Positions 1 to 59,762 of a stretch of DNA of 59,762 nucleotides are shown here, piece after piece. The translations under genes were made by a program, and so were the position numbers. The notes below the pieces were generated by a model. It was given only the letters and a program-made list of their open reading frames with translations. It had not been told where the DNA came from and ran no database searches. How positions within the stretch are numbered: the first letter of the stretch is position 1; the number at the start of each line of letters is the position of its first letter. Source of the DNA: a virus (taxonomy: Duplodnaviria > Caudoviricetes); IMG/VR virus record IMGVR_UViG_3300033148_002141, positions 1-59,762 of that record; one strand, 5' to 3'.

Positions 1-1035
1 CGCGATGCGGAAACGAAGGATGCTCGCGTTAACATCTTGACAAATGGCCGAGTCATTTGGCTTGGCGGAACGTGGATTAACGGCGAATGGCTCGACGGCG
101 AGTGGCACGGCGGCGAATGGTATGGCGGCTCGTGGTACAGCGGCCTTTGGCTTCACGGCAATTGGTACAGCGGTACTTGGCGCGACGGCGAATGGCGTAA
201 TGGTATTTGGCACAGCGGCACTTGGTACGACGGCACTTGGCATGGCCACCATTGGCTTAGCGGCGAGTGGCACAACGGCTATTGGCGTCATGGCATCTGG
301 GCTGGCGGCTATTGGCATGACGGCACTTGGCGCAACGGCACTTGGCGCGGCGGCTGCTGGCATAACGGCACTTGGCACCGTGGGGAATGGCACGGCGACA
401 TTTGGCGCAACGGCACTTGGCACGATGGGGAATGGCACGGCGGCACTTGGCTTAACGGCAATTGGCGAGGCGGGGAATGGCGCGCCGGCATCTGGAATGG
501 CGGCATCTGGAATGGCGGCATCTGGAATAGCGGCATCTGGAATGGCGGCATCTGGCGCGACGGCAAATGGCGAAGTGGCCTCTGGCGTGGCGGATTCTGG
601 AATGGCGGCACTTGGAATGGCGGTGAGTGGCACGGCGGCCAATGGCGCGACGCCAGAATTGACCGTCTGCTATTCATGGCGGCCCGAATCGGGATCGTGT
701 TCGACGCCGAAGGTTACGCGACAGCGTATCGTTCCACAGGCCCCGATGGCGAAGGCCGGTGGACCAGCGACTTTCACCAGACCGAGGGCGAGTATTACGA
801 AACCGATGTTCCTCCCGCCGGAAGTGGAACGTGTGTACGAGGTATCCACGTATGCTCGCAGGCTACGGCACTAACATATTTCAATGTTCAGCCGACTGCC
901 GAATTGTGGCAGGTGCGATTCCACCGCGACGACCTGCTTGATTGCGATGGACAGAAGGCCCGTATCAGGGGTGGCACGTTCACCCGGATTCCCTGGACGT
1001 TCTACAACCCCATAGACGCGCGAGAGACGACATAA
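1..1035 (+). CDS. Trp-Gly pentapeptide-repeat (W-x-x-G-x) protein with conserved C-terminal domain; 5'-truncated by the window edge
   Basis: Frame is open from base 1 (RDAETKDARVNILTNGRVIW) and aligns with paralog 1663-2742 (LRDAETRNARVTISGKDRVIW); about 40 WxxGx repeats followed by DARIDRLLFMA...GIHVC...DGQKARIRGG. Confidence 0.85.
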   Translation, partial: RDAETKDARVNILTNGRVIWLGGTWINGEWLDGEWHGGEWYGGSWYSGLWLHGNWYSGTWRDGEWRNGIWHSGTWYDGTWHGHHWLSGEWHNGYWRHGIWAGGYWHDGTWRNGTWRGGCWHNGTWHRGEWHGDIWRNGTWHDGEWHGGTWLNGNWRGGEWRAGIWNGGIWNGGIWNSGIWNGGIWRDGKWRSGLWRGGFWNGGTWNGGEWHGGQWRDARIDRLLFMAARIGIVFDAEGYATAYRSTGPDGEGRWTSDFHQTEGEYYETDVPPAGSGTCVRGIHVCSQATALTYFNVQPTAELWQVRFHRDDLLDCDGQKARIRGGTFTRIPWTFYNPIDARETT

Positions 1036-1085
1036 TAACCCTCGATGCACTATCGGGGGGAGCACTAAACACAAAGGAGAAAGAC

Positions 1086-1574
1086 GTGGGAGCGCAAGCA
1101 TACCTACAGGTAAAGCGGATCGGCGACGGCCAGCACCTGCTCCAAGATGATGCGCCGAAGTTCGTGGTCCGAGAATCAGGCGTAATCGTGGTTCACCTCT
1201 GGCCGGTGCGATTCGGATCGCGTCACGCGAACCTGGTTTCACCCATTCCTGCCATCCAAGACATTTTGGAGGCTGCCGAGGGACCCGAGGACGGAGCCGA
1301 ATGTCTTCCCCTCTATAGCCAAGGCCGCTTGATTGTCGGAATCGGAGTGATCGACCGGGATCGAGTGACCGACACCCAGTTGCTCGACGAATATCGCGCG
1401 CCGCCGGGTCACATCCCGCTGGGCCAATTGAAGGCCGCGTGGCAGAAGATTACGCCGGGCCTGTGGGTGATTACGAATTACTTCGCAAACTGCTGTCCCG
1501 ACGACTATTTCGACTTTCGGCCGCCCGAAGGATGCGAGATCACGAAGGCCGTCAAGTGGCAGATTTGGACCTGA
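1086..1574 (+). CDS. hypothetical protein
   Basis: GTG at 1086 preceded by AAGGAG SD, within ORF 942-1574. Confidence 0.6.
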   Translation: MGAQAYLQVKRIGDGQHLLQDDAPKFVVRESGVIVVHLWPVRFGSRHANLVSPIPAIQDILEAAEGPEDGAECLPLYSQGRLIVGIGVIDRDRVTDTQLLDEYRAPPGHIPLGQLKAAWQKITPGLWVITNYFANCCPDDYFDFRPPEGCEITKAVKWQIWT

Positions 1575-1601
1575 CCCAGCCCACGAGACCTCAGGACACA
1601 C

Positions 1602-1665
1602 GCACGTTCACCCGGATTCCCTGGACGTTCTATACCTCTCTCAAAGAAGGAGAAACGACACGATG
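1602..1665 (+). repeat. orphan copy of the 3' end + RBS of the Trp-Gly repeat genes
   Basis: 1602-1632 is identical to 974-1004 (GCACGTTCACCCGGATTCCCTGGACGTTCTA); the remainder resembles 2712-2744 (CTC..AAGAAGGAGAAAC..ATGA). Confidence 0.9.
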
Positions 1666-2742
1666 ACTGAACATGCAACCGATATGACTGCGTGGCCGCA
1701 ATGGCTGCGCGATGCGGAAACCCGTAACGCCCGCGTTACTATCTCGGGAAAAGACCGGGTGATATGGCTTGGCGGGACGTGGATTAACGGCGAATGGCAC
1801 GGCGGCGAATGGCGTGGCGGCCATTGGCGTGACGGTATTTGGCGCGGCGGCCACTGGAATGGGGGCCTTTGGTATCACGGGACCTGGCGCGGTGGCACTT
1901 GGCGTACTGGCACATGGTACAATGGCACATGGAATAACGGCTTTTGGTATGACGGTCATTGGTACGACGGACAATGGCACGGCGGCCATTGGTGTGGCGG
2001 TATTTGGCACGGCGGCGAATGGCATCGAGGCGATTGGGTCAACGGCACTTGGCATACTGGCCATTGGCACGATGGTGTGTGGTACGATGGCAATTGGTGC
2101 CGGGGTAGTTGGTGCAATGGCAGTTGGCACAATGGTAAATGGCATAACGGCGTCTGGTTCAACGGCATTTGGGACGATGGCCAGTGGCATAACGGCGTCT
2201 GGTTCAACGGCAGTTGGCGTGATGGTTGGTGGTATAACGGCACTTGGCACTACGGCAATTGGAATGCTGGCACATGGCGTTCTGGGTGCTGGTGTGGCGG
2301 CGCGTGGTATGGCGGCGAATGGTGTGGCGGCGAATGGCGCCGTGGTGAATGGCTTGATGCGAGGATTGACCGCCTGTTATTCATGGCGTCGCGTATCGGA
2401 ATCGTATTCGACGCCGACGGTTACGCAACGGCCTATCGCTCCACAGGCCCCGACGGCGAAGGCCGGTGGACCGGCGACTTTCACCAGGCCGAAGGTGAAT
2501 GCTACGACGATGACCTGTCTCCATCTGGTAGTGGAGTGACTACGCGAGGCATCTGCGTCTGTTCCCAGGCCACGGCATTAACGCATTGCGATATCGACGC
2601 GACTGCCCAACTATGGCAGGTACGATTCCACCGCGATGATCTGCTCGACTGTGACGGACAGCAGGCCCGTATCCGGGGTGGCACATTCACCCGGATTCCC
2701 TGGCCGTTCTATCGACCTCTCGAAGAAGGAGAAACAACCTGA
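1663..2742 (+). CDS. Trp-Gly pentapeptide-repeat protein, paralog of 1-1035
   Basis: Same N-cap, WxxGx repeats and highly similar C-terminal domain; AAGGAG SD. Confidence 0.88.
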   Translation: MTEHATDMTAWPQWLRDAETRNARVTISGKDRVIWLGGTWINGEWHGGEWRGGHWRDGIWRGGHWNGGLWYHGTWRGGTWRTGTWYNGTWNNGFWYDGHWYDGQWHGGHWCGGIWHGGEWHRGDWVNGTWHTGHWHDGVWYDGNWCRGSWCNGSWHNGKWHNGVWFNGIWDDGQWHNGVWFNGSWRDGWWYNGTWHYGNWNAGTWRSGCWCGGAWYGGEWCGGEWRRGEWLDARIDRLLFMASRIGIVFDADGYATAYRSTGPDGEGRWTGDFHQAEGECYDDDLSPSGSGVTTRGICVCSQATALTHCDIDATAQLWQVRFHRDDLLDCDGQQARIRGGTFTRIPWPFYRPLEEGETT

Positions 2743-3068
2743 TGACTCTCAACGAACTGACTGCCCCCAAAGGCACTACTGGCTTGGGTGTGGATTCGCC
2801 GAAGGACGGCGACTTCTACGCCGTGGCCGCGGATTGGAAGGAACCGGATTCCCCGGTCTTCATCTACTGTAGAAGCGAAGGGCAGTGGACACCCGCTCCG
2901 TCCGACGTCCTCGTCAAGGATGTGGATGGCGACCCGGAATATGCGTTGGCTGATTATCTCTGGGCGATGTGGGAATATCGCCCCATCGTAAGCGGTGAAA
3001 TCGCGGAAGCACTTGACCGCGCTGTGCCGATCTGCGAGGAGGGCAGCGAGTCAAATACCCCCGGCTAA
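2742..3068 (+). CDS. hypothetical protein; last residues (SNTPG) supplied by the IS end
   Basis: Coupled to upstream gene (TGATG); reconstructed IS-free allele ends ...EEGSE*. Confidence 0.7.
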   Translation: MTLNELTAPKGTTGLGVDSPKDGDFYAVAADWKEPDSPVFIYCRSEGQWTPAPSDVLVKDVDGDPEYALADYLWAMWEYRPIVSGEIAEALDRAVPICEEGSESNTPG

Positions 3069-3200
3069 ACCCGAGGGCTTGTAAGTAGCCTCAAGCGCAG
3101 TCCAGGAGTAACCCTGTTTTGCCTTCAACGGCTCCTACCATAGGCCCTTTGACGAGGCCCTTTGAACGGATGTTTACCGCAGCCACGAAATCAGCATTGG
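3030..3200 (-). ncRNA. putative TnpB reRNA/omegaRNA (right end + flanking guide TCGCTGCCCTCCTCGC...)
   Basis: Established TnpB architecture: the reRNA derives from the tnpB 3' end/right end and the guide from the flank; 5' boundary is only approximate. Confidence 0.6.
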
Positions 3201-4286
3201 CCGAGTAGCCGCAATGCTTACACGCAAACTCAGATTGACTCTTGCGATTGCCCTTCTCGCAATGCCCGCATTTTGGGCAGGTGCGACTGGTATTGCGCGG
3301 GTCAACCAGCATGACGAGCACACCGGCGAGCTTGGCCTTGTACTCAATAAAAGACCTCAGTTGGAAGAAAGCCCAACTACTGAACTTGGCCCGCTGGCTG
3401 CGTCGAACCGTTGTGCCCTTCCGGATTCCCTTGAGATTTTCAAGGACGATTGCGGAACGGGATGCCTTTGCTTTGCCAACGAGCCTTTTGCTGATTACGT
3501 GGTTCGTGTTCCTCTTGAAATTGGATTCCTTGCGTCTGATTTTGACGAGCCGACGTTTCGCCGACTTGGTGCCCACCGATTGCAGTACCGCCCGCCGGGT
3601 GGCGTACTTTACACGGTTGGCCTCGACCGCATCCCCGGAAAATGTCTCCCCGGTCGAGTCGGTGGCGATATTGACGATGCCCAGATCAACACCCAGTACG
3701 TCGGTAGGCTCCAAGGGTGCCCCGTCGGGCATTTCGATCGTACACAGCAGATAGAACTTGCGGTTGCGGTAGATCAGGTCTGCCTGACCCTTGATTCGAC
3801 CCTGGCGGTGCTTCTGGTACGCCCCGCACACGAACGGTATTCGGAGCCGGCCGGTCAATGCCCACAAGCTGACTTCCGTCAGACCCTTGAAGCTCAAAAC
3901 CCGCTGATCGTAGCAGATTGCCCCGCGCGGCTTGAACTTGGGACACTTACTTTTGTTCCGTTGGAAACACTCGACCGCCTTGGCAATGGCCCGAATGGCC
4001 ATCTGAGACGACAGGCCGAACTTTTCGCGGATGTCGTAGTAGGCCCGGCGGTGCAGGGAAACTTGCCCGAAGACCTTATCTCGGAACCCTACTTCCGCGG
4101 CATAGGTGGCGGCCTGGTTGAACCGCTCCATCGTGTCGAGCAGGTCTTTCTTCTGCTGGCGAGTTGGCAGAAGTTGCAGTTGGAGTGTGAGCTTCATATT
4201 GGAAGTATACCCAAAACCAATCCTGTAGTCAAAGAAAGGACGCATTCTTCCGCCCACTAAAGTGGACGGTATCTTGCGTAACACAC
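3050..4286 (-). mobile_element. IS200/IS605-family TnpB-only (IS1341-like) element
   Basis: Minus strand: left-end hairpin CCGTCCAC-TTTA-GTGGGCGG preceded by GATA, with target TCAT (4290-4287); right-end hairpin CCCTCGG-GTTTAG-CCGGGGG preceded by CAAG, ending TGAC at 3050; no tnpA. Confidence 0.88.
3091..4197 (-). CDS. tnpB: RNA-guided endonuclease TnpB
   Basis: Start MKLTLQLQL; RuvC motifs GVDLG, VLENL, NADFVAAVNI; Zn ribbon CPKC...CKHC; 368 aa. Confidence 0.95.
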   Translation of the reverse strand: MKLTLQLQLLPTRQQKKDLLDTMERFNQAATYAAEVGFRDKVFGQVSLHRRAYYDIREKFGLSSQMAIRAIAKAVECFQRNKSKCPKFKPRGAICYDQRVLSFKGLTEVSLWALTGRLRIPFVCGAYQKHRQGRIKGQADLIYRNRKFYLLCTIEMPDGAPLEPTDVLGVDLGIVNIATDSTGETFSGDAVEANRVKYATRRAVLQSVGTKSAKRRLVKIRRKESNFKRNTNHVISKRLVGKAKASRSAIVLENLKGIRKGTTVRRSQRAKFSSWAFFQLRSFIEYKAKLAGVLVMLVDPRNTSRTCPKCGHCEKGNRKSQSEFACKHCGYSANADFVAAVNIRSKGLVKGPMVGAVEGKTGLLLDCA

Positions 4287-4502
4287 ATGACACGAAAACC
4301 ACAAACCTTCGGCCAACGTGTTCGCGCTCTGCGCGGGGCTCGAACGCAAGATGAGTGCTGCCGGGCCGCCGGAATCACTCGGCAAAGCACTTGGTCCGAG
4401 ATCGAAACCGACAACGCGAATCCGACCCTTTCGACGCTACGCAAAATCGCCAAGGGCCTGGGATTCACGCTATCCGAACTGTTTGACGAGGCTGAATCCT
4501 GA
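4287..4502 (+). CDS. XRE/Cro-CI family HTH transcriptional regulator
   Basis: FGQRVRALR...TQDECCRAAGITRQSTWSEIE...NPTLSTLRKIAKGLG pattern. Confidence 0.9.
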   Translation: MTRKPQTFGQRVRALRGARTQDECCRAAGITRQSTWSEIETDNANPTLSTLRKIAKGLGFTLSELFDEAES

Positions 4503-4520
4503 TCGGCAGAGAATCAGTCT

Positions 4521-4793
4521 TCAGAGCGTGCATGTCAGTTCCCCTGAGTTTTGGCCGACCGGCCCCATTCCCTGCGCCTGTCGCCGCTTATTTACCCAAT
4601 GCAAAATTGATTCGGCCGACCTGGGATCGTAATAGCCCTGCCTCGCATACTCGATCACCGTAGTCCGGGCCAACCCAGTCCACCGCGAAATGAGGGAATA
4701 AGTAAGATGGCAAAGTTTTTTCTCTGCCCCTTTGGGCTTTCGTGGCATTTTTTTTGGCATTTTCGCCCAATTCATCAAATCTGCTGTTGACAC
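4521..4793 (-). CDS. small basic putative DNA-binding protein (start uncertain)
   Basis: LTYSLISRWTGLARTTVIEYARQG is HTH-like; convergent with the XRE gene. Confidence 0.45.
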   Translation of the reverse strand: MSTADLMNWAKMPKKMPRKPKGAEKKLCHLTYSLISRWTGLARTTVIEYARQGYYDPRSAESILHWVNKRRQAQGMGPVGQNSGELTCTL

Positions 4794-4816
4794 AACGCGT
4801 GAGTGTCGTATATTCT
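4787..4816 (+). promoter_or_regulatory. sigma70-like promoter overlapped by an imperfect palindrome (candidate operator)
   Basis: TTGACA 4787-4792, TATATT 4809-4814 or TATTCT 4811-4816; GACAC-AACGCGTGA-GTGTC dyad. Confidence 0.65.
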
Positions 4817-4925
4817 ACAGGAACCACAACCGAAGGCAACCACCGTCTGAGCACCACCTGGCCTTGCCCGGATTCTTATGGTTGCCTTTCCCGCCGGGCA
4901 AGGCCGCTTTTTGAAAGGCCACCCC

Positions 4926-5153
4926 ATGAAACCCGTTTGGAAGAACGATCATCTCACTGTCGTGTTGCACAAGCCCGAATTGTCGATCTTGGCGAAAGCC
5001 CGCAAAATTGGGCAAGCATTGCACGCAATGGCTCAGGAAACAGGGCAGCCCTTGATGGACGCCATCGACGCCATTGCTCCCCATCCCGACATTATTGCCC
5101 GCCGTCCCGGCATTTGGGAGCAATTCTCGGACACACAGGCGGAAGAGGAATAG
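4926..5153 (+). CDS. hypothetical protein
   Basis: ATG 4926 after GAAAGG; first gene downstream of the promoter. Confidence 0.6.
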   Translation: MKPVWKNDHLTVVLHKPELSILAKARKIGQALHAMAQETGQPLMDAIDAIAPHPDIIARRPGIWEQFSDTQAEEE

Positions 5154-5162
5154 GGCCGCCTT

Positions 5163-5211
5163 GCCCCGACCCTGCTTCCTGGGGGTCCACCCCCCAGGGG
5201 TAGGGCGGGGC
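5163..5211 (+). terminator. long GC-rich stem-loop (terminator or processing site)
   Basis: GCCCCGACCCTGCTTCCTGGGGG-TCCA-CCCCCAGGGGTAGGGCGGGGC; weak U-tract. Confidence 0.5.
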
Positions 5212-5239
5212 CGATTGTTGTAACCTATTATGCCACCAT

Positions 5240-5290
5240 GACTTAAGTGCCCTCAAAGACGGTTTCAAAATGGCAACGCGGTGCCATTTT
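5240..5290. repeat. 51-bp site, inverted copy of 59674-59724, with palindromic core
   Basis: GACTTAAGTGC-N12-TTTCAAAATGGCAACGCGGTGCCATTTT; the reverse complement matches 59674-59724 over 28 bp + 11 bp blocks. Confidence 0.9.
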
Positions 5291-5313
5291 GATTTCCATT
5301 CAAGGAGTGAATT

Positions 5314-6084
5314 GTGAGTGATTCGATCGACTTGGCGAAGCTCGCCGAACCATTCCCGCCAGAGGATATCGAATGGCGGGTCTCCCGTGCCGGCATGGGA
5401 AAAAACGGAATCTTTTGCTTGGTCCTCGCCTACATCACCGCCCGGGCAATTCAGAAGCGCCTCGATGAGGTGTGCGGTCCGGAAAACTGGAAGCTCGAAG
5501 AACCCCGAGTGGTAGAAGCCAACGGGAAATCGGCCTTCGCCTGTGGGCTCTCAATTCGTCTCCAAGGCGAATGGGTGACGAAATGGGATGTGAGCGAACC
5601 GACGAATGTCGAACCGGCCAAAGGTGGCTGGTCGGGTGCAATGAAGCGAGCCGGTGCCCAGTGGGGAATTGGTCGCTATCTCTACTATCTTGACGAAACC
5701 TTCGCCGAAGTCGTCGATCAGCCACTTGAAGGGGCTCGCGGATGGAATTACGCCCGCCTACCAGAAAAGCACGGCGGGGCTGTTTATTACTGGAAGACGC
5801 CAAGTCTGCCAGCCTGGGCCTTGCCGAAAGAACCGGAACACGAAATCAGCCTGGCCGAGCTTGGCGAATTAAAACGGGCGTGGATGGCAAAATTCGCGCC
5901 GAACACCACGAATCCCAAGGAATTGCGTGATGGATTTAGCAGCTTCGTCGTTTCGGTGGCTGGTGACTTCCCGGCATCCGATTACACCTGCTGGACCAGG
6001 GAGGCATTCGAGAAGTGTATGACGCGAATTGCCGAGACAACTGACCCGAATGGACCGGCAGCCGATGTGCCATTCGAGGAGTAG
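5314..6084 (+). CDS. Rad52/Rad22-family (Sak-like) ssDNA annealing protein
   Basis: LAEPFPPEDIEWR, LAYITARAIQKRLDEVCGPENW, KGGWSGAMKRAGAQWGIGRYLY. Confidence 0.9.
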   Translation: MSDSIDLAKLAEPFPPEDIEWRVSRAGMGKNGIFCLVLAYITARAIQKRLDEVCGPENWKLEEPRVVEANGKSAFACGLSIRLQGEWVTKWDVSEPTNVEPAKGGWSGAMKRAGAQWGIGRYLYYLDETFAEVVDQPLEGARGWNYARLPEKHGGAVYYWKTPSLPAWALPKEPEHEISLAELGELKRAWMAKFAPNTTNPKELRDGFSSFVVSVAGDFPASDYTCWTREAFEKCMTRIAETTDPNGPAADVPFEE

Positions 6085-6096
6085 GGAGAGGCGACG

Positions 6097-6438
6097 ATGG
6101 CGAAGATCGGAGAGGTTAAATTCACGCTCGCGGACAACATGATCGGGGTGGAGTACGCTGGACGCCGTTGGCAATGGTATTGCTGTGTTAGCTTCCCGTA
6201 TCTCTGTAGGCTGTGGGAAGTCCCGTTGACTCTGGCTGCATGGGACGTGTCTCTCCACGATTGTCCGGGCGACGAGCGATGGGAAATGCGTATCGAACGG
6301 GCATCGACTATCTACACAACATTTCCGGTTCTTCAGGTACGCCGCAATGGCGAATGGGAGACCTATCTCAATAGGGAATCGGCGGACCACTTGCTTCGCA
6401 TCTTGCCGAAACGGTTTTACGCCCAACTGGAATACTGA
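6097..6438 (+). CDS. hypothetical protein, paralog of 22779-23126
   Basis: Shared MAKxGE, LWE.P, LHD.PG..RWEMR, RNG.WE.YL, LP.RF..Q.EY. Confidence 0.75.
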   Translation: MAKIGEVKFTLADNMIGVEYAGRRWQWYCCVSFPYLCRLWEVPLTLAAWDVSLHDCPGDERWEMRIERASTIYTTFPVLQVRRNGEWETYLNRESADHLLRILPKRFYAQLEY

Positions 6439-6450
6439 ACGAGCCCCCCC

Positions 6451-7638
6451 ATGAGCAGAACACGCAAGCGATTCCTCGATTGCTCCGGAATGACCATCGA
6501 GGAAGCCGAGCAGTGGGGCCGCGATCTGGCCGAAATGCAACGCGACATCATGTTTTGGATCGGCGACCTTGCCCGATATGCCGAGGCCCGTTGGCCAGAT
6601 ACGCACCACCAAGTCTGGCCCGAATGGGTCTCGCCCGGGATGCTGGCCCGGGCTGCCGCAGTCTGCCGGGCGTACCCCACCGAGGATAAGCGACAAGGGG
6701 ACGCCACCTACACGATCTACATGCGAGAGGCGAATCGGCCCGACCGGCTCAAACGAATACAGGCACACATTGACGCCGGCCGGACAAGCGATGAGGCGGC
6801 AAAGGCCAACCGCGAGCAACGACGTGCAAACGACCGCCCCCGGTGGCTGCTGGCGTTCGACGTGCATTACTTCGTCCATCGCACCTATTTCTCTGGCGCC
6901 GGGGTAGAAACCGCCCATCAAATTACGCAATGGGTCAAGCGGACCGTCGAACGGCTCCGGCAGAAAGGGGCCACGGACGTACTGTGTGCATTCGAGGGTC
7001 GGGATAGCTTCCGCCGCGAATTGACGGCCGGCGACGAATGGGAAGGGCACCGCTACAAGGATCGGCCACCGAAACCGGCCGACCTGACGCATCAACTCCA
7101 ACTGACGCGCACGCTCCTGGAACGAGACGGATTCTGTTGCGTTTCGGAAGACACATACGAAGCCGATGACATCTTGGCGAGTGCCGCCAAGCAATTCCCC
7201 GGCAAGACGACCATCGTGTCCGCCGACAAGGATTTACGCCAATGCCTGTGCGATCAGTGCAACATCCTGCTGGACGTGGAATGGACCGTGAATGAATTGA
7301 CGGGCGACGCCGAACCCCAATGGAAATGGCTTACCGCCAAATCGCACACCGAGGAAACCGGGCTTCCGCCGTATCTGTTTTGCGAAGTCCAGATTCTCCA
7401 AGGAGACCAAGTTGACGGAATCCAGGGGGCCGAGGGGATCGGCAAAAAGGGGGCCGTCGATCTGATTTTGGCTTTTGGCTCGGCCAAAAAGGCAATCCAG
7501 GCCGCGAAAGCCAATGACCCGCAAATCACAGCCAAGAAGCGCGAATCTCTTATTGCGTTTGAAAGCCGTCTGGACGTAACCAGGCAACTCGTCACGCTCG
7601 TGGATACCTTGCCTATCCCGAGCAATACCCGGATTTAG
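6451..7638 (+). CDS. 5'-3' exonuclease / flap endonuclease (Pol I N-terminal-like) with ~125-aa N-terminal extension
   Basis: LAFD, YEADDILAS, IVSADKDLRQ, LQGDQVDGIQGAEGIGKKGA (H3TH). Confidence 0.9.
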   Translation: MSRTRKRFLDCSGMTIEEAEQWGRDLAEMQRDIMFWIGDLARYAEARWPDTHHQVWPEWVSPGMLARAAAVCRAYPTEDKRQGDATYTIYMREANRPDRLKRIQAHIDAGRTSDEAAKANREQRRANDRPRWLLAFDVHYFVHRTYFSGAGVETAHQITQWVKRTVERLRQKGATDVLCAFEGRDSFRRELTAGDEWEGHRYKDRPPKPADLTHQLQLTRTLLERDGFCCVSEDTYEADDILASAAKQFPGKTTIVSADKDLRQCLCDQCNILLDVEWTVNELTGDAEPQWKWLTAKSHTEETGLPPYLFCEVQILQGDQVDGIQGAEGIGKKGAVDLILAFGSAKKAIQAAKANDPQITAKKRESLIAFESRLDVTRQLVTLVDTLPIPSNTRI

Positions 7639-7651
7639 AAAGGGAAGTTCC

Positions 7652-7864
7652 ATGTTGGTTCTGGCACGGAAGCAAGGCGAAGTGATCCGAATCGGTGACG
7701 ACATTCGCGTAATGGTCGTATCCACTGGGCGCCAACAGGTGAAACTCGGAATCACCGCTCCCGAACACGTCGTGATTCTGCGTGAGGAAATCGCCGGCGA
7801 ATCCAGCCCCGCAGGGGAGCGCAGGAAGCGCAACGCATTGGACGCAGAAGGGGACGGGCACTGA
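7652..7864 (+). CDS. csrA: carbon storage regulator CsrA/RsmA
   Basis: MLVLARKQGEVIRIGDDIRVMVV...VKLGITAPEHVVILREEI is the canonical CsrA signature including the RNA-binding Arg in ILREE. Confidence 0.93.
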   Translation: MLVLARKQGEVIRIGDDIRVMVVSTGRQQVKLGITAPEHVVILREEIAGESSPAGERRKRNALDAEGDGH

Positions 7865-7904
7865 TTGCAGCGGGGTTGGGTCTATTACACGGGAGGCATA
7901 AACC

Positions 7905-8378
7905 GTGAAACGGAAACGACGAAAACGAACCAGCGCGAACGTGCCGGCGAAAGGTCGCCTGCGCGACATCGCTGACAGGCTGTGGGCCCTGGCTGTACGC
8001 GAGGATTGGCTATGTCGATGTGCCGTGTGTGGGCGCCGCAAAACTGAATCTCACCACATGGTGCCCCGGCAGCATTACGCTACGCGGTATCTCTTGGAAA
8101 ACGGCATCGCCTTGTGTTCAACCCATCATCAATTTGACCCCAATATCAGCCCGCACCAAAACGCGGCCGGCTGGATGGCGTGGATGAAGGAGCATCATCC
8201 CTTTCGGGCGCAATGGTATCTCGAAAACTGTTGCCCACAATTCGACGGCATCACGAACGCCGCATACTACATCGAGCAGATTCAACGATTGCGGGAGTAC
8301 GTCGATCCGGATGACTTCGTTCGCATAGTCGGCGTTCGGTTTGCGGCTTACCTGGACGAATTACGCGAGAGAACGTGA
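7905..8378 (+). CDS. HNH / NinG-like nuclease
   Basis: CAVCG...SHHMVPR...RY..ENGIALCSTHH. Confidence 0.75.
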   Translation: MKRKRRKRTSANVPAKGRLRDIADRLWALAVREDWLCRCAVCGRRKTESHHMVPRQHYATRYLLENGIALCSTHHQFDPNISPHQNAAGWMAWMKEHHPFRAQWYLENCCPQFDGITNAAYYIEQIQRLREYVDPDDFVRIVGVRFAAYLDELRERT

Positions 8379-8381
8379 ACC

Positions 8382-8621
8382 ATGAGTGAGATCCCAGTAT
8401 ACTACGCGGTGTTGTTTCGCTCGCATACTAAACGCGAAGGCAAACAGCAACATCTAGTCCACGAGAATTTTGTGCCGGTGCTATTTCCGACGCGCAAAGA
8501 GGCGACTGCGTACATCAAAGCCGAGTACGGTCTTCTCGCCAAACGCTCGGAATTGCGTAAAGAACCGTATGGGTGGCGAATGCCGATTCCCGTGCGTGTT
8601 CATGTTGAACTTGCTGAATAA
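8382..8621 (+). CDS. hypothetical protein
   Basis: Tightly packed ORF in operon. Confidence 0.6.
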   Translation: MSEIPVYYAVLFRSHTKREGKQQHLVHENFVPVLFPTRKEATAYIKAEYGLLAKRSELRKEPYGWRMPIPVRVHVELAE

Positions 8622-8627
8622 ACCACC

Positions 8628-9404
8628 ATGAATGATTTATCCCATCTATCACGCGAAGCATACGGTCATTTCCAAGAAGCCAATCACTTCCACGGCCAGG
8701 TGACCAAGCATGTCGGCGATGCAGTTGACTGCGCTCTACGGACCGGCCGGGCATTGCTGGCCGCGAAGAAGGCCGTGCCACATGGACGGTGGACAGCCGA
8801 ATGTGAGCGGCTCTTTCACGGCAGCGCCCGTACAGCCCGGTTCTACATGGAGTTCGCCAAACGGGTATCCGCCATTCCGCAATGGCAATCAGCCGCAATG
8901 ACCTTGCTCGAAGGAAGCCTGAAGGGTGCCGCCGAAGCCGCCAAACTTGTAGCCACGCAATCGCCGGCTGCATTGACACCGCCTATAGTGGGGGACGGCG
9001 AAATAGAGCCGGACACATCACCCGTGTCTGAAGCATCCCCGGAAACGCCCCCAGAATCGCCTGTGACGCGACCTTCCGAGAGCCGGCCCGACACACCACC
9101 CCCGCCTCCAAAGCCCGCCAGAGAGGCGCCTGAGGCCGATTACGGCAAATGTCCGAATTGCCTGAGTGCAGAGTGGGACGAAGACGAGTTTGGCGTCTCG
9201 TGTGCCAAGTGCCACCACCCTTGGGGGGAGCCGGCTGGCGATCCCGATGAAGATCGGGTGAAGATTCAGCGGTTGAAGACGATCAAAACCGTGGAGGCAA
9301 CAATGCGGGCGTTCGATGATTTGCAGTATTTGCAGGCCCGAGCTTGGCACAACGACGCAATTCGCCAGTGCAAAGCATTGTTGAAAATGGCCCAAGAGTG
9401 GTAG
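8628..9404 (+). CDS. DUF3102-like phage protein with Pro-rich linker and Zn ribbon
   Basis: ALRTGRALLAAKKAVPHGRW...SARTARFYM; CPNC...CAKC. Confidence 0.65.
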   Translation: MNDLSHLSREAYGHFQEANHFHGQVTKHVGDAVDCALRTGRALLAAKKAVPHGRWTAECERLFHGSARTARFYMEFAKRVSAIPQWQSAAMTLLEGSLKGAAEAAKLVATQSPAALTPPIVGDGEIEPDTSPVSEASPETPPESPVTRPSESRPDTPPPPPKPAREAPEADYGKCPNCLSAEWDEDEFGVSCAKCHHPWGEPAGDPDEDRVKIQRLKTIKTVEATMRAFDDLQYLQARAWHNDAIRQCKALLKMAQEW

Positions 9405-9406
9405 CC

Positions 9407-11002
9407 ATGGCCCAACAGGTAGAACTTCCCAGCTTGTACCCTCATCAAGAGGAGCAAAAGGACCGGCTCCGGGCCGCCCTGGCTGTGCACCGGCGGGCCA
9501 TTCTTTGCGCCCAAACGGGAGTCGGGAAAACCCGAGTATCGAAATGGATTCTCGGGGCATGTTTGAATCGGCCAGCTGGCGAACGAGCCAGCGGGCGATA
9601 CCTGTGGTGTGTTCACCGCCGGGGCCTGGTCGATAACGCCATCGCCTCATTCCAGGAAGAACCCGCCCTGCCCCACGGTGTAATCATGTCCGGCGAACCG
9701 ACGGCCTACGGGCGGAAAATACAGGTTGCGTCCATTGATTCCCTCTTGGCATGGTTCATTGATGAGAACGGTTACCGTACCGACATCACGTTCGACCTGG
9801 CCGTCATCGACGAAACCCACAGTCACCTGCAAAAATTCGCCCGATTCCTGAAATACCACGACGCCCAACGTGAAGCGATGGGCTTGCATCCCGCCTACGT
9901 AATCGGCCTGACGGCAACGCCGCAAGCCAAGGGGCTGGCGGACATCTACGGCACAATCGTCAAGGGGCAATCCACCCAGTGGCTGATCGACAATGGCTAC
10001 CTATGCCCCTTCCGCTATTTCGGAGCCACCCAAGGCAAGCTCGGTCTGCTCGTCAAGCGGGGCGGGGAGTTCACCAAGGCGTCTGAATCCGCCGCGATGG
10101 AATCTCTGGCTGGAAACCTTGTGGAGGATTGGAAGCGATTCGGCGAAGGGCGTCCGACTGTCGGGTTCTTTCCCCGACGCTCCCATGCCCGGGACGCCAT
10201 GCGGGCCTTTGCCGAGGCCGGATTGCGAGTGGAATACGTCGATGGGAATACGCCGGATGATGAACGCCGCCGCATCTTTCGTTGGCTGAATGAGCATCGA
10301 ATCGACTACCTCTGCAATGTCCAAGTGGTTGAACGAGGGACCGACATTCCCCGCATCGCCTGTATTCAGTTGTGTGTCGCTACCGCGTCTGTTGTCCGGT
10401 GCCGCCAGATGATCGGCCGAGGGAGCCGAGTCCATCCCGACAAGACGGATACTGTCATCATAGACCACGGCGGGAATATCGCCCGCTGCGGATTCTTCGA
10501 GGACGACCCCGATTGGACGCTCGACATCACCACGAAAGACCCGGGGGAAGCCAAGGCCCGGCCCACGATCGAATGTCCCAAGTGCCAGGCGATCTATCGG
10601 GGTGGGCGGTGCCGGAATTGCGGCTACGAACCCACCCCTGCTGAACGACGTGCGAGAGGGCTCCAATTCGATGGCTCGGCCCTGCGTGAACTCACCCCAG
10701 AGAAGCCGAAACCTGTTCGATCCGCCGAAGAATTGATGGTCAAGGCGCTCTACATGGCTGGAAGATCAGGCCGGACGTGGCGGCAGTGTTGCGGCATATT
10801 CCGGGGCATGAATCAGAGGCAGGGAACCAATTATCGCGTCCCCTCGATTGTCACCATAGGCGGACGCCGCTACAGAATGATTCGGTACGGCTCCCCCGAT
10901 GCCAACCGGCGGGTGTCGGCCGTGTATCCATTCACTCGCCGTAGAGGTGAGCATGGCGGCGAATACCTGATCGACGAACCTGTTGCAGCCGCGCCTTATT
11001 GA
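9407..11002 (+). CDS. SF2 (RadD/YejH-like) DNA helicase with C-terminal Zn finger
   Basis: Walker A AQTGVGKT, DETH, GLTATP, QMIGRGSR, CPKC..CRNC. Confidence 0.9.
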   Translation: MAQQVELPSLYPHQEEQKDRLRAALAVHRRAILCAQTGVGKTRVSKWILGACLNRPAGERASGRYLWCVHRRGLVDNAIASFQEEPALPHGVIMSGEPTAYGRKIQVASIDSLLAWFIDENGYRTDITFDLAVIDETHSHLQKFARFLKYHDAQREAMGLHPAYVIGLTATPQAKGLADIYGTIVKGQSTQWLIDNGYLCPFRYFGATQGKLGLLVKRGGEFTKASESAAMESLAGNLVEDWKRFGEGRPTVGFFPRRSHARDAMRAFAEAGLRVEYVDGNTPDDERRRIFRWLNEHRIDYLCNVQVVERGTDIPRIACIQLCVATASVVRCRQMIGRGSRVHPDKTDTVIIDHGGNIARCGFFEDDPDWTLDITTKDPGEAKARPTIECPKCQAIYRGGRCRNCGYEPTPAERRARGLQFDGSALRELTPEKPKPVRSAEELMVKALYMAGRSGRTWRQCCGIFRGMNQRQGTNYRVPSIVTIGGRRYRMIRYGSPDANRRVSAVYPFTRRRGEHGGEYLIDEPVAAAPY

Positions 11003-11019
11003 ACTCCGGAGGCACCCGA

Positions 11020-11322
11020 ATGGCTACCGAGTCAACTACACTGGCGAAGCAGATTGCAGCGTCTCTCGAAGATGTGCAGGCACTATTGGAAGACAACCGG
11101 CACCTCTCCATCGCATACTTGACGCGGCGTGTGCGTGATCTTGAGGCCGATTTGCGGGCCCATTTCCGCCAGACCCACTGCCCTTGCCAGGGTTTGATCG
11201 AATTGAAAGCGGCCGTCGAAAAGCTCCAGCACAGGATCGAGCAAGCGAAAGTCAAGTTTATGGAAATACGGCACGATGTCGATCGGTTACAGGAAGCCAC
11301 ATCCCGCCAATCGGGGGTATAA
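11020..11322 (+). CDS. hypothetical coiled-coil protein
   Basis: GGAGG SD before ATG 11020. Confidence 0.6.
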   Translation: MATESTTLAKQIAASLEDVQALLEDNRHLSIAYLTRRVRDLEADLRAHFRQTHCPCQGLIELKAAVEKLQHRIEQAKVKFMEIRHDVDRLQEATSRQSGV

Positions 11323-11323
11323 C

Positions 11324-11659
11324 ATGGCCAAGGCACCCATGCGCAAACTGGTGATACGCCTACCGGCTGCATTACGCACGGCACTTGCCAATACCGCCAA
11401 GGTGCGAGGCAAGTCAATGACTCAGCTTGTTGTCGAATTGATTGAGGCCGAAATTGCGCCTTACGCGAAATCTGTCCGCAATGTATTCACCGCAATCCGC
11501 GACACGGGCACCGAGGCCGATTTCAAGCCTCGCCCAGCCAGCCGGCCTACCACCGCACGGCAAGGCAGCCCCGAGAAGCTCCGCGTGATGATCGACCGGG
11601 CTGAACGCGGTGAAGAATTGTTCCACCCGGATGACGGCCCCCTGGATTCGTCTGGATAA
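11324..11659 (+). CDS. ribbon-helix-helix protein fused to a PTxAxxGSPEK...LFHPDD motif domain
   Basis: N-terminal KLVIRLPAALRTAL...GKSMTQLV is RHH-like; the C-terminal motif is one I recall from Planctomycetes proteins. Confidence 0.65.
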   Translation: MAKAPMRKLVIRLPAALRTALANTAKVRGKSMTQLVVELIEAEIAPYAKSVRNVFTAIRDTGTEADFKPRPASRPTTARQGSPEKLRVMIDRAERGEELFHPDDGPLDSSG

Positions 11660-11670
11660 GGAAGCCACAC

Positions 11671-12243
11671 ATGCTCACCCTAAACGAGATTCTCGCCCAA
11701 TTACATGTGTGTAGCGAAGCCCGCCAGTGGGCCGCCACACAACCGGACGCCCGAACGGCATGGTGCAATTGCCCGCGCGGCGACTGGCTGCTACGGGGGG
11801 CGGTCATGCTTGGCATTGAGCACAAGACAATCATTGCCGCAGCTTGTGATTGCGCGGAGCTTGCTTTGCCTTATGTCGCTAAAGGCGAAGATCGTCCGCA
11901 GAAGACCGTCGATATAATACGCGCATGGCTTGTAGGCGAAGCGACACTGGATGAGGTGCGTACTGCCGCCCGGGCTGCCGACGCCGCCTGGGCCGCCTGG
12001 GCCGCCGAAACTCCCGCCGCCGCCCGGGCCGCCCGGGCCGCTGCCGCCGCCGCCCGGGCCGCCTGGGCCGCCGAAGCCGCTACTGCCGCCCCTGCCTCCG
12101 CTGCTGCCGCCGCCTGGATCGTCGCTACCGCTCGGGCCGACGCTAGAAGCGGCACGCTCAAGCAATGCGCCGACATCGTACGTTCGCGCATAACTTGGGA
12201 GCATATTGCCGAAGCGGTGAACCAAAAGTGCCTGACTCATTAG
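11671..12243 (+). CDS. Imm5-like, Ala-rich helical repeat protein (paralog 1)
   Basis: N-cap LHVCSEARQW...CPRGDWL; ACDCAE.AL..DRP....RAWL.GEATLDE; Ala-rich repeats; KQCADIVR C-cap. Confidence 0.75.
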   Translation: MLTLNEILAQLHVCSEARQWAATQPDARTAWCNCPRGDWLLRGAVMLGIEHKTIIAAACDCAELALPYVAKGEDRPQKTVDIIRAWLVGEATLDEVRTAARAADAAWAAWAAETPAAARAARAAAAAARAAWAAEAATAAPASAAAAAWIVATARADARSGTLKQCADIVRSRITWEHIAEAVNQKCLTH

Positions 12244-12254
12244 GAATCGCTCAC

Positions 12255-12824
12255 ATGCTCACCCTAAACGAGATTCTCGACCAATTACATGTGTGTAGCG
12301 AAGCCCGCCAGTGGGCCGCCACACAACCGGACGCCCGAACGGCGTGGTGCAATTGCCCGCGCGGTGATCGGTTGATTTGGCTGGCGGGTATGCTCGGCAT
12401 TGATCGCAAGACAATTGCTGCCGCAGTTTGTGATTGCGTCGAATTGGCGTTGCCATTCGTGATTAAACACAACGAGCGCCCACGGAACGCCATCACTGTG
12501 ACGCGGGCGCGGCTTGCAGGCGAGGCAACACTGGAGGATTTACGGGCCGCCGCCGCTGCCGCCGACGATGCCGCCGACGCTGCCTGGGCCAAAGCCGCCT
12601 GGGCCGACGCTGCCTGGGCCAAAGCCGCCTCGGCCGCCGCCGCTGCCGCCGAAGACGTCACCTGGACCGCCGCCTCGGCTACTGCCGCCGTTGCCTGGAC
12701 CGTTGCCGCCGCTCCGGCTGATGCTAGAAGCGACGTACTTAAGCAATGCGCTGACATCGTGCGGTCGCGAATCACGTGGGAGCAGATTGCAGACGGAATT
12801 GAGAACACCTTTCCTTCAGCCTGA
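12255..12824 (+). CDS. Imm5-like, Ala-rich helical repeat protein (paralog 2)
   Basis: First ~110 nt nearly identical to the 11671 gene; 30-nt internal tandem repeat at 12573-12631. Confidence 0.75.
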   Translation: MLTLNEILDQLHVCSEARQWAATQPDARTAWCNCPRGDRLIWLAGMLGIDRKTIAAAVCDCVELALPFVIKHNERPRNAITVTRARLAGEATLEDLRAAAAAADDAADAAWAKAAWADAAWAKAASAAAAAAEDVTWTAASATAAVAWTVAAAPADARSDVLKQCADIVRSRITWEQIADGIENTFPSA

Positions 12825-12837
12825 CGGGAACAATACG

Positions 12838-13101
12838 ATGTGCAATGATTCCACAAATGAAGTCACTATGCTTCTGGATATTACTCGTGACTTCATCTGC
12901 ACATATGGTGGACCGACGAATGTGTGTGCGAGCGGCGATAGACTTGGTGACGCGCTGGAAGATGGCGAATGCCGCCGCTTCTTGACGGACATTGCTGCAA
13001 GCGAGGACAGTGCCAGGCAACTTTGTGCGACGGCATTGCTGGGATTGAGTCTCGCCATGCTCGTGATTGAATTCGATGCAGAACACGCGGAGGCGAATTG
13101 A
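12838..13101 (+). CDS. hypothetical protein, C-terminal paralog of 16575-16841
   Basis: DGEC..FL...A....A.QLCA.ALLGL....AEAN* shared. Confidence 0.65.
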   Translation: MCNDSTNEVTMLLDITRDFICTYGGPTNVCASGDRLGDALEDGECRRFLTDIAASEDSARQLCATALLGLSLAMLVIEFDAEHAEAN

Positions 13102-13166
13102 TGGGCACGAAGACGCCTTGCGATTACGACTGACCACTCGCCTTGGTCCTAAAGGAGACCTCAGCT

Positions 13167-13925
13167 ATGTGCAATTTTTTGAGTGCCATTGTTATCAAGC
13201 CGAAACCCGGCGATTCGCCCGAGGTCTATTGCGATCCGGAACATACGGATTCGCATGAAGACCTAATCGCCAATCGGGGGTTGGCCGACAACGGCCGGGG
13301 AGGATTCGTGCGGGTCGAGCTAACGTTATCCAGCCTCGACTATGCCGACCTGGAAGCCTACACGTTGCGGATCGACTGCCTGCACAGGCCCGAATGGTTC
13401 GACGAACAAGCCGGCGCGCGAGTCGAACATATCCTCCGTGGGTGCATCAAGCGAATGCTCGTGGACGATCAGCGCGATATGTTATTGGGGGGCTGCTGGA
13501 TTTTACACAACGCGGCCCATATTAAGCGAGTACACAACGCTCGAATCGTGGCCATGCAAGATTCGGCACGCATCGGCGAAGTGCGTGGCGTGGCTTGGAT
13601 CGACAGGATGCTGGATTCCGCTCGGATCGAGAGGATGCTGGACTCGACTCGAATTGGCGCGATGTGGGATTCGGCGCGGGTAGACAGGATGCTGGGCTCG
13701 GCGCGGGTCGATAGGATGTTGCACTTGGCTCAGGTCGGTGAGATGTGGGGCTCGGCGCGGGTCCGCGAGATGCTGGACTCGGCGCGGATCGGCGAGATGT
13801 GGGACTCGACTCGGATCGACAGGATGCGTGACTTAACTCGGATCGACAGGATGCTGGATTCGGCTCGGGTCGTTGCCATGCACAATTCAGCGCGCATAGC
13901 AAACTATCGCCCTTGGCGCGGGTAG
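13167..13925 (+). CDS. beta-helix-like protein with 9-aa repeats (MLDSARIDR)
   Basis: AAGGAG SD; N-domain MCNFLSAIV...DSHEDLI...VRVE; ~13 nonamer repeats. Confidence 0.75.
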   Translation: MCNFLSAIVIKPKPGDSPEVYCDPEHTDSHEDLIANRGLADNGRGGFVRVELTLSSLDYADLEAYTLRIDCLHRPEWFDEQAGARVEHILRGCIKRMLVDDQRDMLLGGCWILHNAAHIKRVHNARIVAMQDSARIGEVRGVAWIDRMLDSARIERMLDSTRIGAMWDSARVDRMLGSARVDRMLHLAQVGEMWGSARVREMLDSARIGEMWDSTRIDRMRDLTRIDRMLDSARVVAMHNSARIANYRPWRG

Positions 13926-13985
13926 GTGGCATACCGGAAAGCACACACTAAAGGTTGCGAGCACCATTCTAAATTAGGAGACGCG

Positions 13986-14246
13986 ATGTTCCGAATGGCG
14001 CAAATCTGTACCTCTGGCGAATGCGGTGGAAGCTGCTACAAATGCCGCTGCGCCAAGCTGGAGGAACTCGGCCAGCAATTACAGGCCGAGCTTGCTGAAC
14101 TGGAAGCCGCCGTAGCGGCCATGCGGGACTGTCAACAGGAATACTTCCGCATCCGCAGTCGGGCCGCTTTGATCGAAAGCAAGGCTGCCGAAAAGCGGGT
14201 GGACGCTATTCTTCGACAGAAACGCGAGCCGTCGCTGTTTGATTGA
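13986..14246 (+). CDS. chimeric small Cys-rich / coiled-coil protein
   Basis: N-half matches the 16841 gene (QICT.GECGG.CYKCRC); C-half matches the 23187 gene (MRDCQ.EY...AE..VD.ILR). Confidence 0.7.
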   Translation: MFRMAQICTSGECGGSCYKCRCAKLEELGQQLQAELAELEAAVAAMRDCQQEYFRIRSRAALIESKAAEKRVDAILRQKREPSLFD

Positions 14247-14288
14247 TTGCACATCACACACACCCCTTTTTGGTGGAGGCTATTTGTC

Positions 14289-14594
14289 ATGCCTGAATTG
14301 CCTATTGATCCCCCCATCCGCGATTACGAGGAACGCGAAGCCGAAATCGAGGCCGAGGAAGAGGACGCTTATCGCCGCGCTGATTGGGCGTACCACGAGG
14401 AATGCAAGGCGGAAGACCCGCCGTCCTATTCGGCGCTTCGCCAAGCGCTCACCTTGGCTGCGGACCTTAACGGCCGGATTGCCTATGGAGCCGCACCGAC
14501 GGCCCAGCCGGAACGATATGGATATTACATCGACGGCGAATACTGCGGCCCGGATTTGAGAAACGCTCTACTACGAGCAGCGAAAAACACGTGA
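14289..14594 (+). CDS. hypothetical protein, C-terminal paralog of 15179-15403
   Basis: GGAGG SD; ALTLAA...RIAYGAAP...ERYGYYIDGEYCGPDL shared. Confidence 0.7.
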   Translation: MPELPIDPPIRDYEEREAEIEAEEEDAYRRADWAYHEECKAEDPPSYSALRQALTLAADLNGRIAYGAAPTAQPERYGYYIDGEYCGPDLRNALLRAAKNT

Positions 14595-14629
14595 TGGGTG
14601 ACTTTGCCCACTTCAAGAAGGAGAACCCA

Positions 14630-15163
14630 ATGGCAACCGTAACGAAGAGTACGATCGAGGACGTCCTAAGTACACACGTGGCATGGCTGCGAGGGAGTCC
14701 CCATGGAGTAATGGCCGATTTGCGAAACGCCGATCTGCCAAACGTCGATCTGCGAACCGCCGATCTGCAAAGTGCCGATCTGCGAAACGCCGATCTGCAA
14801 GGAGCCGATTTGCAAACCGCCGATTTGCATAATGCCGATGTGCGATTCACCGATCTGCACAATGCTGATCTGCGAAACGCCGATTTGCATAATGCTGATC
14901 TGCGAAACGCCAACCTACGACGCGCCGCTCTACGCAACGCCAACCTGCAACACGCCGATCTGCAACACGCTGATCTGCGAAACGCCGATCTGCAACACGC
15001 CGATCTGCGAAACGCCACTTTGCAAGGCGCTAATTTGCAAGATGCAGATCTGCGGTTTGCAGATTTGACAAGGACGTCCCTGTGTGGCGCGAACTTCGAT
15101 GGGGCGATAATTATGTATCGTGGTCATGTGGTACGGATTCAATTTCATGTCGTGGATGCCTGA
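14630..15163 (+). CDS. pentapeptide repeat protein (A[D/N]Lxx)
   Basis: H..WL.G...G..ADL N-cap followed by >20 ADLRN/ADLQH repeats. Confidence 0.92.
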   Translation: MATVTKSTIEDVLSTHVAWLRGSPHGVMADLRNADLPNVDLRTADLQSADLRNADLQGADLQTADLHNADVRFTDLHNADLRNADLHNADLRNANLRRAALRNANLQHADLQHADLRNADLQHADLRNATLQGANLQDADLRFADLTRTSLCGANFDGAIIMYRGHVVRIQFHVVDA

Positions 15164-15178
15164 TGGTTGGGAGACGTG

Positions 15179-15403
15179 ATGTCCAAGACGATAGACATCT
15201 GCTGTCGTAGGCTGGCACAACGCAATAAGGAGCTTCGCCGAGCGCTCACCTTGGCTGCGGAACTCATCGCTCGGCCAGAGCGGATTGCCTACGGAGCCGC
15301 GCCAATACGCCACGCGGAACGATACGGATACTACATCGACGGCGAATACTGCGGCCCGGATTTGAAGGAAGCCCTGTTAAGGGCAACAACAGACACCCGA
15401 TGA
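15179..15403 (+). CDS. hypothetical protein, paralog of 14289-14594
   Basis: Shared C-terminal ~45 aa; overlaps the MTase start (ATGA). Confidence 0.7.
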   Translation: MSKTIDICCRRLAQRNKELRRALTLAAELIARPERIAYGAAPIRHAERYGYYIDGEYCGPDLKEALLRATTDTR

Positions 15404-16341
15404 AGATCAAAGCCATTGCCCCCTGGTTCGGTGCGAAGCGGACGATCGTGAAGCGAATCGTCGAGGAGATCGGACGTCCCAAGGCGTTCTGGGATTCGAT
15501 GGCCGGTTCACTGTCCGTGACTCTGGCGATGGAGCCGTGCCAGATGGAAACGGTCAACGACCTGCATGGCGACGTAATCAATCTGGGCCGGGTGCTGGCA
15601 TCGGACGCTTGCAAAGACCTGTATGCCCGACTTCAACGCACGCTTATGTGTGATGAACTGTTTTTGGAAGCGAAGGCGATTTGTTGCGAGACGCCATGTG
15701 ACGTGGCCCCGTCGATCCGCGAAGTCAAGCCTTCGCATGTGGAGCGGGCCTTCTACTACATGATTCTCTCTTGGCAGGGCCGCAACGGCGCGGCGGGGAC
15801 CGGCCCGGGAAACCTCACGCCAGTTAGGCGATACACGAGCAACGGTGGTCCGAGCGGCCGGCGGTGGCTCTCGGCTGTCGAGTCCATACCGGCGTGGCAT
15901 CAGCGCTTGCGCGCGGTGGACTTCATGAATGTGGATGCGTTCGATTTGCTGGATCGAGTCGAGGACAAGCAGGGCACCGTGGTGTACAACGACCCGCCCT
16001 ACATCCGCAAGGGGGCGAAGTACGTCTACGATTTTGTCCAGGAGGTATCAATCGAAGAGGCGTTGGCGGATGGTGGCGGTGAGAAAGAAGGCAAACGGAA
16101 CGATCACGTCCGCCTGGCGATTCATCTTCGGCGGTTTCGCAAAACGCGCGTGATCGTGAGTTACTACGACGAACCGGAATTGGACTTGCTCTATCCGGGG
16201 TGGACGAAGCGGCGGCTGGACGTGACGAAAAGCCTAGTTAATCAAGGTATGCGGGATCGGCGTGGCCAGATCGTGAAGACGCCGGAAGTCCTGCTAATTA
16301 ACGGCCCTAGCTACGTGGCCGAACGCTTATTGTTCGATTGA
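15400..16341 (+). CDS. Dam-like (D12 class) DNA N6-adenine methyltransferase
   Basis: PWFGAK, AGSLSV, ETVNDL..DVIN, DPPY. Confidence 0.9.
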   Translation: MKIKAIAPWFGAKRTIVKRIVEEIGRPKAFWDSMAGSLSVTLAMEPCQMETVNDLHGDVINLGRVLASDACKDLYARLQRTLMCDELFLEAKAICCETPCDVAPSIREVKPSHVERAFYYMILSWQGRNGAAGTGPGNLTPVRRYTSNGGPSGRRWLSAVESIPAWHQRLRAVDFMNVDAFDLLDRVEDKQGTVVYNDPPYIRKGAKYVYDFVQEVSIEEALADGGGEKEGKRNDHVRLAIHLRRFRKTRVIVSYYDEPELDLLYPGWTKRRLDVTKSLVNQGMRDRRGQIVKTPEVLLINGPSYVAERLLFD

Positions 16342-16574
16342 GGAGCACATACCTGGAAGACCACTAATACTTACACCCGATGCTGTTGGACCACAGAGCC
16401 TGTCTGCTGTCTGGCGCAGTTATCATAAGACACTCCGGTTATCATGTCAGCCTACGCGAGCCGGAATAGTGCCGGCAGATAAACGCACGGGATTAGGCGC
16501 CGTTTGGGGCTTCCGTGCTGCGGTTCGATTCCATAGCGTGTCACTTTAGGAACCAATAAAAGGAGGATTGCCCG

Positions 16575-16841
16575 ATGAGCGAACGGAAAACATCCACGAT
16601 GCGGAACATGCTCGAAGAGCACATACGCGGCTTCGTCCGGAAGAGCGGTGGACGGAAGAAAGTGATTGAAGCGCGCGACGCTATCCAACGTGAGGCGCGG
16701 GACGGCGAGTGCCACTTGTTCCTGGCAAGAATGGCCGAGAGCAAGGTGGGGGCCAAGCAGCTTTGCGCGGCGGCGCTGCTCGGCCTAATTGTTGCCTCGA
16801 TTGTGGCCGAGTCCGATGCGCGGCGTGCGGAGGCGAATTGA
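16575..16841 (+). CDS. hypothetical protein, paralog of 12838-13101
   Basis: AGGAGG SD; shared C-terminal half and identical junction GCGGAGGCGAATTGATGGGCA. Confidence 0.7.
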   Translation: MSERKTSTMRNMLEEHIRGFVRKSGGRKKVIEARDAIQREARDGECHLFLARMAESKVGAKQLCAAALLGLIVASIVAESDARRAEAN

Positions 16842-17224
16842 TGGGCAAAACAGTACAAATCTGCACCGCCGGCGAGTGCGGCGGAGAATGTTACAAATGC
16901 CGCTGCGACAGGCTGGTAGAGCAGAACCAGCAATTGCAGACTCAGTTTGACGATTTGTACACCGCAGTAACCATCACGGCAGATTGGTCACAGATCATTG
17001 ACCGTCGCAACGAACTTCTGCTTCTGAAAGAAACAACGCGCCTCACTTCGGCTCAAGCGGCTGAATTGGACAATCTTGAGCGGTCCGCAGACATCCTGTT
17101 AAGGCTTCTCTGGCATGAAATGTGTTTCTGCTTTGATGCGGGCGTGCTCCGCCCGCATTGTCGAGTGGTACGACGAGCCGACGCGGGCCGCGGAATTGAT
17201 ACGCGAATCGGGAGCGGACATTGA
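16841..17224 (+). CDS. chimeric hypothetical protein
   Basis: N-terminus like the 13986 gene; middle (RRNELL...LTSAQAAELDNLER) like the 19588 gene; 3' part overlaps an alternative-frame ORF 17115-17288. Confidence 0.55.
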   Translation: MGKTVQICTAGECGGECYKCRCDRLVEQNQQLQTQFDDLYTAVTITADWSQIIDRRNELLLLKETTRLTSAQAAELDNLERSADILLRLLWHEMCFCFDAGVLRPHCRVVRRADAGRGIDTRIGSGH

Positions 17225-17288
17225 ATTGGCGGATGAGATCGACGCCCCATTCACTGACAAGATCGTCGCCGAATTCGAAGGAGGCTAA

Positions 17289-17493
17289 ATGTTCTGCGAA
17301 CAATGCGGAACCGAATTCGATGACCCCAGCGACCTCGCCGAATGCCCGCGAATGCGGTCTCCGGATTTGCTACTGGTGCGCACACGAGGACGATTTGTAC
17401 TATTGGGTGTGCGACTTTTGCGATCAGCACCTGAAGGCCGTGGCTTACCGGCGACGATCGGCCAGCGGCGGCGATGAACTGGATGAATGGTGA
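17289..17493 (+). pseudogene. Cys-rich zinc-finger gene with a +1 frameshift at 17349
   Basis: MFCEQCG...AECP + extra C + ECGLRICYWC...CDFC; removing C17349 restores a CxxC pair. Confidence 0.6.
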
Positions 17494-17587
17494 TAGCTAC
17501 TTCGACAGGTGGTGGTATGTATCGCCGGGACCGTTCGGACGGTTCCAGGCCGCGTTGCGGTGACTTTCGTAAAACAGGAGAAACGCG

Positions 17588-18085
17588 ATGTCGTGGAGAA
17601 GTTATCAGCGAGCCGCCGAGTGCGGACCGGTGCGGTTGTTCTTCCAAGTGCTGCCCGCCCTATTGGTTGTGGCAGCCGCGGCGGGCACCGCGATCTATCT
17701 CGCCGGGTGGTTCGGCGAAGGCGCGGCCGTGATGCGGGAGGAGTTCGGGCCGCGGGAGCTTCTGCGGAAGTACGAGTGGTTCAAGGACGCGGCCGCGCAG
17801 TGCGACGCCAAGCTGGCGAGCCTGCGGGCCTACGATGCCCGGCAAAGGGCGATCATCGAGTCGTACGAAGGCGCGAAGCGGTCCGAGTGGTCCCGGGCGG
17901 ATACCGAGCAATTCAATCTCTGGGAATCGGAGAAGGCCGGCATCAAGGCGAGCTACAATCAGTTGGCCGCTGAGTACAACGCCCAGATGGCAAAGTTCAA
18001 TTGGCGATTTTGCGAGGCAGGCCGGTTGCCTGAGGGAGCAACTGAGCCGCTGCCCCGCGAGTTCAAACCCTACGTGGAGGAATGA
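17588..18085 (+). CDS. membrane-anchored coiled-coil protein
   Basis: AGGAG SD; N-terminal TM segment; KYEWFKD...YNQLAAEYNAQM. Confidence 0.75.
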   Translation: MSWRSYQRAAECGPVRLFFQVLPALLVVAAAAGTAIYLAGWFGEGAAVMREEFGPRELLRKYEWFKDAAAQCDAKLASLRAYDARQRAIIESYEGAKRSEWSRADTEQFNLWESEKAGIKASYNQLAAEYNAQMAKFNWRFCEAGRLPEGATEPLPREFKPYVEE

Positions 18086-18627
18086 TTATGCGGCGAAATC
18101 GAATGTTGATTGGAATCTCGCCAGGTACGGCGATGGGCGTTATTGCGGCGCTGCTGCTTGCGCCGGCCTTGACCGGTTGCGGGGGAAAGTCGCCCAGTAG
18201 CGGCATCGGCGAAGTGTCGGCGGACATAGAAGTCAATGCCGAGGGGCGTACCTTCGAACAGGAGAACATCAAGCGGCGCCTGGAATTGGAAAACGCGCCC
18301 GGCAGCATCAAGCACCTGTATGTCTTTTCGGCCTACAGCGGACAAGCGATTTTCTATTCTACCGTCGCGGGAAAGGTAACCAGCAGCGGCAAACGGCTGA
18401 CTAACCCGATGACGTTGAAGCGAGGTTGCCTGGGGGGCGAATACGTCCTACCAGCTCTCGGGGAGGACGGAACCTACGGCAGCAGCATCCCATACCTTTA
18501 CTGGTTCGACGCGAAAGGCATCTACCACCAGCACTACGTTACAGGTGGGCAGATCGTCCATCTATCCGATCAGCCCATTGCCGTCAAGAGCGTGATCCTG
18601 AATCTGGAGATTTCTGAGGAGCCATAA
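18082..18627 (+). CDS. putative lipoprotein
   Basis: Hydrophobic signal ending LTGC lipobox; coupled to the upstream gene. Confidence 0.75.
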   Translation: MIMRRNRMLIGISPGTAMGVIAALLLAPALTGCGGKSPSSGIGEVSADIEVNAEGRTFEQENIKRRLELENAPGSIKHLYVFSAYSGQAIFYSTVAGKVTSSGKRLTNPMTLKRGCLGGEYVLPALGEDGTYGSSIPYLYWFDAKGIYHQHYVTGGQIVHLSDQPIAVKSVILNLEISEEP

Positions 18628-18714
18628 GGAAACCTAAACGACCGACCTGAGCACAAGCAGTCGGGCAGGGAATTGCCACTCGTGTGCTATGCTCACAATG
18701 AAAGGAATGCTCCC

Positions 18715-19575
18715 ATGAAGCCCTACGAACTCACAGACCTGAACGCCCAGATCTACGATGGCTGTCAATCTGGCGAGGGCGTCGAATATACGGCTCTGCC
18801 TGACGGTGATGCTGGGATTGAGCGTCGCCTTGGTTGCTGCCGAGAACGACAAATAATGCGCGAAGCCGAATTGATGACCACGACGACCGTTGTTAGATCA
18901 CAAGATGAGTTGCTGTCATGCTACGACGGCGACGTCGTGATTGAGTGCGAAGTCAATTTGCCGTTACTACCGCTATCGGCGACCGGTTCCCTGACGTTTA
19001 AGCAGCGAATTCTTCTCGGGTCGATCGAAGCCGGCGGGTCACTCAAGGCCCGCAAGGCGATCGAGGTACGCGGGGGAATTAAGGCCCACGGGTGGATCGA
19101 GACCCACAGGTGGCTCACCGCCGGTGGGTCGATCAAGGCTGGCGGGTCGATTAAGGCCCACAAGTTGATTAAGGCCCGCAAATCAATCAAGGCCGGTGGG
19201 GCAATCGAGGCCGACGGGTGGATCGTTGCCGGCAGGTCGATTGTGGCTGGCGAGTGGATTCTGTCGATCCCTTTTGAGGTCCACTGTGACGTCCTGGTGA
19301 CCAAGCTACTACCGTTTGGACGGTCATTCTGGGCGGCAATGCCGCCATTACGGCAATGGGCTTCGCAGATTCTTGACGACGCTTATTGCTGGCAGTATTT
19401 TCGTAATCTTCTCAGCGCAGCCGAACAGCGCAATGTGGTGGCGTGGGACGGCTGGCACCCGATTCTACGGGCGCAGCTCGGCATGTTTTTCGGGCTTCGG
19501 GAGGCCGTGCCGGGCACCGAATTACTGGCCACGCACACGGATGGCGATGCGGAAGTTGCCGCCGCCAATAAGTGA
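18715..19575 (+). CDS. hexapeptide (GGSIKA) beta-helix repeat protein; N-terminus is a degenerate copy of the 19941 N-terminus
   Basis: Repeats GSIEAG/GSIKAG; MKPYELTD..QIYDGCQSGEGVEYTA vs MKLYKLTD..QTHGGCQWGEGIEHTA; alternative start at 18874. Confidence 0.65.
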   Translation: MKPYELTDLNAQIYDGCQSGEGVEYTALPDGDAGIERRLGCCRERQIMREAELMTTTTVVRSQDELLSCYDGDVVIECEVNLPLLPLSATGSLTFKQRILLGSIEAGGSLKARKAIEVRGGIKAHGWIETHRWLTAGGSIKAGGSIKAHKLIKARKSIKAGGAIEADGWIVAGRSIVAGEWILSIPFEVHCDVLVTKLLPFGRSFWAAMPPLRQWASQILDDAYCWQYFRNLLSAAEQRNVVAWDGWHPILRAQLGMFFGLREAVPGTELLATHTDGDAEVAAANK

Positions 19576-19587
19576 GAGGAGCAGTTC

Positions 19588-19929
19588 ATGACGTCCGACG
19601 CCTTCACACTCAAAGACCTTTCATCGCCAGATCGGGAATGCGCGATGCTACAAGACGCCTTGCGGAATCAACTGGTTGAACGCAACGTCAAAGCATACCG
19701 ACAATTAAACCGGCTGGCAGCGGCCGTTATCGCAGTCTGGCCACGCATCACTCGACGCCGCGCCGAACTGATTGATTTGGGGAAAGATTCGCACCTCACT
19801 GCCGCCCAGGCCGACGAACTGCAAAACCTCCAGCGGCTGACTGATGCCCTGATAGACGTTCTTCAGCCCTTCGCACTGGAAGAGGCTGGCGACATCATGG
19901 AAGAACTCAAACGGCGAGACTTGTGGTAG
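19588..19929 (+). CDS. hypothetical protein
   Basis: GAGGAG SD; shares a segment with the 16841 gene. Confidence 0.65.
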   Translation: MTSDAFTLKDLSSPDRECAMLQDALRNQLVERNVKAYRQLNRLAAAVIAVWPRITRRRAELIDLGKDSHLTAAQADELQNLQRLTDALIDVLQPFALEEAGDIMEELKRRDLW

Positions 19930-19940
19930 GAGACCTCACC

Positions 19941-20609
19941 ATGAAGCTTTACAAGCTCACCGATGAATACGGGCAAACGCATGGCGGTTGCCAATGGGGA
20001 GAAGGTATCGAACATACGGCCAGTGGCGAGGGCCCCCTCTGCCATTCGGGTTGGCTACACGCCTACACGCACCCGCTGCTGGCTGTATTCATGAATCCGA
20101 TCCACGCGAACTTCGAGCGACCACGATTGTGGGAGGCCGACGGGGACGTGGGCATATCCGATGGTAACCTGAAAGTGGGGTGCACGCGACTAAAGACGCT
20201 GCGGGAATTGCCGGTGCCCGAGGTCACGCGCGAGCAGCGGATTCGATTTGCGATAGCCTGCGCATTGCAGGTCTGGGATGACGCGACGTTTCGCAATTGG
20301 GCTTTGGCTTGGCTTGATGGTAGCGATAGATCGGACAATGCGGCCCTGGCGGCGTCGGAGACGGCGCGGGCGAAGGCGGCGTGGGCGAAGGCGGCAAAGG
20401 CGGCAGCGTGGTCGGCGTGGTCGGCATGGTCGGCGTGGGTGGCGGAGGCGGCAGCGTGCGCGGTGAATGCGGTAGCAGAGATAGCGGCGAAGACGGGTGC
20501 GAATATCCCATTCACCGCAATCGCCGAATGGGCGGTCACTGACGAACCGATTCAAGCGCTGGAAGTGACACTTGGGGATACGAGTGATGTCGCTACATCC
20601 CGTAAGTGA
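19941..20609 (+). CDS. phage protein: N-terminal GWLHAY/RLWEA domain + Ala-rich Imm5-like helices
   Basis: AGGAG SD; RFAIACA...WALAWLDG..Ala-rich repeats. Confidence 0.7.
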   Translation: MKLYKLTDEYGQTHGGCQWGEGIEHTASGEGPLCHSGWLHAYTHPLLAVFMNPIHANFERPRLWEADGDVGISDGNLKVGCTRLKTLRELPVPEVTREQRIRFAIACALQVWDDATFRNWALAWLDGSDRSDNAALAASETARAKAAWAKAAKAAAWSAWSAWSAWVAEAAACAVNAVAEIAAKTGANIPFTAIAEWAVTDEPIQALEVTLGDTSDVATSRK

Positions 20610-20679
20610 ACCGATATGATATTGGGCGGCTACCGCCGGCAGTTCATTCAGATGTCCACAATAACAGGAGGCCAACGAG

Positions 20680-20841
20680 ATGTTTCGTTCACTGGCTGTA
20701 ATCGTAATGTGCGCAATTGTCCTGTGGCTGACCTGGACGGCCAGCCAACAACCGCAAGAACCGCGAGAGGGCATCAGGCAAGACGCCGAGCGATTCGTCT
20801 CGCCAATAACAGAAAGGGTAGAGCGATGGCAGAATCGTTGA
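20680..20841 (+). CDS. small membrane protein
   Basis: AGGAGG SD; MFRSLAVIVMCAIVLWLTW (not in the ORF track, read manually). Confidence 0.5.
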   Translation: MFRSLAVIVMCAIVLWLTWTASQQPQEPREGIRQDAERFVSPITERVERWQNR

Positions 20842-20930
20842 TTGCGACTGTGCTGTTCGGCGCGTTTTCGATCGGATGGGCCGTGTGGCTGTTCGTTTAC
20901 ACCGGCCGATTGCATCGCGAGCCGGAATGA
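20826..20930 (+). CDS. small single-TM protein
   Basis: MAESLIATVLFGAFSIGWAVWLFVY. Confidence 0.45.
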   Translation: MAESLIATVLFGAFSIGWAVWLFVYTGRLHREPE

Positions 20931-21059
20931 CGGCAAGGACCGTATCGTGCGAATATTCGAATAGAAGTTTGTGCGAAGCGCGTGGTGGCCGTCTCGCTAC
21001 GTCCAATCTACGCGCGGGGAAAATGCTGTCCGCGCCGCGGCCTGGAAAGAATCAAAACC

Positions 21060-21275
21060 ATGAAGATCACACGCGAATGCCCGACATGCGGGCATAAGTA
21101 TGAAGTCGAGGCGTGTCCGGAATGTGGCGGCACAGGATACGTCCGAAAGCCAAAGAAGACTTTCACCGGCATTCTCCCTGAGCGCCACGTTCCCTGCGCA
21201 GCCTGTGGTGGCACTGGCGAAAAGGATTTCGTATGGCTCAAACAGTTGCTATCGTCGGTGGAGACACAAACATGA
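21060..21275 (+). CDS. DnaJ-type CxxCxGxG zinc-finger protein
   Basis: CPECGGTG...CAACGGTG. Confidence 0.7.
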   Translation: MKITRECPTCGHKYEVEACPECGGTGYVRKPKKTFTGILPERHVPCAACGGTGEKDFVWLKQLLSSVETQT

Positions 21276-21523
21276 CATTCGATCCCACAACCGAAACCAA
21301 AGAAGAGTTCATGGCCCGCTACCAGGCTGGTACCCCCGCGATGCCCGACATATTTCTGCGGCACTTAATCGCATTGCCTTGCGACTGCGAGGATGGCGGC
21401 GGCCCGACGCATTGGGCTGCCGTGTCTCGTGATCCATTGCACATTCAACAGCATTTGGAGTTGTACGCACCGTCCGGGACGCCTTGGCCGGCAGACATCG
21501 AACAACCCGATTCTCAGGTATGA
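21272..21523 (+). CDS. hypothetical protein
   Basis: ATGA overlap; ALPCDCEDGG..HWA. Confidence 0.6.
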   Translation: MTFDPTTETKEEFMARYQAGTPAMPDIFLRHLIALPCDCEDGGGPTHWAAVSRDPLHIQQHLELYAPSGTPWPADIEQPDSQV

Positions 21524-21598
21524 GTGGCGCCAGCTATACCTGGGAATCCCGTCGCGGCAGATGCTCGAACCGGAGGACTCGCAGCGGAGCACCGAAAC

Positions 21599-22291
21599 AT
21601 GCACACACTAACACACATCCTCGACCACCTGAATGCGTCGTTCCATTTTCGGAAGTGGGCTGATACGCAGCCTGACGCCCGCACAGTATGGTTCGCGTGT
21701 CCATGCGGTGACTGGCTGCTGTCGCTGGCAGCCGAGTTGGACATTGACCGCAGAATACTCCTTACCATAGTCTGCGATTGGGCGGAATTGGCTTTGCCAT
21801 ACATGCTTACAAGTGACGAGCATCCGCAGAACGCCATTGCTACGACACGCGCGTGGATTGCCGGCGAAGCGACACTGGAGCAGATACACGATGCCTCTAG
21901 GGCGGTCTGGGAGGAAGCTCTTCCGATTGCTTCCGAAGTTGCGTGGATTGCCAGCGAACTCGATCGGGAGGATGCCCATGCTTTCCGGGCCGCCGTACGG
22001 GCTACCTGGGCCGCGATCGATACTATTCGGGCTGCTCAGGCCGCCGCCGGCGACGTTCAATACGATTTCACTGCCGTCGCCCCCTCCGTTGCTGCGGATG
22101 CCGCTGATGCCGTCGCCGCTGCCGCTGAATCCGACGATATTGACGCCACAACCATCGCCGCTATCCATGCCGATACATTGCGGCAATGCGCTGACATCGT
22201 ACGTTCGCACATAACCTGGGAGCAGGTTGCAGAAGCGATAGAGCGTATGCGTTCACACGGAATGATAGGACGACACTTTACGAAGCAGTAG
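21599..22291 (+). CDS. Imm5-like, Ala-rich helical repeat protein (paralog 3)
   Basis: Same N-cap (WADTQPDARTVW..CP.GDWL) and QCADIVRS.ITWE C-cap as the 11671 and 12255 genes. Confidence 0.75.
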   Translation: MHTLTHILDHLNASFHFRKWADTQPDARTVWFACPCGDWLLSLAAELDIDRRILLTIVCDWAELALPYMLTSDEHPQNAIATTRAWIAGEATLEQIHDASRAVWEEALPIASEVAWIASELDREDAHAFRAAVRATWAAIDTIRAAQAAAGDVQYDFTAVAPSVAADAADAVAAAAESDDIDATTIAAIHADTLRQCADIVRSHITWEQVAEAIERMRSHGMIGRHFTKQ

Positions 22292-22371
22292 GGACGTTTC
22301 CTGACACGAGGCCGGAAGATTGGCGCGAGCCGGCCGGCGGAAGTATTACTCCAACCATTCGAGGAAAAGCC

Positions 22372-22782
22372 ATGACTTACTCATCCCCGCTTACCTACAG
22401 ACAGCGAAGCGACCTTATGCGACTGGCTGAACGCATACGCAGGGGGGAATGGGACCACGAAACTCTGTGCCGCTTGTCCGACGCCATTCCCATCTTGGTG
22501 ACTGACATCGACGCATTGCTGGCCCTACAATCCTGTGGCCACCCGGTACAATGCCTTACTGGCGGTGAAGACGAGCCGGACGAAGGCGGAACCCGATTCT
22601 GCGCGATGTGTCGGCTGGAAGCCGAGGTACGGAACTTACGCAAGCACAGAGACGTAACGCGAGGGCTGGTGCGCTTGTGCCGAGAATTGGACGCGGAACT
22701 CGATGGAGTCCGCCTACCCGCAACGGCCGCCGCCATCACCTGCGGTATCCGCACCCTTCTGAATCGGCTGGAGGACGAATGA
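22372..22782 (+). CDS. hypothetical protein with CGHP...CAMC motif
   Basis: GAGGA SD; operon context. Confidence 0.6.
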   Translation: MTYSSPLTYRQRSDLMRLAERIRRGEWDHETLCRLSDAIPILVTDIDALLALQSCGHPVQCLTGGEDEPDEGGTRFCAMCRLEAEVRNLRKHRDVTRGLVRLCRELDAELDGVRLPATAAAITCGIRTLLNRLEDE

Positions 22783-23126
22783 TGGCTAAACTCGGAGAAA
22801 TTATCTTCCGGCATATCGCCAATTCCGGAATCATTGTTGTTCAGTACGGGGATCACTATTGGGCATTCCCAGACGTACCTTATGCGCCCGATCCTTCGGA
22901 GCTCTGGGAGTGCCCTGATATCCTTGTGTGTTGGGCGATAGTTCTCCACGATCGCCCGGGCAAGGATCGATGGGAAATGCGGGTGCGCGTTTCTGAATGG
23001 CGAGACAACCCTGAACCATACCTTGTGGTGCGCAACGGCCGATGGGAGTCGTATCTTGACTGCCCGGAATTGGACGAACTACTGAATATGTTGCCAGAGC
23101 GGTTCTTCGTCCAGATGGAATACTGA
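22779..23126 (+). CDS. hypothetical protein, paralog of 6097-6438
   Basis: Full-length similarity to the 6097 gene. Confidence 0.72.
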   Translation: MMAKLGEIIFRHIANSGIIVVQYGDHYWAFPDVPYAPDPSELWECPDILVCWAIVLHDRPGKDRWEMRVRVSEWRDNPEPYLVVRNGRWESYLDCPELDELLNMLPERFFVQMEY

Positions 23127-23186
23127 GAATTACCCCCCCCAACTATGCCCTAATACGGTCGCAGAAAGACCGTGGAATGGTGATTT

Positions 23187-23420
23187 ATGCCCAAAACCCC
23201 AAAACATCGTGCTGGCAACCAACGCCATCGCAAGTGCCCCAAGTGCCAGAAGTTGAAGAAAGCGAACGCCCGATTGCGAAAGGAGCTTCACGATCTCCAA
23301 CTCGCCGTCAGTGAAATGCGCGATTGCCAACGTGAATACCTCTCCACGCACTGCAATGTCGATTTGGTTGCCGCCAAGAACGCTGAAGCCTGGGTGGATT
23401 CCATACTCCGGAATGGCTGA
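23187..23420 (+). CDS. hypothetical protein
   Basis: C-half homologous to the 13986 gene. Confidence 0.65.
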   Translation: MPKTPKHRAGNQRHRKCPKCQKLKKANARLRKELHDLQLAVSEMRDCQREYLSTHCNVDLVAAKNAEAWVDSILRNG

Positions 23421-23444
23421 TCCTCCAATTCCGTGACAGCTTCC

Positions 23445-23473
23445 TTGACGGCTCTTTATCCTCAGGCTAAATT
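23445..23473 (+). promoter_or_regulatory. sigma70-like promoter
   Basis: TTGACG (23445-50), 17-nt spacer, TAAATT (23468-73). Confidence 0.7.
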
Positions 23474-23479
23474 AGTGGA

Positions 23480-23910
23480 TGTGACTATCACTCGTCCCGT
23501 GTTAACTTGTGGTCCACTGTCATGTGTGCGGTTCTTGGACTGCTGAGAGGCGGAGATTGGAATACCCCTCCGAAAGCCGGAGGAAGGCCGCCACGGTACG
23601 GAAGGACGGACCGGAGCAGGCATGGAGACCGCCAGGGGTCACAAGTGGCACGGGCGAATATGGCCGACCGCAATCATTGCGGTAACGACAGGCCAACTCG
23701 GCATAGCTGGAGGGACACATACTCCGCGGCCCCGCCGATCGCTGAGGCGACAAGAGGGTCGAGTGGGTACTCAACCAACCCAAGCGAATCCGGTAAGACC
23801 GTTTCCGGGGAGACTATCCCGGCGCAGATTGGTTGCGGCGAAACCCTGACTCGTCGTTAGGTACACCCACCGAGGATGGGGCCGTTCGTTCGGCCGTGCG
23901 AACCTCGTTA
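23480..23910 (+). ncRNA. candidate large structured non-coding RNA of unknown family
   Basis: No credible ORF; long helix 23492-23515/23635-23657, nested helices and hairpins, 10 GGA motifs in 23537-23626; upstream promoter. Confidence 0.65.
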
Positions 23911-23969
23911 AATATGCGGAGCGGGTGGGGGGAATTGCGCGTGTAGCACAAACTCCAGGAGAATTGCGA

Positions 23970-24224
23970 ATGGGCTTTGCACCATCATACGACCGCTGGT
24001 TGGAAAAGCACCGTCACGAGGTACGTGCTTTCAAGGAATGCGAGCGCTGCCAAGGACGCCGCTTTGGTGACTGTTCGCCTCAGTGCAGGTATTTCTGGGA
24101 AACAGCCTCAGACGCCGAAGAGGAGGCTGCCTGTCGTGCTTCCGAGGATGTGAAGCCGCTGCCTGGGAAGAAGACGTACTACGACGCTTACCCGACGGCC
24201 CCCGAGAGGATTAGCCAGGGTTGA
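23970..24224 (+). CDS. small Cys-containing hypothetical protein
   Basis: AGGAG SD; CERC...CSPQC. Confidence 0.55.
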   Translation: MGFAPSYDRWLEKHRHEVRAFKECERCQGRRFGDCSPQCRYFWETASDAEEEAACRASEDVKPLPGKKTYYDAYPTAPERISQG

Positions 24225-24906
24225 TGACGCTGCGAACGGCGAATGCACCGTAGCGGAAGTTGACGCTGGCCAGCGGGATGATTCCGAATCCGGCGTCACC
24301 CCAGTTGGTGCCATACGAATTGGCGTAGAGGGCCCGGTCACGATCCAGGAGTTCAAGCAAGACGCAACTGTGGGCTCGCCAGCCGAATACGACGGGCCAC
24401 CCTTTGAGCAGGGCTGTGCCGAGTTCCTCGATCGAATCAATGTCAACGAATTCGTCGATGCGGTGCTTTCGGGCGTGTTCGTCGAGCAGGGCTTGCGGCG
24501 GCCTGCGACGCCAGCCATTGGACCGGGGCCAGACGCTTTCGGGCAGAATTCCGACATCCCGGGCGTGCTGGAGGTTGTCGTCGATTGACGATCCACGATC
24601 TCGGCCGCCGCTGGTGAAGGCGTAGATGCTCCACGGATTCAGGGACGTGAACGGGAGCTTCTGCCACGCTTGCATCACCATGACGCTCTGCGTTGTGGAT
24701 TCGGTGGCACATGATCCGACGCCATTCTGGTCCAGAATCTGACGCACGTAGGGTTTCAGGGTCACCCCTTCGGCAATCAATTCGGGCCACTTGTCCCGTG
24801 GAATCACGTCCACCACGTCTTCGAGCTTGGGACAGATTTGGCCGTACTTGCTACGCCGCGGCAGACAGCCGGGGACGCGCCCTGGAGGAAAGAATGCTCG
24901 CCTCAT
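24211..24906 (-). CDS. papain-like (C1 family) cysteine peptidase
   Basis: DQNGVGSCA (Q/C), AHSCVL (H), ANSYGTNWG..GF (N). Confidence 0.88.
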   Translation of the reverse strand: MRRAFFPPGRVPGCLPRRSKYGQICPKLEDVVDVIPRDKWPELIAEGVTLKPYVRQILDQNGVGSCATESTTQSVMVMQAWQKLPFTSLNPWSIYAFTSGGRDRGSSIDDNLQHARDVGILPESVWPRSNGWRRRPPQALLDEHARKHRIDEFVDIDSIEELGTALLKGWPVVFGWRAHSCVLLELLDRDRALYANSYGTNWGDAGFGIIPLASVNFRYGAFAVRSVINPG

Positions 24907-25562
24907 TGTCGGCCCTCCCAATATTGAACCCGTTCCACCACGTCGGCCCCGAGCGGTTCAACGGCGACGACGTGCAATCCATCCGCGCGGATGGAACCGA
25001 TTGCCAAGAATGGAACGGACACGCCTTCTCGTCGTGCCCGATTCAGAAACGCCGTGATCCACGACGGCTTGCTCCCGTCCGGCAGCTTCTCGTCTCGATC
25101 CGCCAATCGGCTCCGCGTCTCGGACGTTTCCAGATAGGCCCGGAGTCGTGACAGATTCACCGCTTCCTCCGCCGGCCGGCCCTGCGATTCGTAGATCGCC
25201 CCGATGAACAATTCCCCCGGAATCGGGGGCGGCGGAGGGTTTGGGGCTGTTCCCCTCACCGTGAAGCTGGCGGAGCCGTACTGGATTCCTCCGTCTCGAA
25301 TCACCGCCACCGCCACCATGCAGCGGCCCGGTTCTGGAAACGCCAGCCAGAGGAACTGTTGACCTCGATTCCAGCCGGCCACCCCGACGGCCGTGGTGGC
25401 TTTCGGCTCGGTAATGATCCGGGCCGTCGTCGTGTCGTTTGGGGACAGCCCTTGAACCTGCACAAGGAAATGCCGGCCGGCAACTGGTTGGTCCGGGGGC
25501 GGGGCAATCCGAATCGGCTCACCCGCCCCCAACAGGAGTGGTATCAATGCCAGGATTCGCAT
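24903..25562 (-). CDS. secreted protein with Pro-rich linker
   Basis: Signal peptide MRILALIPLLLGA; PNPPPPPIP linker. Confidence 0.65.
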   Translation of the reverse strand: MRILALIPLLLGAGEPIRIAPPPDQPVAGRHFLVQVQGLSPNDTTTARIITEPKATTAVGVAGWNRGQQFLWLAFPEPGRCMVAVAVIRDGGIQYGSASFTVRGTAPNPPPPPIPGELFIGAIYESQGRPAEEAVNLSRLRAYLETSETRSRLADRDEKLPDGSKPSWITAFLNRARREGVSVPFLAIGSIRADGLHVVAVEPLGADVVERVQYWEGRQ

Positions 25563-25575
25563 GTCGCCCTCCCGA

Positions 25576-25992
25576 TCAGCTAAACAGCGAGATCAATTGC
25601 ATGATGAGCGGGATCAGCTTCTCCAGGAACGCCAGAATCGCGTCCCAGTCCAGCGACGGGTCACTGAATGCCTGCGGATTCTCCGTCACGAGGTCATTGA
25701 ATACCTCGACAGCCAATTCGGCGGTGTCCCGTCCCTCCAATTCGCCGGCCTTCTGCTTTTCGGCCAGCAGTCGGCGAACGTTTCGGAACGTCAAACCCAA
25801 TTCCCGCCGCTGGCGGAAGGTCAATCCTCGCCGAATCTTGGCGGGTGCCAATTCCGGCGTGTCAGAAGTCACGGTGGCTCCCCCTCCCCAAGTGGAATCG
25901 GGAGCAGCCAGTTGATTCGGGGCCGCTGCCCCCAAGGCAAACGCAACCACAGTCAAGAGCACCAACAGACCGACACAGAAATAGTTGGACAT
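25576..25992 (-). CDS. membrane protein (N- and C-terminal hydrophobic segments)
   Basis: AAGGAG SD; MSNYFCVGLLVLLTVVAFALG...DWDAILAFLEKLIPLIMQLISLF. Confidence 0.7.
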   Translation of the reverse strand: MSNYFCVGLLVLLTVVAFALGAAAPNQLAAPDSTWGGGATVTSDTPELAPAKIRRGLTFRQRRELGLTFRNVRRLLAEKQKAGELEGRDTAELAVEVFNDLVTENPQAFSDPSLDWDAILAFLEKLIPLIMQLISLFS

Positions 25993-26111
25993 CGGATTCT
26001 CCTTTGTGAAGATGGGAAACATACTCGATTCTATTGTGCCTGCCCCGCGACTTCAAGCTTCTTCTTGGCCTTGTCGAAGATCATGTCCCCCCTTAGGGGT
26101 TGTGTCTCGAC

Positions 26112-26140
26112 TTGACACTGGTGTGGCGGTGGGCAACAAT
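26112..26140 (+). promoter_or_regulatory. possible promoter for the tail-fibre module
   Basis: TTGACA-17 nt-AACAAT in the divergent intergenic region; GTGTC-N7-GACAC dyad overlaps the -35. Confidence 0.35.
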
Positions 26141-26231
26141 CAAAGAAACTGGGGCAGGATGGACAGACTTCGAGATCCCCGGTTGGAAGGATTCGGAATC
26201 ACTCTCCACCCGGGGGCGATTGGTGACAAGA

Positions 26232-26528
26232 ATGACTACAACCGAAGCCCGCGAGATTTTTACCCAACTCCGCGAGATCGTCCAAAAGTTGGCCGTGCTG
26301 GAGGAAACGCAGAAATTAGTAGCTGCGCACGACCGCATACTACGCGGGTGCAACGGCGAACCGGGAATCGTTGCCGAGGTCAAGGCCCACGAAAAGCAAC
26401 TCGGCGAGATTTCCAGCATAGAGCGGCAGGACAGGTCCCGCTGGGCGACCGCGGGCCTCTGCTTGGCCACGGGGTTGATCGTGGCAATGGGGTCGTCATT
26501 GTTTCAAATGTTGCTCACTGGAGGATAA
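26232..26528 (+). CDS. coiled-coil protein with C-terminal TM (holin/XhlA-like candidate)
   Basis: HDRILRGCNGEPGIV motif and a single C-terminal TM. Confidence 0.5.
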   Translation: MTTTEAREIFTQLREIVQKLAVLEETQKLVAAHDRILRGCNGEPGIVAEVKAHEKQLGEISSIERQDRSRWATAGLCLATGLIVAMGSSLFQMLLTGG

Positions 26529-26530
26529 AG

Positions 26531-26818
26531 ATGGCCGACGAACCGCCTGTCAAGGCAACCAATCAATCCGCGTCCGGTGACACTGAATCCCGCCGCAAGT
26601 CGCTGCCGAAGCGGTGCGAGTTCCATGAAGCGGTGATTCATGTGCGAGCGCTAATTCGTGATGACCAGCAGTCCTACGGAGAGTTCCCGGTCCAGCAGGC
26701 CGTATTGGTGGATACGGAAACGGAATGGGACGGAGCAATCAACAACATCCGCCAGGTAATTGCGCGGCAGGACCCCGAAGCGGTCCTGCGTCAATTGCAA
26801 CAGCGTCAGGGTCGATAG
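26531..26818 (+). CDS. hypothetical protein
   Basis: GGAGG SD before ATG 26531. Confidence 0.6.
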   Translation: MADEPPVKATNQSASGDTESRRKSLPKRCEFHEAVIHVRALIRDDQQSYGEFPVQQAVLVDTETEWDGAINNIRQVIARQDPEAVLRQLQQRQGR

Positions 26819-29344
26819 ATGCCTCCACCCAGCTTTTCATCCGGACAGCCACACACCTGGACGGCATTGCAGACGTGCAATGCCAACGTCGCAATGGCCG
26901 AAGATACCTGGATCGGAATCGGTGCATCGGCGGAACGGCTGGTATTCGACGGTTCGGAGCACCGAATTGACTTGTATTTGCCAGACGACGAGGGAGGCGC
27001 GGCCTTCCGGGTGCTCAATTCGGACGGCAGCTTCATTCTGGACAACAACACGGAGAACACCGACGAATTCAACCCGCGATTCGTAGCTACCGCCAAGGGG
27101 GCGGACAACCGGCTGACGTTAATCGGCCGGACGAACGATGACACTGGTACATGGGCCCCAACGGTATTCGTGTCGGACTTGAACGGCAGCAGCGCTCTTT
27201 CTACGCGCCCGGCCTTCCAATGGTACAATTACGATACACTACTAGCGCAGCTTGATGCCAGTGGGAATTTGCGATTGCCGGGAAACGCACAAATTCTTCA
27301 TATAGGCTCTGGTTCCGCGGGCTCTTATAATCCGGCAATCGTGGTAGACCGACAAGTGACGGACGCCACGCAAAATGCGCATGCATTTGTGGACGAGTCG
27401 GTATACACGCTTGGTGCATCCAAGGCGGCCAATTCATTCGACGCCAAATGCCAAACCTCCGGTACGGCCAACTTAGACCATCTTCTTGCCTTTCAGGCTC
27501 GGCAGACACATAACAGTGATGGCACACTTGATGCGCTGGGCGGTTTTTCATCGTTTCCCAGCAATTCAGGAGGCAACATCACGGACGTCTACCATTTCAA
27601 ATGCAAAGACCTCCTGGGTGCCGGAACGTGTACCAATCAATATGGATTCTATGTGGAAGATAATCTCGACGCCGGCTCGGCGTTGAATTACGCCTTCTAC
27701 AATGCTGGTACTGCGCCGTCCTATTTTGTAGGCGACCTGGCTCTTGGTCTGACGCCCGCGCAGAGCGGCAGCCGCCTGGGAGTGAAAGTCAAAACAACTG
27801 GATCGTCAGATGGCATTTCCCTATTCAACATCGACAACACCGAAATTGCCAAGCTGTATACGGACGCCGGCAAAGATGCGGTGCTTGAATTGCTAGACAG
27901 TGGTGGCAATACCAAAATCAGCATACAGGCTGAAGGTGTTAGCTATTTCACTGGTGGCGATGTCGGGTTCGGCACAACTAATTCTCCGAGTTATCCGGTA
28001 GACGTGGGCGGTGTAATCCGCGCAGTAGTTGGTTCCGACTCGATTATGATGCTTGATGCCGGCAACGGAATTGCCCTAGATATTGATGCGCAATCCGGGT
28101 CATTCGCCGGGCTGAAAATCAATGACGGCACTGGGCCGATTTACCTTGGGGACGGAATAGCACAGAGCGGCACGGAATGCTTGGCCAACTTCATTGCGAC
28201 AGGGCTTGGTCACGTAAGGCTATTCGATGCGGATGCCAACCGCTCACTGGCCATTCAGAGCACCAACACTACAGTGATTGCCGCCGAGCGATACACGGCA
28301 AACGCGAATGGGGCTAACCTCGTTTTCTACAAATCCCGTAACGCAACACTCGGTTCCCATACCGCCGTACAAGCCGGAGATAGCTGCGGGGTAATCAGTG
28401 CCTACGGTAGCGACGGGGCGAACTTCGATGAAGTGGCGAGAATCTCCCTCCAGTGCGATTCGATTAGCGGAGGAAACATCGGCGGAAAGATTCTCTTCCA
28501 AACGGCGACAAGCGGTGGAGTGCTGACGGATCGCCTAACAATCTCGGAGACAGGTGCGGCCACGTTTGAGGCCAATGTGCATGCGGATGGTCAGATAGGG
28601 AGTAACACAGGTTTTTACGGGGGATATGGGGCGTATTACCAAATAGGAGATGGTAATTGGCGACTTACCAGACCGTACAACGAAGGATATATATTTAGAA
28701 TAACGTATCCTGATAAGGGGTTTGAGCTTCAGTCTACTTATAGCGGCCCTATCGTATTTAAGATAGAGGAGAATGGCGATACCGGCATCGGTACAACAAG
28801 TCCCGGAGCACGACTAGATGTCAAAGGTTCAACAAATGATGGAAGCACAAACGTATTGACGTGGCAGGATAGCGATGGGGCCAGCTTGGGTGTGATAGAC
28901 ACGAATGGCAATGTGGGTATTGGGACAACAAGCCCCGGAGCCCGATTAGACATCAAGGGTTCAACAAACGATGGAAGCACAAATATACTGACGTGGCAGG
29001 ATAGCGATGGGGCGAATCTAGGCGGAGTAAATACGCAGGGAAAGCTGACAACAGTAGGATCGCGAATCCACAAGGCTACTCTGGAAACGGGCACCACAAC
29101 GCTGGGCGATACCGATGAAGTAGTTGTCGTGGACACCGACAGCGGACCGGTGACAATCAATCTGCCGCCCGGAACGAATGGGCAGCATTACGTGATTACG
29201 AATGCGGGGAGTTCGGGCAACGATGTAACGCTCACGCCAGACGGAAGCGAGAATCTACTTCTGGTGAACGCGGATCAATTGCTACACGATGGCGAGACGC
29301 TGGCCTTGTATTATGAAGATGACAAAGGGTGGGTAGCGGCATGA
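26819..29344 (+). CDS. tail fibre / receptor-binding-like protein
   Basis: Gly/Thr/Asn-rich beta repeats, GNVGIGTTSP motifs, KSR..G....V..GD..G.I motif, C-terminal VDT..G.VTINLP domain. Confidence 0.78.
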   Translation: MPPPSFSSGQPHTWTALQTCNANVAMAEDTWIGIGASAERLVFDGSEHRIDLYLPDDEGGAAFRVLNSDGSFILDNNTENTDEFNPRFVATAKGADNRLTLIGRTNDDTGTWAPTVFVSDLNGSSALSTRPAFQWYNYDTLLAQLDASGNLRLPGNAQILHIGSGSAGSYNPAIVVDRQVTDATQNAHAFVDESVYTLGASKAANSFDAKCQTSGTANLDHLLAFQARQTHNSDGTLDALGGFSSFPSNSGGNITDVYHFKCKDLLGAGTCTNQYGFYVEDNLDAGSALNYAFYNAGTAPSYFVGDLALGLTPAQSGSRLGVKVKTTGSSDGISLFNIDNTEIAKLYTDAGKDAVLELLDSGGNTKISIQAEGVSYFTGGDVGFGTTNSPSYPVDVGGVIRAVVGSDSIMMLDAGNGIALDIDAQSGSFAGLKINDGTGPIYLGDGIAQSGTECLANFIATGLGHVRLFDADANRSLAIQSTNTTVIAAERYTANANGANLVFYKSRNATLGSHTAVQAGDSCGVISAYGSDGANFDEVARISLQCDSISGGNIGGKILFQTATSGGVLTDRLTISETGAATFEANVHADGQIGSNTGFYGGYGAYYQIGDGNWRLTRPYNEGYIFRITYPDKGFELQSTYSGPIVFKIEENGDTGIGTTSPGARLDVKGSTNDGSTNVLTWQDSDGASLGVIDTNGNVGIGTTSPGARLDIKGSTNDGSTNILTWQDSDGANLGGVNTQGKLTTVGSRIHKATLETGTTTLGDTDEVVVVDTDSGPVTINLPPGTNGQHYVITNAGSSGNDVTLTPDGSENLLLVNADQLLHDGETLALYYEDDKGWVAA
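28772..29035 (+). repeat. 132-bp (44-aa) tandem duplication within the fibre gene
   Basis: Units start at 28772 and 28904: NG..GIGTTSPGARLD.KGSTNDGSTN.LTWQDSDGA.LG. Confidence 0.9.
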
Positions 29345-29763
29345 GCCTGATTCGACTCACGGAAGCGTTGGGTATGCACCGGCTGGAAAAGACGGTGACG
29401 TTCTCGGGTGGCAGTGACCCGATAACTCTATTTACTGTGACTGGCGATGTGATCGTCCGGATCATCCCGATATGCAAGGATGATATTCAATCCACCGAGG
29501 CACCGAATATCAGTCTGGGAGTCGAGGGCGATGCCGACGCAATGATCTCCGATACGGTGGCCGAGGACTTGGCAACCGACGAGATTTGGATCGACGTGTC
29601 GCCGGACAGCAAGGTCGAAGCGGCGGACGCTATTCGGGCGTACATCATAAGTGGTGGCAACGACGTGATTCTCACGCCGGATGACACGATTGATTCCGGC
29701 GAGATCGTATTCTACTGCTACTGGAGCCCGCTGAGCACAGACGGGAAAGTCGAGGCGGCGTAA
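29341..29763 (+). CDS. acidic beta-rich putative virion protein
   Basis: ATGA overlap with the fibre gene. Confidence 0.6.
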   Translation: MSLIRLTEALGMHRLEKTVTFSGGSDPITLFTVTGDVIVRIIPICKDDIQSTEAPNISLGVEGDADAMISDTVAEDLATDEIWIDVSPDSKVEAADAIRAYIISGGNDVILTPDDTIDSGEIVFYCYWSPLSTDGKVEAA

Positions 29764-29779
29764 TACGGGGGTATTTGCT

Positions 29780-30229
29780 ATGGGCTACATCGCTGGAAAG
29801 CAAACGATAGCGGACCAAATCGCCATTGCGGCCAGGCACTTGAACGCTGTCAGTTACGTGTATCCGAGCCTGGCCGATGGTGTGTTGCTGACGGCTGCCG
29901 CTGGCGCATGGGCCATGCCAGACCCAATAACCTATACAACGATCCTCCCCGCGAATCAGGTTCCCTTTGATTACGTATTGCATTTCGTGTCCATCGAAGC
30001 AATCAGCGACAACGATGTATACCAACTCTTCCTGTACAGCGGCGCCGATGGCGAGGAAACCCAAATCACGGCGAAGCGATTCGTCCGGACGGACAAGCGG
30101 GACTCCGTATTTGGGCTGAAGATTGCGATGCCGATTCAGAAGGCGAATACACCAATCAAGGGGATATTGGCGTGCAAAAGTGCGTCGCAATACACGGCGA
30201 GGGTGTCGCTGGAATACTACCCGTACTGA
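29780..30229 (+). CDS. hypothetical (putative virion-associated) protein
   Basis: Operon context. Confidence 0.6.
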   Translation: MGYIAGKQTIADQIAIAARHLNAVSYVYPSLADGVLLTAAAGAWAMPDPITYTTILPANQVPFDYVLHFVSIEAISDNDVYQLFLYSGADGEETQITAKRFVRTDKRDSVFGLKIAMPIQKANTPIKGILACKSASQYTARVSLEYYPY

Positions 30230-30254
30230 GGAAGCGTATTACAGGAGCAATGCA

Positions 30255-30473
30255 ATGCAAGATAGGGCCAGACCATTGAAAACCGTTCGGCAGCACAACG
30301 CGGAGCGGCTGGCATTGCATAAGAACAGCCGTAAGCCGACGCCTTCCGGTATTGCGTGCCCGTCATGTGGTGCGGAAATGGTTGGACAATCCGACACAAT
30401 TCTGTTATCGCATCCGCCTCAGGTGATGATTTATTGCCCGGAATGCGGACAACGCGAAACCGTTTACGTATAG
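30255..30473 (+). CDS. zinc-ribbon protein (copy 1)
   Basis: GIACPSCG...CPECG. Confidence 0.75.
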   Translation: MQDRARPLKTVRQHNAERLALHKNSRKPTPSGIACPSCGAEMVGQSDTILLSHPPQVMIYCPECGQRETVYV

Positions 30474-30522
30474 GGGGAAAGACGTGGAAATCACCCAGCT
30501 TACCTGTAATGAGGAGTGAATC

Positions 30523-30843
30523 ATGACTGGCGAAATGTACATGAAAGAATCGGCTGCAGGCGTGACGCCGTACGCGCACCTACGCGACGACTCCAACGGG
30601 CAGCTATGGGATTGCGTGGGTCCGCAATTCACCACCGAAGTATTGGAGAGTGTCACGAACTGCAATAATGATTTGACCATGATTGCGCCATATCGCTATC
30701 ACGGCGACATTCCGAGCGGTGTGCCTCGGGGACGATATTTCCTCGAATACTTCACGAGGACCACTGGCCAAAATCCGGCATGGGATGACGATCCAGAAGG
30801 CGAACACGTAGCTAAAGGCCAAATTGGCCTATGTAGCAATTGA
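30523..30843 (+). pseudogene. truncated paralog of 31494-32030
   Basis: Near-identical to the first ~90 aa of the 31494 product, then unrelated tail and stop. Confidence 0.65.
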
Positions 30844-30913
30844 CCAAGCCTATTCGGCTACAATCGCATTGAATGGGTATCCTTACTAAGACACGTATTA
30901 CAGGAGCAATGCA

Positions 30914-31132
30914 ATGCAAGGTATGGCCAGGCCATCGAAAACCGTTCGACAGCATAACGCGGAGCGGCTACAATTCTACAAGAACACCGGCAGGCGGAAG
31001 CCGGCCGGCATTGCGTGCCCGTGGTGTGGCGAGGGAATGGTTCAAGAATCCGACACAATTCTGTTATCGGAGCCGCCTAAGGTGATGGTTACTTGCCCAC
31101 ACTGCGGACAACGCGAAAGCGTATATCTATAG
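30914..31132 (+). CDS. zinc-ribbon protein (copy 2)
   Basis: GIACPWCG...CPHCG. Confidence 0.75.
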   Translation: MQGMARPSKTVRQHNAERLQFYKNTGRRKPAGIACPWCGEGMVQESDTILLSEPPKVMVTCPHCGQRESVYL

Positions 31133-31141
31133 GAGGCAGGT

Positions 31142-31465
31142 ATGGAAATCACGTTGACTATTCCACCCGAGAAAGAAGCCCAGGTGATGACGTGGTTTCT
31201 TTCGGTGCATCCCAACGACAGACACGTAACGGTTCAGCAGCCGAACCCGGAATACGTGTCACCCGAAGAAACGCCCGACGTGCCGGAAACCCTTTGGGTC
31301 TTGCAGCCGGCTTTCACGGATCAGGAGTGGTTGGAATACGTGGTAGAAGACATGCTCTGGCAGCGGATTCTACAAGGGGCGGATCGGCAACTCGAAGCGG
31401 AAGCCAAGGCCAAGCGGCCGAAGAGGGCTGAACACATACGGCGTGGGCGGACGGTACAACGCTAA
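31142..31465 (+). CDS. hypothetical protein (possible fibre assembly factor)
   Basis: AGGAGG SD; PNPEY..PEETP motif. Confidence 0.6.
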   Translation: MEITLTIPPEKEAQVMTWFLSVHPNDRHVTVQQPNPEYVSPEETPDVPETLWVLQPAFTDQEWLEYVVEDMLWQRILQGADRQLEAEAKAKRPKRAEHIRRGRTVQR

Positions 31466-31493
31466 TCAGCTTACCTATAATGAGTGGTGAATC

Positions 31494-32030
31494 ATGGCTG
31501 GTGAAATGTACATGACCGAATCGGCGGCCGGCGTGACGCCGTACACACATTTACGCGACGACTCCAACGGGCAGCTATGGGATCGCGTGAATGAGGAGTT
31601 CACCACCGAGGTCTCGGCGAACGTCACGAACTACAATCTCGATTTGACTATGATTGCGCCGTATCGTTATCACGGCGACATTCCCAGCGGTGTGCCTCGG
31701 GGACGATATTTCCTCGAATACTTCACGAGGACCACTGGCCAAAATCCGGCATGGGATGACGATCACAAAGGGACCAGCGCACCGTTCGATTACAACGGGT
31801 CGACGATTCTCCCAACTGCGCTGGACGTGCTTTCTGCGGGTATGGCGTCCATCGAATCCGCGACTACGCCGGAAGCAGATTCCGTCTACACCGTCATCGC
31901 CGGGCGTTTCCACGCGACCATTTCCGGGACCACGCTCACCATCTACGAAAACGACGACACCACCGTACACGCGACCAAGACAGTAGCTACTGACGCGGGT
32001 GCTGCCCCGGTGACGGGAGTCAGTACATGA
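31494..32030 (+). CDS. putative virion-associated protein
   Basis: C-terminal GTTLTIYENDDTT...PVTGV. Confidence 0.65.
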   Translation: MAGEMYMTESAAGVTPYTHLRDDSNGQLWDRVNEEFTTEVSANVTNYNLDLTMIAPYRYHGDIPSGVPRGRYFLEYFTRTTGQNPAWDDDHKGTSAPFDYNGSTILPTALDVLSAGMASIESATTPEADSVYTVIAGRFHATISGTTLTIYENDDTTVHATKTVATDAGAAPVTGVST

Positions 32031-32200
32031 GCGAGCAGGCAGGATTCTGGGATTTCTTCGGCTGGTATTCGTCGATCTCCACGCGCGACGACACGATCAC
32101 TCGAATTGATCGTACCGAGGATGTGGTTCATCGCACCACAATCAGCAGCGACGTACTGCCGCGCGTTGACCGAACGAGCGATACCGTAACTCGTCCGTAA
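32027..32200 (+). CDS. small hypothetical protein
   Basis: ATGA overlap; MSEQAGFWDFFGWYSS...VTRP* read manually. Confidence 0.5.
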   Translation: MSEQAGFWDFFGWYSSISTRDDTITRIDRTEDVVHRTTISSDVLPRVDRTSDTVTRP

Positions 32201-32201
32201 G

Positions 32202-32372
32202 CTATTTGCGACGACGCCTTTTCTTGGCAGTCTTCCGTTTCTTCTTCGGCGGTCGGCCCGTGGCCAATGCCTGTCCGGATTCTGCCTGGGCTATGCGCGC
32301 CGCCTTGGATTTGCTGTAGCCCTGTCTGCGTAATGCCGAATAGATGCGCTCTACTTTTGTGCCTTGTGGCAT
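32202..32372 (-). CDS. small basic protein (IYSALRRQGYSKSKAARIA + Lys/Arg tail)
   Basis: Read manually; TGATG coupling with the 32372 gene; likely nucleic-acid binding. Confidence 0.65.
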   Translation of the reverse strand: MPQGTKVERIYSALRRQGYSKSKAARIAQAESGQALATGRPPKKKRKTAKKRRRRK

Positions 32373-35300
32373 CATCGACCCTCCTTCTTGCGTTGGGCCA
32401 CGAGATCCCGAATCGCCTTATCGAGCGCCCGCTGTATTCGCATCTGCTTGTTCAATTCAGCCAACCGCTCAGGCGATGCTGTCTCGCGCGCCCGCTTGGT
32501 GATATAGAGCCTCTTCATTTCGCCGATCTCTGGCGCTTGCCGGGCTAATTCCTGCCATGCTTCGCGAAGCTCGAATACCCGTTGGCGCGGCAAGTCGTAA
32601 GTCCCGATCTGTACTCCGGTGAGCAGGTCCAACAGCGCGTAGGCTGGCGGTTTGCGCTTCTCTCGACCGGGCCAGAAATACGCCGCCTCCTGTCCGGTCC
32701 GAATGGCCCGGGCTACGGGCGTTCCCATCAGCAGCGTATCCAGAATGGGACTCAGCACATCCACACTGGGAACCCCCGTTTTGGGAAGCACGGGGCGCAT
32801 GTATTTCAACTCGCGCCCCGAGAACGGATCACGTTTCGCGGCCAGCTTGTACGCCGTGGTGAAGATCGGATGTGTCTGCGCGAAGTATCGTTCGCCGGTC
32901 CGAATCGGGTCCAGCAGACCGTGCGCGAACGTGATGTTGCTCAAATCCTCAATGGAGAGGCCGAACTTTCTCAGGAAGTGGGCCTCGGTATCGTCGCCAC
33001 CGGGGAGCCGGATAGCCGTCCTCTCGCGCAGCCATTTCGGCAGATAGCCGCCGCCCTCCCGCCGGATGGCGTTAATCAATCGCAAAGTTTGGGCGTGTCG
33101 CCCGCCCGGTGCGTTCAACAATTGGCCAAGCTGATATGGGATATTATTCGACATGAATCCCCAGAAGGGCACCAATCGCCGCATAGCACGCTGAACACCA
33201 TAGTGGACATGCTGCCCCCGGCCACCCAGGGCGTAGTTGTATTGAATTGTGTCCACGATATGCTTCGCTTCGGCAGGCGTATACCCGGCCTTGCGGAGCG
33301 CCATGTAAGCTGGAACCCGGTTCTGGTATTCGACCCACGCATACGCCCGTTCGCCGGTGTCACGGAAGCTCTTGAGCAACTTTTGCGGCGTCCTGGTGCC
33401 GGGAATATCGGCCCACGGCTCCTGTTTCGCAATCCTACTAGGCTTCAGTGGCTTGAAGATCGCAAACATCCGCTCGGCCGGCATTGCCTCGGCACCTTCG
33501 CCGGCAATGTCCTCGATGCGCCCGCCTTTCAGCAGTTGCAAATCGAGCAACTTCGCTTCGTCACCGAATTGCGATGCTTCGCCCCGCAGCCATTTCTGGG
33601 CTTCCTTGTGGCCCCACCACAGATGTTTGAAGGCATCTTCCGGCAAGCCGGCGATGTTTCTCCACTGACCGTCAACCCAATTCCTGAAATGGAAAGCGGG
33701 CCAGAATAGCGTCAATCCCTGTTTCGTCGCGTCGGTCCAAGTATCGTACAGTTGGGCCAAGCGACTCCTGGTCTTGGGCTCCATGATTTCGACGTAGCGC
33801 CCCAAGACCTGCGGAATCTTCTCCGGCACATGAATCCTGGACGCAGCCTCCGCCATTTCCTCAGCGGTCTCGAAGGTCTGTCCAGTAAAGTCCCGGACAA
33901 ACGTATTCAGCCCGCGTTCATGGAGCAATCTTCGGCCCTGCTTCGATTGGACTGCGTGCCAGGCATCCGCTATGGGCATCATACCCTCGGGAGGCTCATC
34001 AGCTGTCTTGGCCACAGTGCGCAGGATATTGTGGATCGTATGCAGATTCGCCAGTGATACCGCCAGATGCTCCGCGTAGTCCATCCAATCTTCGACCAGC
34101 GAACGGTCGAATAGGCCCGTGTCAAGCACTTCTTCCGGCAGTTTGGACAGATACTTGCTGAGAGTCTCGGCTACCGACGGTTGGGCGAGGGTCAGCACCT
34201 CTGCCTTTTTGTCGTATTTCCAACCTTCTCGCTTTAAGGCTTCAATTGCTTCGTCACTCAGGCTCCCCGCATCCTGACTGAGCGTGCGCCCTTCCCTGAG
34301 CCGCTTCAATTCGTCCAGGAGTTCCTCGGGGGTAATCCGCCCCGCTTCCAATGCCGGCTGGTAATGGCGCAGGGCAGCGGGTTGCAGGTATTTGTAGTAC
34401 GCTAAATCCTGTTGCATTTTGCTGACTGCTGCCCTCTTGCCGTAGGTGACGCCGTAGGATTCCAATTCCGCCCGCAAAGCCTTCTTCAAGTCGTCGATCG
34501 GCCATCCCTTCGTGGCAGTCAGCAATTGCTCTCTCGACATCCGGTTGACAGTATAGCTTCCCTCGGGAATATTCTTCAGTACGTCATGCCGAGCGGAAGC
34601 GAATGGAAATCCGGTGGGCAACAATCTTCGGGCTACTTGTTCGTCCCATGCCTTGGCCGCGCGCTTATTTGACGGCCTCCGTGGGAACTGCTTGATATAC
34701 ACATCGTCCAACCATTCACCCCGTCCGCCCAATTCCCGGAATCTCTTGTAACCGAGGTCCTTGACCTGGATCATCGCATCAAGAACCTTGTGCAACCGGC
34801 GTGAGAATTCGTGGACGCCGGGCAGGTCGCCTGAATCAAACAGGCGGGCGATCTCCTCTGCCGCGAGCGGTTGCGTGGCGTCGAGTTCCGACGCCTTTTC
34901 CGCCACGAACCGCCGGAATTCAAGAAAATCGCCTACGGCCTTCTCATCTTTGGCCAACTTGGAGCGTTCAGCTAATTCCTTGTATAACTCCCCTAACTCA
35001 TTGATCTCGTTTTTGAATATAGGCAGCGTGTTCCGCGTGGCTCCAGCGATATTCTGGAACTCAGCAAACGTTTTATCAACTGCCATCTGTTCAAGCGGGT
35101 CCCAGACGCCACCAACCTTTTTGCTCCACAGATACCGCATCACACGCATTGGTGACGCCCGGCCGTAATGGAGACCCTCATAGAATCTGGCGGCCTTTTC
35201 GCTGCCCGCGCCAAAGACGGCCAGCGGCTTTTTGGCAAAGGGAATCTTCAGTGCCATCAACCCGCGTTCTTCTGCGCGGATTTCGTCAGCAATCGCCTTG

Positions 35301-35857
35301 GGGGTGACGCCGAGAAGCCGGAATCCACCCTTCTTCCCCGCTTCCGCGACGTGAGAGACCGTTTCCGCCACCTCCTTGACACCTCGGCCTGCCTCCGCCG
35401 CTTTTCTTCCGGCTGCCGTCAACGATTTTGCCGGCCCAGATAGCAATATCAACGGATCGAGTGCTACCTCGGCCCCGAATCCGGCCACGTCCCACCAATC
35501 GAACCCGGGAGCGTTCTCCGGGGCAATTCCCCACTTCTCCAGCAGATCACGGCCAGACACGCGCTCCTTTGGCTCGGTAATCCCGAGCGTGTCCGAGAAC
35601 GGAATCAAATTCAGGAGTTGTTCCGGTTCGCCCGCCAACAGCCCCCGTAATGCGGCTCCCGGCTTATCGAGCGTTTCTCCTGCGTATTGAAGGAATCCCA
35701 GCGATCGGGCCAGCAGTGATTCGGTCTCTTCCTCTGTGAGCGGTTCGACTGGCGGGGACCACGGCGCACGCGGTCTCTGTCCCGGCTGCGGAAGCGTGAG
35801 GGCTCGCAATGTTGGCAATGCTGGTAATGGAGGTAGCGGCATTGGTTCAAGTTCCAA
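32372..35857 (-). CDS. large internal virion / DNA ejection protein
   Basis: 1161 aa, helical, last large gene of a podovirus-like virion operon; FHFRN and RLVPFW motifs. Confidence 0.6.
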   Translation of the reverse strand: MELEPMPLPPLPALPTLRALTLPQPGQRPRAPWSPPVEPLTEEETESLLARSLGFLQYAGETLDKPGAALRGLLAGEPEQLLNLIPFSDTLGITEPKERVSGRDLLEKWGIAPENAPGFDWWDVAGFGAEVALDPLILLSGPAKSLTAAGRKAAEAGRGVKEVAETVSHVAEAGKKGGFRLLGVTPKAIADEIRAEERGLMALKIPFAKKPLAVFGAGSEKAARFYEGLHYGRASPMRVMRYLWSKKVGGVWDPLEQMAVDKTFAEFQNIAGATRNTLPIFKNEINELGELYKELAERSKLAKDEKAVGDFLEFRRFVAEKASELDATQPLAAEEIARLFDSGDLPGVHEFSRRLHKVLDAMIQVKDLGYKRFRELGGRGEWLDDVYIKQFPRRPSNKRAAKAWDEQVARRLLPTGFPFASARHDVLKNIPEGSYTVNRMSREQLLTATKGWPIDDLKKALRAELESYGVTYGKRAAVSKMQQDLAYYKYLQPAALRHYQPALEAGRITPEELLDELKRLREGRTLSQDAGSLSDEAIEALKREGWKYDKKAEVLTLAQPSVAETLSKYLSKLPEEVLDTGLFDRSLVEDWMDYAEHLAVSLANLHTIHNILRTVAKTADEPPEGMMPIADAWHAVQSKQGRRLLHERGLNTFVRDFTGQTFETAEEMAEAASRIHVPEKIPQVLGRYVEIMEPKTRSRLAQLYDTWTDATKQGLTLFWPAFHFRNWVDGQWRNIAGLPEDAFKHLWWGHKEAQKWLRGEASQFGDEAKLLDLQLLKGGRIEDIAGEGAEAMPAERMFAIFKPLKPSRIAKQEPWADIPGTRTPQKLLKSFRDTGERAYAWVEYQNRVPAYMALRKAGYTPAEAKHIVDTIQYNYALGGRGQHVHYGVQRAMRRLVPFWGFMSNNIPYQLGQLLNAPGGRHAQTLRLINAIRREGGGYLPKWLRERTAIRLPGGDDTEAHFLRKFGLSIEDLSNITFAHGLLDPIRTGERYFAQTHPIFTTAYKLAAKRDPFSGRELKYMRPVLPKTGVPSVDVLSPILDTLLMGTPVARAIRTGQEAAYFWPGREKRKPPAYALLDLLTGVQIGTYDLPRQRVFELREAWQELARQAPEIGEMKRLYITKRARETASPERLAELNKQMRIQRALDKAIRDLVAQRKKEGR

Positions 35858-35860
35858 ATA

Positions 35861-37195
35861 TCATAGATACGGCTGTATAGGCTCCATAGGCATGTTCTTC
35901 CCTGACTCTAAGAAGACTCCTGCCATCGGGTCGATGACATTTTCTCGTATCCACCTCCCGAGCGACTTTCCCGATTTATCCGGCGGCCATAGTTTGTTCG
36001 CTTCGGTCTGGGCAACCTCTTCCGAGGCACCGCGCTCACGCATCTTGGCCACGAATTCGTCGCGGTCCTTGCTCTCTTTGGCAATCTCGGCAATTTCATT
36101 CGGCCCCAGATGTCGCCCGCCACCAGGCAGCGGTGGAGACGCACCACCAGGCGGCGGTGGAGGGCCGCCAGCAGGCAGCGGTGAAGGACCGCCGGCAAAG
36201 GTGTCGGCCACCAGGTCCAGCACAATGCCCGGCACAGGTACGCCTTGCGGCCAGTTGCCCAGAATGGAACCCAAGATTTGCATACGCTGATACCGCGGAT
36301 CAGTTGCAAGTTGCGCTTCCGTTTCCGCTCTTGTCATTGCGGCCTGTGCGGCAATTGCTTCCGGTCCATAGACCGCCAACATATCCGCCAAGCGATTGCC
36401 GCCCTCGACCAACCGTTGCTCGGCGGGCGTTCGTCCGGCTGCCCGGGCACGGACATTCAATGCCCGCGATTCAATCGGGGCCTGCATCGCAGCCGCGCGT
36501 GTCGCGGCCCTTTCTTCCATCGCCTCGTAGGCTTCCGGGGATCGTTCACGAAATGCTTCCGTCGTGGACATCGGCCTCGTTGCCGGATACCGCATCGGCC
36601 CCTTCCATGCGCCCGGCCAACTGGTCGGAGCTTCGCCGCGCCGCGCTTGTTCGCCAGCGGCCTTGGCCATCTCCATGTAAACGCGCGGATCACGGAGAGC
36701 TGGGTCCTGGGCGTCGATTTCCCACACGGTCGGCTCGTCGGCTGCCCGGAAATCGCCTCGCCATGCCCGGTACGCATTGATCCGTTCCCGTTCCTCCGGC
36801 GTCAATTGCGGCGGTTCGGGCACCGGGAATGTCAGGCCAGCCAGTGGCGACAATTGGGTTCGATCATAGACATTGGGCAGTTCCTCCACTTCCTCCATTG
36901 GAGTCATCGCGCCGCTGCGCCTTCCGCCTCGCTTCTCCAGAAGCATTCTGTGAATATGAGCCAGTTGTCCCGGCTCAGCAGCGTTTTCGATGGCATATTG
37001 AATAGCATTGTTCTCACGTCTCAATGCCTCGTACTCCCGTTGCAATGCTTCCAACTCCGGGTCGCTCGGAATTGGCGGGGGCGTCGGGACAATAGGCGCG
37101 GCCGGCATAGGCACCGGCGACGCGGCCAGGGCCGTCGACATCGGCAGCATCCCGGGGATGCCAGTCCAGGCGTTGGTGAATGGGATCCGGGACAT
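35861..37195 (-). CDS. putative ejection protein (Pro/Ala-rich)
   Basis: Position and composition. Confidence 0.55.
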   Translation of the reverse strand: MSRIPFTNAWTGIPGMLPMSTALAASPVPMPAAPIVPTPPPIPSDPELEALQREYEALRRENNAIQYAIENAAEPGQLAHIHRMLLEKRGGRRSGAMTPMEEVEELPNVYDRTQLSPLAGLTFPVPEPPQLTPEERERINAYRAWRGDFRAADEPTVWEIDAQDPALRDPRVYMEMAKAAGEQARRGEAPTSWPGAWKGPMRYPATRPMSTTEAFRERSPEAYEAMEERAATRAAAMQAPIESRALNVRARAAGRTPAEQRLVEGGNRLADMLAVYGPEAIAAQAAMTRAETEAQLATDPRYQRMQILGSILGNWPQGVPVPGIVLDLVADTFAGGPSPLPAGGPPPPPGGASPPLPGGGRHLGPNEIAEIAKESKDRDEFVAKMRERGASEEVAQTEANKLWPPDKSGKSLGRWIRENVIDPMAGVFLESGKNMPMEPIQPYL

Positions 37196-37207
37196 CGTTC
37201 GTACTCC

Positions 37208-37648
37208 TCAGCCAAGGGGCTGGTAAATGTTCCTCAAGAAATTCAGTAGATTGTTCTGTTGTTGTTGGGCTATCGCCTGGTTTCGTAGCCCCAATTGTGC
37301 CCATTGCTGGGCCTCTCGTTCTCGGGCCGCTTGCTGACTAAGCCGCCGCTGAGCATTGTAGAGCGCATGTTGCGATGCAATCTCGGCCGGGGCCATCAAG
37401 CTCCGGGCGAGGGCTCCGGCGTATTCAGTACCCCGATTCCACGCCAGCATCGGGCTGGACGATGCCACGCCAGCCATGTGGCCGCCGGCCATCAAATCGG
37501 CCCGCCCCGGAATCGCCAAGGCCGCCGCCAGATTCCCCGCCTGACGAGTATACGCTGCTGGGAACATTCCACCCGGCTGGATGGATGTTCGCACATTCAT
37601 CTGTTGGGCTCTCGGGTCCCCGGTCGGATTCCAATTGTATGCCATCAC
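37208..37648 (-). CDS. putative ejection protein (Gln/Ala-rich)
   Basis: C-terminal QQQQNNLLNFL resembles the 37649 C-terminus (QANLLNFL). Confidence 0.55.
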   Translation of the reverse strand: MMAYNWNPTGDPRAQQMNVRTSIQPGGMFPAAYTRQAGNLAAALAIPGRADLMAGGHMAGVASSSPMLAWNRGTEYAGALARSLMAPAEIASQHALYNAQRRLSQQAAREREAQQWAQLGLRNQAIAQQQQNNLLNFLRNIYQPLG

Positions 37649-38371
37649 TTACCCCAATCCTGTGAGAAAATTCAAAAGATTGGCCTGCCGTGCCGTCTGA
37701 AGCTGACGCATCTGCGGAATCATCGCCGCCCAACCAAGCCCGGCACCCGCCCGCGCCTGCTGGAAGGCGTCAGTCAGCCCGGCGGTATTCGCGTAGTATC
37801 GGCCCATCGCTTCCGTCTGCATCGGCTGGAGGTATTGTGCCAAATTGCTCTGGACGGCCCGCGAATCCAGCCATGCCGGCAATCCCGGCCTCCTCCCCGC
37901 AACAGGGGCAGGAATCGCCGCCGGCTCGGAAATCCCCGTGGTAATCTGGGTTGGCTGGGCAGCCTGTTGTTGGCCGCCGCTGAAGCCGCCCAAAATATTC
38001 CAAGCACCCGCACCGTATGGCATGGCCTCAGGAGGCGACAGGAGGCCCAGTAATGCACTCGGGCTCTGAATGGGCCCAAAGGGTATCGGCTGCGCTGGAG
38101 GCGGCACAGCGGCCGCCTGTGGGCTCACAGCGGGTGCTAAGGGCATTGTTGGCTGGCCAGCCATCGCGCCGGCTCGCCCGATCTGCTGCTGGGCGAATTG
38201 GAGCGCTTGGTGCGGGCCCCCCCCGCCCGCGCCTGTGCGGGGCATTTCGACGAATCCGCCGCCCGGCAGATAACGGACTTGTCGGCCGCCCTGGTAACCT
38301 GTACTGCCGGCACCGGTCCGGAGTGGCATTCCACCCCAGGCTCGGGCTGCGAGTTGTTGTGCTGTCGGCAT
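37649..38371 (-). CDS. putative ejection protein (Gly/Pro/Gln-rich)
   Basis: Position and composition. Confidence 0.55.
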   Translation of the reverse strand: MPTAQQLAARAWGGMPLRTGAGSTGYQGGRQVRYLPGGGFVEMPRTGAGGGGPHQALQFAQQQIGRAGAMAGQPTMPLAPAVSPQAAAVPPPAQPIPFGPIQSPSALLGLLSPPEAMPYGAGAWNILGGFSGGQQQAAQPTQITTGISEPAAIPAPVAGRRPGLPAWLDSRAVQSNLAQYLQPMQTEAMGRYYANTAGLTDAFQQARAGAGLGWAAMIPQMRQLQTARQANLLNFLTGLG

Positions 38372-38380
38372 TTCTTTCTC

Positions 38381-39049
38381 CTATGAGATTCCGGCTCCAT
38401 AGCCCGTTTGAATGGCTCCCGGCGACCCGCCGCCCATGTACTGCCCGGCGAATTGAAGCATTGCCGCCAACCGGTTCATCTGTGCTTCATTCTGCATCTG
38501 GGCGAGATTCTGGGCAGTAATCGCCTGCACGGTCGGCCCGTATGTCGCGGCCATCAATTCATAGGGCGCTCGCTGGAGCGCGGCTGCCGGGGCATAGTAT
38601 TGGCCCAATTGCCCTTGCTGTGCCCCGTACATGGCCGCTTGGGCCCCGAGACGGGCCTGTTCTGTCCCCTGCTGCGCCCCGTACATGCCGGCCTGTGCCA
38701 TCGGAACAGTCTGCTGGGCCGCCATAGCCACTCCATACGGACCCTCGAGCGCCCGGCCGAGGAAGCCCAATTCGGCGGCATAGCGGCTGGCGTCCGTGGC
38801 GTACCGATTCGCGTCGGACATCTCGCGCATCGCTTGCACATACGGGCTGGGTGCCGTCGGCATGTAGCTCCACGATCCGAAAGCCATCGGGTTGAATCCG
38901 ACCTGTCCGCCTGGGTTCGCCAGCATGGCCGCCAGCGAATTGCGGCTCGGCATTTGTGTCATCGCGGTCCGTTGTGGCTGGCGCTGATCTTTTACGGTGG
39001 CCGGCGGATTCTGTCTGCTGAACTGCCAGAACGGTGCGGTTGTTGGCAT
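38381..39049 (-). CDS. putative ejection protein (Ala/Gln/Gly-rich)
   Basis: GGAGG SD; AGMYGAQQG repeats. Confidence 0.55.
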   Translation of the reverse strand: MPTTAPFWQFSRQNPPATVKDQRQPQRTAMTQMPSRNSLAAMLANPGGQVGFNPMAFGSWSYMPTAPSPYVQAMREMSDANRYATDASRYAAELGFLGRALEGPYGVAMAAQQTVPMAQAGMYGAQQGTEQARLGAQAAMYGAQQGQLGQYYAPAAALQRAPYELMAATYGPTVQAITAQNLAQMQNEAQMNRLAAMLQFAGQYMGGGSPGAIQTGYGAGIS

Positions 39050-39060
39050 GATCGTACCTC

Positions 39061-40842
39061 CTATTCGTCGTCCGGCCCAACGCGAACTCGGAATAGCACT
39101 GTTCCGAAGGGTGGACGAAAATCTTCTTGCCGGTGATAGAGTTGGCCGGTGTGCGCAAGCGATGGAATCATATGGCTGTGCATCGGATCGGTTACGGTCG
39201 GTTCAATTCGCACAGTGTGTTCGTGCCCAGGATCAATAGCCGCAATGTCCCATTCCGGAATCGTCACCGAATGGGAATGGGCTGTGGACGTGGCACTGTG
39301 CGAGTGCTGAATACTGTGCAAATGATCGGGGTTTGTTAACGTGTTAGTTACGGTGTGAACATGGCCGTTTGCACCGTGGTCAAGTGTTGCGTTTTCCACT
39401 CCTGTGTAATCGACGTTCAATATGTAAGCGCCGAAATAACCGCTCGCGGTCGATTCGACCAGATTGACCGAACGCACATCCAAGTCATGGTAGTGGCTGT
39501 CGTGATCCTCGATGTTCGCGTTGCCAGAATCGACGGATAGATCGCCCCATAGGGGTTGGCCGCCGCCGTCTGTAGGCGTGCTGCCGTCGTATTCAGATAC
39601 GGTAATCGAAACAACGGTCGCCGCACTTACCACGGTTGTACCGGCCACACTTGTAATACCAGTCGCATTCGTGCTGGTGGCGACTGTCATACCATCCACA
39701 GTCAGGCCGGTCGCCGTGGTTTCTGTGACCGTGCTCTCGTGGGCGGCCAGAATCCACGCTGAATTATACCAGCCAGTGGCGTCATAAGTCACTTCGCTGG
39801 TGGCGGGATCAGCCGAATCGTGTTCTTTCGGACGAATCGGATGCGACCCTCCGGTCTTCCCCACGGCGTCGTAATCTGCGTTGGCCGCATCGAAGCCGAC
39901 AAGAAATTTGCCGGAAATCGTGGTGTCTTCCTTCCAGCCGGCCGGAATGGTGTCTGCGCCTTCATTCCACTTTACGCTGGTGCCGATTTTGGCGTCCAAA
40001 TGCCCTTCGATGGCCACCCGCCGTCCATCGTCGTCATACTTGTAGACCACCACGTCGCCGGCATGGATGTTAGGGTCCATGTAAGGCGTGGCCTTCAAAT
40101 AGACTTTGTAAGTCGTCTCGTCCGCCGCAGCCGTATTCCCGAAAATGTCGTCGGCGTCCTGGAAGATGGCACTGCCGATCTGGTTTTCATACCCGGATTC
40201 CCATTGCCACCGACTCGTCGCCTTGGCGTAAAGAGCGTGATCCCGTGTATCCGACACGCCCCATGCCAGACCATCCATATCCCGCAGATAGTAGGCGATA
40301 TTATCCACTCGGGGCAGATTCTCCCGATGCAGATAGAAGATGCGAATTGGCACCCGTGTAACGCCTCGGCCGCGGCTGTCTGCGCATTCAAATCCATCCG
40401 CGTACCAATAGGTAGAATCTGCGCCGGAGGGCAGGTTGTACGGTTTCCCGTCCGTCAGCTTGCCGACGGCCGTGATCTTGGCCGGTTTGAGAATCCACGA
40501 CTCGCCTTGATTCCAGAAGATGCCATCCGGAATGTGGATTGCGAAACCACCATTCCCGTGCCGATTCGGAAGCGGCAATCCACCCATAGGCCGATTCCAG
40601 ACGGTGAGTGCGGCCTCGGTGACAATCGGCGGATTCACCGGCGGGATCGGCAACAGTTGCGAAGTGCCGGACAACGGAGCGTAGCCGCGGTCCACTGCGT
40701 CGAACCACGTGCCGAATTCGGTGGGCGCATTATAATGCGCCAGCGGTATGCCCTCGCCGCCGAGAATCTGCGCCAAGCGCCGGCCATCGACGCCGCTACC
40801 GTCGAAGCACCTGACCACACATTCCGCCTGTTCTGCGAACAC
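39061..40842 (-). CDS. tail fibre/spike protein with collar-like domain and HxH motifs
   Basis: GTG start overlapping the upstream TAG; IPAGW...GKFLVG...GKTGG, multiple HSH/HTH, terminal RPPF. Confidence 0.7.
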   Translation of the reverse strand: MFAEQAECVVRCFDGSGVDGRRLAQILGGEGIPLAHYNAPTEFGTWFDAVDRGYAPLSGTSQLLPIPPVNPPIVTEAALTVWNRPMGGLPLPNRHGNGGFAIHIPDGIFWNQGESWILKPAKITAVGKLTDGKPYNLPSGADSTYWYADGFECADSRGRGVTRVPIRIFYLHRENLPRVDNIAYYLRDMDGLAWGVSDTRDHALYAKATSRWQWESGYENQIGSAIFQDADDIFGNTAAADETTYKVYLKATPYMDPNIHAGDVVVYKYDDDGRRVAIEGHLDAKIGTSVKWNEGADTIPAGWKEDTTISGKFLVGFDAANADYDAVGKTGGSHPIRPKEHDSADPATSEVTYDATGWYNSAWILAAHESTVTETTATGLTVDGMTVATSTNATGITSVAGTTVVSAATVVSITVSEYDGSTPTDGGGQPLWGDLSVDSGNANIEDHDSHYHDLDVRSVNLVESTASGYFGAYILNVDYTGVENATLDHGANGHVHTVTNTLTNPDHLHSIQHSHSATSTAHSHSVTIPEWDIAAIDPGHEHTVRIEPTVTDPMHSHMIPSLAHTGQLYHRQEDFRPPFGTVLFRVRVGPDDE

Positions 40843-42638
40843 TATCGTCGCCCCCCTTCGACTCCCCGAATCTCGACCTCGTACAACGTCACGGCCTGAG
40901 TTGTGTTGCCCGTCAATTCCACTTCCAGGAACCGATTCGCCGGCGTATCCCCCTCGAATCCGTGTCCATCCAGATTCCAATCGAGATAGCCCGTAGTCTT
41001 GCTCAAATCAAACGCTACGTCCGGGCTGTTCACTTCGACTGACACCCCCGTCTCGTCATCCTTCGCCATGCTCGCCGTCTGTGGTGTCGCGCTGTGGTTG
41101 TAGTAGTATCGCAAATGCAGCGTCTCCGTGTTCGCCAGCGGCTCGAATCGGAGCCCGACTGCCCGCACGGTGGCATGTTCTTTCGCGTCGATGGCGAACG
41201 TGCCCAACTTCAGGGTGTAATTGATGGCCGAGCCGGCATCACTTGTCCCCTCATACATCAGGTTCGGGGTTCCCGCCACTCCGGCCAATACCCGTTGTTC
41301 GTTGTCGATGATTCCAACGCAACTCGCCCGCATGTCCGCCCCGAATGATTCCTCGTACCACTGCTGCTGCCGGTAATTGAACGCAAGACAATTCTGCGGC
41401 TGTGTATCCGAATCCTTCGCGTAATAGAACCGCACGCACTGATTCTGCGGATCATGCACCACGTGAAACCACTGCTTGGCCGCCCAATTGATGGTGTCCC
41501 GCCAGTAGTCCTGAATGGGATCGGACACCGATTGAATCTGATTGCCGTCGAAGAAATAGGCCCCCAATTCGTCCACCAGGAACGCCAAGCCCTCCACCCG
41601 GCACCAACAGCGCTGATTCACGCAGCCGCGCTCTGCAACCAGGGTGATGCTCGTATCGGTCCGCGGATCGCTGCACGTTGTCAATCGGTAGATGTGCCGG
41701 CTTTTTAACAGGAACATCTGTCCATAAGCTGTCATCGCGCCCACCAATCGGTCGCCGTCCGGATAGCCGTACAGCTTGTTGGTGGCCGGCACGCTCTCCG
41801 GCTCGTCGTCTTCCGAGAAATAGATCGCGTCGTATTCGGTCGCGGTCGGTTTGATGGCGTAATTCGGCGGGGTTCCGCTACCGGCTCCCGTGCTTTCCAG
41901 CACCATCGCAGTCACGCTATCCACCGAGGAAATAGTCGCCTGCCCGGATGGCGTGTGAAACACCAGGCCCACCATGTGCGAGGTCCAATTGGTCCCTGAT
42001 CCAACCACGGCCGTCCCGGATATCGTGACCGTGCCCTCGGAATACTCGTCGGGCACCAACCACCATGACCGATTCTGGTAGAACTGCACCACCGCCATGT
42101 GACTCGGCGGCACAGTGAAGCGATTCGCGTTGGGATATCCCTTCGTCGTCGTGAATCGAAGCGACTCGTTCTCCCGCAACTGCGCATCGGTATTCGATGT
42201 GTAAGCAGTCGTCGCCACGTTGTCATCCAGGGTGACATCCAAGTAATACGTGACGCCCTGCCCGTCCGTATTGCGCCAAATCTGACGCTGTGTGACTCGC
42301 GATTCCGAAGACGTTGGAATCCCGGAATAGTAGAGTTTGGCGACCCCGCTATCGCTCTGGTCGATTTCAGCGACGGGGGAGAAGCTCGACGGGATATTCG
42401 AATCGTCTAAAAACCGGACATAGGCGCTGTAGACACCCTGAATGCTGCCGGCCCCTCCGGTTGCCTCGATGCTGCATGATGTCTCCGGGGCACTGATTCC
42501 GGCGTCTTCGGTGGTGTTGCTGTAGCCGTCCCATCGCTGCGGACGCCCGAGGCCGGTAGCGATGAATACTTCGCCCTTCCGGGATTCTGCAATCGTAGGT
42601 GGGCGGCTTGTGGGCAGATTGCCGTACAAGACTGTCAT
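40842..42638 (-). CDS. tail nozzle / P22 gp10-like stabilization protein
   Basis: Beta-propeller-like motifs (IYFSE..EPESVP, AERGCVNQR, GAYFFDG..IQSVSDPIQDYW). Confidence 0.65.
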   Translation of the reverse strand: MTVLYGNLPTSRPPTIAESRKGEVFIATGLGRPQRWDGYSNTTEDAGISAPETSCSIEATGGAGSIQGVYSAYVRFLDDSNIPSSFSPVAEIDQSDSGVAKLYYSGIPTSSESRVTQRQIWRNTDGQGVTYYLDVTLDDNVATTAYTSNTDAQLRENESLRFTTTKGYPNANRFTVPPSHMAVVQFYQNRSWWLVPDEYSEGTVTISGTAVVGSGTNWTSHMVGLVFHTPSGQATISSVDSVTAMVLESTGAGSGTPPNYAIKPTATEYDAIYFSEDDEPESVPATNKLYGYPDGDRLVGAMTAYGQMFLLKSRHIYRLTTCSDPRTDTSITLVAERGCVNQRCWCRVEGLAFLVDELGAYFFDGNQIQSVSDPIQDYWRDTINWAAKQWFHVVHDPQNQCVRFYYAKDSDTQPQNCLAFNYRQQQWYEESFGADMRASCVGIIDNEQRVLAGVAGTPNLMYEGTSDAGSAINYTLKLGTFAIDAKEHATVRAVGLRFEPLANTETLHLRYYYNHSATPQTASMAKDDETGVSVEVNSPDVAFDLSKTTGYLDWNLDGHGFEGDTPANRFLEVELTGNTTQAVTLYEVEIRGVEGGRR

Positions 42639-42760
42639 CGGTGCCCCCCCTCTTGCAATGCGTTCTGGAATCGCAAGCGAAGCGAACGGTCAGACGGAAA
42701 CGCTCGGCGTCTCAATCGCAGGCGGCTGGTACTGCCGTTGATTGAAGCCGTGAATACCAT
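42635..42760 (-). CDS. small basic ORF
   Basis: 41 aa, ATGA overlap with the nozzle gene; read manually. Confidence 0.35.
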   Translation of the reverse strand: MVFTASINGSTSRLRLRRRAFPSDRSLRLRFQNALQEGGHR

Positions 42761-42764
42761 TGCT

Positions 42765-43058
42765 TTACGCCGGCGTTTCTCCAACGATTATGTGGCCGTC
42801 AGCAGTTGCCCAGATTAGATAGTCCGTATGCGGAGCACGATAGAAGTGCATCGCAATTACGTCCCCCGAACCGCCCGGCGTGCCTGTAAATGTCAGCGCC
42901 CGGCGGCCCTTGCGAACTTGTAGCATCCCGGGCCCAGGGCTGTGCAAGTTCTCCTGTTTCTGCGCATCCCCGGGCCGGCCAACCAGCGCGCCGCGGTTGG
43001 TCACCAGCCCGTGGAATTCGCGGACCACCATGCGGGATTCGGGTGATTCGGCCATCAA
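42765..43058 (-). CDS. protein resembling the N-terminus of tail nozzle proteins
   Basis: FHGLVTN...PGDA...EN...GMLQVRKG. Confidence 0.5.
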   Translation of the reverse strand: MMAESPESRMVVREFHGLVTNRGALVGRPGDAQKQENLHSPGPGMLQVRKGRRALTFTGTPGGSGDVIAMHFYRAPHTDYLIWATADGHIIVGETPA

Positions 43059-43780
43059 TCCGCCGTCTTCAGGATTCCAGTAACAATGACGATCCCGTCG
43101 GCACCATCATCGTCAGCGTCCTCGCCGGCTACCAAATCCAGGGTGTCGCCAGCCTCGACTTCATCCTCAGCATCATCGAGGTTGTCAAATTGGACCATTT
43201 CCTTGTCGGCGATTGCATTCAATTCCTCAGTGTCGAAGATATTGGCCGCGCTGCCGTCGTTGTTCTGTAAGTCCCATTGGTCATCCGCGTGGTCCCCCGC
43301 AGCGGCAGTCTTCCAGCCAATACAGTTGAGCACACGCAGGTCATACCCCGTCGGGACGGTGTAGCTCAGCGTCTCGCCGGTATCCGGCTCGAAAATGATA
43401 GTCACGGGAATCCCGGCCAGCGTTCCCGTTCCAGCCACGGCGGCGATTCTCAGGCTTCCCGAGGCAGGCCAGGCGAGATTCCCACTGCTATCGAGTACCA
43501 CAGCCTTGCTGGCTGCCCCGGTTCCCGCCGTCACGCCGTCCAATACGTCCACTTCCGTCTGCGTGAGATTCTCGATGATGTCAATCCGGTCGCAAATCTC
43601 TGTTGCGGCGGTCTGACTGGTCAGAGCTACGCCCAACTTGTTCTTTGAGTCGGCGCTGATTGCCGCGTCACCCGACCGCGTGCAGACCCACGTAATCATC
43701 ACAAACAGCGTCAGCGTCAACAGGACACACAGTGTTCGCCACGGGTGATTGCGAGCGTTGGTTTTCAAATACGTCACCAT
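43055..43780 (-). CDS. putative virion protein with N-terminal hydrophobic segment
   Basis: LDGVTAGT..ASKAVVLD motif; acidic C-domain. Confidence 0.6.
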   Translation of the reverse strand: MVTYLKTNARNHPWRTLCVLLTLTLFVMITWVCTRSGDAAISADSKNKLGVALTSQTAATEICDRIDIIENLTQTEVDVLDGVTAGTGAASKAVVLDSSGNLAWPASGSLRIAAVAGTGTLAGIPVTIIFEPDTGETLSYTVPTGYDLRVLNCIGWKTAAAGDHADDQWDLQNNDGSAANIFDTEELNAIADKEMVQFDNLDDAEDEVEAGDTLDLVAGEDADDDGADGIVIVTGILKTAD

Positions 43781-43812
43781 TGTTCATGCTCCTTTCGGAA
43801 AGCTATGGGATT

Positions 43813-44976
43813 CTACAGGTCACTCTTGATGGTAACTATGTCCCTGAGTCGATAGGGTCCAGGCTGTGGGCGGCCGATGACCTCGGTTTGCCGGTCGCGG
43901 TTATCGGCACCTTTGGCCCGCAGTAGAGCGTCCCGGTATTCCGCCGCGAATTCGGCCTTGTTCTTCATATTCCTCTGGTACGCCAGATGCTTCCGGACAC
44001 ATGCGAACAACGCTTCTTGGGCGGCATATTCGATGTCCACAATGTCCGACACGTAATACTTGGCGCCGCTGGTGGTGGAGAGGGATTGGGAGAGGGTCAG
44101 GTGCGTTGCGTCGGTGACGGCTGAAATCGTCTGCTGTTCACTGTACGGGTACAAGCCTTCCAAGCCGGTGGGGACATTGCTGGTATCCCCCACCCGCAAG
44201 AGCGCGCCTACCATCGTGCTGGAAAAGGCGGTGCCGGTTCCAGTCACGGCGGTTCCGTTTATGGCAATCGTTCCGGCCCGGTCGTTCGCCGCGTGCCCGG
44301 AATGGCGAAGCTGCCGGCCGTACCGCTGATACAGGAAGTCGATTGTCTCCGATTCGTCATTGGCCGGATACAGATACAGGCTCCAGGTCCCATGCAAATC
44401 CGGGTCGGCGCGCAGGCAATACGCTACTAAATCCCCGGTCGTGTCATTGAAGCGGTGCAGAGCCATCATCTGCTGGTAATCGACCCGCCGACCCCACCGC
44501 CAATACGTCTCAGACCACGGGCCGTCGAAACAATGAAAATCGTGCGGTAGATGGTAGGCCAGCGGGTACAACTGAAAACTGCTTGCGGACACATCCGCGC
44601 CGGGATTCAGCGTAGCGTCCAGCGTCACATGGGTACTGTCCACGTAGCTGTCCACCAAATGCAGGGCGTTAGTGCCGCTGATCTTCAGCGCAATCAGCTT
44701 GTCCGTATCAGACACCCACGAAGGCAGGGTCGAACTGAATGTCACCTGACGGCCCGTGTGCTCGTATGCAGCCGTGCCCGTGGTGTGTGCTGCCTGCGTA
44801 ACCACGCGGCCCTGTTTGAGGCTGAATGTCCATCTATGCGCATTCAGCACTTCCCGATAAGCGTTCTGCACGGCTCGCCGCAGGTCCCGCTGCGCGGCGC
44901 TCGCGCTCAGCGCCCCAATGAAATCATTGGCCGCCTCAAGAATATCGGCGAACGTCAGAATGTAGGGCTGTGGCAT
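43813..44976 (-). CDS. head-tail adaptor (tail tubular protein A-like) with inserted beta domains
   Basis: LTFADI...VQNAYRE...W.F, YHLPHDF, LYLYP; follows the portal. Confidence 0.65.
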   Translation of the reverse strand: MPQPYILTFADILEAANDFIGALSASAAQRDLRRAVQNAYREVLNAHRWTFSLKQGRVVTQAAHTTGTAAYEHTGRQVTFSSTLPSWVSDTDKLIALKISGTNALHLVDSYVDSTHVTLDATLNPGADVSASSFQLYPLAYHLPHDFHCFDGPWSETYWRWGRRVDYQQMMALHRFNDTTGDLVAYCLRADPDLHGTWSLYLYPANDESETIDFLYQRYGRQLRHSGHAANDRAGTIAINGTAVTGTGTAFSSTMVGALLRVGDTSNVPTGLEGLYPYSEQQTISAVTDATHLTLSQSLSTTSGAKYYVSDIVDIEYAAQEALFACVRKHLAYQRNMKNKAEFAAEYRDALLRAKGADNRDRQTEVIGRPQPGPYRLRDIVTIKSDL

Positions 44977-44980
44977 CGTT

Positions 44981-45478
44981 CTATCTCCCGGCCAGTTCTT
45001 CGGCCAGAGCCTCTTTCATTTCCGCACGCTTGACCGGTGTAATTCGTTCGCCTTCCGCCTCCATGTCGGCAATCTTGTCGTTCAAGTGCCGCTCGACCAG
45101 GTGATCGGCCACCTGATACGGCCGGTCGTCAGGAACCTCCGGAATCGCCCGGGTTATCGTTTTGCCATCACAGGTGGCGTTCCAGCCATTTCGATTGCAA
45201 ATCTTCGCCACTTCCGCTTTGATGTCGCCTTCGGAAACCCACGCAAGCGGATCGTCACGCACCCCATGTCGGCATAAGCCCGGTATGAATCGCTTGCCCT
45301 CTGGATTCACGCCATGCGCACGCGCCTTGGCCATCGCCCGCTTCCGCGCCGCTTCCGTGGGAAACGGGTCGCCAAGACTCGCGGCAAAAGTCGTGCTGGT
45401 ACGAATAGCCGTAGCCAGATTCAGCTTCGTTTTGAGCCGTCTCCGATGACGAATGCGATGCAATAAGCGTTCGGTCAT
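44981..45478 (-). CDS. hypothetical protein
   Basis: Coupled to the portal gene. Confidence 0.6.
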   Translation of the reverse strand: MTERLLHRIRHRRRLKTKLNLATAIRTSTTFAASLGDPFPTEAARKRAMAKARAHGVNPEGKRFIPGLCRHGVRDDPLAWVSEGDIKAEVAKICNRNGWNATCDGKTITRAIPEVPDDRPYQVADHLVERHLNDKIADMEAEGERITPVKRAEMKEALAEELAGR

Positions 45479-47406
45479 GCTGGTCCCTGTTCCTGCTGCG
45501 GCTGCTCGCCTCCCGCCCCGGGCGGCGGCGCTGGCGGCATGACGGGCAGCATCATGTCATCCAGACGGACCTCGTATACCTCGGACATCCAACGAATGAA
45601 GGCATTCCAGGGCTGCGTTACGCCTTGCGCCGCGAAGTTCAACAGTCCCGGCACGATCACCTGTCCGACCTGCTGGAAGTCCGCCTGCTCCTTGTTCTTG
45701 TTCTTGGGCGTATCAGTGCCCACCTCGATGCTGTAATCCACCTCGGCACACGCCTGATACGGATCAGGAGTATTCCAGAGCGTAGACCACAAATGCGTCA
45801 GTGGCCCCAAGTTGCCGATCGGCTTTCCGTCGGAGTCGAATTCGGGCGGCGGCTCACCGGCCAACGGGGCAATCACCGACGGCGCTGTGTACAGCCGACT
45901 GGCGATTCCCTCTTTCCGGGCAATCAGCGAGTGCCATTCGCGGCACTTCTGGCGGAATTGTTCCGGCCGGGTCATCGCCCTCGCATCCCGAATCTGCGCC
46001 TCGCTGCCGGATCGCATCTGCGTTTCGCCCATATTGCCAACCAACAACGGACTCATACCAGTCATGTCCTCGAATGCCCGTTCGACCAGCGAAATCAGCT
46101 TGTAGTTGTCGATCGAAGCGTCCGGGAACATGATGTAGTCGATCAATTCCTTGACCGGCCGTTCCGCCGTCACCACCGAACCATCGTAGCCTTCCAGAAG
46201 GGCATCCTTGACAGACTTCGCCAGGGCTGGGTCCACAGTCAGAAGCACCCGTGAAGTCCACCAAATACGGTCCATCAGGAAGCTATACGCCTGATCCAGA
46301 TACACTTGCAACGGCAGCGCGGCCTTCAAAGGTGCCCGCGGCCAACAGGAATCTGTGCCGGGCAGAAAGTCCAATACACTGCACGGCCAAGGGCTTTCGG
46401 ACAGCCGGTCCGCATAGAATGGAATCGGCCAATCGACCCGGCTGCGGAACTCTTCAGCGGTCAGGTTGTCGGTGAAAATGTGCGGAGGCAGATTGGCAGG
46501 ATACCCCAACCCGGGAATGATAACCAGCCATACGTGCCGTATCTCTTCGGGCAGCGCGGGAGGGGTTTTGGTATCATCCTGGGCGATATTCAACTGCGTG
46601 CCGAATCCGATTCGAGAATAGACCTCGTAATACCATACGATGTCGCTCTTGTTGTCTACCGCTCCGGGCTTTCCTTCGTCCGGCACCTCTCTGACCGATT
46701 GGAGCGTACTCTTGTACTTGGCGCGAATCTCTTCCGGGTCCAGATTCAACAATTCGGCCAACCGCCAACGGCTTTCGGAACGCTCGCGGATTATGTAACC
46801 CGCGTTGCGCATCTGCCGGGCGTCCGGGTCGATGAATAGGTGGTCCACCGAATCATAGAACGTACCCGGCACTTCGCCGTAAGCGCCCTCGGTCAATTCA
46901 TGCCAGACAACCCCGCGACCCTTCCCCAATGCTTCGGTCGTCGCCTTGACGGTCTCGGTCTCCAGCCCGGTTTCCACTCTCAGGTAATTCAAAAACCATT
47001 GGCCCAGCCATGCGCGTACGTGGTCAATCCACTGCATGAATGTTTCCGGCATCGCCATCCCGGACGGCACCGGCTGGCCGCTCAATAAGGACAGAAGTTC
47101 CGGCGGCGGTGCCGGGCGACTCGGCGATACCTTGCGGTGCGGTGCCCGATAATGGACATAGGGCAGGTACGTGTCGATGAATTGCGCCGTCTTATTCAAT
47201 CGGGCTCTGAAATGCGGAGAACCACCGTCAGGGAACGGCTTAAACTTCGCATCGCACCTGATGTAGAGGTCATCGTATGTCTTGCCGACGAACTCCCAAA
47301 TCCGGTTGGCCGTCTCACCGAATTCATCGTGCTTGTGCTTGCGCGCACGCTCGATGAGCTTTTCCCAGATTTCTGCAACCCTATTGAGCCGGTTACGAAT
47401 CGTCAT
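45475..47406 (-). CDS. portal protein
   Basis: 643 aa downstream of TerL; LFIDPDA, MTGMS...G....RSGSEA, Pro/Gln-rich tail typical of podovirus portals. Confidence 0.75.
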   Translation of the reverse strand: MTIRNRLNRVAEIWEKLIERARKHKHDEFGETANRIWEFVGKTYDDLYIRCDAKFKPFPDGGSPHFRARLNKTAQFIDTYLPYVHYRAPHRKVSPSRPAPPPELLSLLSGQPVPSGMAMPETFMQWIDHVRAWLGQWFLNYLRVETGLETETVKATTEALGKGRGVVWHELTEGAYGEVPGTFYDSVDHLFIDPDARQMRNAGYIIRERSESRWRLAELLNLDPEEIRAKYKSTLQSVREVPDEGKPGAVDNKSDIVWYYEVYSRIGFGTQLNIAQDDTKTPPALPEEIRHVWLVIIPGLGYPANLPPHIFTDNLTAEEFRSRVDWPIPFYADRLSESPWPCSVLDFLPGTDSCWPRAPLKAALPLQVYLDQAYSFLMDRIWWTSRVLLTVDPALAKSVKDALLEGYDGSVVTAERPVKELIDYIMFPDASIDNYKLISLVERAFEDMTGMSPLLVGNMGETQMRSGSEAQIRDARAMTRPEQFRQKCREWHSLIARKEGIASRLYTAPSVIAPLAGEPPPEFDSDGKPIGNLGPLTHLWSTLWNTPDPYQACAEVDYSIEVGTDTPKNKNKEQADFQQVGQVIVPGLLNFAAQGVTQPWNAFIRWMSEVYEVRLDDMMLPVMPPAPPPGAGGEQPQQEQGPA

Positions 47407-47825
47407 GTACTACTCGTTTCTACGGCGTGGGTTTCGATCTTCTTGGGCCGACCGGGACCGCGCTTGGGTGCATCGCCTTTAGTCACATGCTCTTCCAATG
47501 CGCATATTCTCTCGATGAGATCGGATACGATCCCATCCAATCGCTCCAGCAGCGGCACGATTTTCTTCAGCCACTCCGTCTGCGGGGCCAGCTTGTATAC
47601 GGCGCCCTCCTTCAGCAATTCGGGGCGTGACGCCACCCACGGATCATCTACGTGGTAACACGTCTCGTAAAATCGAAAGCCGCCTTCCCTGCGAATCGCC
47701 AGGGCGTTCACGGCCCGTTCGCCGACCCATGTGACCCACGCCGGCATCCACGGGCCATTCTTGCTCTTGGCCACCATGATGACATCACTGGGGTTTAATT
47801 CCGGCTTCTGATACTCAGCAGTCAC
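47403..47825 (-). CDS. hypothetical protein with KRGPGRPKK (AT-hook-like) motif
   Basis: AAGGAG SD; between TerL and portal. Confidence 0.6.
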   Translation of the reverse strand: MTAEYQKPELNPSDVIMVAKSKNGPWMPAWVTWVGERAVNALAIRREGGFRFYETCYHVDDPWVASRPELLKEGAVYKLAPQTEWLKKIVPLLERLDGIVSDLIERICALEEHVTKGDAPKRGPGRPKKIETHAVETSST

Positions 47826-47849
47826 GTTACTCTCCTTTCGGGCTGGTGC

Positions 47850-49550
47850 TTATCCAAGCACGACGCCGGACGTATTCCGACGCCGCTGCTCGGCCTGAAT
47901 TGCCAACAAGTGGTCTGTCCATGCTTTGCTGTGCGTCGTTCGCCGGGGCGGCTCGACGTATCCCGGTCGGAACGCAGCCAAATACTCTGCACATTGTACG
48001 AGTTCATCACATCCGGGGAACTTCACTCGTTTCGTGCCGGTCTTGTGATCGTATTGCGCACGGCGAATCTGCCGTTCTAATTCGGGCATCTTGCCGCGAT
48101 GTATTTGCAGTATGGCCGTCCCTGCAAACGGGCCGATTTCCCGGACCGTCATCCACGACAGCAGTGCTTCCTCCCTACCCAGAATGTCGTCGCTGCCGGG
48201 AAAAAAGCCCGCCATGGGACCTTGCCGCCTGGGTAGGAAGTCCACGAGTTTCAGGGCTTCCCAATAATGCTGCGCCGTTGTTCGATCGTCTTTCGCGCCC
48301 ACAGCGACTTGCCGGCCCATTCGCTGGTCCATCACGATGGCTTCCAATTGGTGTCCGCCATGCCGCTCTTTCAGCGCCCGAGCCCAGATCATGGCGTTCA
48401 CCCCGCCCTCCAGCATGTAAGCATCGTACACTTCGACGTACTTTTCGTCCGGGTCCACGGCGGCCAAGAGCGTGCCGGCCCATTGTCGTCCCGGGTCAAC
48501 CGCCGCATATCGACTGTAGTTCTCCGGAATGGCCCTCGGTTCGCAACCGTGAAGTCCCTGGGGATCGAATAGCCGGTCATAGACCCTTCGCCCGACGGCC
48601 CCGTACTCGCCGTGGAATTTGACCCGCCGAGCATCTTCATTCGGCAGATCGTCGTAAAACGCCTGCTTCTCGTCGGCGTCGATATACGGGTTGTCCATAA
48701 TCAAGAACGTGAATCGCTGTACGCGAGGGTCGCCGGCCAACGCCCGGTCTCGCAATTCGATCAGGTACGGATTGGCGTGTTCCGGACATGCGGAACAGAC
48801 GCCCTTCCCGTGTACGTCCACGAATCCGCGCGCCATCTCGCTCTGAAACAATTCGTTCCCGATATGCTCGTCGATCCACCCGTAATGGTATACGTCCCCT
48901 TGTGGCGGATTGGCCGAGCCACCAGCCGACCGCCACAATGAGCGCCAACCGGTCGTGCGGAATCGGATCAACCGCGGCTCGCGCTTGCCGAAGTCCTCGT
49001 ATTTGACCTCGACCAGGTGCGGTGGAATCAGCGGTGGAGCATCCCGCCACTTCTCCTTGTAGGCCAGATCGTACGGGTCCAATTCCACTGGATTGTCCGG
49101 ATTCGGCCGGACGGCACGCCACTTGCCCGAATGTTCGTCCTGAATGATCTTGAATGCGCCCGGTTCACTCAATTTGCGCCACATCGTCTGCGATAGATGA
49201 TCGGCACTCAAACCCACCACCAGACTATTGCCGTTATATCGCGGGAACTTGTCGTAAGGATCACACCCCAAATGGGCCCGGGCGTACTCCACTGCGGCAC
49301 TAAGCGTTTTGCCGCTCCTGTTCGACCCGTCTGCCAACCGCCATCGGGCTGAACACGCATGAAACGCCGCTCCCACCGGCAGCGGCCTGAACAAGACCAG
49401 TGCTTCCATCCGCTTCTTCACCAGCTTGGCCAGCACCCGGCGCAAGCGCTCGGTCTGCGGAGACGGCACCGTGCCGCCGTTCCGGGAATGAGGGCGCACC
49501 GATTCGCCTCGCAATTCCCGCTCCAGCGCTTCTCGATCGAAATCAATCAT
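47850..49550 (-). CDS. terL: terminase large subunit
   Basis: Walker A GSNRSGKT, Walker B GWIDE, DNPYI, RNase H-like AVDPG, late DELVQCAEY. Confidence 0.88.
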   Translation of the reverse strand: MIDFDREALERELRGESVRPHSRNGGTVPSPQTERLRRVLAKLVKKRMEALVLFRPLPVGAAFHACSARWRLADGSNRSGKTLSAAVEYARAHLGCDPYDKFPRYNGNSLVVGLSADHLSQTMWRKLSEPGAFKIIQDEHSGKWRAVRPNPDNPVELDPYDLAYKEKWRDAPPLIPPHLVEVKYEDFGKREPRLIRFRTTGWRSLWRSAGGSANPPQGDVYHYGWIDEHIGNELFQSEMARGFVDVHGKGVCSACPEHANPYLIELRDRALAGDPRVQRFTFLIMDNPYIDADEKQAFYDDLPNEDARRVKFHGEYGAVGRRVYDRLFDPQGLHGCEPRAIPENYSRYAAVDPGRQWAGTLLAAVDPDEKYVEVYDAYMLEGGVNAMIWARALKERHGGHQLEAIVMDQRMGRQVAVGAKDDRTTAQHYWEALKLVDFLPRRQGPMAGFFPGSDDILGREEALLSWMTVREIGPFAGTAILQIHRGKMPELERQIRRAQYDHKTGTKRVKFPGCDELVQCAEYLAAFRPGYVEPPRRTTHSKAWTDHLLAIQAEQRRRNTSGVVLG

Positions 49551-49833
49551 CGGCTTGTAGCAGTGCCTTGGCTTCCGCTTCCAGCGCTTCGATGTCGTCC
49601 GGCAAATCGTCATCTTCGGGCTCAGAAGTGACGTTGATGATCTTTAGAATCTCGATCATCAACCGCACCCGATTCTGCTCGTTCTTCGCGGTCCTTTGCA
49701 GCCGGGTGACTTCCTTCCCCAATTCCTCCAGCCCGTCGTATTCTTCGATAATCGAAGCTACCAGCGGCCGAATGTCGATGCGGCGCTCGAGCCCTTTGCG
49801 CAGCTCCCGTATTGTGTCGATCTCGTCAGCCAT
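49543..49833 (-). CDS. putative terminase small subunit
   Basis: Small helical protein overlapping the TerL start; positional inference only. Confidence 0.4.
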   Translation of the reverse strand: MADEIDTIRELRKGLERRIDIRPLVASIIEEYDGLEELGKEVTRLQRTAKNEQNRVRLMIEILKIINVTSEPEDDDLPDDIEALEAEAKALLQADD

Positions 49834-49843
49834 CGCAATCCCG

Positions 49844-50152
49844 CTATCGGTAGTGCTGCAATTCGTCGCAGACGACAACCAACCGCTCTCTGGCCTTGTA
49901 TTCGCCCCGTGTTTTCCATGTATATCGCCGCAGCGGTCCATTGATCCGAACACGAGTACCTTTTTTCAGTCCGGCCAATCGTTCCGCTATATCGCCGCTG
50001 GCTTGCACGGGAATCTCCTGCCCGGCCGCTTTCACAACTGCCTCGACCCGCTGGCCATTCTTACCAGGGGCCAGCAGACAGGGCATTTCCGTCAATACCC
50101 CCAGAAGTATCACTCGGCAGGACGTATCATCGCCTCGGCCGTGCTCAGCCAT
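49844..50152 (-). CDS. SSB/PriB-like OB-fold protein lacking an acidic tail
   Basis: RVILLGVL...G.IAE.L..LKKGTRVRINGPLR...WKT. Confidence 0.7.
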   Translation of the reverse strand: MAEHGRGDDTSCRVILLGVLTEMPCLLAPGKNGQRVEAVVKAAGQEIPVQASGDIAERLAGLKKGTRVRINGPLRRYTWKTRGEYKARERLVVVCDELQHYR

Positions 50153-50436
50153 CGCTTCCCCTCGCATAAGGGACAGTCCACCTCGCGTTCACCACAATCA
50201 CACACCTTGTACGGCATGGCCCGCTGAATCTCTACGTCAATCTCCTCCATGAGCCGCAACACCTTGGCTAGATTTAGCTGTCTCGCCCCTTCGCGCTGCT
50301 TGGCAATCTCTATCAGCGTTTGCCTCTTTACGCGCAGGCTGTACAGCCATTGTTCCAGCCGCTGACGATCGTAAAACACATCTTGAAGCATCGCGGGAAT
50401 ACGACGCCCTACTTGATCGGTTCGCCGACGTTTCAT
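50110..50436 (-). CDS. hypothetical protein with C-terminal Cys motif
   Basis: MPYKVCDC...CPLCEGKRW. Confidence 0.55.
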   Translation of the reverse strand: MKRRRTDQVGRRIPAMLQDVFYDRQRLEQWLYSLRVKRQTLIEIAKQREGARQLNLAKVLRLMEEIDVEIQRAMPYKVCDCGEREVDCPLCEGKRWLSTAEAMIRPAE

Positions 50437-50438
50437 GC

Positions 50439-50777
50439 TTACCCGTGTCCGCTGATCTTGATGGTTCTCGCTGCGCTCTGGGCGTCGCTGGCCACGATCT
50501 TCACCGAATGCAGCCCGAATACAGCACTCGGAAATTCGTGCCACGCATCGCTGGTAACTTGCGTGCTGATTTCCTCCGGCGTGCTATTGACGATCTTGCT
50601 GTACGTCCCGCCGTACTTCTCGGTCCCCACGTAAGTGACGTAATTGGGTGTCGTGAAGCCTGACGGTATGTGAAACAGCGCATCACCAAAGCCCGAGAGT
50701 TGAATCGCGCTGCTGGTCTTCTCCCCGCTGGCTATCGTGACGTCAAACGTCTGTTGCTCTCTTAGGGGGGCGGTCAT
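50439..50777 (-). CDS. small beta-rich putative virion protein
   Basis: GGAGG SD; VTIASG...S.AI.L. Confidence 0.55.
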   Translation of the reverse strand: MTAPLREQQTFDVTIASGEKTSSAIQLSGFGDALFHIPSGFTTPNYVTYVGTEKYGGTYSKIVNSTPEEISTQVTSDAWHEFPSAVFGLHSVKIVASDAQSAARTIKISGHG

Positions 50778-50780
50778 TGC

Positions 50781-51575
50781 TCAGTCCTCCCAGGAAGTGA
50801 AAGATAGTGCTTGATTGGTTGCCGTGCTCTCCGGTTCGCCGGTGAATTCGGGCGACTCCGGATCATAGCCCGGCATGTGAACGAACGCGCTCTGCCAATG
50901 GGCTGACCAGCAATTGAAGTTCACCAATACGGGCACGTCCGCCTCATAGCATTTCTTGCAGAACTTCACGTCCTGCGTCCGTTTCAAGGTGACATGATCT
51001 ATGGCTGTGTACTGGTCCTCGAAGTATGGGGGCTCCAGCCGGTCGAATACCCGCATGTCAATCAGCATCATGTGCGTGCCGACTGCCCCGACCCGCTCCC
51101 AACCACGCAATGTCTGGGCGTACTCTCGCTTGATCTTCGGCAAACGCCCGCCCGGCACTCGGGCGAATACCTGCACATCTTCCGCCGGCGGCTTGCCGCA
51201 CGCCGGCGCCGCAAGCACGCATGGCCCCACTTGTTCCGCCTGCTCCTGCATGAATCGCCACGCTTCATCCCAGAACGGGCGGAAACGATTCTGAAATCCA
51301 CGTTTCGGGTTCCATCTTACATACGGGTCGGGCCAGGCGTCCGGATCGACAGTCAGCAGATACTTGCAGTTTTCGGACCGGGCGTATTCCACGGCCATAT
51401 TCCGCATCTGGCCGATACGGTGACTGCTCGCCTCATGCAAGAACGGGTGCACTTGTGGATAGTGCTTGGCCAAGTTCATGCCGAATACGAACAGCCATGT
51501 TCCTAACTTGACCGTTTCCGTTCCGTAACCGGCCGGACGGGTCAAGCATAAACGCACTTCTTCGGGCTGGTGCAA
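50781..51575 (-). CDS. GT-A fold glycosyltransferase-like protein
   Basis: RNMAV..A....YLLTVDPD (DxD), VGT.MMLIDMRVF, QDVKFC, H. Confidence 0.7.
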   Translation of the reverse strand: MHQPEEVRLCLTRPAGYGTETVKLGTWLFVFGMNLAKHYPQVHPFLHEASSHRIGQMRNMAVEYARSENCKYLLTVDPDAWPDPYVRWNPKRGFQNRFRPFWDEAWRFMQEQAEQVGPCVLAAPACGKPPAEDVQVFARVPGGRLPKIKREYAQTLRGWERVGAVGTHMMLIDMRVFDRLEPPYFEDQYTAIDHVTLKRTQDVKFCKKCYEADVPVLVNFNCWSAHWQSAFVHMPGYDPESPEFTGEPESTATNQALSFTSWED

Positions 51576-51605
51576 AATGCGCTCTCTGCAAAGTGGTGAT
51601 AATAT

Positions 51606-51651
51606 CGGGCCGCCCGACCCGCTGTCGCCAGCAGGCGGCCAGGCGGCCCGG
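51606..51651 (-). terminator. long GC stem-loop after the capsid/decoration genes
   Basis: CGGGCCGCC...GGCGGCCCG arms with inner pairing; no strong U-tract. Confidence 0.5.
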
Positions 51652-51662
51652 TAGGGGGTACG

Positions 51663-52286
51663 TCAAGCCTGAACTCCGGTTTGGAGACCAAAGTGGACGT
51701 TCACCAATTCAGCGGTGACCTCGGAGGTCGTACCGTCCTTCAAATAGGTTGCAACGACCGTATCGGCGGCAGCCGCCTTGCCATTGCGCCCGGCACCTGC
51801 CATCTGCACGGCATCACCTGCGCTTCCTGCGGCAACACCGGTCTGCCCCTCCACCAGACACGGACCCGCTTCCACTACGTAGAACAGATCGTACTGGGCG
51901 ATGGTGGTTTCCAATCCGCCTTGCGACGTGTCTTCCGTGCCGTAGTAATAGGCGTCGTCCATCGGCTTACAGGGTTCGCCGCCGGTGCCCGCTACGCCAT
52001 CAACACGGCGTCCCCAATCGCCAGGCGTGGTGGCCGCATTGCTCAACCGGAACGACAGCCACTTTCTGGCTACAGCCAAATCACCGCCGCTGTCATTCTT
52101 TACCACCCGCAAGATGACCGGAATACCGGTGTTGTGGATGGTATCTTTCACCTGGTACAACTTCCCTTCCAGATTGGACGCCGGCCCACTATCGCTGAGG
52201 GTCACCAGACTGTTGGCTCCCCTTTTCGCGTCCGAATACGTGCTGCCACGCGGGAAAGGAAGCGCCTTTTCGATAATCGCACTCAT
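51663..52286 (-). CDS. putative capsid decoration/cement protein
   Basis: AAGGAGG SD, immediately after the MCP, Gly/Ala-rich beta protein. Confidence 0.6.
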   Translation of the reverse strand: MSAIIEKALPFPRGSTYSDAKRGANSLVTLSDSGPASNLEGKLYQVKDTIHNTGIPVILRVVKNDSGGDLAVARKWLSFRLSNAATTPGDWGRRVDGVAGTGGEPCKPMDDAYYYGTEDTSQGGLETTIAQYDLFYVVEAGPCLVEGQTGVAAGSAGDAVQMAGAGRNGKAAAADTVVATYLKDGTTSEVTAELVNVHFGLQTGVQA

Positions 52287-52300
52287 ATTAGCCCTCCTTT

Positions 52301-53365
52301 CTAGCTAATGCTGCGCAGGCAAGGGAAGAACGCCGGCGTCTCGAATCGCATGTTGCAGTACGTCCGCAACACGATCATGTCCGTCAGCGTCGTTATGTCC
52401 TCGTCAGTCTTCTTGCCAACCACCTGCCCGAGCATGTTGCGGAATTCGATGTGGTCCTTCGACAGACCGTAGGCAACATTCGGGGTGCAGTAGTGATCCG
52501 CAATCAACTCACTGCCGTTGTGACTGAGACCTCGGAACCCGAGCTTTAATAGCTCCGGAATCTGAGAGATTTCGATTCGCTCCTTGTCGTGCAAGGACAG
52601 CCGGCATAGCCGCAGCATTTCGGGCGTCATAACCCACACGTCCGGAACGATCCCGTGCAGCGATTCGACGTGCGTTTCCGCCCAATCCATTGCTTCACGC
52701 CACGTATACTGCCAGGTCTTCGTGGTGGCAGACCATCCCGAATTGGTGTAATCGGCCACGATGGGCGAATTGAAGAAATACTCCAAGGAGCCAGTCCCGT
52801 TGGGCCATGTGCCGTCAAACTTGCCGGCCCCGTAATAATTCAGGACCATGCTCAGGCCGGCATACGTTCCGGCTGGTACTCCCGCGACCCCAGATGCCGC
52901 GCTGATGTCGGAGTACATCGTCTCCAACCCATCCATGTGGTCTTCCTCGGTCGAATCGCCATCCTTGAATATCTCGGAGCAGAGATGCTTGTTGAAATCG
53001 CGCGATAGCGCATCGAGCGCCGCCTTGACAAGATTGAACAAGGCCAGCTTGTTGTCTTGCTGAACGAGTTGTTCAAATTCGCTAATCGATTCGCCCTCGC
53101 GCCAATGGTGCCACTTCACGCTGGCTTCGCGCCATCGGTTACGTCTCGGCGGTGAATAGCTGTCCATGTCGTCGGCGTATTCAGGAGTCGCTTCTTTGTA
53201 CTCCACACGCCAATTGACAGAGGGGCCGCCCTGGTTATAGGTGATTGCACCCCAGGAATCGAGAAGCCCCATTACCCGCTTGTGGCGGTCGCCGGGTTTG
53301 GTCAGCTTCTTGATCTCCTTGTCGATCGTACTGACACTTACCCGTGCACTAGATGAGACAGGCAT
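52301..53365 (-). CDS. major capsid protein
   Basis: 354 aa after the scaffold; GG..V.W.V.Y, IFKDG...HMDGL, YAGL, PD..VMT motifs. Confidence 0.78.
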   Translation of the reverse strand: MPVSSSARVSVSTIDKEIKKLTKPGDRHKRVMGLLDSWGAITYNQGGPSVNWRVEYKEATPEYADDMDSYSPPRRNRWREASVKWHHWREGESISEFEQLVQQDNKLALFNLVKAALDALSRDFNKHLCSEIFKDGDSTEEDHMDGLETMYSDISAASGVAGVPAGTYAGLSMVLNYYGAGKFDGTWPNGTGSLEYFFNSPIVADYTNSGWSATTKTWQYTWREAMDWAETHVESLHGIVPDVWVMTPEMLRLCRLSLHDKERIEISQIPELLKLGFRGLSHNGSELIADHYCTPNVAYGLSKDHIEFRNMLGQVVGKKTDEDITTLTDMIVLRTYCNMRFETPAFFPCLRSIS

Positions 53366-53573
53366 ATGACTCTCCACAAAGTGAACTTATCCGATTTGCC
53401 AAGCGAAGGGTTTATGGGCACGCTGGCATGGTGCGTTGTGGAGAAGGGCCGCGAGAAGGGTGTGGGCGTAATGCGGGAACTAGGGCGGGGTCTTCCCCGA
53501 AGGAAGAGTTGGCCGCCCCGCGTTCCCGCGCACCAGCCGCCCCCTTCTCCTTTAGCGACTGGTGTGTATCCAA
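53366..53573 (-). promoter_or_regulatory. structured 5' leader of the major capsid gene with alternative SD-pairing
   Basis: Hairpin 53564-53531, branched UUCG hairpin 53529-53473, anti-SD 53448-53436 complementary to both the SD region and the hairpin loop. Confidence 0.6.
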
Positions 53574-54551
53574 TCAGAGCATGCCGCTATCACGCATACA
53601 TGCCTGTAGGAAATCAAAGTCCTCGTCTCCAGCCGAATCCGGTGCCGGCGACACTGCCGGTCTGTGCCGAGCCGCCGGACTCGCCTTGCGCGTCGGCTGC
53701 CGTTGCGCTTCCAATCGGGCGGCACGCTGTTCGGCCAGGACGCGGAATACTCCGAGATTGCTCATATGTGGTTCGGCCGCCTTCAGTCTACGGGCAGCCT
53801 GAATGAACTCCAAGCCTTCCTTGGTAAGCTGTCCTTGCGCTCCCGGCGGCGGCGGTTGTTTGTCCACGTACAGCCATTCTGCGTTTTCCTGCTCGAATTG
53901 GTTCAGCGCTGCAATCTCCTGTTGCTGGGCCGCCTGCGATTGAAGCCATTGTTGCGTCTGTTCGGCGATTGTTTGTTCTCGCTGCTTCAGTAGCGGACCC
54001 AAGACCTGCTCCGGATCGGTTGCCAACAAGTATGCCGTCTTGGCAACCTTCGTGGATAGCTCTTGTGCCATCCGCATTTGGTCGCTCGGAACCTCGGACT
54101 TGTCCGACCGGATTTGGCTTTGCAGCAGTTGAAACTCTTCCCAGGTAGGCGCCTTGGTGCCCTCCGAAGTGCTCGCCTGCTGAGGCTGCTGCTTGCTTTG
54201 CAGGTACTCCATGACTTCCTGCATCCGTTCCGGAGGAATCAACTTCCCCCGCTGGGCGTCCTCATCACGCTGGCGTATTGCCGTGCGCAATTCCCGAACG
54301 GATCGCAAGAATTCCGCGTCATTTGTGAATCGTGTACTCGCGTTGTCGCCGTAAACCTCGTCGTACCATTTCGTCAACCGAAGTGGATCATCGTCATCGG
54401 CGGTCGATTGTTCTACACCGTCGTCCATGTCCGGAGTGTCCGCAACGGCATCATGCGTCGGCTCTTGATCCGGCTCGTCCGTCACCTGATCTCCTTGGAC
54501 ATTCGGCTGATCCTGGTCATCCACAGCATCGCTGGGCGGCTCGCTGGGCAT
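53574..54551 (-). CDS. capsid scaffolding protein
   Basis: Acidic disordered N-terminus, Gln-rich coiled coil, directly upstream of the MCP. Confidence 0.7.
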   Translation of the reverse strand: MPSEPPSDAVDDQDQPNVQGDQVTDEPDQEPTHDAVADTPDMDDGVEQSTADDDDPLRLTKWYDEVYGDNASTRFTNDAEFLRSVRELRTAIRQRDEDAQRGKLIPPERMQEVMEYLQSKQQPQQASTSEGTKAPTWEEFQLLQSQIRSDKSEVPSDQMRMAQELSTKVAKTAYLLATDPEQVLGPLLKQREQTIAEQTQQWLQSQAAQQQEIAALNQFEQENAEWLYVDKQPPPPGAQGQLTKEGLEFIQAARRLKAAEPHMSNLGVFRVLAEQRAARLEAQRQPTRKASPAARHRPAVSPAPDSAGDEDFDFLQACMRDSGML

Positions 54552-54701
54552 AATAGCGTCCCCAAGTTGAAAGCGGAGAAGGGCTTTCAATCTACGCAAC
54601 ACGACCTTGAGAAGGGGCGTCAATGACGGCAAGTTGGAGAAGGAGGGATGCCATCACTGTGACAAATTATAGCGATATGAGTTCCACCTGGACAAGCACG
54701 T

Positions 54702-55367
54702 CTATGCCAATTTCCACTTCTTTTGGAGGGTTTTCCGATTTTTTTCCCAGTACGGACGGTCAATTCCGGTGGTTTGGCTACGCTTATGGCGTATTGGTAG
54801 GGGTACCTCCCGGAGGGTTCCGCCCGATTCAACCACGCGGATTCCTAGATCGACATCTTCGCAGAGTTGCGGGACAAAAACGGGGTCGAACAGCCAGGGC
54901 CAGCGTCGTAAGAGGCCATATCGCCCCGCCACACACCAACCTTCCAGGTAGCGGTATTTGCCCACAGGAGAATCGTAGCCGAATCCATCCGGCCCGCAAT
55001 ACTTCAGTGCTGGACCGGCCAGCGCATTCTCTGTCAAAGCCTCCATCAATGGCTCGATCCACGGTCCGCAGAACTCCAAGTCATCATTCAGCACCACAAC
55101 CGCGTCATCATCATGGGCCAGCATCACCCTCCAAGCGGCATTGCACGCGCGCACAAACCCCACCCGTTCGTGGTATCGGAGCAATAGACACTCATTGCCA
55201 TATTCGGCCAAATACGCAGCCCACGTCAGCGATTCCCTGGCGCCCGCTTCGTCGTCCGTATTGCAGACCACGTAAAGCCGACACGTCGGTGTATGGCAGA
55301 CAAAGGATTCGCAGAATATCTGTAGAAGCCGAGCGTGACCGCAGGTCGGAATGATGATGTGATTCAT
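54702..55367 (-). CDS. glycosyltransferase family 2
   Basis: IIIPT, GFVRACN, VVLNDD, EDVDL, IRH. Confidence 0.85.
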   Translation of the reverse strand: MNHIIIPTCGHARLLQIFCESFVCHTPTCRLYVVCNTDDEAGARESLTWAAYLAEYGNECLLLRYHERVGFVRACNAAWRVMLAHDDDAVVVLNDDLEFCGPWIEPLMEALTENALAGPALKYCGPDGFGYDSPVGKYRYLEGWCVAGRYGLLRRWPWLFDPVFVPQLCEDVDLGIRVVESGGTLREVPLPIRHKRSQTTGIDRPYWEKNRKTLQKKWKLA

Positions 55368-55371
55368 AGAT

Positions 55372-56400
55372 TCAGAGAAAGTTCTTGTGCGGTTTTGGTT
55401 CACACAAACACTGGATTTCCCTGTTGATACCGTCGCAGCGACAGAACGGCACACATTCTCGCATGTCAATCGAGTTCACGACCTGCCGCTTGCGTTCCCC
55501 CTCCCAGATGGCCTTGAATGATTCCGTCCGGAGATTCCCCAGGTAATACTTCTCCACGCCGCGGAAGTAGCAGCAGACAGACAGGTTGCCGTCCGCCTGA
55601 ATGGTTCCCACGAATGACGCGCCGTGACACTTCTTGTACGGCCGGCGCGGCTCGCCGAATCGGCGGTACTTGTGTTCCGACGCCAGCACTTGAAAGCCTT
55701 GTCTGGCGTATTGCTTGCAGACCGGAAACACGTCTGCAATCGGGGTCTGATCCCAATTGAACGGCCGGAATTGAATGTAGTCCGGCCGTTCTTTGTCGGA
55801 GAACTCTTCGTCGAACAATCGCACGCACCGCAACATGCCAGCTTTGGTGTCCTGTCCCACAAGATAGCCCACCCCCACGGTGCATTGCTTGTCGCAATCG
55901 TGTGCTACCGCCACCAGCTTCCCGATGTTCCAGAGCACGCGATTCCATCCCCGTTCGTCGCAGCCGTGAGTTTGCCTGTATGTCGCTGCATCGTAGGCAT
56001 CCACACTTACCCGAATCCATTCGCAGGCCATCACCAGTCGCAGGCTGGCAACCGTGTGCAATAGACTGCCGTTGGTAATCAGCCCAACAGACAACCCACG
56101 CTCGTGTGCATACTTAATCGCTTCCAGAGTATCGGGATTGCATAAGGGCTCGCCGCCGCCGGTGAAAATCAGGCCCCTCACGCCGTATTCGGCCATCTGC
56201 CCGATCCAGTCCTGTGCTTCGACCAGCGACAGTTCGCCCCCAGCGCTCTTTCCGCCGCTGCACTGCGGGCAATGATGATTGCAGATGTTCGTCATGTCGA
56301 ACTCCATCGTCACCGGGGGGGCGATTTCGCCGCGCAAATACGCATCTACCCGGTCACGGTGGTGTGTCAACAACTTCGAGGACGAGAAGATTTCAGCCAT
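55372..56400 (-). CDS. radical SAM protein with SPASM/twitch domain
   Basis: CNHHCPQC, FTGGGEP, LITNG, RVSVD, C-terminal C...DGNLSVCC...LGNL...C..FCR. Confidence 0.92.
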   Translation of the reverse strand: MAEIFSSSKLLTHHRDRVDAYLRGEIAPPVTMEFDMTNICNHHCPQCSGGKSAGGELSLVEAQDWIGQMAEYGVRGLIFTGGGEPLCNPDTLEAIKYAHERGLSVGLITNGSLLHTVASLRLVMACEWIRVSVDAYDAATYRQTHGCDERGWNRVLWNIGKLVAVAHDCDKQCTVGVGYLVGQDTKAGMLRCVRLFDEEFSDKERPDYIQFRPFNWDQTPIADVFPVCKQYARQGFQVLASEHKYRRFGEPRRPYKKCHGASFVGTIQADGNLSVCCYFRGVEKYYLGNLRTESFKAIWEGERKRQVVNSIDMRECVPFCRCDGINREIQCLCEPKPHKNFL

Positions 56401-56436
56401 CGCACCATTCCCACGGTCTTGAAATAGACGCATCAT

Positions 56437-57141
56437 TTATGCCGTCGCAATCGTGCCCCATTCCACCAGCGGAGCCAGATATTCCGGCTCGCAGTGTGTC
56501 GAATACGCCGGAATGGATGACCCGATCGTCCGCCCCCGACGCCTGAGTTCACGGAACGCCTCATAACTGTGCGGCCATGTACCTTGGCTCTGCCGCTGCC
56601 ATACGTCACGGTCTGCGCGCAGCGTGTCCGCGTTTACGGCGAAGGTCGCCACCGTCGAATTCGTCCACTTCCAATGACACCACTCGCCCACAAACACCTT
56701 CGTCTCTTCCCCGCCGCCGCGCACTTCGGGATTCGGGCCGTCATTGCGATACTTGTCCGGATGATCGTATAGAGTCACGTAATCGAATCGCCGCAACCCA
56801 TCCGCCAGCACCGCCGGCGCGCCGGATCGGTGAAGGAAATCGTCTTCCAGCAGATACACGTCTCCTTGCAGCTTGCAGGCATAATCAAGCGCCTTGCGAA
56901 ACGCCCGCGCATTATGCCGCTCGTTGATGCGCATTATCATCCCGCGGTATCCCGTTTCTCTAATGCGCTGCACATACTCATCGGTCACACCGTCGCAGAT
57001 CAGCATCCATTCCGGTCCACCGTATTCCGGAGAATACTGGCCGAATACACTCAGCGCATTCCGCAAACACCCCAGATAGCTGAACCATTCAGGCCGAGGC
57101 TTTTTGCTCTGCGTCATAGATGTGCGGTAAATGATGTGCAT
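56437..57141 (-). CDS. GT-A fold glycosyltransferase
   Basis: VYLLEDDFLH, YVTLYDHPDKY, STHCE. Confidence 0.75.
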   Translation of the reverse strand: MHIIYRTSMTQSKKPRPEWFSYLGCLRNALSVFGQYSPEYGGPEWMLICDGVTDEYVQRIRETGYRGMIMRINERHNARAFRKALDYACKLQGDVYLLEDDFLHRSGAPAVLADGLRRFDYVTLYDHPDKYRNDGPNPEVRGGGEETKVFVGEWCHWKWTNSTVATFAVNADTLRADRDVWQRQSQGTWPHSYEAFRELRRRGRTIGSSIPAYSTHCEPEYLAPLVEWGTIATA

Positions 57142-57173
57142 GTACCGTCCTTCCACTGCCGCATCGCTCTTAT

Positions 57174-57428
57174 TCACGACAACCCCCTGTCTTTCAGCAT
57201 TTTGGTAATTTGCGACTTCAGAATCCCCTCGGGCCATTCGCCACCAAAGTTCAATTCGTTCGCGCCGCCTCTCAATTGCAGCACGACCGCATCGTATATC
57301 TTGGCGGCATATTCCGGATCACGATACACGCCAAAGCTGTACAGCCGGCCCGCGTAACGCACCCTCACCTGCCATCCGTCAGGCATACCGGAATACCCAG
57401 ACACACCGATGTATCCACTGGCTGCCAT
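57174..57428 (-). CDS. stand-alone AP2-domain DNA-binding protein
   Basis: SGYIGVS...WQVRV......FGVY.DPEYAAKIYD......G....LNF. Confidence 0.8.
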   Translation of the reverse strand: MAASGYIGVSGYSGMPDGWQVRVRYAGRLYSFGVYRDPEYAAKIYDAVVLQLRGGANELNFGGEWPEGILKSQITKMLKDRGLS

Positions 57429-57480
57429 GTGTCACGTCCTTTCGGTTCGAATTGAATACACGTCTTGCGTCGCTGCAACG

Positions 57481-58323
57481 TCAGGACGCCAATTTGTTCC
57501 TCATCGTATGATCCACCGGCTTGGATCGACTTGTATCCCACGGGTCTATTCCAGCCTCTACGTGTTCCCCGTACCACGCGAGAACGTCGCCCAACCACAT
57601 CAAGCCCCAGTCCTCGCCTTCCGCAGTCTTTATTCCCCGCCGTTTCAAGTCCCGGTGGATCGACGCGATGCTTTCGCCGTCCTTCTTCCGCCGGTACATC
57701 TCATCCACCAATGCACGCTCGGCAAAATCAGGTTCGTATCGCTCTACTCGCCGCTCCCCGCCCCGATTAGACTCCTGCGTCCAAGTTCGCTTGTAACCAA
57801 GGCGACGTGTGCCCTGATAGGGGAGCCCCTTGCTCTTGAAGTATCGCGCCCTCGCCTTCATTTGCTGCGCTTTCGACCCGATTTCCATCGCCAGAAAAGC
57901 CTTGTGCATGTGAAGGACGAACCGGCCAAGCTCACTTGCCATGTCCAACGGCTCGCCACCGACCATCGGAAGGCCCGTGATGTAGACGGCGACCCCACGA
58001 CGGAAGAATTCCTCCAGCGTATTCAGCGCATCCCGTATGCTCCAACTGATCCGATCCAACTTCACCGCAACCACTTTGTCACCCCAGCGGCACTCGCGCA
58101 GAAGTTTCGATGCTTCCGGACGATTCTGGAACTTCGGTGCCCAGACCACACTGTCATCGTCCACCCGACAATGGACGAATTCCCCGTCGAGTCGCTTCGC
58201 AAATTCGCGTATCTCTGACTCCTGCGAAGCCGCAGAATCCTCCTCTTTGTCACTGAATAGCCGCACAAGCCCGAAAATGCGCGGGGTGGTTTTCGCCCTG
58301 CCGTTTCCTGTAGAATGTGCCAT
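57481..58323 (-). CDS. serine recombinase (resolvase-like catalytic domain + recombinase domain), atypical active-site motifs
   Basis: VRLFS...SAASQ, RPE...LL, GD.VVAVKLDRISWS, S..GRF, LGYKR. Confidence 0.82.
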   Translation of the reverse strand: MAHSTGNGRAKTTPRIFGLVRLFSDKEEDSAASQESEIREFAKRLDGEFVHCRVDDDSVVWAPKFQNRPEASKLLRECRWGDKVVAVKLDRISWSIRDALNTLEEFFRRGVAVYITGLPMVGGEPLDMASELGRFVLHMHKAFLAMEIGSKAQQMKARARYFKSKGLPYQGTRRLGYKRTWTQESNRGGERRVERYEPDFAERALVDEMYRRKKDGESIASIHRDLKRRGIKTAEGEDWGLMWLGDVLAWYGEHVEAGIDPWDTSRSKPVDHTMRNKLAS

Positions 58324-58360
58324 CAGCCGTCACACACCCTTTATCCTACTGGAGAATGCC

Positions 58361-59161
58361 ATGCAGTTCCCGCACGTCGTGGCCGTGGTGGTCACCGGAA
58401 AATCAAAAGAGCACGTCGAACGATTCCTGCCCGTCTGCCTCACTTCATTGCAGGAACAGAGCTACCCCCCCGAATTGCTGACCATCCTGCTGGTCAGCGA
58501 ACAGCAAAACAGTGAGTTCCTCAAACAATTCACCCGAAGCCGCGGATTCCGCGTATCCGCCGTATTCCCTCAAATGGAGGCGCCCACGCTCGGGGATCTG
58601 CGTAATACCGCGTTGGAATGGTGCAAGGCAACACACCCGGATGCCTACGTGATTCAGTGCGATGATGATGACTATCATGGCGTGGATCGAATCCGATTAC
58701 AGATCGAAGCCGCACTGACCAAGCCGGGCAGCCCGTCACTGCTCAAACGCCAACTCTGCTACTCCTGGGATACCGATGTGGCCTTCATCCGGGAATTGAA
58801 ACTCTACAAAGGACCTGAAGACGACGGCCGACCTACCCCGCTTCACGGAACGATCTGCCATCCACCCACCAACTTGCGGTACCCATCCCTGCCGAAAGGT
58901 GAGGACACGCCATTCTTCCTCGGCTGGAAGCATTTCGTCGAAATCGACAACCCGCCCGAACTCTACGTCCGATTTGCCCATGACGCCTCCACGTCGCCGC
59001 ACGATCATGTCATGCAGGATGCCGCCCAATGGCGACCAGGAACATGGGCTATCCCCACCAGGCTGATTCCCTTCCTGAAAGACGTGCTCGCCAAGTACCC
59101 GGTCTACTGCCCTGACGAGCCGGCCGCCGAGACTCCGGAAAAGGGATTCGATGCGTGGTAA
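58361..59161 (+). CDS. glycosyltransferase family 2-like protein
   Basis: GGAG SD; EQSYP, TLGDLRN, IQCDDDDY, RIRLQI, GEDT.F. Confidence 0.82.
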   Translation: MQFPHVVAVVVTGKSKEHVERFLPVCLTSLQEQSYPPELLTILLVSEQQNSEFLKQFTRSRGFRVSAVFPQMEAPTLGDLRNTALEWCKATHPDAYVIQCDDDDYHGVDRIRLQIEAALTKPGSPSLLKRQLCYSWDTDVAFIRELKLYKGPEDDGRPTPLHGTICHPPTNLRYPSLPKGEDTPFFLGWKHFVEIDNPPELYVRFAHDASTSPHDHVMQDAAQWRPGTWAIPTRLIPFLKDVLAKYPVYCPDEPAAETPEKGFDAW

Positions 59162-59169
59162 AACAACCC

Positions 59170-59373
59170 TCATCGCTGCTCTACCAGGTCCCAGATGCTG
59201 ACCTCGAATAGCTTCGCTATCTTCACCAGCGACCGCAAACGTGGATAACTTTCGCCACGCTCCCACCTGCTGACCGTATTCAGCGAAACCCCCAATTGCC
59301 GGGCAGTCTTCTTCAATGACCAACCAGAACCTCTTCGCAGTAACCTGAACGTTGACGCAAAGGACCTATCCAT
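59170..59373 (-). CDS. XRE-family HTH regulator
   Basis: LLR...GWS....ARQLGVSLNTVSRWERGESYP...L.KIAKLFEVS. Confidence 0.9.
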   Translation of the reverse strand: MDRSFASTFRLLRRGSGWSLKKTARQLGVSLNTVSRWERGESYPRLRSLVKIAKLFEVSIWDLVEQR

Positions 59374-59673
59374 GCCCTCCTTATACGGCAAATCTCGAAA
59401 TGCGTCAAGCGGCAAACCACCGCCCCGACGCAATTAGATCGGCCGACAAACCGATTCGTCCACACCAGACTCATTCCAACAGCCCATCACCATAAACAAC
59501 CACGTCCGACCAAGCACAACACCACTCCTGCGTAGCACAACGCTGAGTTTTGATGAACTCGGAGGGTAGCTACCTACAGGGCGGCGGGCGGCCATTGGGG
59601 GCCCTCCCGGGGCCCCTCGACCCCGCCACCCGGGGTACGCGACTTCACTGCCGGACCCCGCTACCCCGCACCT

Positions 59674-59724
59674 AAAATGGCACCGCGTTGCCATTTTGAA
59701 AGCCCTTCCGACCGCACTTAAGTC
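59674..59724. repeat. 51-bp site, inverted copy of 5240-5290
   Basis: AAAATGGCACCGCGTTGCCATTTTGAAA-N12-GCACTTAAGTC. Confidence 0.9.
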
Positions 59725-59762
59725 CTGCCACCCCACTGACTTGCGGCAATCACGCTTCTGCC

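Follow-up and report, generated by a model that had tools for sequence, protein, structure and literature searches.

A TnpB-only IS200/IS605-type element inserted at the start codon of a phage XRE regulator gene, with a predicted guide and TAM

What does a mobile element without a transposase gene do, for itself and for its carrier, when it separates a phage regulator gene from its ribosome-binding site? We examined this at one such locus in an uncultured phage, using the whole 59,762-bp stretch on record (the window). The element lies between ORF2742 and the gene for a small XRE-type regulator (features in Table 1). The explanation that we favour, and hold to be probable, is that the element was mobilised in trans into the ORF2742/XRE overlap, that it specifies a guide-directed nuclease, and that it lowers rather than abolishes production of the regulator. 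The anatomy, the ends, the TAM, the covariation and the clade statistics that bear on this explanation were read directly from the window and from related elements.

Table 1. Features of the element and its insertion site in the window
Feature	Position	Strand	Remarks
ORF2742, present form	2742..3068	+	108 aa; final 19 bases are element DNA; predicted original stop TGA 4288-4290
Flank for 16-nt guide TCGCTGCCCTCCTCGC	3034..3049	-	guide is reverse complement of 3034-3049; read from sequence, guide rule from ISDra2
Complete TnpB-only IS200/IS605-type element	3050..4286	-	1,237 bp; limits from where conservation ends in relatives
Right cleavage tetranucleotide TGAC	3050..3053	-	final four element bases
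Predicted omega/reRNA scaffold	3050..3240	-	overlaps tnpB 3' end and right end; 5' limit approximate
Right subterminal hairpin	3058..3077	-	stem covaries strongly
Right guide tetranucleotide CAAG	3078..3081	-	covaries with cleavage site
tnpB	3091..4197	-	368 codons plus stop; 368-aa TnpB
Stop-free reverse frame	3166..4260	+	364 codons, covering tnpB and the greater part of left end
Promoter-like site TTGACT-17-TATACT	4204..4232	-	10/12 matches; predicted
Outer stem ACGCA/TGCGT	4240..4278	-	surrounds left hairpin and internal loop; from folding
Left subterminal hairpin	4250..4269	-	8-bp stem, loop TTTA; from folding
Left guide tetranucleotide GATA	4270..4273	-	5' foot of left hairpin; pairs with TCAT by IS608 scheme
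Target/TAM TCAT	4287..4290	-	outside element; + strand ATGA is XRE start codon plus A
71-aa XRE-type HTH regulator gene	4287..4502	+	now 1,237 bp from its SD

The original prediction placed a TnpB-only IS, with ends at 3050 and 4286, exactly between the RBS and the ATG of the XRE gene. Pfam matches, the end alignments of relatives and the reconstructed junction (below) all agree with this placement. Both ends were fixed against a set of up to 135 relatives: in the family alignments conservation ends after ...TTGAC (window 3050) and after TCAT (4290-4287), and the sequence upstream of TCAT or TCAC is unrelated between loci. In run X1, one contig with 95-99% identity to the element follows it over 4234-4290 and diverges just beyond TCAT. 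In relatives the target is a fixed short motif, TCAT or TCAC, at a constant distance from the left hairpin, with insertion 3' of the motif. The element is present as a single copy in the record, and its flanks (TCAT and TCGC) show no target duplication. It has no terminal inverted repeats; instead, there is a subterminal imperfect palindrome at each end (4269-4250 and 3077-3058), the stems of which covary in relatives. Folded as single sequences, the two ends did not surpass shuffled controls (z = -1.78 and -0.33), so the support for the end structures comes from the comparison with relatives. Elements of this composition, with tnpB but no tnpA, bear the label 'IS1341-type'.

The ends follow a pairing rule. 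A left-end finder using hairpin and distance only, and hence unbiased by the rule, placed 55 of 108 loci examined, with TCAT at 29 and TCAC at 26. At 48 of these 55 the last guide base fits the last base of the motif (A with TCAT at 28 loci, G with TCAC at 20; seven exceptions). Placement that imposes the pairing rule, as was done for the start-codon count below, gave 87 loci (TCAT 46, TCAC 39, TCAA 2). The letters of the left-hairpin stem vary among relatives while pairing is kept, and other complementary pairs, e.g. GCGGCA/TGCCGC, occupy the position of the outer stem. At the right end, 64 of 107 examined loci could be placed, and 61 of the 64 carry either CAAG/TGAC (50) or AAAG/TTAC (11), with no crossed combinations; the remainder are CAAG/TGGC (2) and CAAG/TGAT (1). 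The IS608-type pairing of guide and cleavage site that had been proposed for both ends is thus found here and covaries across the family. The left ends of the relatives and the guide covariation also point to 5'-TCAT as the TAM, as predicted. The longer form that had been suggested, GTCAT, is not supported: of the 46 TCAT-type elements, six have G at position -5 and 24 have T, the latter being preferred relative to the background before TCAT (48/229).

This arrangement closely resembles that of IS608, the IS200/IS605 element of Helicobacter pylori, as set out in its description (PMC3201880), where site base 1 pairs with guide base 2, base 2 with base 1 and base 4 with base 4, leaving base 3 (A) unpaired. 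Both elements have hairpins at the two ends, tetranucleotide guides 5' of the hairpin feet and the same pairing scheme, and each contains its right site but not its left. The spacings are similar (17-18 nt versus 19 nt on the left; 8 nt versus 10 nt on the right). Unlike IS608 as given there, our element has no tnpA, its sites are TCAT and TGAC rather than TTAC and TCAA, and an outer stem surrounds its left hairpin (PMC3201880).

The encoded protein matches Cas12f1-like_TNB (PF07282; 81.5 bits, cut-off 26.3) and OrfB_IS605 (PF01385; 37.9 bits, cut-off 30.5), and its nearest relatives are in Planctomycetota assemblies. In a 27-sequence alignment D171, E253 and D336 are invariant, as are the zinc-finger residues C307, C310, C326 and C329; the claim that TnpB keeps all three RuvC acidic residues is therefore correct. 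The promoter-like site ends 6 nt before the tnpB ATG, and the same arrangement occurs in relatives; the tnpB mRNA is thus probably leaderless.

A guide can be predicted by analogy with ISDra2. The ISDra2 reRNA derives from the tnpB 3' end and the right end, the adjoining ~16 nt of flank serving as guide; TAM and TnpA target motif are the same, and the donor joint is the natural target (PMC8612924). Our element shares with ISDra2 a TnpB with the RuvC triad, the predicted guide RNA layout and, apparently, the identity of TAM and target motif; it differs in its TAM (TCAT versus TTGAT), in lacking tnpA, in its phage location and in being known here from sequence (PMC8612924). In a 21-sequence alignment, the scaffold has 30 predicted consensus pairs, 15 of them with compensatory changes; a search of Rfam over 2500-5000 gave no matches at E up to 1. 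By the ISDra2 rule, the flank at 3034-3049 predicts the guide TCGCTGCCCTCCTCGC, in support of the earlier reading. This flank includes the displaced SD of the XRE gene (GAGGAGG, 3036-3042, + strand). The nearest other TCAT-plus-16 site in the window has six mismatches to the guide.

To what did the element insert? We reconstructed the empty site by computationally joining 3049 to 4287. ORF2742 then becomes a protein of 103 aa ending ...EEGSE, its TGA overlaps the XRE ATG, and GGAGG lies at -12 to -8, seven bases upstream of the XRE start. Deletion of the element therefore restores an SD before the HTH start codon and an ATGA overlap, as originally proposed. The accompanying remark that other genes in this genome overlap in the same way is also accurate: ATGA junctions flanked on each side by at least 60 open codons number 31 in the window, which makes this kind of overlap common. 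The preceding junction, at 2740-2744, reads TGATG and not ATGA. In its present form ORF2742 terminates at 3066-3068, 19 nt inside the element. Annotation would accordingly give ORF2742 an artificial tail of five residues and call the XRE gene without an RBS. The XRE ORF matches HTH_31 (35.8 bits, cut-off 27) and HTH_3 (26.2 bits, cut-off 23), together with eight phage regulator/repressor PHROGs; ORF2742 had no homologue besides itself among the proteins searched.

No IS-free allele or sibling phage was present in the collections searched, because this phage has no relatives in any of them. No relatives were found when viral contigs were scanned with single proteins (ORF2742, XRE and TnpB), and a 20-base left-flank pattern had no matches in viral contigs. 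In the one run with matches (X1, share 0.09) there were parts of the element only, and no joint was seen; no RNA run turned up. Nor did we find a transposase. Y1 TnpA (PF01797) had no match in the record (controls matched in six of 14 genomes), and the element is thus non-autonomous; TnpA was also absent from a related complete viral record. In relatives 62-152 nt separate the left hairpin from tnpB, which leaves no room for tnpA there. Four related host genomes each contain 6 to 40 Y1_Tnp matches, and six tnpA loci from four such genomes were without ends of this element's family, i.e. no matching TnpA was identified among them.

The position of the insertion is not peculiar to this copy. Among 30 TCAT-type elements, 12 have a TAM whose complement forms the first in-frame start codon of an ORF of 60 aa or more, compared with 99 of 1,398 TCAT sites of the same loci (7%), an excess of ~6-fold (Fisher, P = 7e-7). 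With the window element left out the count is 11 of 29 (P = 4e-6). Six of the 10 ORFs of this kind that were scanned match different Pfam families, and an AcrB profile begins at residue 4. TCAC-type relatives do not have the habit (1/28). These sequence comparisons show landing between RBS and start codon to be a habit of the TCAT clade. Two further properties of the ends were considered. An SD-like motif is found at the left end of 18 of 46 TCAT-type elements, compared with 7 of 39 of the TCAC type (P = 0.055); the 21 relatives with at least 60% identity all lack it, as does the copy in the window, and we did not adopt the left end as a source of an outward-facing replacement SD for this copy. 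Element length as a multiple of three, which would let an upstream frame reach the original TGA, was rejected: lengths of 1,223-1,353 bp follow no such rule, and this copy has 1,237 bp.

A second clade feature lies on the opposite strand of tnpB. In the window, the stop-free reverse frame opens 116 nt inside the right end and closes at a TAA in the left-hairpin loop (4258-4260, + strand), 26 nt before the XRE ATG. The tnpB gene contains two reverse-stop codons, at codons 345 and 363, in the part shared with the omega RNA. Across the clade, the three codons that read as stops on the reverse strand (TCA, TTA and CTA) are used at 0.14, 0.28 and 0.29 times host usage, where the 'host genes' are a greedy choice of the longest ORFs in the flanks. 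They are the three lowest of the 30 A/T-ending codons, followed by ATA at 0.55 and the others at 0.65 to 1.6. In total, 34 reverse-stop codons were observed in the clade tnpB genes versus 150 expected, and a reverse frame open for at least 85% of the gene is found in 32 of 33 tnpB genes versus 15 of 75 flanking genes. The purge is weaker in TCAC-type relatives.

The start-codon habit and the reverse-stop purge together suggest that the regulator may be attenuated rather than switched off. One possibility, which we put forward tentatively and rate below an even chance, is that the clade is built for operons: its target TCAT, being the complement of ATGA, would bring it in backwards at start codons and stop/start overlaps, and ribosomes would cross the element via the stop-free reverse strand and restart at the displaced start, so that XRE would still be made and the element would be nearly cost-free while its nuclease drives its spread through the phage population. 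In this copy an unbroken route for ribosomes between ORF2742 and XRE is not visible, since ORF2742 stops at 3066-3068, the reverse frame opens only at 3166 and its first ATG, at 3214, lacks an evident SD.

The original prediction was that the insertion silences the regulator reversibly, i.e. that no XRE is made until TnpA excises the element precisely, giving a regulator switch. Several features of this copy fit such a switch: the SD is 1,237 bp away, the last 20 element nt before the XRE ATG are without an SD-like motif, transcription of tnpB from the predicted promoter runs against the operon, and the reverse frame offers no start codon before 3214. Against it, the start-codon habit and the codon-specific purge argue that insertions are selected to be tolerated, the reverse frame runs to within a short distance of the XRE ATG, the contig has no TnpA and no matching TnpA was found. 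Reversible silencing is for these reasons the weakest step of the earlier interpretation, and we regard it as rather unlikely, though a serious competitor.

Could the long reverse frame instead be a genuine gene of the element, coding for an antisense protein? The purge of reverse-strand stops in 32 of 33 clade tnpB genes and the presence of an ATG at 3214, the first in the frame, would suit a gene. However, that ATG complements the conserved His328 codon, and the limits of the open stretch vary widely among relatives: it starts 0 to 553 nt from the right end, and it ends (n = 36) at the TGA of an ATGA in 10, past the start in four and 2 to 267 nt short of it in the others. We consider an antisense gene improbable. 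Chance and base composition are a still less probable source of the reverse frame and of the start-codon position: a G+C content of 58% and many long antisense ORFs in the window would suit them, as would the 15 of 75 flanking host genes with reverse frames at least 85% open, but strong depletion is limited to the three reverse-stop codons, and start-codon placement exceeds the background of the same loci severalfold. Finally, an assembly chimera, in which a host element was joined into the phage sequence by the assembler, is hardly credible: the contig is metagenome-derived and a near-identical element exists in another context, but both junctions are exact, removal restores the ATGA overlap and a properly spaced SD, which a chimera would not do, and two contigs on record (possibly one assembly filed twice) carry the 108-aa form of ORF2742 that ends in element sequence.

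In the mechanism that we infer for RNA production, cleavage, mobilisation in trans and the effects on expression, a Y1 transposase acting in trans, presumably supplied by the host, would have inserted the element as single-stranded DNA 3' of TCAT, which on the other strand is the ATGA where ORF2742 stopped and the XRE gene starts. TnpB would be made, probably from a leaderless mRNA, and a transcript extending from the tnpB 3' end across the right end and on into the flank would yield the 16-nt guide. The TnpB-guide complex, with TCAT as TAM, would then cut phage genomes with an uninterrupted junction; the predicted targets include IS-free genomes in a co-infection and the donor joint that excision leaves behind. 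In this way the element would be kept and spread. That IS-free sibling genomes would be cut can reasonably be expected from ISDra2 and from TnpB gene drive on multicopy plasmids, where the IS guide targets IS-free copies (PMC11870625). The logic proposed here is the same, with the difference that the replicon is a phage and the case is made from sequence (PMC11870625). As to the operon, the XRE start would lose its SD and its coupling to ORF2742, which would gain five residues. Translation of XRE would be expected to be lowered and not abolished, as the 364-codon frame would bring any ribosome translating it to the vicinity of the ATG.

Our literature search returned no paper on a TnpB with TCAT, on start-codon insertion or on antisense stop avoidance; supplementary TAM lists, which lie outside the reach of that search, may include TCAT. 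The locus offers what appears to be a fully specified natural TnpB system, with its TAM (TCAT, T preferred at -5), 16-nt guide, scaffold and probable leaderless promoter. A guide of this kind carried by a phage predicts cutting of IS-free genomes, a prediction that can be tested. In the clade, the start-codon habit goes together with a purge aimed at the reverse-stop codons; if this purge lets ribosomes cross the element, it would explain how TnpB elements without a transposase persist in compact phage genomes and in operon-dense genomes.

We delimited the element, a TnpB-only insertion of the IS200/IS605 type, by comparison with TnpB relatives drawn from three collections: species genomes (53 loci), viral contigs (2) and metagenomes (80). 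The closest species-genome loci are in Isosphaeraceae and other Planctomycetota assemblies, at 66-71% identity. Alignments and anchored listings of the relatives show a conserved 3' side, ...ACAAGCC-hairpin-GGTAyTTGAC, that ends there, at window position 3050; on the 5' side, conservation starts directly after TCAT (4290-4287), 17-18 nt before the left hairpin. In addition, a public sequencing run (X1) holds five 151-nt contigs, 95-99% identical, that match the element only. One of these aligns to 4234-4290 with unrelated sequence thereafter, and shows a second, recent copy of the element in another context, with TCAT in common and nothing past it. Given the conservation limits in the relatives and the divergence of this contig, we place the element at 3050-4286, the ends originally proposed. 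The X1 run is labelled as a marine metagenome and its matches fall on window 3195-4290; the flank after the common ATGA is stop-free over the 30 letters shown. In one relative, L072, a second right-end hairpin plus TGAC unit lies ~80 nt past the right end and may represent either a tandem right end or a remnant one.

In the IS608 scheme, the four bases 5' of each hairpin foot recognise the cleavage tetranucleotide: guide base 2 pairs with the first site base and guide base 1 with the second, the third (A) is unpaired and, by implication, guide base 4 pairs with the fourth (PMC3201880). By this rule, GATA (4273-4270) on the left predicts TCAT and CAAG (3081-3078) on the right predicts TGAC, and both are present. 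Left ends could be placed by hairpin and distance alone at 55 of 108 non-redundant loci; at the others, the strict finder gave no hairpin (50) or there was a hairpin without TCAY (3). The combinations of site and final guide base were TCAT/A (28), TCAC/G (20), TCAC/C (4), TCAC/A (2) and TCAT/G (1). At the 64 right ends placed among 107 examined, the guide/site pairs were CAAG/TGAC (50), AAAG/TTAC (11), CAAG/TGGC (2) and CAAG/TGAT (1), and the crossed combinations CAAG/TTAC and AAAG/TGAC were absent (0/64). As judged from covariation across the family, this confirms that IS608-type pairing, predicted for both ends from the single sequence, applies to these elements. The evidence for this pairing comes from the relatives and not from single-sequence folding energies: neither end folded better than shuffled sequence (z -1.78 and -0.33). 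Read by eye, the left end of L045 has TCAA with guide GAAT, which is the IS608 right-end pair, and those of L083 and L015 apparently have TTAC with guides GATG and GAAG, breaking the rule at base 2.

The window record is of the linear class, 59,762 bp long and 89% complete (CheckV). It carries a single copy of the element and encodes no Y1 transposase anywhere in its 59,762 bp. Among 8,000 scored candidates, there were 6,799 TnpB relatives at E <= 0.001, the best non-self relative being 82% identical. The three RuvC acidic residues expected to be intact (D171, E253 and D336) are invariant in a 27-sequence alignment, as are C307, C310, C326 and C329. On the 3' side of the XRE gene are a promoter-like site and then genes for an Erf-like annealing protein, an exonuclease, a CsrA-like regulator and an HNH/NinG-like protein; this gene content places the XRE gene at the border of an early/recombination module. 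The region of the promoter-like site and the adjacent 90-aa ORF may be a control region acted on by the XRE protein.

Features of the window in and around the element
Feature	Position	Strand	Description
Trp/Gly-repeat paralogues	1-1035 and 1663-2742	+	Mostly short Trp/Gly-rich repeats (GxW-type), common C-terminal domain; zero Pfam or PHROG matches; in one operon with ORF2742
Element	3050-4286	-	1,237 bp
tnpB, 368 aa	4197..3091	-	Pfam Cas12f1-like_TNB 81.5 bits (cut-off 26.3), OrfB_IS605 37.9 bits (cut-off 30.5)
Open frame opposite tnpB	3166-4257	+	364 codons, first ATG at 3214; stop 4258-4260 (TAA, within the loop of the left hairpin), 26 nt 5' of the XRE ATG
XRE-type HTH protein, 71 aa	4287-4502	+	HTH_31 and HTH_3 above cut-off; eight regulator/repressor PHROGs
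90-aa ORF	4521-4793	-	Without family match; beside promoter-like site
Promoter-like site	4787-4816	+	TTGACA-16-TATATT (11/12, near-consensus), directly 3' of XRE gene
CsrA-like regulator	7652-7864	+	Phage-encoded, early module; phrog_9500, E 6e-18

Joining 3049 to 4287 in silico makes ORF2742, the ORF just upstream of the element, 103 aa long, ending ...EEGSE, with its TGA overlapping the XRE ATG and with GGAGG at positions -12 to -8 relative to this start, so that the anticipated Shine-Dalgarno (SD) motif and ATGA overlap both reappear. At present, ORF2742 runs 19 bases into the element to a stop at 3066-3068 and gains five extra residues. The rebuilt overlap is in character for this genome, since 31 ATGA junctions in the window are flanked on each side by 60 or more open codons; TCAT sites number 358 on both strands. 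ORF2742 had no homologue except itself among the proteins searched, and the viral contigs contained no relatives of either ORF2742 or the XRE protein and no exact match to the left flank. The proposed check for an empty junction returned no empty site.

In ISDra2, TnpB is described as binding an RNA that matches the tnpB 3' end and the right end and takes its guide from ~16 nt of flank; TAM and TnpA target motif are the same, and the natural target is proposed to be the donor joint (PMC8612924). Applied to the element, this rule predicts TCAT as the TAM and the reverse complement of 3034-3049 as the guide. The original prediction had allowed GTCAT, which the relatives do not support: among TCAT-type elements (relatives grouped by left-flank target tetranucleotide) the base at -5 is T in 24/46, C in 11, G in 6 and A in 5, against T before 48/229 background TCAT sites. 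The guide is without another target in the present window, where even the closest TCAT+16 site differs at 6 positions. The region from ~190 nt inside the right end onwards has a conserved predicted structure (30 pairs, 15 with compensatory changes, in 21 sequences), and the element region had no Rfam family match. A promoter-like TTGACT-17-TATACT ends 6 nt 5' of the tnpB ATG, in a layout that recurs in relatives, which suggests that the tnpB mRNA is leaderless.

Of 111 non-redundant loci, 87 gave a left end under the pairing rule, and right ends were placed at 111 loci; empty sites were rebuilt computationally for the 69 with both, 30 of them TCAT-type with flanks long enough to be assessed. 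In 12 of these 30, the window included, an ORF of at least 60 aa has its first in-frame start at the TAM complement, compared with 99/1,398 TCAT sites at the same loci (Fisher 7e-7). A start codon with an SD-like motif in the present guide region occurs in 10/30 versus 36/1,398 (8e-9). With the window left out, the values are 11/29 (4e-6) and 9/29 (8e-8), respectively. Of ten start-codon ORFs scanned against Pfam, six hit unrelated families (AcrB, where the profile begins at residue 4, CHASE3, methyltransferase, SpoIIE/PP2C, CoA ligase and, weakly, glycosyltransferase) and four hit nothing; these ORFs are therefore host genes and not parts of the element. Eight of the 30 TCAT-type elements lie inside a long frame open on both sides, and the habit is absent in TCAC-type relatives (1/28). 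The start-codon position in the window is thus a habit of the clade, not something special to this copy.

One relative, L055 (= L075), belongs to a viral record of 85,328 bp that is complete, has direct terminal repeats and encodes no TnpA; its TnpB, 74% identical to that of the window, is likewise in reverse orientation, at the point where a 304-aa ORF has its first start codon, with a stop directly upstream in the rebuilt site. In a subclade (L074, L078, L072, L013, L009, L095 and others), the outer-stem arm adjoining the TAM, in the first 20 nt of the left end, is CCTCC-like and so presents an outward-facing, SD-like GGAGG that lies 5-10 nt 5' of the flanking start codon. Such outward motifs occur in 18/46 TCAT-type versus 7/39 TCAC-type elements (p 0.055), and in neither the window element nor its 21 closest relatives.

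The reverse strand of the TCAT clade has a longest open stretch of 194-414 codons in elements of 1,223-1,353 bp. The reverse frame is open over at least 85% of tnpB in 32/33 genes, versus 15/75 flanking genes, and TTA, CTA and TCA together occur 34 times in tnpB genes versus 150 predicted from host synonymous usage (Poisson 3e-30). Among 30 A/T-ending synonymous codons, the lowest tnpB/host ratios are those of TCA (0.14), TTA (0.28) and CTA (0.29), followed by ATA (0.55) and the remainder (0.65 to 1.6), the flanking 'genes' in this comparison being the longest non-overlapping ORFs. Strong depletion is specific to TCA, TTA and CTA, exactly the codons with stops as complements. In 36 elements, the open frame ends at the TGA of ATGA in 10, past the start codon in 4, 2-32 nt short in 9 (two at 2 and 9 nt; seven at 29-32 nt, window included) and 72 to 267 nt short in 13. 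The reverse-stop codons of the window tnpB are codons 345 and 363, inside the predicted RNA-scaffold part.

The retention/drive reading is standard for TnpB (PMC8612924) and multicopy plasmids are an experimental analogue of it (PMC11870625); on these grounds we infer that it holds for the element. The original prediction also had the insertion silencing the XRE gene reversibly. Loss of the SD and of translational coupling should lower XRE translation; reversibility is the weaker part, because excision needs TnpA, which the phage lacks, and ends of the element's family were absent from six Y1_Tnp loci inspected in four related host genomes (6-40 Y1_Tnp matches per genome). After termination, a ribosome can reinitiate if a start codon lies within a few tens of bases, and untranslated RNA is prone to Rho-dependent polarity. 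The clade design suggests selection for tolerance of start-codon insertions of this kind. In the window copy, the path for ribosomes across the element has a gap near the right end, between the ORF2742 stop at 3068 and the opening of the reverse frame at 3166, and there is no start before 3214. Taking the clade design and this broken path together, we prefer, with modest confidence, attenuation of XRE translation to its abolition.

TnpB in phage is not new by itself: 499 of 50,697 phage records contain a homologue, and 37 of these cover at least 80% of the query. For the start-codon habit and the codon-specific purge, we found no describing paper in the literature searched, mostly at title level. 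With its exact, fully readable anatomy, the element is a good further example of the known TnpB-only type, and the start-codon habit and codon-specific purge set the TCAT clade apart as a variant.

Follow-up and report, generated by a model that had tools for sequence, protein, structure and literature searches.

The leader of the major capsid protein (MCP) gene is supported, by comparative sequence evidence and predicted folds, as a conserved translational riboregulator that would hide the capsid ribosome-binding site, and this is the solid result of our analysis of the window (the whole stretch of 59,762 nt). The original prediction had joined this leader, a phage csrA gene and a GGA-rich RNA at 23.5 kb into a single Csr circuit; csrA stood, as did the anti-Shine-Dalgarno (anti-SD)/anti-anti-SD leader, which is found at three further loci, whereas the reading of the 23.5-kb RNA as a sponge was not supported. 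The best explanation, to which we give about an even chance, is that these are three real features that probably do not form one circuit: a csrA gene, a cis-acting GGA domain and a capsid leader governed by RNA competition.

The capsid leader and its relatives

The leader and its surroundings comprise the following features.

52301..53365, minus strand: MCP gene (phrog_9953 major head protein, E = 2e-12)
53366..53573, minus strand: MCP leader, from the stop codon of the scaffold-like gene to the MCP start codon (fold z -3.16; conserved structure; covariance-model matches)
53370..53380, minus strand: MCP SD region UUUGUGGAGAG, paired in the prediction (unpaired probability 0.00-0.07 across the core)
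53436..53460, minus strand: two CCCUUCUC repeats (53460-53453 and 53448-53441)
53473..53529, minus strand: P2, a long G+C-rich hairpin, in which both partners have changed in 4 of 14 pairs without loss of pairing
53531..53564, minus strand: hairpin P1, CACCAGUCGC / GCGGCUGGUG, with an SD mimic ('anti-anti-SD') in its loop UAAAGGAGAAGGGG
53574..54551, minus strand: scaffold-like gene directly upstream of the MCP gene, 325 aa from the ATG at 54551
54576..54647, minus strand: three more CCCUYCUYC motifs in the scaffold-like gene leader (54647-54636, 54616-54609 and 54583-54576)
54666..54695, minus strand: sigma-70-like promoter TTGTCC-18-TATAAT ahead of the scaffold-like and capsid genes (10/12 consensus match)

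The MCP start at ATG 53365 was confirmed by the matching N-termini of homologues (45-49% identity). The longest frame of the scaffold-like gene begins at a TTG at 54632, and its sequence suggests the ATG at 54551 as the start; the product has no Pfam and no PHROG match, and its position points to a scaffold role. The second CCCUUCUC repeat forms part of a longer CCCUUCUCCACAA that pairs with the SD region, and the MCP SD would be locked in a helix with this upstream anti-SD. The P1 loop is complementary to CCCUUCUC(C) at both repeat copies (53460-53453 and 53448-53440), and the 5' hairpin P1, with its SD mimic GGAGAAGGG, could pair with the anti-SD repeats instead. In the equilibrium fold of the window leader P1 is not preferred, its loop being paired with the first CCCUUCUC copy, and the predicted energies with P1 open and P1 forced (-92.7 vs. 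-89.7 kcal/mol) are 3 kcal/mol apart. Competition between such near-isoenergetic folds, RNA against RNA, would set the yield of capsid protein from the scaffold-capsid transcript, and may hinge on co-transcriptional folding or another factor. The hairpin whose loop had been proposed as an anti-anti-SD element can form, with AAGGAG in that loop, and this role of the loop is supported by its conservation and by compensatory changes.

Each of the four capsid homologues examined (28-49% protein identity) has this layout upstream, among them that of G001, the closest whole-genome relative among those examined, whose MCP is 28% identical to that of the window. Three further loci conserve the structure, with compensatory changes, and the RNAalifold consensus contains P1, P2 and the anti-SD:SD helix, with 92.5% of alignment cells paired. 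Ten pairs changed on both sides, compared to 3.9 in shuffles and 0-2 when partners were slid, and the SD helix (helix 4) shows compensatory change in 4 of its 10 pairs, counts that come from three independent lineages only and from a structure derived from the same alignment. The SD is predicted to be mostly paired in the window, L002, L003 and G001, and the probability of P1 is 0.5 in L002 and 0.92 in L003. Loop and repeat flavours change together across these four leaders (loop/repeat GGAGAAGGG / CCCUUCUCC in the window, GGAGGG/CCCUCC in L002 and L003, and GUGGAGGG / CCUCCAC in G001). With a covariance model built without G001, the G001 leader was the only other match in 352 kb, at a marginal score (15.9 bits, E = 0.11); the Rfam search of the MCP leader returned no family match. 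From this covariation and these folds we infer an effect of the leader on translation.

A 16-nt block, CGGCUGGUGCGCGGGA, which covers the 3' arm of P1 and the 5' arm of P2 and lies outside the P1 loop, does not vary between the window, L002 and L003 even though their MCPs share only 45-46% identity. Furthermore, the leader of the scaffold-like gene, which has no SD mimic, contains the CCCUUCUC motif three times, and the window has 6 copies of CCCTTCTC where 1.87 are expected (6 reached in 0 of 100 shuffles). The block and the repeats outside the MCP leader would fit P1-P2 being the operator of a phage protein other than CsrA (e.g., autogenous scaffold-like or capsid control), or the C/U-rich repeats being S1-type enhancers for very highly expressed head genes. 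We consider this quite unlikely, given that the leader of G001 does not retain the block, its stems covarying instead, that Pfam and PHROG searches of the neighbouring proteins gave no candidate RNA-binding domain, and that an enhancer role does not predict the compensatory changes seen in the repeat:SD pairing.

The phage csrA gene and its possible relation to the leader

7652..7864, plus strand: csrA, 70 aa (Pfam, phrog_9500, RsmE 2jpp alignment)
4787..4814, plus strand: sigma-70-like promoter TTGACA-16-TATATT ahead of the rightward csrA-containing operon (11/12 consensus match)

The csrA gene is intact, as had been claimed, and clearly belongs to the CsrA family: its product matches Pfam CsrA (PF02599, E = 1.7e-20, 73.1 bits against a cut-off of 27) and phrog_9500 ('CsrA-like regulator'), and residues 1-48 align to solved RsmE/CsrA chains, with R44-E45-E46-I47 kept relative to RsmE 2jpp. 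Judged by its sequence, this is a genuine CsrA/RsmA translational regulator carried by a phage. Within a recombination/replication module, the gene is flanked by those of a 5'-3' exonuclease (6451-7638) and of an HNH protein (7905-8378); its transcription would be driven by the promoter-like site at 4787..4814, and its expression from this rightward operon is probably early. Genes of this kind are already documented in phages, and 81 GenBank phage records match the product at 40-55% identity. Comparison with GenBank phages yielded no match to the window DNA (20001-28000) and none to the MCP protein; the phage is a member of an uncharacterised lineage.

In both lineages with whole contigs, the window and G001, csrA and the leader co-occur, as a link between CsrA and the leader predicts. 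CsrA might then regulate the scaffold-capsid leader through the P1-loop GGA, the SD or both, with relief by dilution, turnover, host sponge RNAs or rising mRNA levels and with the 23.5-kb RNA unrelated; we consider this unlikely. All four P1 loops retain a GGA (the minimum free energy (MFE) fold of G001 places it in a 5-nt loop, GUGGA), and L002 and L003 carry a second GGA in the apical part of P2, at a distance of about 45-50 nt from that of the P1 loop. However, GGAG is the SD core, so that the loop GGA is unable to separate CsrA binding from plain SD mimicry, and only one of the four leaders has the A(N)GGA form. The co-occurrence comes from two lineages only, and in G002 and G003, which both carry csrA, neither a homologous MCP nor the leader was found. 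The invariant 16-nt block is not part of the loop and is not known to be related to CsrA recognition, and switching by RNA alone suffices for the leader design. The P1 loop and the hairpin at 23.6 kb are possible CsrA sites, but nothing observed requires such binding.

The GGA-dense RNA domain

23421..23969, plus strand: gene-free intercistronic gap of 549 nt (six-frame codon-usage score; Rfam search)
23445..23473, plus strand: promoter-like hexamers TTGACG-17-TAAATT, a possible own start of the RNA (consensus match)
23490..23660, plus strand: folded RNA domain of 171 nt around the GGA tract (MFE and shuffles)
23537..23626, plus strand: GGA-dense tract, 10 GGA in 90 nt (trinucleotide count)
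23594..23613, plus strand: hairpin CGGUACG-GAAGGA-CGGACCG in the predicted ensemble, hexaloop GAAGGA at 23601-23606
23970..24224, plus strand: gene of a small Cys-rich protein, 84 aa (motif ECxRCQGRxxGDCSxxCRY; Shine-Dalgarno AGGAGA)

The tract holds exactly 10 GGA and 1 TCC, compared to a window mean of 1.58 GGA per 90 nt, in agreement with the 10 against 1-2 expected that had been reported. This is the maximum of the window with both strands counted, the runner-up being 8 in a coding region (13769-13864). Ten or more GGA were rare in shuffles of the 90-mer (P = 2.5e-4 and mean 3.8 for mononucleotide shuffles; P = 0.002 and mean 5.6 for dinucleotide shuffles), and 10 was reached in only 2 of 300 first-order Markov simulations of the whole window. 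The excess is real, yet in part it reflects the local G/A-rich composition. The sense strand is purine-skewed genome-wide.

The gap is bounded by a 77-aa gene (23187-23420) and by the 84-aa Cys-rich gene, and no positive codon-usage score was found in the GGA region in any of the six frames. There are 2 promoter-like sites in the 1.6-kb region around the RNA, against 0.5 expected. The domain at 23490-23660 (MFE -76.1 kcal/mol, z -3.76; 0 of 200 shuffles as stable) is a predicted three-way junction shut by a long helix of about 25 bp; the fold z of the whole 504-nt gap is 0.0. The GGA loop that had been anticipated exists in the prediction as the GAAGGA hexaloop, the best CsrA-type site of the tract by this model, and its GGA at 23604-23606 is the only one predicted to be fully unpaired (P unpaired 1.00/1.00/1.00). 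Of the other nine, 2 are unpaired in part, and in the remaining 7 one or both Gs are paired (P of at least 0.9), so the earlier caveat on paired GGAs applies more strongly than it was stated. CsrA is able to remodel RNA, and structure prediction may understate the number of accessible GGAs. The 84-aa gene, which closes the rightward block, is by its sequence a real gene, with 37 homologues at E ≤ 1e-3, its own protein excluded. The GGA tract would form the core of the stable domain in the leader upstream of this gene, most likely acting in cis on its mRNA (processing, stability or translation) and offering one good CsrA-type hairpin rather than a CsrB/RsmZ-like multi-site sponge.

A cis-structural role leaves the GGA excess, which outlasts dinucleotide correction, unexplained. 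The cluster might instead be a by-product, the purine-rich strand of a G+C-rich structured spacer with no GGA-specific function, located where the rightward early block meets the leftward cassette at 24.2-26.0 kb and serving, for example, in RNase III-type processing or as a 3'-end stabilising structure. Local composition alone lifts the expectation to 3.8-5.6 GGA, and the strand skew, the location of most GGAs in stems, the long closing helix and the fact that comparably dense tracts elsewhere are coding or hairpin arms all suit such a spacer. We nevertheless assign it a low probability, as the count exceeds local dinucleotide shuffles and nearly all whole-window simulations, and no other non-coding gap in four genomes has such a tract.

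The 23.5-kb RNA is not supported as a CsrB/Rsm-type sponge. With 1 of 10 GGAs predicted to be loop-exposed, with no Rfam match at gathering score or E ≤ 10, Csr/Rsm models included, and with no intrinsic terminator found after the tract on the plus strand, the sponge reading is weak. Co-occurrence of csrA and this RNA across relatives had been suggested as a check, and the RNA has no counterpart in any of three csrA-carrying records, G001-G003 (partial relatives, two of them only 61-70% complete): a search with its sequence gave no match (best E 0.04 over 27 nt), and none of their non-coding windows exceeds 7 GGA per 90 nt. In other csrA-carrying viral contigs (L038-L046), non-coding GGA maxima are no higher than in control contigs, and the single 10-GGA peak is a poly-Glu coding stretch.

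These results bear directly on the full circuit, in which early phage CsrA on the P1 loop, and perhaps the SD, would block the anti-anti-SD until the GGA RNA titrates CsrA and frees capsid translation. All three parts exist; a strong promoter-like site precedes the csrA operon, and the GGA RNA, the densest tract of the window with its hexaloop hairpin, lies 16 kb beyond csrA in the same rightward direction of transcription. A delay at the post-transcriptional level would be reasonable, given the sigma-70-like promoter immediately before the head genes, and the GGA in every P1 loop and the co-occurrence in G001 fit as well. Against this stand the missing sponge properties and counterparts, the loop GGA inherent to an SD mimic, and the distance of about 170 nt from the P1 loop to the SD, which is longer than a CsrA dimer is known to bridge. 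We judge the full circuit very unlikely, and retain three separate features as the preferred explanation.

Comparison with known systems

Leaders that sequester the SD and contain a competing anti-anti-SD are known from RNA-phage coat and replicase control and from ribosomal-protein operons. The MCP leader shares with them an SD locked by an upstream complement, an SD-like competitor and near-isoenergetic folds; it differs in having the anti-SD in 2-4 copies, recurring in the leader of the neighbouring gene, and in presenting its mimic on a conserved hairpin loop ahead of a second, long hairpin, with no Rfam match. CsrA-target or decoy mRNA leaders, such as those of glgC and hcnA and the fim leader decoy in Salmonella, likewise combine a hairpin-loop GGA and an SD GGA in one mRNA, whereas here the sites are about 170 nt apart, A(N)GGA occurs in one of four loops, and CsrA binding is only a candidate. 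The GGA density of RsmY/Z is similar to that of the phage tract, which also resembles CsrB, CsrC, RsmX, RsmY and RsmZ in one GGA in a short hairpin loop and an upstream promoter-like site. The tract differs from these RNAs in that its GGAs are mostly in predicted stems, in lacking an Rfam match and a terminator, in being embedded in an mRNA leader rather than a free-standing gene, and in not being conserved alongside csrA.

The Pseudomonas plasmid regulator RsmQ (PMC9928087) is likewise a CsrA-family translational regulator carried by a mobile element, in that case a plasmid rather than a phage; it is reported to act on host behaviour, with no mention in that summary of an element-encoded sponge or self-target. 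CsrA/RsmA homologues have been reported in phage genomes (Campa et al. 2021, PMC8450108; Sobrero and Valverde 2020, PMC7366521); in the sections of these two papers cited here, a function or target is established for none, and CRISPR-Cas repression is proposed by Campa et al. (PMC8450108). The csrA product of this phage shares with these homologues the small CsrA-domain protein and the conserved N-terminal 48 residues, and is distinguished by its uncharacterised phage lineage and by the location of its gene in a recombination/replication module.

Genome layout, csrA and the relatives reached

The window comprises a complete IMG/VR record of 59,762 bp (58% G+C) that is estimated to be 89% complete. 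The genes form a rightward block at about 4.9-32.2 kb and a leftward block at 59.7-32.4 kb, and a small leftward cassette occupies 24.2-26.0 kb. For most of the proteins no family match was found; the assigned genes are as follows.

Assigned genes of the window
5314-6084, rightward block: Rad52-like annealing protein
6451-7638, rightward block: 5'-3' exonuclease
7652-7864, rightward block: csrA
7905-8378, rightward block: HNH protein
9344-11002, rightward block: helicase
15400-16341, rightward block: D12 methyltransferase
26819-29344, later part of the rightward block: tail-fibre-like protein
57481-58323, leftward block: serine recombinase
55372-56436, leftward block: radical-SAM protein
stop codon at 53576-53574, leftward block: scaffold-like gene
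52301-53365, leftward block, start at 53365: major capsid protein (MCP)
47850-49613, leftward block: large terminase
leftward block: portal (weak match) and tail-fibre-like proteins

Neither tRNA nor tmRNA was found, and GenBank phages contain no match to the DNA at 20001-28000 or to the MCP protein. A replication origin, or skew switch, at 23.4 kb was rejected because skew tracks gene orientation only. A 403-aa TnpB-like protein is encoded at 3091-4302 (-) of this phage genome, opposite in strand to its neighbours (Pfam Cas12f1-like TNB, E = 5.7 × 10−23; OrfB_IS605, E = 2.7 × 10−9), and a putative guide (omega) RNA would be expected at or beyond the 3' end of this gene, near 2900-3100. The two copies of a 54-nt inverted repeat (5237-5290 and 59674-59727; 83% complementary, with hairpin AAAATGGCAACGCGGTGCCATTTT) lie near the starts of the rightward and leftward blocks, each oriented along its own block; the left copy is terminator-like, and the repeat may serve both arms as a common operator, terminator or attenuator. 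Repeat-rich gene families lie at 1-2742, 11668-12824, 14591-15163 and 21524-22291. Within 37-1035 and 1663-2742 the repeats have a 15-nt period (pentapeptide type), and 14591-15163 clearly encodes a pentapeptide-repeat protein (Pfam E = 7.7 × 10−40); 300-nt segments of three paralogous Gly-rich genes are 66-79% identical among them. The leftward cassette inside the rightward block (24211-26022, -) encodes three proteins (236, 219 and 148 aa) that match no Pfam or PHROG family; two other viral contigs encode homologues of the 236-aa protein (49-57% identity), and a third contig has weaker matches to all three proteins.

The intact csrA gene at 7652-7864 that was originally predicted is certain. 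Its product matches the Pfam CsrA domain (PF02599) with 73.1 bits, well above the curated cut-off of 27 (E = 1.7 × 10−20), and residues 1-48 correspond to profile positions 1-48 of 53. Mutagenesis of CsrA has shown the importance of the RNA-contacting residues L2, L4 and R6 and of the strand V40-x-V/I42-x-R44-E-E-I47. Alignment to RsmE (2jpp) over residues 1-48 (MLVLARK... and ...HVVILREEIA) shows that the RNA-contacting residues of the family are retained: the REEI strand is intact, R44, E45, E46 and I47 are identical to those of RsmE, and H43 is replaced by L. The protein is matched by 81 GenBank phage records. Phage csrA genes are a known class, of which this gene is an ordinary example; PMC7366521 reports them in 30 of 2,517 genomes of phages, or about 1% of those sequenced.

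Single-protein searches of viral_contigs with the 841-aa tail-fibre protein and the MCP yielded no close relatives, and a search with csrA yielded 9 viral and 11 genome loci that have only csrA in common with the window. The best bacterial CsrA matches are scattered across phyla, and no host can be inferred from them. Three partial relatives were reached through the 236-aa cassette protein and a family of small Cys-rich proteins, and all three carry a CsrA domain.

Relatives that carry csrA
G001: 47.7 kb, 70% complete, csrA-carrying
G002: 41.8 kb, 61% complete, csrA-carrying
G003: 49.3 kb, 100% complete, CsrA domain in a 226-aa open frame

Judged by protein identity to the window (helicase 71%, csrA 52%, terminase 43%, portal 35%, MCP 28%), G001 is a true if distant relative of this phage. 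Between csrA and the helicase gene, G001 (38811-38928) and G002 (8474-8591, -) encode a conserved protein with an acidic, Pro-rich linker, whose DNA has 9 GGA per 90 nt, and a zinc-ribbon-like motif (CPNC...GTKWD); a 258-aa ORF of the window (8628-9404) occupies the same position. The CsrA-domain locus of G003, L058, belongs to a complete 49-kb phage genome with terminal repeats and encodes a CsrA fusion (6500-6993), in which the domain is followed by a C-terminal extension of about 110 aa (ORF of about 164 aa from ATG). Upstream of the fusion gene, distributed over 1 kb of non-coding DNA and the surroundings of a small ORF, are four similar hairpin modules (5340-5975; GTCCGTG...CACGGGCCGGCATTTTT) that all end in a T-run and resemble a repeated element of terminator-like or sRNA-like type.

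The GGA-dense RNA

The GGA tract at 23537-23626 (+) contains exactly 10 GGA trinucleotides, in agreement with the original count, vs. a window mean of 1.58 per 90 nt, and this is the maximum over both strands. Because the tract is itself rich in G and A (36 G and 24 A in 90 nt), the expectation from local shuffles rises to 3.8 GGA (mononucleotide; P = 2.5 × 10−4 for at least 10) or 5.6 (dinucleotide; P = 0.002). Ten GGA were reached anywhere in 2 of 300 first-order Markov simulations of the whole window, and windows with at least 9 occurred four times in about 530 kb of other loci (L045, L048, L002 and L037), the one in L002 being the pyrimidine repeats of that contig's own capsid leader.

A coding explanation of the tract was rejected, given that six-frame codon-usage scores do not exceed 0 anywhere across 22800-24400, including the ORFs at 23507-23860, 23509-23685 and 23622-23849 and three ORFs on the minus strand. 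The gap that holds the tract (23421-23969) ends at a gene for an 84-aa Cys-rich protein (23970-24224), which has 37 homologues and a conserved motif, ECxRCQGRxxGDCSxxCRY. Since the gap is non-coding and is bounded by a real gene, the tract is part of a 549-nt intercistronic leader. Within the gap, the 171 nt at 23490-23660 fold far better than shuffled sequences (z = -3.76, 0 of 200), the value for the whole gap being z = 0.0; a promoter-like sequence (TTGACG-17-TAAATT, 23445-23473) lies upstream of the tract, and no terminator-like site was found on the plus strand in 22800-24400. No long leader precedes the Cys-rich gene in two other loci (L061 and L062); another ORF lies there instead. Immediately to the left of the tract lies the densest TCC stretch of the window (23372-23470; 7 in 90 nt, equivalent to GGA on the minus strand), which overlaps the 3' end of the gene at 23187-23420 and forms with the tract a mirror-like purine/pyrimidine layout around an A+T-richer centre at about 23460-23500; the two are not paired with each other in the predicted fold.

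The RNA had been proposed to act as a Csr/Rsm sponge, and three of the four properties by which this role was judged (accessibility of the GGAs, membership in an Rfam family and co-occurrence with csrA) are lacking; for the fourth, a transcription unit of its own, the RNA has the promoter-like sequence but no intrinsic terminator on the plus strand. A sponge would hold most of its GGAs in hairpin loops or single-stranded linkers, an arrangement that the predicted Boltzmann ensemble of the tract does not have: one GGA of 10 is fully unpaired (23604, in the hexaloop GAAGGA of the hairpin at 23594-23613), two are partly unpaired (23537 and 23559), and the remaining 7 have at least one G paired at P of at least 0.9, as an original caveat that several GGAs are paired had foreseen. 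The picture is the same in a 171-nt and a 504-nt context. Across the whole window there is no hit at the gathering score of any family in Rfam 15 (CsrB, CsrC, RsmX/Y/Z and others), and at E of at most 10 the region 22900-24400 gives two matches only, to unrelated families and at chance level.

Comparison with relatives gives the same answer. Co-occurrence of csrA with this RNA fails in all three csrA-carrying records: none has a counterpart, the gap at 23421-23969 has no sequence match in them (best, 27 nt at E = 0.04), and in their non-coding DNA no 90-nt window exceeds 7 GGA. In nine further viral contigs with csrA, this gene is all that is shared with the window, and nothing like the tract occurs. 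An exact 18-nt piece of the GGA hairpin gave no hits, no second copy of the domain exists within the window, and the RNA was not found outside the window. Within the sequences searched it thus appears to be private to this phage. The original refuting condition, occurrence of the RNA independently of csrA in relatives, was not observed, but the sponge idea loses the comparative support that it needed.

Peaks of similar density in other loci were considered as sponges and rejected, each for its location: those of 9 GGA in G001 and G002 lie inside a conserved ORF, that of 10 GGA in L045 inside a poly-Glu coding stretch, and that of 7 GGA in L058 in the C-terminal extension of the CsrA-fusion ORF, while the peak of 10 TCC in L048 is the purine arm of a long hairpin after a gene. 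This last locus, a Planctomycetales MAG contig, has purine-rich and pyrimidine-rich arms at 1345-1460 (-) that form an extended hairpin right after the gene; a chromosomal csrA lies on the opposite strand, about 800 nt away. Pairing in trans between the GGA RNA and the capsid or scaffold leaders was likewise rejected, as no score is exceptional. With intramolecular structure ignored throughout, the MCP leader ranks about 900-2050 of 2382 windows in full-length duplex folding and, with 24-nt segments, 74-75 of 1990 (-31.2 vs. a mean of -25.2, s.d. 3.2), and the scaffold leader ranks 513 or lower of 1990.

The RNA that contains the tract is a genuine structured domain, both stable and orphan. 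A high density of GGA is a poor guide to CsrA sponges unless loop exposure or conservation accompanies it.

The leader of the major capsid protein gene

A leader of 208 nt, with the following elements, separates the MCP start (53365) from the scaffold-like gene, whose stop codon is at 53576-53574.

Elements of the MCP leader, 53366-53573 (-)
P1: 34-nt hairpin, CACCAGUCGC / GCGGCUGGUG with loop UAAAGGAGAAGGGG
P2: 53529-53473 (-), long G+C-rich hairpin
Repeats: two copies of CCCUUCUC, plus one further CCCUUC
Shine-Dalgarno (SD) region: UUUGUGGAGAG, with SD GUGGAGAG

The second repeat, CCCUUCUCCACAA, is predicted to pair with the SD region, and the P1 loop has 8-9 nt of complementarity to either repeat. 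Shuffled sequences fold less well than the leader (z = -3.16), Rfam matches at E of at most 5 over 53200-54800 are at chance level only, and the P1-P2 block has no second copy within the window.

MCP homologues are rare (5 in 5.8 billion proteins, with 45-49% identity). Searched with the MCP alignment A1, viral_contigs and genome_contigs gave none, and metagenome_contigs gave two short contigs, L002 and L003, that carry DNA upstream of the gene; an exact 16-nt leader block had 34 hits in viral_contigs, none with leader context or an MCP. Both contigs have the elements in the same order as the window: a loop GGAGGG, CCCUCC-type repeats and an SD GGAGGA. RNAalifold on the three sequences recovers P1, P2 and the helix between anti-SD and SD (helix 4), with 92.5% of cells paired in the consensus structure. 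Pairs changed on both sides number 10, vs. 3.9 in column shuffles (none of 500 reached 10) and 0-2 when partners were displaced by 1-3 columns; compensation affects 4 of 10 pairs of the SD helix and 4 of 14 of P2. The covariation count is supportive, not conclusive, because the alignment consists of only three sequences, of which two resemble each other closely, and also supplied the structure on which the pairs were counted.

G001 gives independent support for a conserved layout. In this record, too, a scaffold-like gene is followed directly by a leader and then by the MCP gene (28% identity). The leader contains a P1 of 11-14 bp whose stem differs in sequence (AUUGCCGGCGG / CUGCUGGUAAU) and whose tip carries GUGGAGGG, a hairpin P2, four repeats of (U)CCUCCAC type and an SD region that is predicted to be paired. 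This site was the sole other match, if a marginal one (15.9 bits, E = 0.11), in 352 kb searched with a covariance model built from the window, L002 and L003 only. The capsid leader is conserved across MCPs as divergent as 28% identity. Loop and repeats shift together in the three lineages (GGAGAAGGG / CCCUUCUCC, GGAGGG / CCCUCC and GUGGAGGG / CCUCCAC), and the window version departs from the canonical SD and anti-SD, which points to direct pairing between loop and repeat, not to two independent matches to 16S rRNA.

The original reading of the leader as an anti-SD and anti-anti-SD device is supported, in its anti-SD part, by the predicted pairing of the SD with an upstream segment in all homologues and by the compensatory changes. 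The SD core is mostly paired by prediction (probability unpaired: window, 0.00; L002, 0.00-0.31; L003, 0.06-0.20), and the SD is paired in the minimum free energy (MFE) structure of G001. In each of the four loci the P1 loop, as an SD mimic, has complementarity to the repeats (over 8-9, 7, 6 and 8 nt, by direct reading); each leader has 2-4 repeat copies, so that one mimic is unable to occupy all of them. Predicted energies of the P1-closed and P1-open folds of the window are 3 kcal/mol apart (-89.7 and -92.7), and P1 has a probability of 0.5 in L002 and 0.92 in L003; near-equal energies of this kind are what a switch would need.

The motif CCCTTCTC occurs 6 times in the window vs. 1.87 expected (none of 100 shuffles reached 6). 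Two of its copies and one CCCUCCUUCUCC lie in the leader of the scaffold-like gene, a C/U-rich stretch directly downstream of a good sigma-70-like promoter (TTGTCC-18-TATAAT, 54695-54666; promoter and leader together, 54576-54695, -), where the three CCCUYCUYC motifs are the anti-SD repeat motif of the capsid leader; G001 has CCUCCAC at the equivalent place. The motif therefore characterizes the head-gene transcript as a whole. Translational coupling by a ribosome that terminates at the scaffold-like stop codon is unlikely, because the spacing from that stop to P1 (9, 8 and 17 nt in the window, L002 and L003) is too variable.

Taken together, the predicted structures and their conservation indicate that the capsid leader is a previously undescribed SD-sequestering riboregulator for which Rfam has no family. 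Its probable role is to set the translation of capsid relative to scaffold, a problem common to virion assembly in general.

CsrA and the capsid leader

The leader has the layout of a CsrA target, with one GGA in a hairpin loop (P1, UAAAGGAGAAGGGG) and another in the SD (GUGGAGAG), and GGA is present in the P1 loops of all four homologous leaders (window, L002, L003 and G001). This layout is not specific to CsrA, since GGAG is the SD core and any SD mimic contains GGA. The form A(N)GGA is limited to one leader of the four (AAGGA in the window, vs. CUGGA in L002 and L003 and GUGGA in G001).

That CsrA acts on the leader is, in our estimate, unlikely. The two co-occur in both lineages with enough DNA (the window and G001), every P1 loop retains its GGA, the MFE structure of G001 places that GGA in a pentaloop (GUGGA), and L002 and L003 have a second GGA in apical P2, about 45-50 nt away. 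However, beyond the expectation of GGA in any SD mimic, the P1-loop GGA of the window is paired in the equilibrium ensemble (probability unpaired, 0.00-0.01), about 170 nt separate the P1 loop from the SD, the 16-nt block shared without change by the window, L002 and L003 lies outside the P1 loop, and the csrA-carrying records G002 and G003 yielded neither a homologue of the MCP nor the leader. No better candidate for a phage CsrA target than the capsid leader has emerged so far, but the leader could also function without CsrA.

The original prediction had joined phage CsrA, a sponge RNA and the capsid leader into one circuit. Its parts exist and its interpretation is partly supported; the sponge properties are mostly absent, and the parts do not yet make a circuit. 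In such a circuit, CsrA would hold the GGA-bearing P1 loop, the SD mimic, and the anti-SD repeats would thereby keep the capsid SD closed; in the phage of the window, the cis-encoded GGA-dense RNA domain 16 kb downstream of csrA would relieve the hold later in infection. We regard the full circuit, sponge included, as very improbable, and it is equally doubtful that in the clade of the window and G001 the phage's own CsrA is the trans-acting factor of the head-gene riboregulator, relieved later by the GGA RNA. If true, a regulator, its target and its antagonist, all encoded by the virus, would form a post-transcriptional early/late timer.

Two RNA candidates for CsrA can be cloned, the 34-nt P1 within the 208-nt leader and the 20-nt GAAGGA hairpin within the 171-nt domain, which makes the question of a phage CsrA target testable at the bench. 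Full-text literature searches found no phage-encoded CsrA sponge and no defined target of a phage CsrA, which is not proof of absence. The phrases 'phage CsrA' and 'phage-encoded RsmA' occur, among the papers in the literature search, in PMC8450108 alone, which names no target; it describes many phage RsmA/CsrA homologues in GenBank and IMG/VR and suggests that they might repress CRISPR-Cas. Compared with these known phage homologues, a CsrA that acted on the capsid leader would be the first of any phage to have a defined target.

Follow-up and report, generated by a model that had tools for sequence, protein, structure and literature searches.

A 549-nt non-coding gap in a phage of mostly orphan genes carries a promoter-like site and a plausible folded domain, tentatively read as the leader of a downstream gene

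Between two small genes of the phage record IMGVR_UViG_3300033148_002141 lies a gap of 549 nt (23421-23969) that is non-coding, harbors a promoter-like site, matches no known RNA family, and contains a domain (domain 1) that is more stable than its shuffled counterparts. The record is a full IMG/VR virus record of 59,762 bases, of linear class and with a completeness estimate of 89%, and its whole length is referred to here as the window. Transcription of the gap, its start site, read-through into the following gene and any processing or regulatory role are what we infer from these features; our preferred reading, to which we assign a probability of about 0.4, is that a sigma-70-type promoter is followed by an orphan 84-aa gene with a long leader (~490 nt), and that a structured module in the 5' part of this leader acts in cis. 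Accordingly worded as a mechanism, the promoter at 23445-23473 would start a + strand transcript near 23480, which would read through the gap, as a leader of ~490 nt, into the Cys-rich 84-aa gene; the first ~215 nt of this leader may fold as a module formed by a 166-nt three-way-junction rod and a subsequent 35-nt hairpin (23661-23695); and the module might work in cis on the fate of the transcript, be it by protection of its 5' end, by double-strand-specific processing at the long helix, or by control of downstream expression. The features of the region are the following, with positions given in the window.

23187-23420, + strand: upstream 77-aa gene, complete, left border of the gap
23421-23969, no strand assigned: non-coding gap of 549 nt between the 77-aa and 84-aa genes (ORF list)
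23445-23473, + strand: sigma-70-type promoter-like site TTGACG-17-TAAATT (promoter scan, consensus match only)
23492-23657, + strand: domain 1, a predicted rod: basal helix of 23/24 nt, then two internal loops, with a three-way junction at the apex
23594-23613, + strand: predicted hairpin CGGU-A-CG / CG-G-ACCG, an arm of the three-way junction (z -3.64, 0 of 200 shuffles as good)
23661-23695, + strand: predicted hairpin UGGCC / GGCCA enclosing ACCGCAA-UCA-UUGCGGU (z -2.91, 2 of 200 shuffles as good)
23698-23915, + strand: remainder of domain 2, structure unsupported, mean pair confidence 0.65
23805-23822, + strand: predicted hairpin CCGGG-GAGACUAU-CCCGG, the sole helix with a compensatory change, of ordinary stability (z -1.30)
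23970-24224, + strand: orphan Cys-rich 84-aa gene (ATG at 23970, Shine-Dalgarno AGGAG at 23957-23961)

The gap belongs to a + strand gene block that extends from the left end of the window to 24224 and includes a gene of the HTH Cro/CI type, a Rad52-like gene, a 5'-3' exonuclease, a helicase and a D12 methyltransferase. Convergent on this block is a - strand cassette (24211-26022), the gene ends overlapping at 24211-24224, and tail-fibre-like and structural genes are located beyond it. Nearly all proteins of the phage that were tested lacked a Pfam or PHROG family, and among GenBank phages no match was found to the gap DNA (blastn) or to a 587-aa structural protein; the lineage, which was seen in one hydrothermal-vent metagenome run, is composed mostly of orphan genes and has no cultured relative. 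At the left border, the alignment of the 77-aa protein to its 106-aa paralogue (gene 13926-14246) reaches residue 76 of 77 (E 3e-9), which makes the border firm; the protein also matches phrog_15937 (E 1.9e-4). No relatives of the 77-aa, 255-aa and 115-aa genes were found in IMG/VR. At the right border, the 84-aa gene displays a codon-usage log-odds of +0.136.

Related loci were reached by synteny through the neighbouring papain-like peptidase, which provided 3 IMG/VR loci, 80 metagenome relatives kept of 155, and 1 MAG contig. What the 80 metagenome loci and the 3 IMG/VR relatives consistently share is the cassette 24211-26022 only, with a few weak matches elsewhere; therefore, the gap and the 84-aa gene appear to lie at the variable far end of the early + strand block of this phage. 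Temperate phages tend to place accessory units at such variable ends of early blocks. This variable location favours an explanation that we regard as possible and nearly as likely as the leader reading, namely that the gap is a neutral spacer of accessory DNA at a mosaic junction, moron-like in nature, with a promoter for the 84-aa gene and with helices that a GC content of 58-60% produces by chance. On the opposite side, to our knowledge phage genomes seldom retain 550 nt without function.

To assess the coding potential of the gap, 14 long genes of the phage were used to train a codon table. All six gap ORFs considered (53-117 aa) gave negative codon log-odds, from -0.02 to -0.26 per codon, whereas the 12 control genes outside the training set, both small flanking genes included, were all positive (+0.07 to +0.32), and in-frame segments of 100 codons had a minimum of +0.028; the initial annotation had seen no credible ORF here, and the contrast between gap ORFs and controls bears this out. 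Its description of the flanks as wall-to-wall coding is roughly true, although longer flat runs of GC periodicity, a crude measure, occur at 20776-21346 and 12541-12991. Within the gap, GC periodicity collapses over ~23395-23700, and no sizeable ORF accounts for a small rise at 23725-23785; the measure is too crude to serve as a gap detector, as flat runs are also found over small real genes. Eleven gap ORFs were compared with Pfam and PHROG and none had a family, which constitutes weak evidence because most real genes of this phage likewise lack such matches. When the 117-aa ORF was compared with the protein collection, no homologue was obtained and the ORF itself was absent (6 candidates, 0 scored), unlike the 84-aa gene, which matched itself. 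A recoded gene, either under table 4 (TGA=Trp) or with TAG=Gln, was considered as well and nothing credible emerged, and long table-4 frames cross real genes of the opposite strand. Since codon log-odds, frame and recoding tests and protein searches all fail to show a gene, the gap is non-coding, and no conserved protein frame was found. Hence unrecognised small protein genes, such as the 117-aa ORF with a TTG start (23507-23860) or a 75-aa ORF with an ATG start (23622-23849, GGAG upstream), are very improbable: open frames do exist, and the scarcity of family matches among real genes of the phage leaves room for them, but the uniformly negative codon log-odds, the lack of a consistent GC periodicity matching an ORF and the absence of the 117-aa ORF from the protein collection all speak against them.

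The promoter-like site was recovered by our promoter scan precisely as first noted, with TTGACG at 23445-23450, a spacer of 17 nt, and TAAATT at 23468-23473. Scanning 22800-24400 for the consensus gave 2 sites, this one among them, against 0.5 expected, and for a looser pattern, TTGACN16-19TAWWWT, the window has 3 sites where 0.35 would be expected; none of 100 shuffles reached this count. The three sites (4787, 19373 and 23445) are all on the + strand and within the + gene block, and the best of them, that at 4787, adjoins the HTH gene in a switch-like region, a placement that would fit the use of host sigma-70 promoters by the phage. The promoter at 23445 is credible because of this excess over expectation, the common + orientation and the position of the best site beside the HTH gene, and its transcript would begin near 23480. 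As no terminator-like site was detected on the + strand of 22800-24400, the simplest reading is that of one unit comprising the promoter, a ~490-nt leader and the 84-aa gene. The same observation bears on the idea of a stand-alone large ncRNA of a new family, 170-430 nt in length, ended or cut before the 84-aa gene and acting in trans or as a scaffold, which we consider unlikely: such an RNA would have its own promoter, but a terminator-like 3' end was not found, and without an intrinsic terminator before the next gene a stand-alone RNA is not indicated. On the - strand, the scan gave no promoter-like or terminator-like site within the gap. The stretch was found in no RNA run, and in just one DNA run. 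In the fold of 23480-24010, robust pairing of the Shine-Dalgarno sequence with the leader was not found, and the centroid is without pairs in its 3' part.

Domain 1 carries the structural part of the leader reading. Its basal helix (23492-23515 with 23635-23657), reported in the initial annotation together with the inner helices, is present in both the MFE and the centroid folds; its arms of 24 and 23 nt include four G-U pairs and a bulge, and enclose 119 nt. Above it, the fold displays an asymmetric internal loop and then two 5-bp helices split by a second internal loop, and the arms of the three-way junction are GGCGG/CCGCC (with CCUCCG-AAAGC-CGGAGG within) and CGGU..ACCG. The G-U pairs that had been described as many are indeed present, but they account for only 5 of the 57 pairs of the domain. 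Folded as 23488-23662, domain 1 reached -76.1 kcal/mol, compared with -62.2 +/- 4.1 kcal/mol for shuffled sequences (z -3.38; 2 of 200 as good); the MFE structure is close to the centroid, the mean pair confidence is 0.86, and the fold is retained in contexts of 451 and 531 nt. The low z value and the well-defined ensemble argue against a neutral spacer, and the defined 166-nt domain would suit a stand-alone RNA as well as a leader module; by these predictions, the 166-nt fold is plausible. The same holds against a neutral spacer for the two hairpins that stand out from their shuffles, one at 23594-23613 and the other at 23661-23695, the latter corresponding to the annotated TGGCC/GGCCA around ACCGCAA/TTGCGGT.

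The genome itself offers a more demanding background. With every 175-nt window taken on a 25-nt grid and the MFE regressed on GC, the + strand of domain 1 had a z of -2.34, and 25 of 2384 windows were at least as good; this comparison favours domain 1, because its window was framed on the helix and the others on the grid. Furthermore, 13 of 120 blocks of 500 nt, mostly coding, contain a window as stable as domain 1, a finding that was counted against the leader reading and that supports a neutral spacer. The predicted fold is thus good yet not exceptional for this GC-rich genome.

Beyond domain 1, little of the proposed architecture stood up. The region had been described as a highly structured RNA of ~430 nt; however, the + strand of 23470-23920 gave a z of -0.78 (23 of 100 shuffles as good), and the stretch from promoter to start codon (23480-24010) a z of -0.17 (39 of 100). 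Comparison of folding energies with shuffled sequence therefore divides the original claim, the whole stretch being at shuffle level and domain 1 (z -3.38) below it. A second structured domain was not borne out either: 23658-23915 had a z of -0.96 (33 of 200 shuffles as good), the enclosure by GTGGGT/ACCCAC was at chance level (z -0.76), as was AACCAA/TTGGTT (z -1.40), and 23697-23846 gave z +0.30 against shuffles. In these models, ~23698-23955 would hold isolated hairpins at most, and a single highly structured RNA of 430 nt is not supported. The shuffle-level fold of the whole leader was counted against the leader reading; the two whole-region z values and the chance level of most domain 2 helices favour a neutral spacer, and the same chance-level domain 2 counts against a stand-alone RNA.

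The sole comparative data for the gap came from run X1, a DNA run labelled as hydrothermal-vent metagenome, in the form of two abutting 151-nt contigs of depth 2 that cover 23565-23715 (3 differences) and 23715-23865 (5 differences) and probably derive from opposite ends of one fragment. Positions could be assigned to seven of the eight differences. Two (A>G at 23602 and 23603) are loop changes in hairpin 23594-23613, and a third (C>T at 23607) turns a G-C pair of this hairpin into G-U, so that the pair is kept on the + strand only. In hairpin 23805-23822, C>T at 23806 and G>A at 23821, both within one 151-nt record, replace C-G by U-A in a compensatory manner; the simulated chance of such a pair-preserving double hit is ~0.018, which counts against a neutral spacer. 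The two remaining changes, at 23751 and 23798, each disrupt an MFE pair whose probability is low (0.21 and 0.58, respectively). The change from G-C to G-U, the two loop changes and the compensatory replacement were counted in favour of the leader reading, and the compensatory and wobble changes are equally points for a stand-alone RNA; they are no more than a hint of selection on two hairpins. Taken jointly, the seven changes broke 2 pairs against 3.11 expected from random sets, 33% of which were as low, and gave a dE of 9.2 against 10.4, 38% being as low. The observed set thus does not spare the MFE structure more than random sets do, and this lack of structure-sparing favours a neutral spacer. 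Further, template switching in a DNA hairpin can yield compensatory double changes, and the double change in X1 could have such an origin. Regarding small protein genes, three of the seven changes are synonymous in the 117-aa frame, but this is not an excess (P 0.32), and the other four are radical replacements (R>G, T>M, T>K and T>P); two other frames had 0 of 4 and 1 of 4 synonymous changes. In no frame is the substitution pattern coding-like.

As to which strand would bear the fold, the evidence from the models is mixed. The - strand of 23470-23920 had a z of -2.15, with 1 of 100 shuffles as good, and thereby beats the + strand (z -0.78); the - strand of domain 1 likewise had a z of -2.99 against its own shuffles. 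Against genome windows, however, the - strand of domain 1 is ordinary (z -0.78, 449 of 2384 windows as good), whereas the + strand is favoured (z -2.34), and this preference for the + strand argues against a neutral spacer. Further points for the + strand are the promoter and the five G-U pairs of domain 1 (5 of 57), which would become A-C on the opposite strand. These results bear on the possibility of a DNA-level or - strand element, whether a site for protein binding, recombination or replication or a 3' untranslated tail of the cassette 24211-26022, which we judge improbable. The - strand values against shuffles are in its favour, as are the overlap of the convergent gene ends at 24211-24224 and the fact that the replacement of C-G by T-A compensates equally in a DNA hairpin. 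Conversely, the gap displays no iterons or repeats and is not AT-rich, and the cumulative GC skew turns near 31-32 kb instead; the four G-U pairs of the basal helix would be mismatches in DNA, and when the 64 DNA inverted repeats detected are ranked by length, this helix is not in the top 25; C>T at 23607 would create a C-A mismatch on the - strand; the scan of the gap gave no - strand promoter-like or terminator-like site; and one relative (L003) shares the convergent layout yet lacks a gap.

Known RNA families were searched extensively. Rfam 15 at gathering thresholds gave no match in the whole window, consistent with the first impression that no family was recognisable, and at E<=10 (4227 models) none was obtained for 23300-24050 or 23475-23670; the models for GOLLD, ROOL, raiA, OLE, 6S, SRP, RNase P, group I/II introns, riboswitches and ribozymes gave no match. 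The sole match at E<=10 in 23650-23930, mir-2071, scored 12.4 bits (E 9), below the cut-off of 100, and was dismissed as noise. ARAGORN found no tRNA or tmRNA genes in the whole window, in agreement with the failure to match these cores by eye. Several specific candidates were also rejected. For a retron msr-msd, no RVT_1 match at E<=1 was found in the record (89% complete), control genomes being positive. For a TnpB omega-RNA, the sole TnpB-like gene (3094-4302, - strand) lies ~19 kb from the gap, and the gap shares no match of more than 12 nt with the rest of the window. In the case of a self-splicing intron, the 77-aa protein is complete, the 84-aa gene has its own Shine-Dalgarno sequence and ATG, and no intron model matched. 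An attP site was rejected as there is no tyrosine integrase and the serine recombinase gene sits at 57.8 kb, and a replication origin in view of the lack of repeats or iterons, the base composition and the remote turn of the GC skew noted above.

Homologues of the gap, on which covariation could have been assessed, were sought by several routes, and none was found, neither in viral, metagenome or genome collections nor in 566 kb of related phage DNA. Within the window there was no second copy or repeat of the gap, and complementary matches between the gap and other regions of the phage were at most 12 nt, at chance level. By blastn, the gap had no homologue among GenBank phages or plasmids. 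Degenerate-probe scans, in which the 117-aa gap ORF was the probe and which also tested for a conserved frame, gave 20 pattern matches in IMG/VR, 352 in JGI metagenomes and 256 in GTDB genomes, none of which was confirmed. In the 566 kb of related phage DNA, nhmmer returned nothing at E<=10 and blastn only 4 matches of 20-41 nt (E 0.69), and a single-sequence covariance model of domain 1 run over 565,984 bases found itself only, plus one noise match (E 7.6). A 27-nt match (G001) was dropped as chance because it falls within a coding ORF. With a more distant phage (G004), the present one has structural genes only in common. For a stand-alone RNA, the lack of a known family is a point in favour, and the absence of a second copy or homologue in the collections searched and the chance-level complementarity to other phage regions are points against. 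We likewise find it doubtful that the gap encodes a discrete RNA of a new family, of at least ~215 nt (the 166-nt rod and the hairpin) and up to ~430 nt, with a regulatory or counter-defence role of its own.

By analogy, the gap element appears most like the RNAs embedded in phage leaders, such as P4 CI and P1 C4, or the processing hairpins of early transcripts. The P4 CI and P1/P7 C4 RNAs, of ~70-80 nt, are excised from a leader and pair with repeated targets in the same transcript. As in those systems, a candidate structured RNA would come right after a phage promoter and form part of the leader of the following genes, and the regulatory layout would be of the temperate type, with an HTH repressor-like gene and sigma-70 promoters. 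Unlike them, the module here is ~166-215 nt and known as a predicted fold, no repeated complementary target was found, and there is no sequence or Rfam relation between the two. The early transcripts of T7 and lambda carry RNase III-type hairpins, which are simple, 50-60 nt in length and have one internal loop. The long imperfect helix of domain 1 (23/24 nt, with G-U pairs and a bulge), in the intergenic region of a putative early operon, resembles these sites, but it encloses 119 nt with a three-way junction and is known from sequence alone. A moron unit of temperate phages consists of a promoter, one accessory gene and a terminator. Like a moron, the gap region would have a sigma-70-type promoter of its own and only one gene, an orphan, placed where conserved modules meet at a variable junction; it departs from morons in its leader, at ~490 nt far above the usual length, and in the terminator, which was not found. 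GOLLD and ROOL are reported to be large ornate RNAs that are often phage-borne (bioRxiv 10.1101/2024.12.08.627333; PMC5737381). With these the gap has in common a large stretch of phage genome without coding capacity; it differs in being shorter, in its lack of an Rfam match and of adjoining tRNA genes, in that only one third of it is structured beyond chance, and in having no homologue family.

If the 5' module of the proposed leader is a real RNA element, it would represent a new structured RNA without relatives in a phage lineage of nearly all orphan genes, and one more of the few leader RNAs by which phages control gene expression; if it is a discrete conserved RNA, it would found a new family. 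At present the case has a single sequence and one variant fragment behind it. As it stands, the gap opens no long-standing question to test, and its main value at present is one of caution, given that at 58-60% GC many helices seen by eye had no support from shuffling controls.

With regard to the product of the 84-aa gene, a search of the protein collection returned the self-match only, and an apparent match (L002) was rejected as spurious, being acidic and of low complexity. An atlas look-up gave a top score of 0.89 and no family; its NinF-like and zinc-finger entries, which scored 0.79-0.80, serve only as leads. An identical 84-aa protein is present on 3 contigs.

To the right of the non-coding gap (23421-23969) and its orphan 84-aa Cys-rich gene lies a cassette on the opposite strand that is kept as a module across many uncultured phages, with 155 metagenome relatives:

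24211-26022, minus strand, three-gene cassette

Its members encode two proteins of 148 aa (with a hydrophobic stretch at the N-terminus) and 219 aa, as well as a papain-like peptidase of 236 aa with invariant residues Q, C, H, N and W; the two partner genes of the peptidase have parts common to at least 12 loci. None of the three proteins was recognized by Pfam, and the cassette may constitute a lysis module. The ends of the 84-aa gene (plus strand) and of the peptidase gene (minus strand) overlap by 14 nt (24211-24224), leaving no space for terminators, and therefore the two convergent transcripts should overlap each other. A convergent overlap is likewise present in the relative L003, at 8656-8705.

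The 77-aa gene at the left border of the gap (23187-23420) and the ORFs at 13926-14246 and 16709-17224 make up a small protein family, Cys-rich and coiled-coil, in this one phage. The 77-aa and 106-aa members display 43% identity over 58 residues and have the motif MRDCQ.EY in common. The 171-aa ORF looks, by eye only, like a relative.

Besides the promoter-like site of the gap (23445-23473), the pattern TTGACN16-19TAWWWT has two matches in the window, both on the plus strand. One of these, TTGACG-17-TATTTT at 19373-19401, is possibly an internal promoter: it falls within a 300-aa ORF (18673-19575) and lies some 190 nt upstream of the following gene (19588). The other is found in an early region (4287-5215) resembling a switch:

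4287-4499, plus strand, HTH gene of Cro/CI type, 71 aa
4521-4793, minus strand, 90-aa gene
4787-4814, plus strand, near-consensus promoter TTGACA-17-TATATT
about 4926-5153, small gene

Downstream of these four elements, a very GC-rich hairpin (~5150-5215), both strands of which rank among the most stable 175-nt windows in genome-wide folding, looks like an early terminator. Two further genes were identified by domain matches:

3094-4302, minus strand, TnpB-like gene, 403 aa (Cas12f1-like_TNB, E 5.7e-23; OrfB_IS605, E 2.7e-9)
57481-58323, minus strand, serine recombinase (Resolvase domain, E 9.7e-16)

A guide RNA of the TnpB-like gene would be expected just 3' of it, below 3094, where no Rfam model matched. 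The serine recombinase is close to the right end of the record, in which no tyrosine integrase was found.

A pentapeptide-repeat-like protein (ADLRNADLQ..., 190 aa, 14591-15163, plus strand) was also observed, and its repeats give rise to the window's longest DNA repeats, both inverted and direct. Adjoining the tail-fibre genes, a two-gene unit duplicated in tandem (30123-30843 and 30914-32030) was seen in the ORF translations alone, each copy encoding one small CxxC...CxxC protein and a second protein starting with M(T/A)GEMYM.ESAAGVTPY.HLRDDSNGQLWD.

Follow-up and report, generated by a model that had tools for sequence, protein, structure and literature searches.

A conserved RNA leader with a candidate Shine-Dalgarno decoy and repeated anti-Shine-Dalgarno motifs ahead of the major capsid gene in an uncultured phage

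The untranslated spacer that precedes the major capsid gene in this virus is a real, conserved RNA leader. This conclusion follows from an overall build that is conserved in relatives and from the co-variation of a short element near the 5' end, termed A, with repeats located farther downstream. The leader most likely controls the amount of capsid protein made. The reading favored here, with a probability of about 0.5, is that the spacer serves as a cis-acting structured mRNA leader controlling translation initiation on the capsid gene, in which the Shine-Dalgarno (SD) sequence is sequestered and an SD mimic competes with it. How tailed phages control the scaffold-to-capsid ratio and its timing is understood mainly from a few model phages. 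Against this background, a testable RNA element absent from Rfam recurs in an uncultured-phage clade at the scaffold-capsid junction. The element comprises three separable parts: a candidate ribosome-binding-site decoy, a hairpin that covaries, and anti-SD motifs present in several copies. Co-evolution of these copies with the decoy is seen in two leaders.

Genomic setting and predicted folding of the leader

The window denotes the whole stretch of DNA analyzed, a 59,762-bp record of an uncultured virus. The relevant genes of its capsid region are encoded on the minus strand, in the order glycosyltransferase and radical-SAM genes, a 325-aa gene, the 208-nt spacer, the capsid gene, and the large terminase gene (Table 1). 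The gene following the spacer had originally been named as the major capsid gene, and its PHROG match supports that assignment. Its start codon is backed by an N-terminus kept in five homologues with 45-49% identity, and the family counts 659 representatives at E <= 0.001 in a profile search. For the 325-aa product, Pfam and PHROG searches returned no matches, and weak tblastn matches link it to the ORF that directly precedes the capsid gene in each of 21 related loci. From its position, its composition, and this weak homology, the gene may encode the scaffold.

Table 1. Features of the capsid region in window coordinates
Feature	Position	Strand	Remarks
Large terminase gene	49613-47850	minus	farther downstream of the capsid gene
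Major capsid protein gene, 354 aa	52301..53365	minus	ATG 53365-53363; phrog_9953, E 2e-12
Capsid-gene leader, untranslated, 208 nt	53366..53573	minus	exact spacer between upstream TGA and capsid ATG
Element C, TTGTGGAGAG	53370..53379	minus	contains SD GGAGAG, 53375-53370
Third repeat, CCCTTCGC	53403..53410	minus	weaker, degenerate
CGCACCA	53429..53435	minus	copy of H1 5' arm; can pair with H1 3' arm
Repeat B, CCCTTCTCCACAA	53436..53448	minus	composite anti-SD
Repeat B', CCCTTCTC	53453..53460	minus	pairs with A in the predicted ground state
Central hairpin	53473..53529	minus	predicted fold; three segments, 5' bulge CCAAC
C(UUCG)G tetraloop	53497-53502	minus	apex of the central hairpin
16-nt block	53524..53539	minus	identical in window, L002, and L003 (capsid ~45% identical)
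H1 3' arm, GCGGCTGGTG	53531..53540	minus	alternative partner CGCACCA, 53429-53435
Element A, GGAGAAGGG	53542..53550	minus	Shine-Dalgarno-like, in H1 loop; UAAA immediately 5'
H1 5' arm, CACCAGTCGC	53555..53564	minus	10 bp with 53531-53540
Scaffold-like gene, 325 aa, Q/A/D/E-rich	53574..54551	minus	stop TGA 53576-53574; from ORF list
Scaffold-like gene's leader	54552..54665	minus	three more repeat copies
Scaffold-leader repeat copies	54616-54609, 54583-54576, 54643-54636	minus	CCTTCTCC at 54643-54636
Promoter match TTGTCC-18-TATAAT	54666..54695	minus	upstream of both genes; putative; sigma-70-like, a consensus match only, 10/12 positions

The coordinates first proposed for the leader elements were all confirmed on the minus strand. 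Pairing between A and B involves nine positions and that between A and B' eight, all of them perfect. Repeat B is composite, its 5' part being complementary to A and its 3' part to C, with which the repeat forms 10 pairs (one G-U). The H1 stem likewise contains 10 pairs, including one G-U. Among 3000 dinucleotide shuffles, 7 contained, in 208 nt, an 8-mer in two copies along with its reverse complement. The count of CCCTTCTC in the window is six, against 1.87 +/- 1.15 expected, a number reached in none of 100 shuffles. On the minus strand of the window, the repeat motif is restricted to the leaders of the capsid and scaffold-like genes. Downstream copies of the H1 5' arm, of the CGCACCA type, are also found in the related loci L002, L003, and L184.

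Folded as a 231-nt construct, the leader has an MFE of -88.4 kcal/mol (z -2.84), a stability equaled by 1 of 200 shuffles. The corresponding fold combines A:B' with B:C and thereby places the SD in a predicted helix with B, the SD core showing P(unpaired) <= 0.001. At nested equilibrium, 7.9 of the 8 A:B' pairs and 8.8-9.3 of the 10 B:C pairs are expected. Two proposals of the original prediction, sequestration of the SD by B and compatibility of A:B' with this OFF state, are thus reproduced by the model. The proposed H1 hairpin fared less uniformly: its arms do form 10 pairs, but the hairpin is absent at nested equilibrium (0.0 of 10 pairs expected). The middle hairpin had been described as branched; the prediction is instead one unbranched hairpin. 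Holding the 5' part at the scaffold stop single-stranded, as a mimic of a ribosome footprint, left both A:B' and B:C unaltered.

Other states were evaluated against the closed one. Forcing H1 gives -85.3 kcal/mol (3.1 above the MFE), and the best nested fold with a free SD reaches -80.8 kcal/mol. When H1 is formed with A and B reserved, the energy is -81.6 kcal/mol, to which an A:B duplex would add -15.7 to -18.6 kcal/mol, a figure that excludes the pseudoknot and loop-strain penalties. The proposed A:B pseudoknot with a free SD is therefore energetically within reach in the window. The same idea does not extend to relatives with three or four equivalent anti-SD copies, where one A capturing one copy cannot free the SD. 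With only a few kcal/mol separating the alternatives, two leader states of similar energy and a two-state switch between them are plausible on these models. MFE folds of the growing chain pass from H1 to A:B', then to A:B, and finally to the closed form with A:B' and B:C; at length 53430, A is paired with B.

Conservation of the leader among relatives

Relatives were collected with a 12-row capsid alignment, which yielded 80 viral-contig loci, or 82 with L002 and L003. A start codon and an upstream stop could be assigned in 77 of the 82. By this heuristic, the spacer measures at least 130 nt in 21 loci and from -1 to 62 nt in 53 more distant ones. Spacers of L003, L184, and L190 were underestimated by the heuristic and are long by eye. 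After removal of identical copies, 18 distinct long leaders remain, including that of the window; the 17 others span 130-240 nt and precede capsid proteins about 27-49% identical to the window's. Only two independent lineages are close to the window. Two metagenomic loci, L002 and L003 (capsid ~45% identical), have spacers of ~204 and ~215 nt that carry the parts in the same order as the window.

Several further searches were unproductive within their scope. A viral-contig scan centered on L216 returned mainly short-spacer relatives and no new long leader. A capsid-protein search of phage GenBank records gave no matches, as did one of genome contigs for relatives, and viral contigs searched with a single capsid protein and then with a 7-row alignment likewise yielded none. 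At the DNA level, a 15-mer of the invariant block hit 119 viral-contig stretches, consistent with chance and lacking the capsid protein by tblastn. A gapped DNA pattern gave no match in viral contigs and 61 in genome contigs, none of which encode the capsid protein by tblastn. The DNA-motif loci were dropped because none encodes this protein. As to sequencing runs, no RNA run was listed for the stretch, and the one DNA run, with a small share of it, contributed a single contig piece that covers 53031-53215 within the capsid gene and no part of the leader.

The long leaders share a recognizable build. Most begin with a 5' hairpin whose loop consists of an A/U-rich run followed by GGAG-like letters, and they continue with a long central hairpin, two to seven CCUCC-type repeats, and a strong SD. 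Hairpins equivalent to H1 are present in 10 relatives according to per-sequence folds, with differing stems. These stems are unrelated between lineages; L201 and L202 carry the same loop on wholly different stems. A MAFFT alignment of the H1 hairpins was structurally inconsistent, and support for H1 comes from the per-sequence folds. Departures from the common build occur as well. In L194, L195, and L198, GGAG-like and CCUCC-like strands directly form the base of the central hairpin, and L185 has six or seven CCUCCAC repeats only, without H1 or a central hairpin. The leader of L188 has a tRNA-like look, in which ARAGORN finds no tRNA. A CUCC core is retained in every lineage.

The window's central hairpin resembles that of L200. 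For the clade as a whole, a covariance model (R1) was built from seven sequences. Applied to whole loci, it mixed true and spurious matches, and it was rerun on shortened leader loci. Of 18 such short sources, R1 recognized 15 (E <= 1), each time in the position and on the strand anticipated; the window, L002, and L185 were missed. In the resulting alignment of 15 relatives, 84.4% of cells are paired, compared with 58.9 +/- 2.4 in shuffles, and both sides change in 14 of 15 pairs, counts that are inflated in favor of structure by the fitting of the alignment to the model. The covariation score is 0.582 versus 0.181 (0 of 500 shuffles), with slid controls at 0.04-0.14. The consensus in relatives reads GG-AYAC-stem-loop-C-CC, with an invariant asymmetric internal loop and covarying stems.

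A broader model (R2) scored the window at 6.2 bits on the correct strand, compared with 6.9 bits on the wrong one, with nothing at E <= 1. It recovered L003, the closest relative with DNA, at 29.7 bits (E 0.0024), and left the central hairpin of L002 undetected. The window's hairpin occupies the same place as the clade motif, in the scaffold-capsid spacer, with the SD-like element on its 5' side and the CCUCC-type repeats on its 3' side. Given the R2 result, it is homologous to the clade hairpin by position only.

Co-variation between A and the repeats is the second line of evidence. With A elements picked by eye before testing, 20,000 permutations across 10 lineages showed that A matches its own downstream region better than non-cognate ones, both by energy (p 0.0028) and by longest Watson-Crick run (p 0.002). 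Lineage differences are matched on the two sides: the window has GGAGAAGGG with CCCUUCUCC, and L002 and L003 have CUGGAGG(G) with CCUCCAG or CCCUCC. Between L002 and L003, changes in A:B1 go via G-U pairs. The outcome that would have refuted the original prediction, a lack of conserved complementarities in relatives, was thus not observed, with the architecture found in 17 other distinct leaders and A co-varying with the repeats.

The corresponding signal for the SD is weaker than that for A. Across 15 lineages, the SD also prefers its own downstream region over non-cognate ones (p 0.016 and 0.013). Counted over the family, SD-to-leader pairing does not surpass that of dinucleotide shuffles, with 89 sites versus 82.0 +/- 5.4. 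In the window, the best such duplex (-14.5 kcal/mol) is equaled by 34 of 200 shuffles. The pairing stands out only in L197 and L202 (1 of 200 each) and in L003 (10 of 200), and L201 is without any anti-SD for its SD (-7.1 kcal/mol). The shuffle result weakens the claim of family-wide SD sequestration, and this is a real weakness.

Candidate mechanism and competing explanations

In the proposed closed state, the SD within C would be locked with the anti-SD repeat B in a 10-bp helix, and a second helix, A:B', would close the domain around the long central hairpin. Element A would act as a decoy ribosome-binding site (UAAAGGAG...) without a conserved start codon, competing with the true SD for B. 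Such competition can occur because A is complementary to the SD's own repeats. On nascent transcripts, B would be taken by A and the SD left open, with closure following later, once C has been made. The fold order of the growing chain makes a self-contained folding programme the most likely use of the leader. A factor that binds the conserved hairpin could also keep the arrangement open. These pairings would form in vivo and limit translation, and the leader may set the capsid:scaffold ratio. It counts against the closed-SD reading that so tight a closure would be unexpected for the protein most abundant in the virion.

The leader had also been called riboswitch-like, a description that is not supported: there is no sign of a small-molecule aptamer, the only strongly conserved module is one unbranched hairpin, and no riboswitch class in Rfam 15 accounts for it. 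Neither a trigger nor a ligand pocket was identified for the leader. As in riboswitch and RNA-thermometer platforms, three mutually exclusive complementary segments (SD, anti-SD, and anti-anti-SD) would set access to the SD; unlike in them, no aptamer of several helices was matched in the leader, and no dependence on a ligand or on temperature is evident. In hok/sok-type mRNAs, competing tac, ucb, dcb, and fbi pairings operate together with 3' processing and an antisense RNA. The leader is similar in that several alternative long-range pairings within one mRNA would decide SD exposure, whereas 3' processing and an antisense RNA are not evident in it.

The nearest known mechanism is that of the leader of the MS2 maturation gene. 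As described in PMC4615214, an upstream complementary sequence pairs with the SD there, and a metastable hairpin acts as a kinetic trap that delays closure. Both leaders, the present one by prediction, have a 5' hairpin followed by intervening hairpins, a long-distance helix from an upstream pyrimidine stretch to the SD, and a closed form as the equilibrium fold. In MS2, an early alternative structure occupies the anti-SD and leaves the SD open on nascent chains only; the growing-chain MFE folds of the present leader run in the same order. The differences from MS2 are that the present leader is a spacer between two genes of a DNA phage rather than the 5' end of an RNA genome, that its competitor would be an SD mimic displayed by the loop of a hairpin, and that its anti-SD is repeated two to seven times and also occurs in the neighboring gene's leader; no sequence or Rfam relationship is present. 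By analogy, the capsid leader possibly works kinetically as in MS2. If so, the folding-kinetics and SD-competition logic of RNA phages would extend to the late operons of DNA phages, and the leader would offer a compact natural part for translation tuning.

Database and literature searches did not identify the element. With Rfam 15, the best hit in window positions 52800-54200 scored 20.8 bits against a gathering threshold of 35, on the wrong strand, and the best hits in 16 leader loci scored 23.3 against 137 and 20.4 against 44. A viral-metagenome survey from 2023 reports five candidate structured RNAs that as a rule precede members of one major capsid protein family, labeled PHA00201 (PMC10690425), and the present leader may be among them. 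The literature search found no description of the capsid-leader element, with the supplementary motif lists of PMC10690425 lying outside the comparison.

Other explanations of the same features have to be weighed against translational control by SD competition. The central hairpin could be a putative protein operator that binds free scaffold or capsid protein, or a host CsrA-like protein, and thereby sets capsid translation. A CsrA-like site would consist of the GGA-bearing loop and the SD, GGA being common to the H1 loop and the SD, and the A/B/C pairings would be an expression platform or secondary. Scaffold synthesis in P22 is autoregulated, the relatives' hairpin with its invariant GG-AYAC...C-CC internal loop and covarying stems has the typical pattern of a protein site, and the 16-nt block stays unchanged even where the sequences it pairs with differ. 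This explanation is nonetheless unlikely, since the AYAC loop is missing from the window's hairpin, which the family model does not recognize, a search of neighboring proteins showed no RNA-binding domain, and the co-variation of A with the repeats is left unexplained. That co-variation, together with the two to seven anti-SD repeats, is neither needed nor explained by a role in mRNA processing and stability either, which we consider slightly less likely again. Here, the spacer would be cut, and the hairpins plus a ribosome at the start-less A would protect the 5' end of the capsid mRNA, resulting in more capsid than scaffold protein. Element A does look like a ribosome-binding site of the A/U-rich-plus-GGAG kind, and stable hairpins lie on the 5' side of the capsid cistron. 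By eye, a usable start codon after A is absent in L201, L202, L216, and L190 and present in the window, L002, L003, L184, L262, and L203. PMC2358910 provides precedents in the STAB-SD or polypurine 5' stabilizers of Bacillus thuringiensis cryIIIA and mycobacterial katG, one stabilizer of this type acting in an intergenic region after processing. The likeness to those precedents is an untranslated SD-like sequence in a two-gene spacer that does not start a protein; the difference is that the SD-like element here is complementary to repeated partners and is paired in the predicted ground state, and hence not free for a ribosome.

Composition and DNA-level function are the subject of the remaining alternatives. 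Loading (rut) sites of Rho are C-rich, G-poor untranslated tracts of roughly 80 nt, and the tract after the window's central hairpin (93 nt, 40% C, 16% G) agrees with that description. As a putative loading site, it would be hidden or exposed by pairing with A and C, which would set read-through into the capsid gene. In 14 of 18 leaders, C outnumbers G by a factor of 1.5 or more, with overall means of 34% C and 18% G versus 28% and 30% in capsid genes; L185 keeps C-rich repeats only, with no H1 or central hairpin; and an SD pairing that composition explains fits selection on composition. A Rho attenuator remains improbable, given that the leaders of L194, L195, L198, and L188 are not C-rich, that it would be surprising to reduce transcription of the late gene in greatest demand, and that the match to A, being specific to each lineage, is not accounted for by composition alone. 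Co-variation of all copies would also result from a shift in protein specificity if the repeats and the inverted copy A were DNA sites for a late-gene regulator, with RNA complementarity as a by-product. Direct copies are indeed clustered in two intergenic regions with one inverted copy, at spacings of 12, 30, and 33 bp that are near helical multiples. A marginally lower likelihood still is assigned to this possibility: the CUCC core, the complement of the SD, is kept in all lineages, B extends into the complement of the SD flank, the L002/L003 changes retain pairing through G-U, which is meaningless in DNA, and the repeats lie downstream of the sole promoter-like match and beside a hairpin with RNA-type covariation. 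Least credible is a translated leader, in which a small ORF matters and ribosomes melt the structure. Candidates are a GTG ORF of 17-18 codons after A, whose GTG lies 6-8 nt past the SD-like run and inside the invariant block in the window, L002, and L003, and an ORF of 53-58 codons whose start codon is adjacent to, or overlaps, the stop of the scaffold-like gene in the same three loci (TGATTG; ATGA in relatives). All three frames are open across the region, and ORF openness is for this reason uninformative. The invariant block falls in different frames in the window and L002, the missing starts after A noted above apply here too, and the modeled ribosome footprint at the scaffold stop does not alter the predicted fold.

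Repeats in the scaffold-gene leader

The three repeat copies in the leader of the scaffold-like gene raise the question of a connection between the two head genes. Two of the three are placed in hairpin loops by the window's predicted fold, and loops of 8-10 nt are predicted around scaffold-leader repeats in the window, L197, and L184. One explanation would make loop A a hub between both head genes that kisses the repeats of either leader, thereby coupling or balancing scaffold and capsid translation. From its place between the two genes on one transcript, A would then be partitioned between the leaders, either in cis over ~1 kb or between molecules. Such a hub is doubtful, at about the same level as a protein operator; if true, it would place a long-range RNA-RNA network, as in RNA viruses, inside a DNA phage operon.

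In a complete relative (G001), the motif CCCTCCGC occurs in nine copies versus two for the reversed control, and the extra sites fall in mixed coding, intergenic, and true-SD contexts with nothing clear emerging. Across seven lineages, A matches the repeats in the scaffold-gene leader of its own phage (22 and 8 of 5040 permutations, p about 0.002-0.004).

Distribution and variant forms of the long capsid leader

In distant capsid relatives (L236–L263, metagenomic loci of related phages with a homologous capsid gene, and others), the scaffold stop overlaps the capsid start or lies within ~30 nt of it, leaving spacers of -1 to 29, so the long leader appears to be a clade-specific insertion.

Related loci carry variant leaders. 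In L185–L187, ~140 nt ahead of the capsid gene's start, the leader displays 6 or 7 CCUCCAC repeats. Its composition is 48% C and 13% G, and it lacks both the 5' hairpin and the central hairpin. It appears to be a reduced form of the element. The L188/L189 leader includes a tRNA T-arm-like stretch, GGGTTCGACTCCCGAAC, inside a cloverleaf-like fold ~150–230 nt upstream of the capsid start. ARAGORN makes no tRNA call there.

Motif copies outside the capsid leader

The leader of the scaffold-like gene holds three copies of the anti-SD motif CCCTTCTC(C), two of which fall in predicted hairpin loops. A sigma-70-like sequence, TTGTCC-18-TATAAT, lies upstream of the three copies; it is a putative promoter, matched to the consensus only.

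The L184 lineage has its own version of the motif, CCCTCCGC. It occurs nine times in G001 (a complete relative of L184, 70.7 kb), versus two occurrences for the reversed control. The capsid leader accounts for 3 of the 9 copies; the others occupy varied contexts, including an intergenic one that adjoins a tRNA-like 3' end.

Features of the window and of the related locus L002
Feature	Position	Strand	Detail
Upstream gene group	window 54702-57237	minus	three genes
Leader of scaffold-like gene with the sigma-70-like match	window 54552-54695	minus	CCCTTCTC(C) copies
Predicted hairpin loop with motif copy, scaffold-gene leader		minus	17-nt loop
Predicted hairpin loop with motif copy, scaffold-gene leader		minus	8-nt loop CCUUCUCC, closing stem 8 bp
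Open frame across capsid leader	window 53412-53573; L002 140-316	minus (window)	53-58 codons

Open frame, capsid variant, and gene surroundings

An open frame begins exactly at the scaffold stop and spans most of the capsid leader; the junction of stop and start reads TGATTG in the window and ATGA in L002 and L003. Its register relative to the invariant block (16 nt identical in these three sequences) differs across lineages.

The homologous capsid protein P0001, encoded on a different 6.3-kb contig, is identical to that of the window save for a 29-residue internal deletion close to the C-terminus. Directly upstream of the head genes, the window encodes a family-2 glycosyltransferase, a radical-SAM protein, and another protein of 266 aa, which are unusual surroundings for a scaffold-capsid pair.
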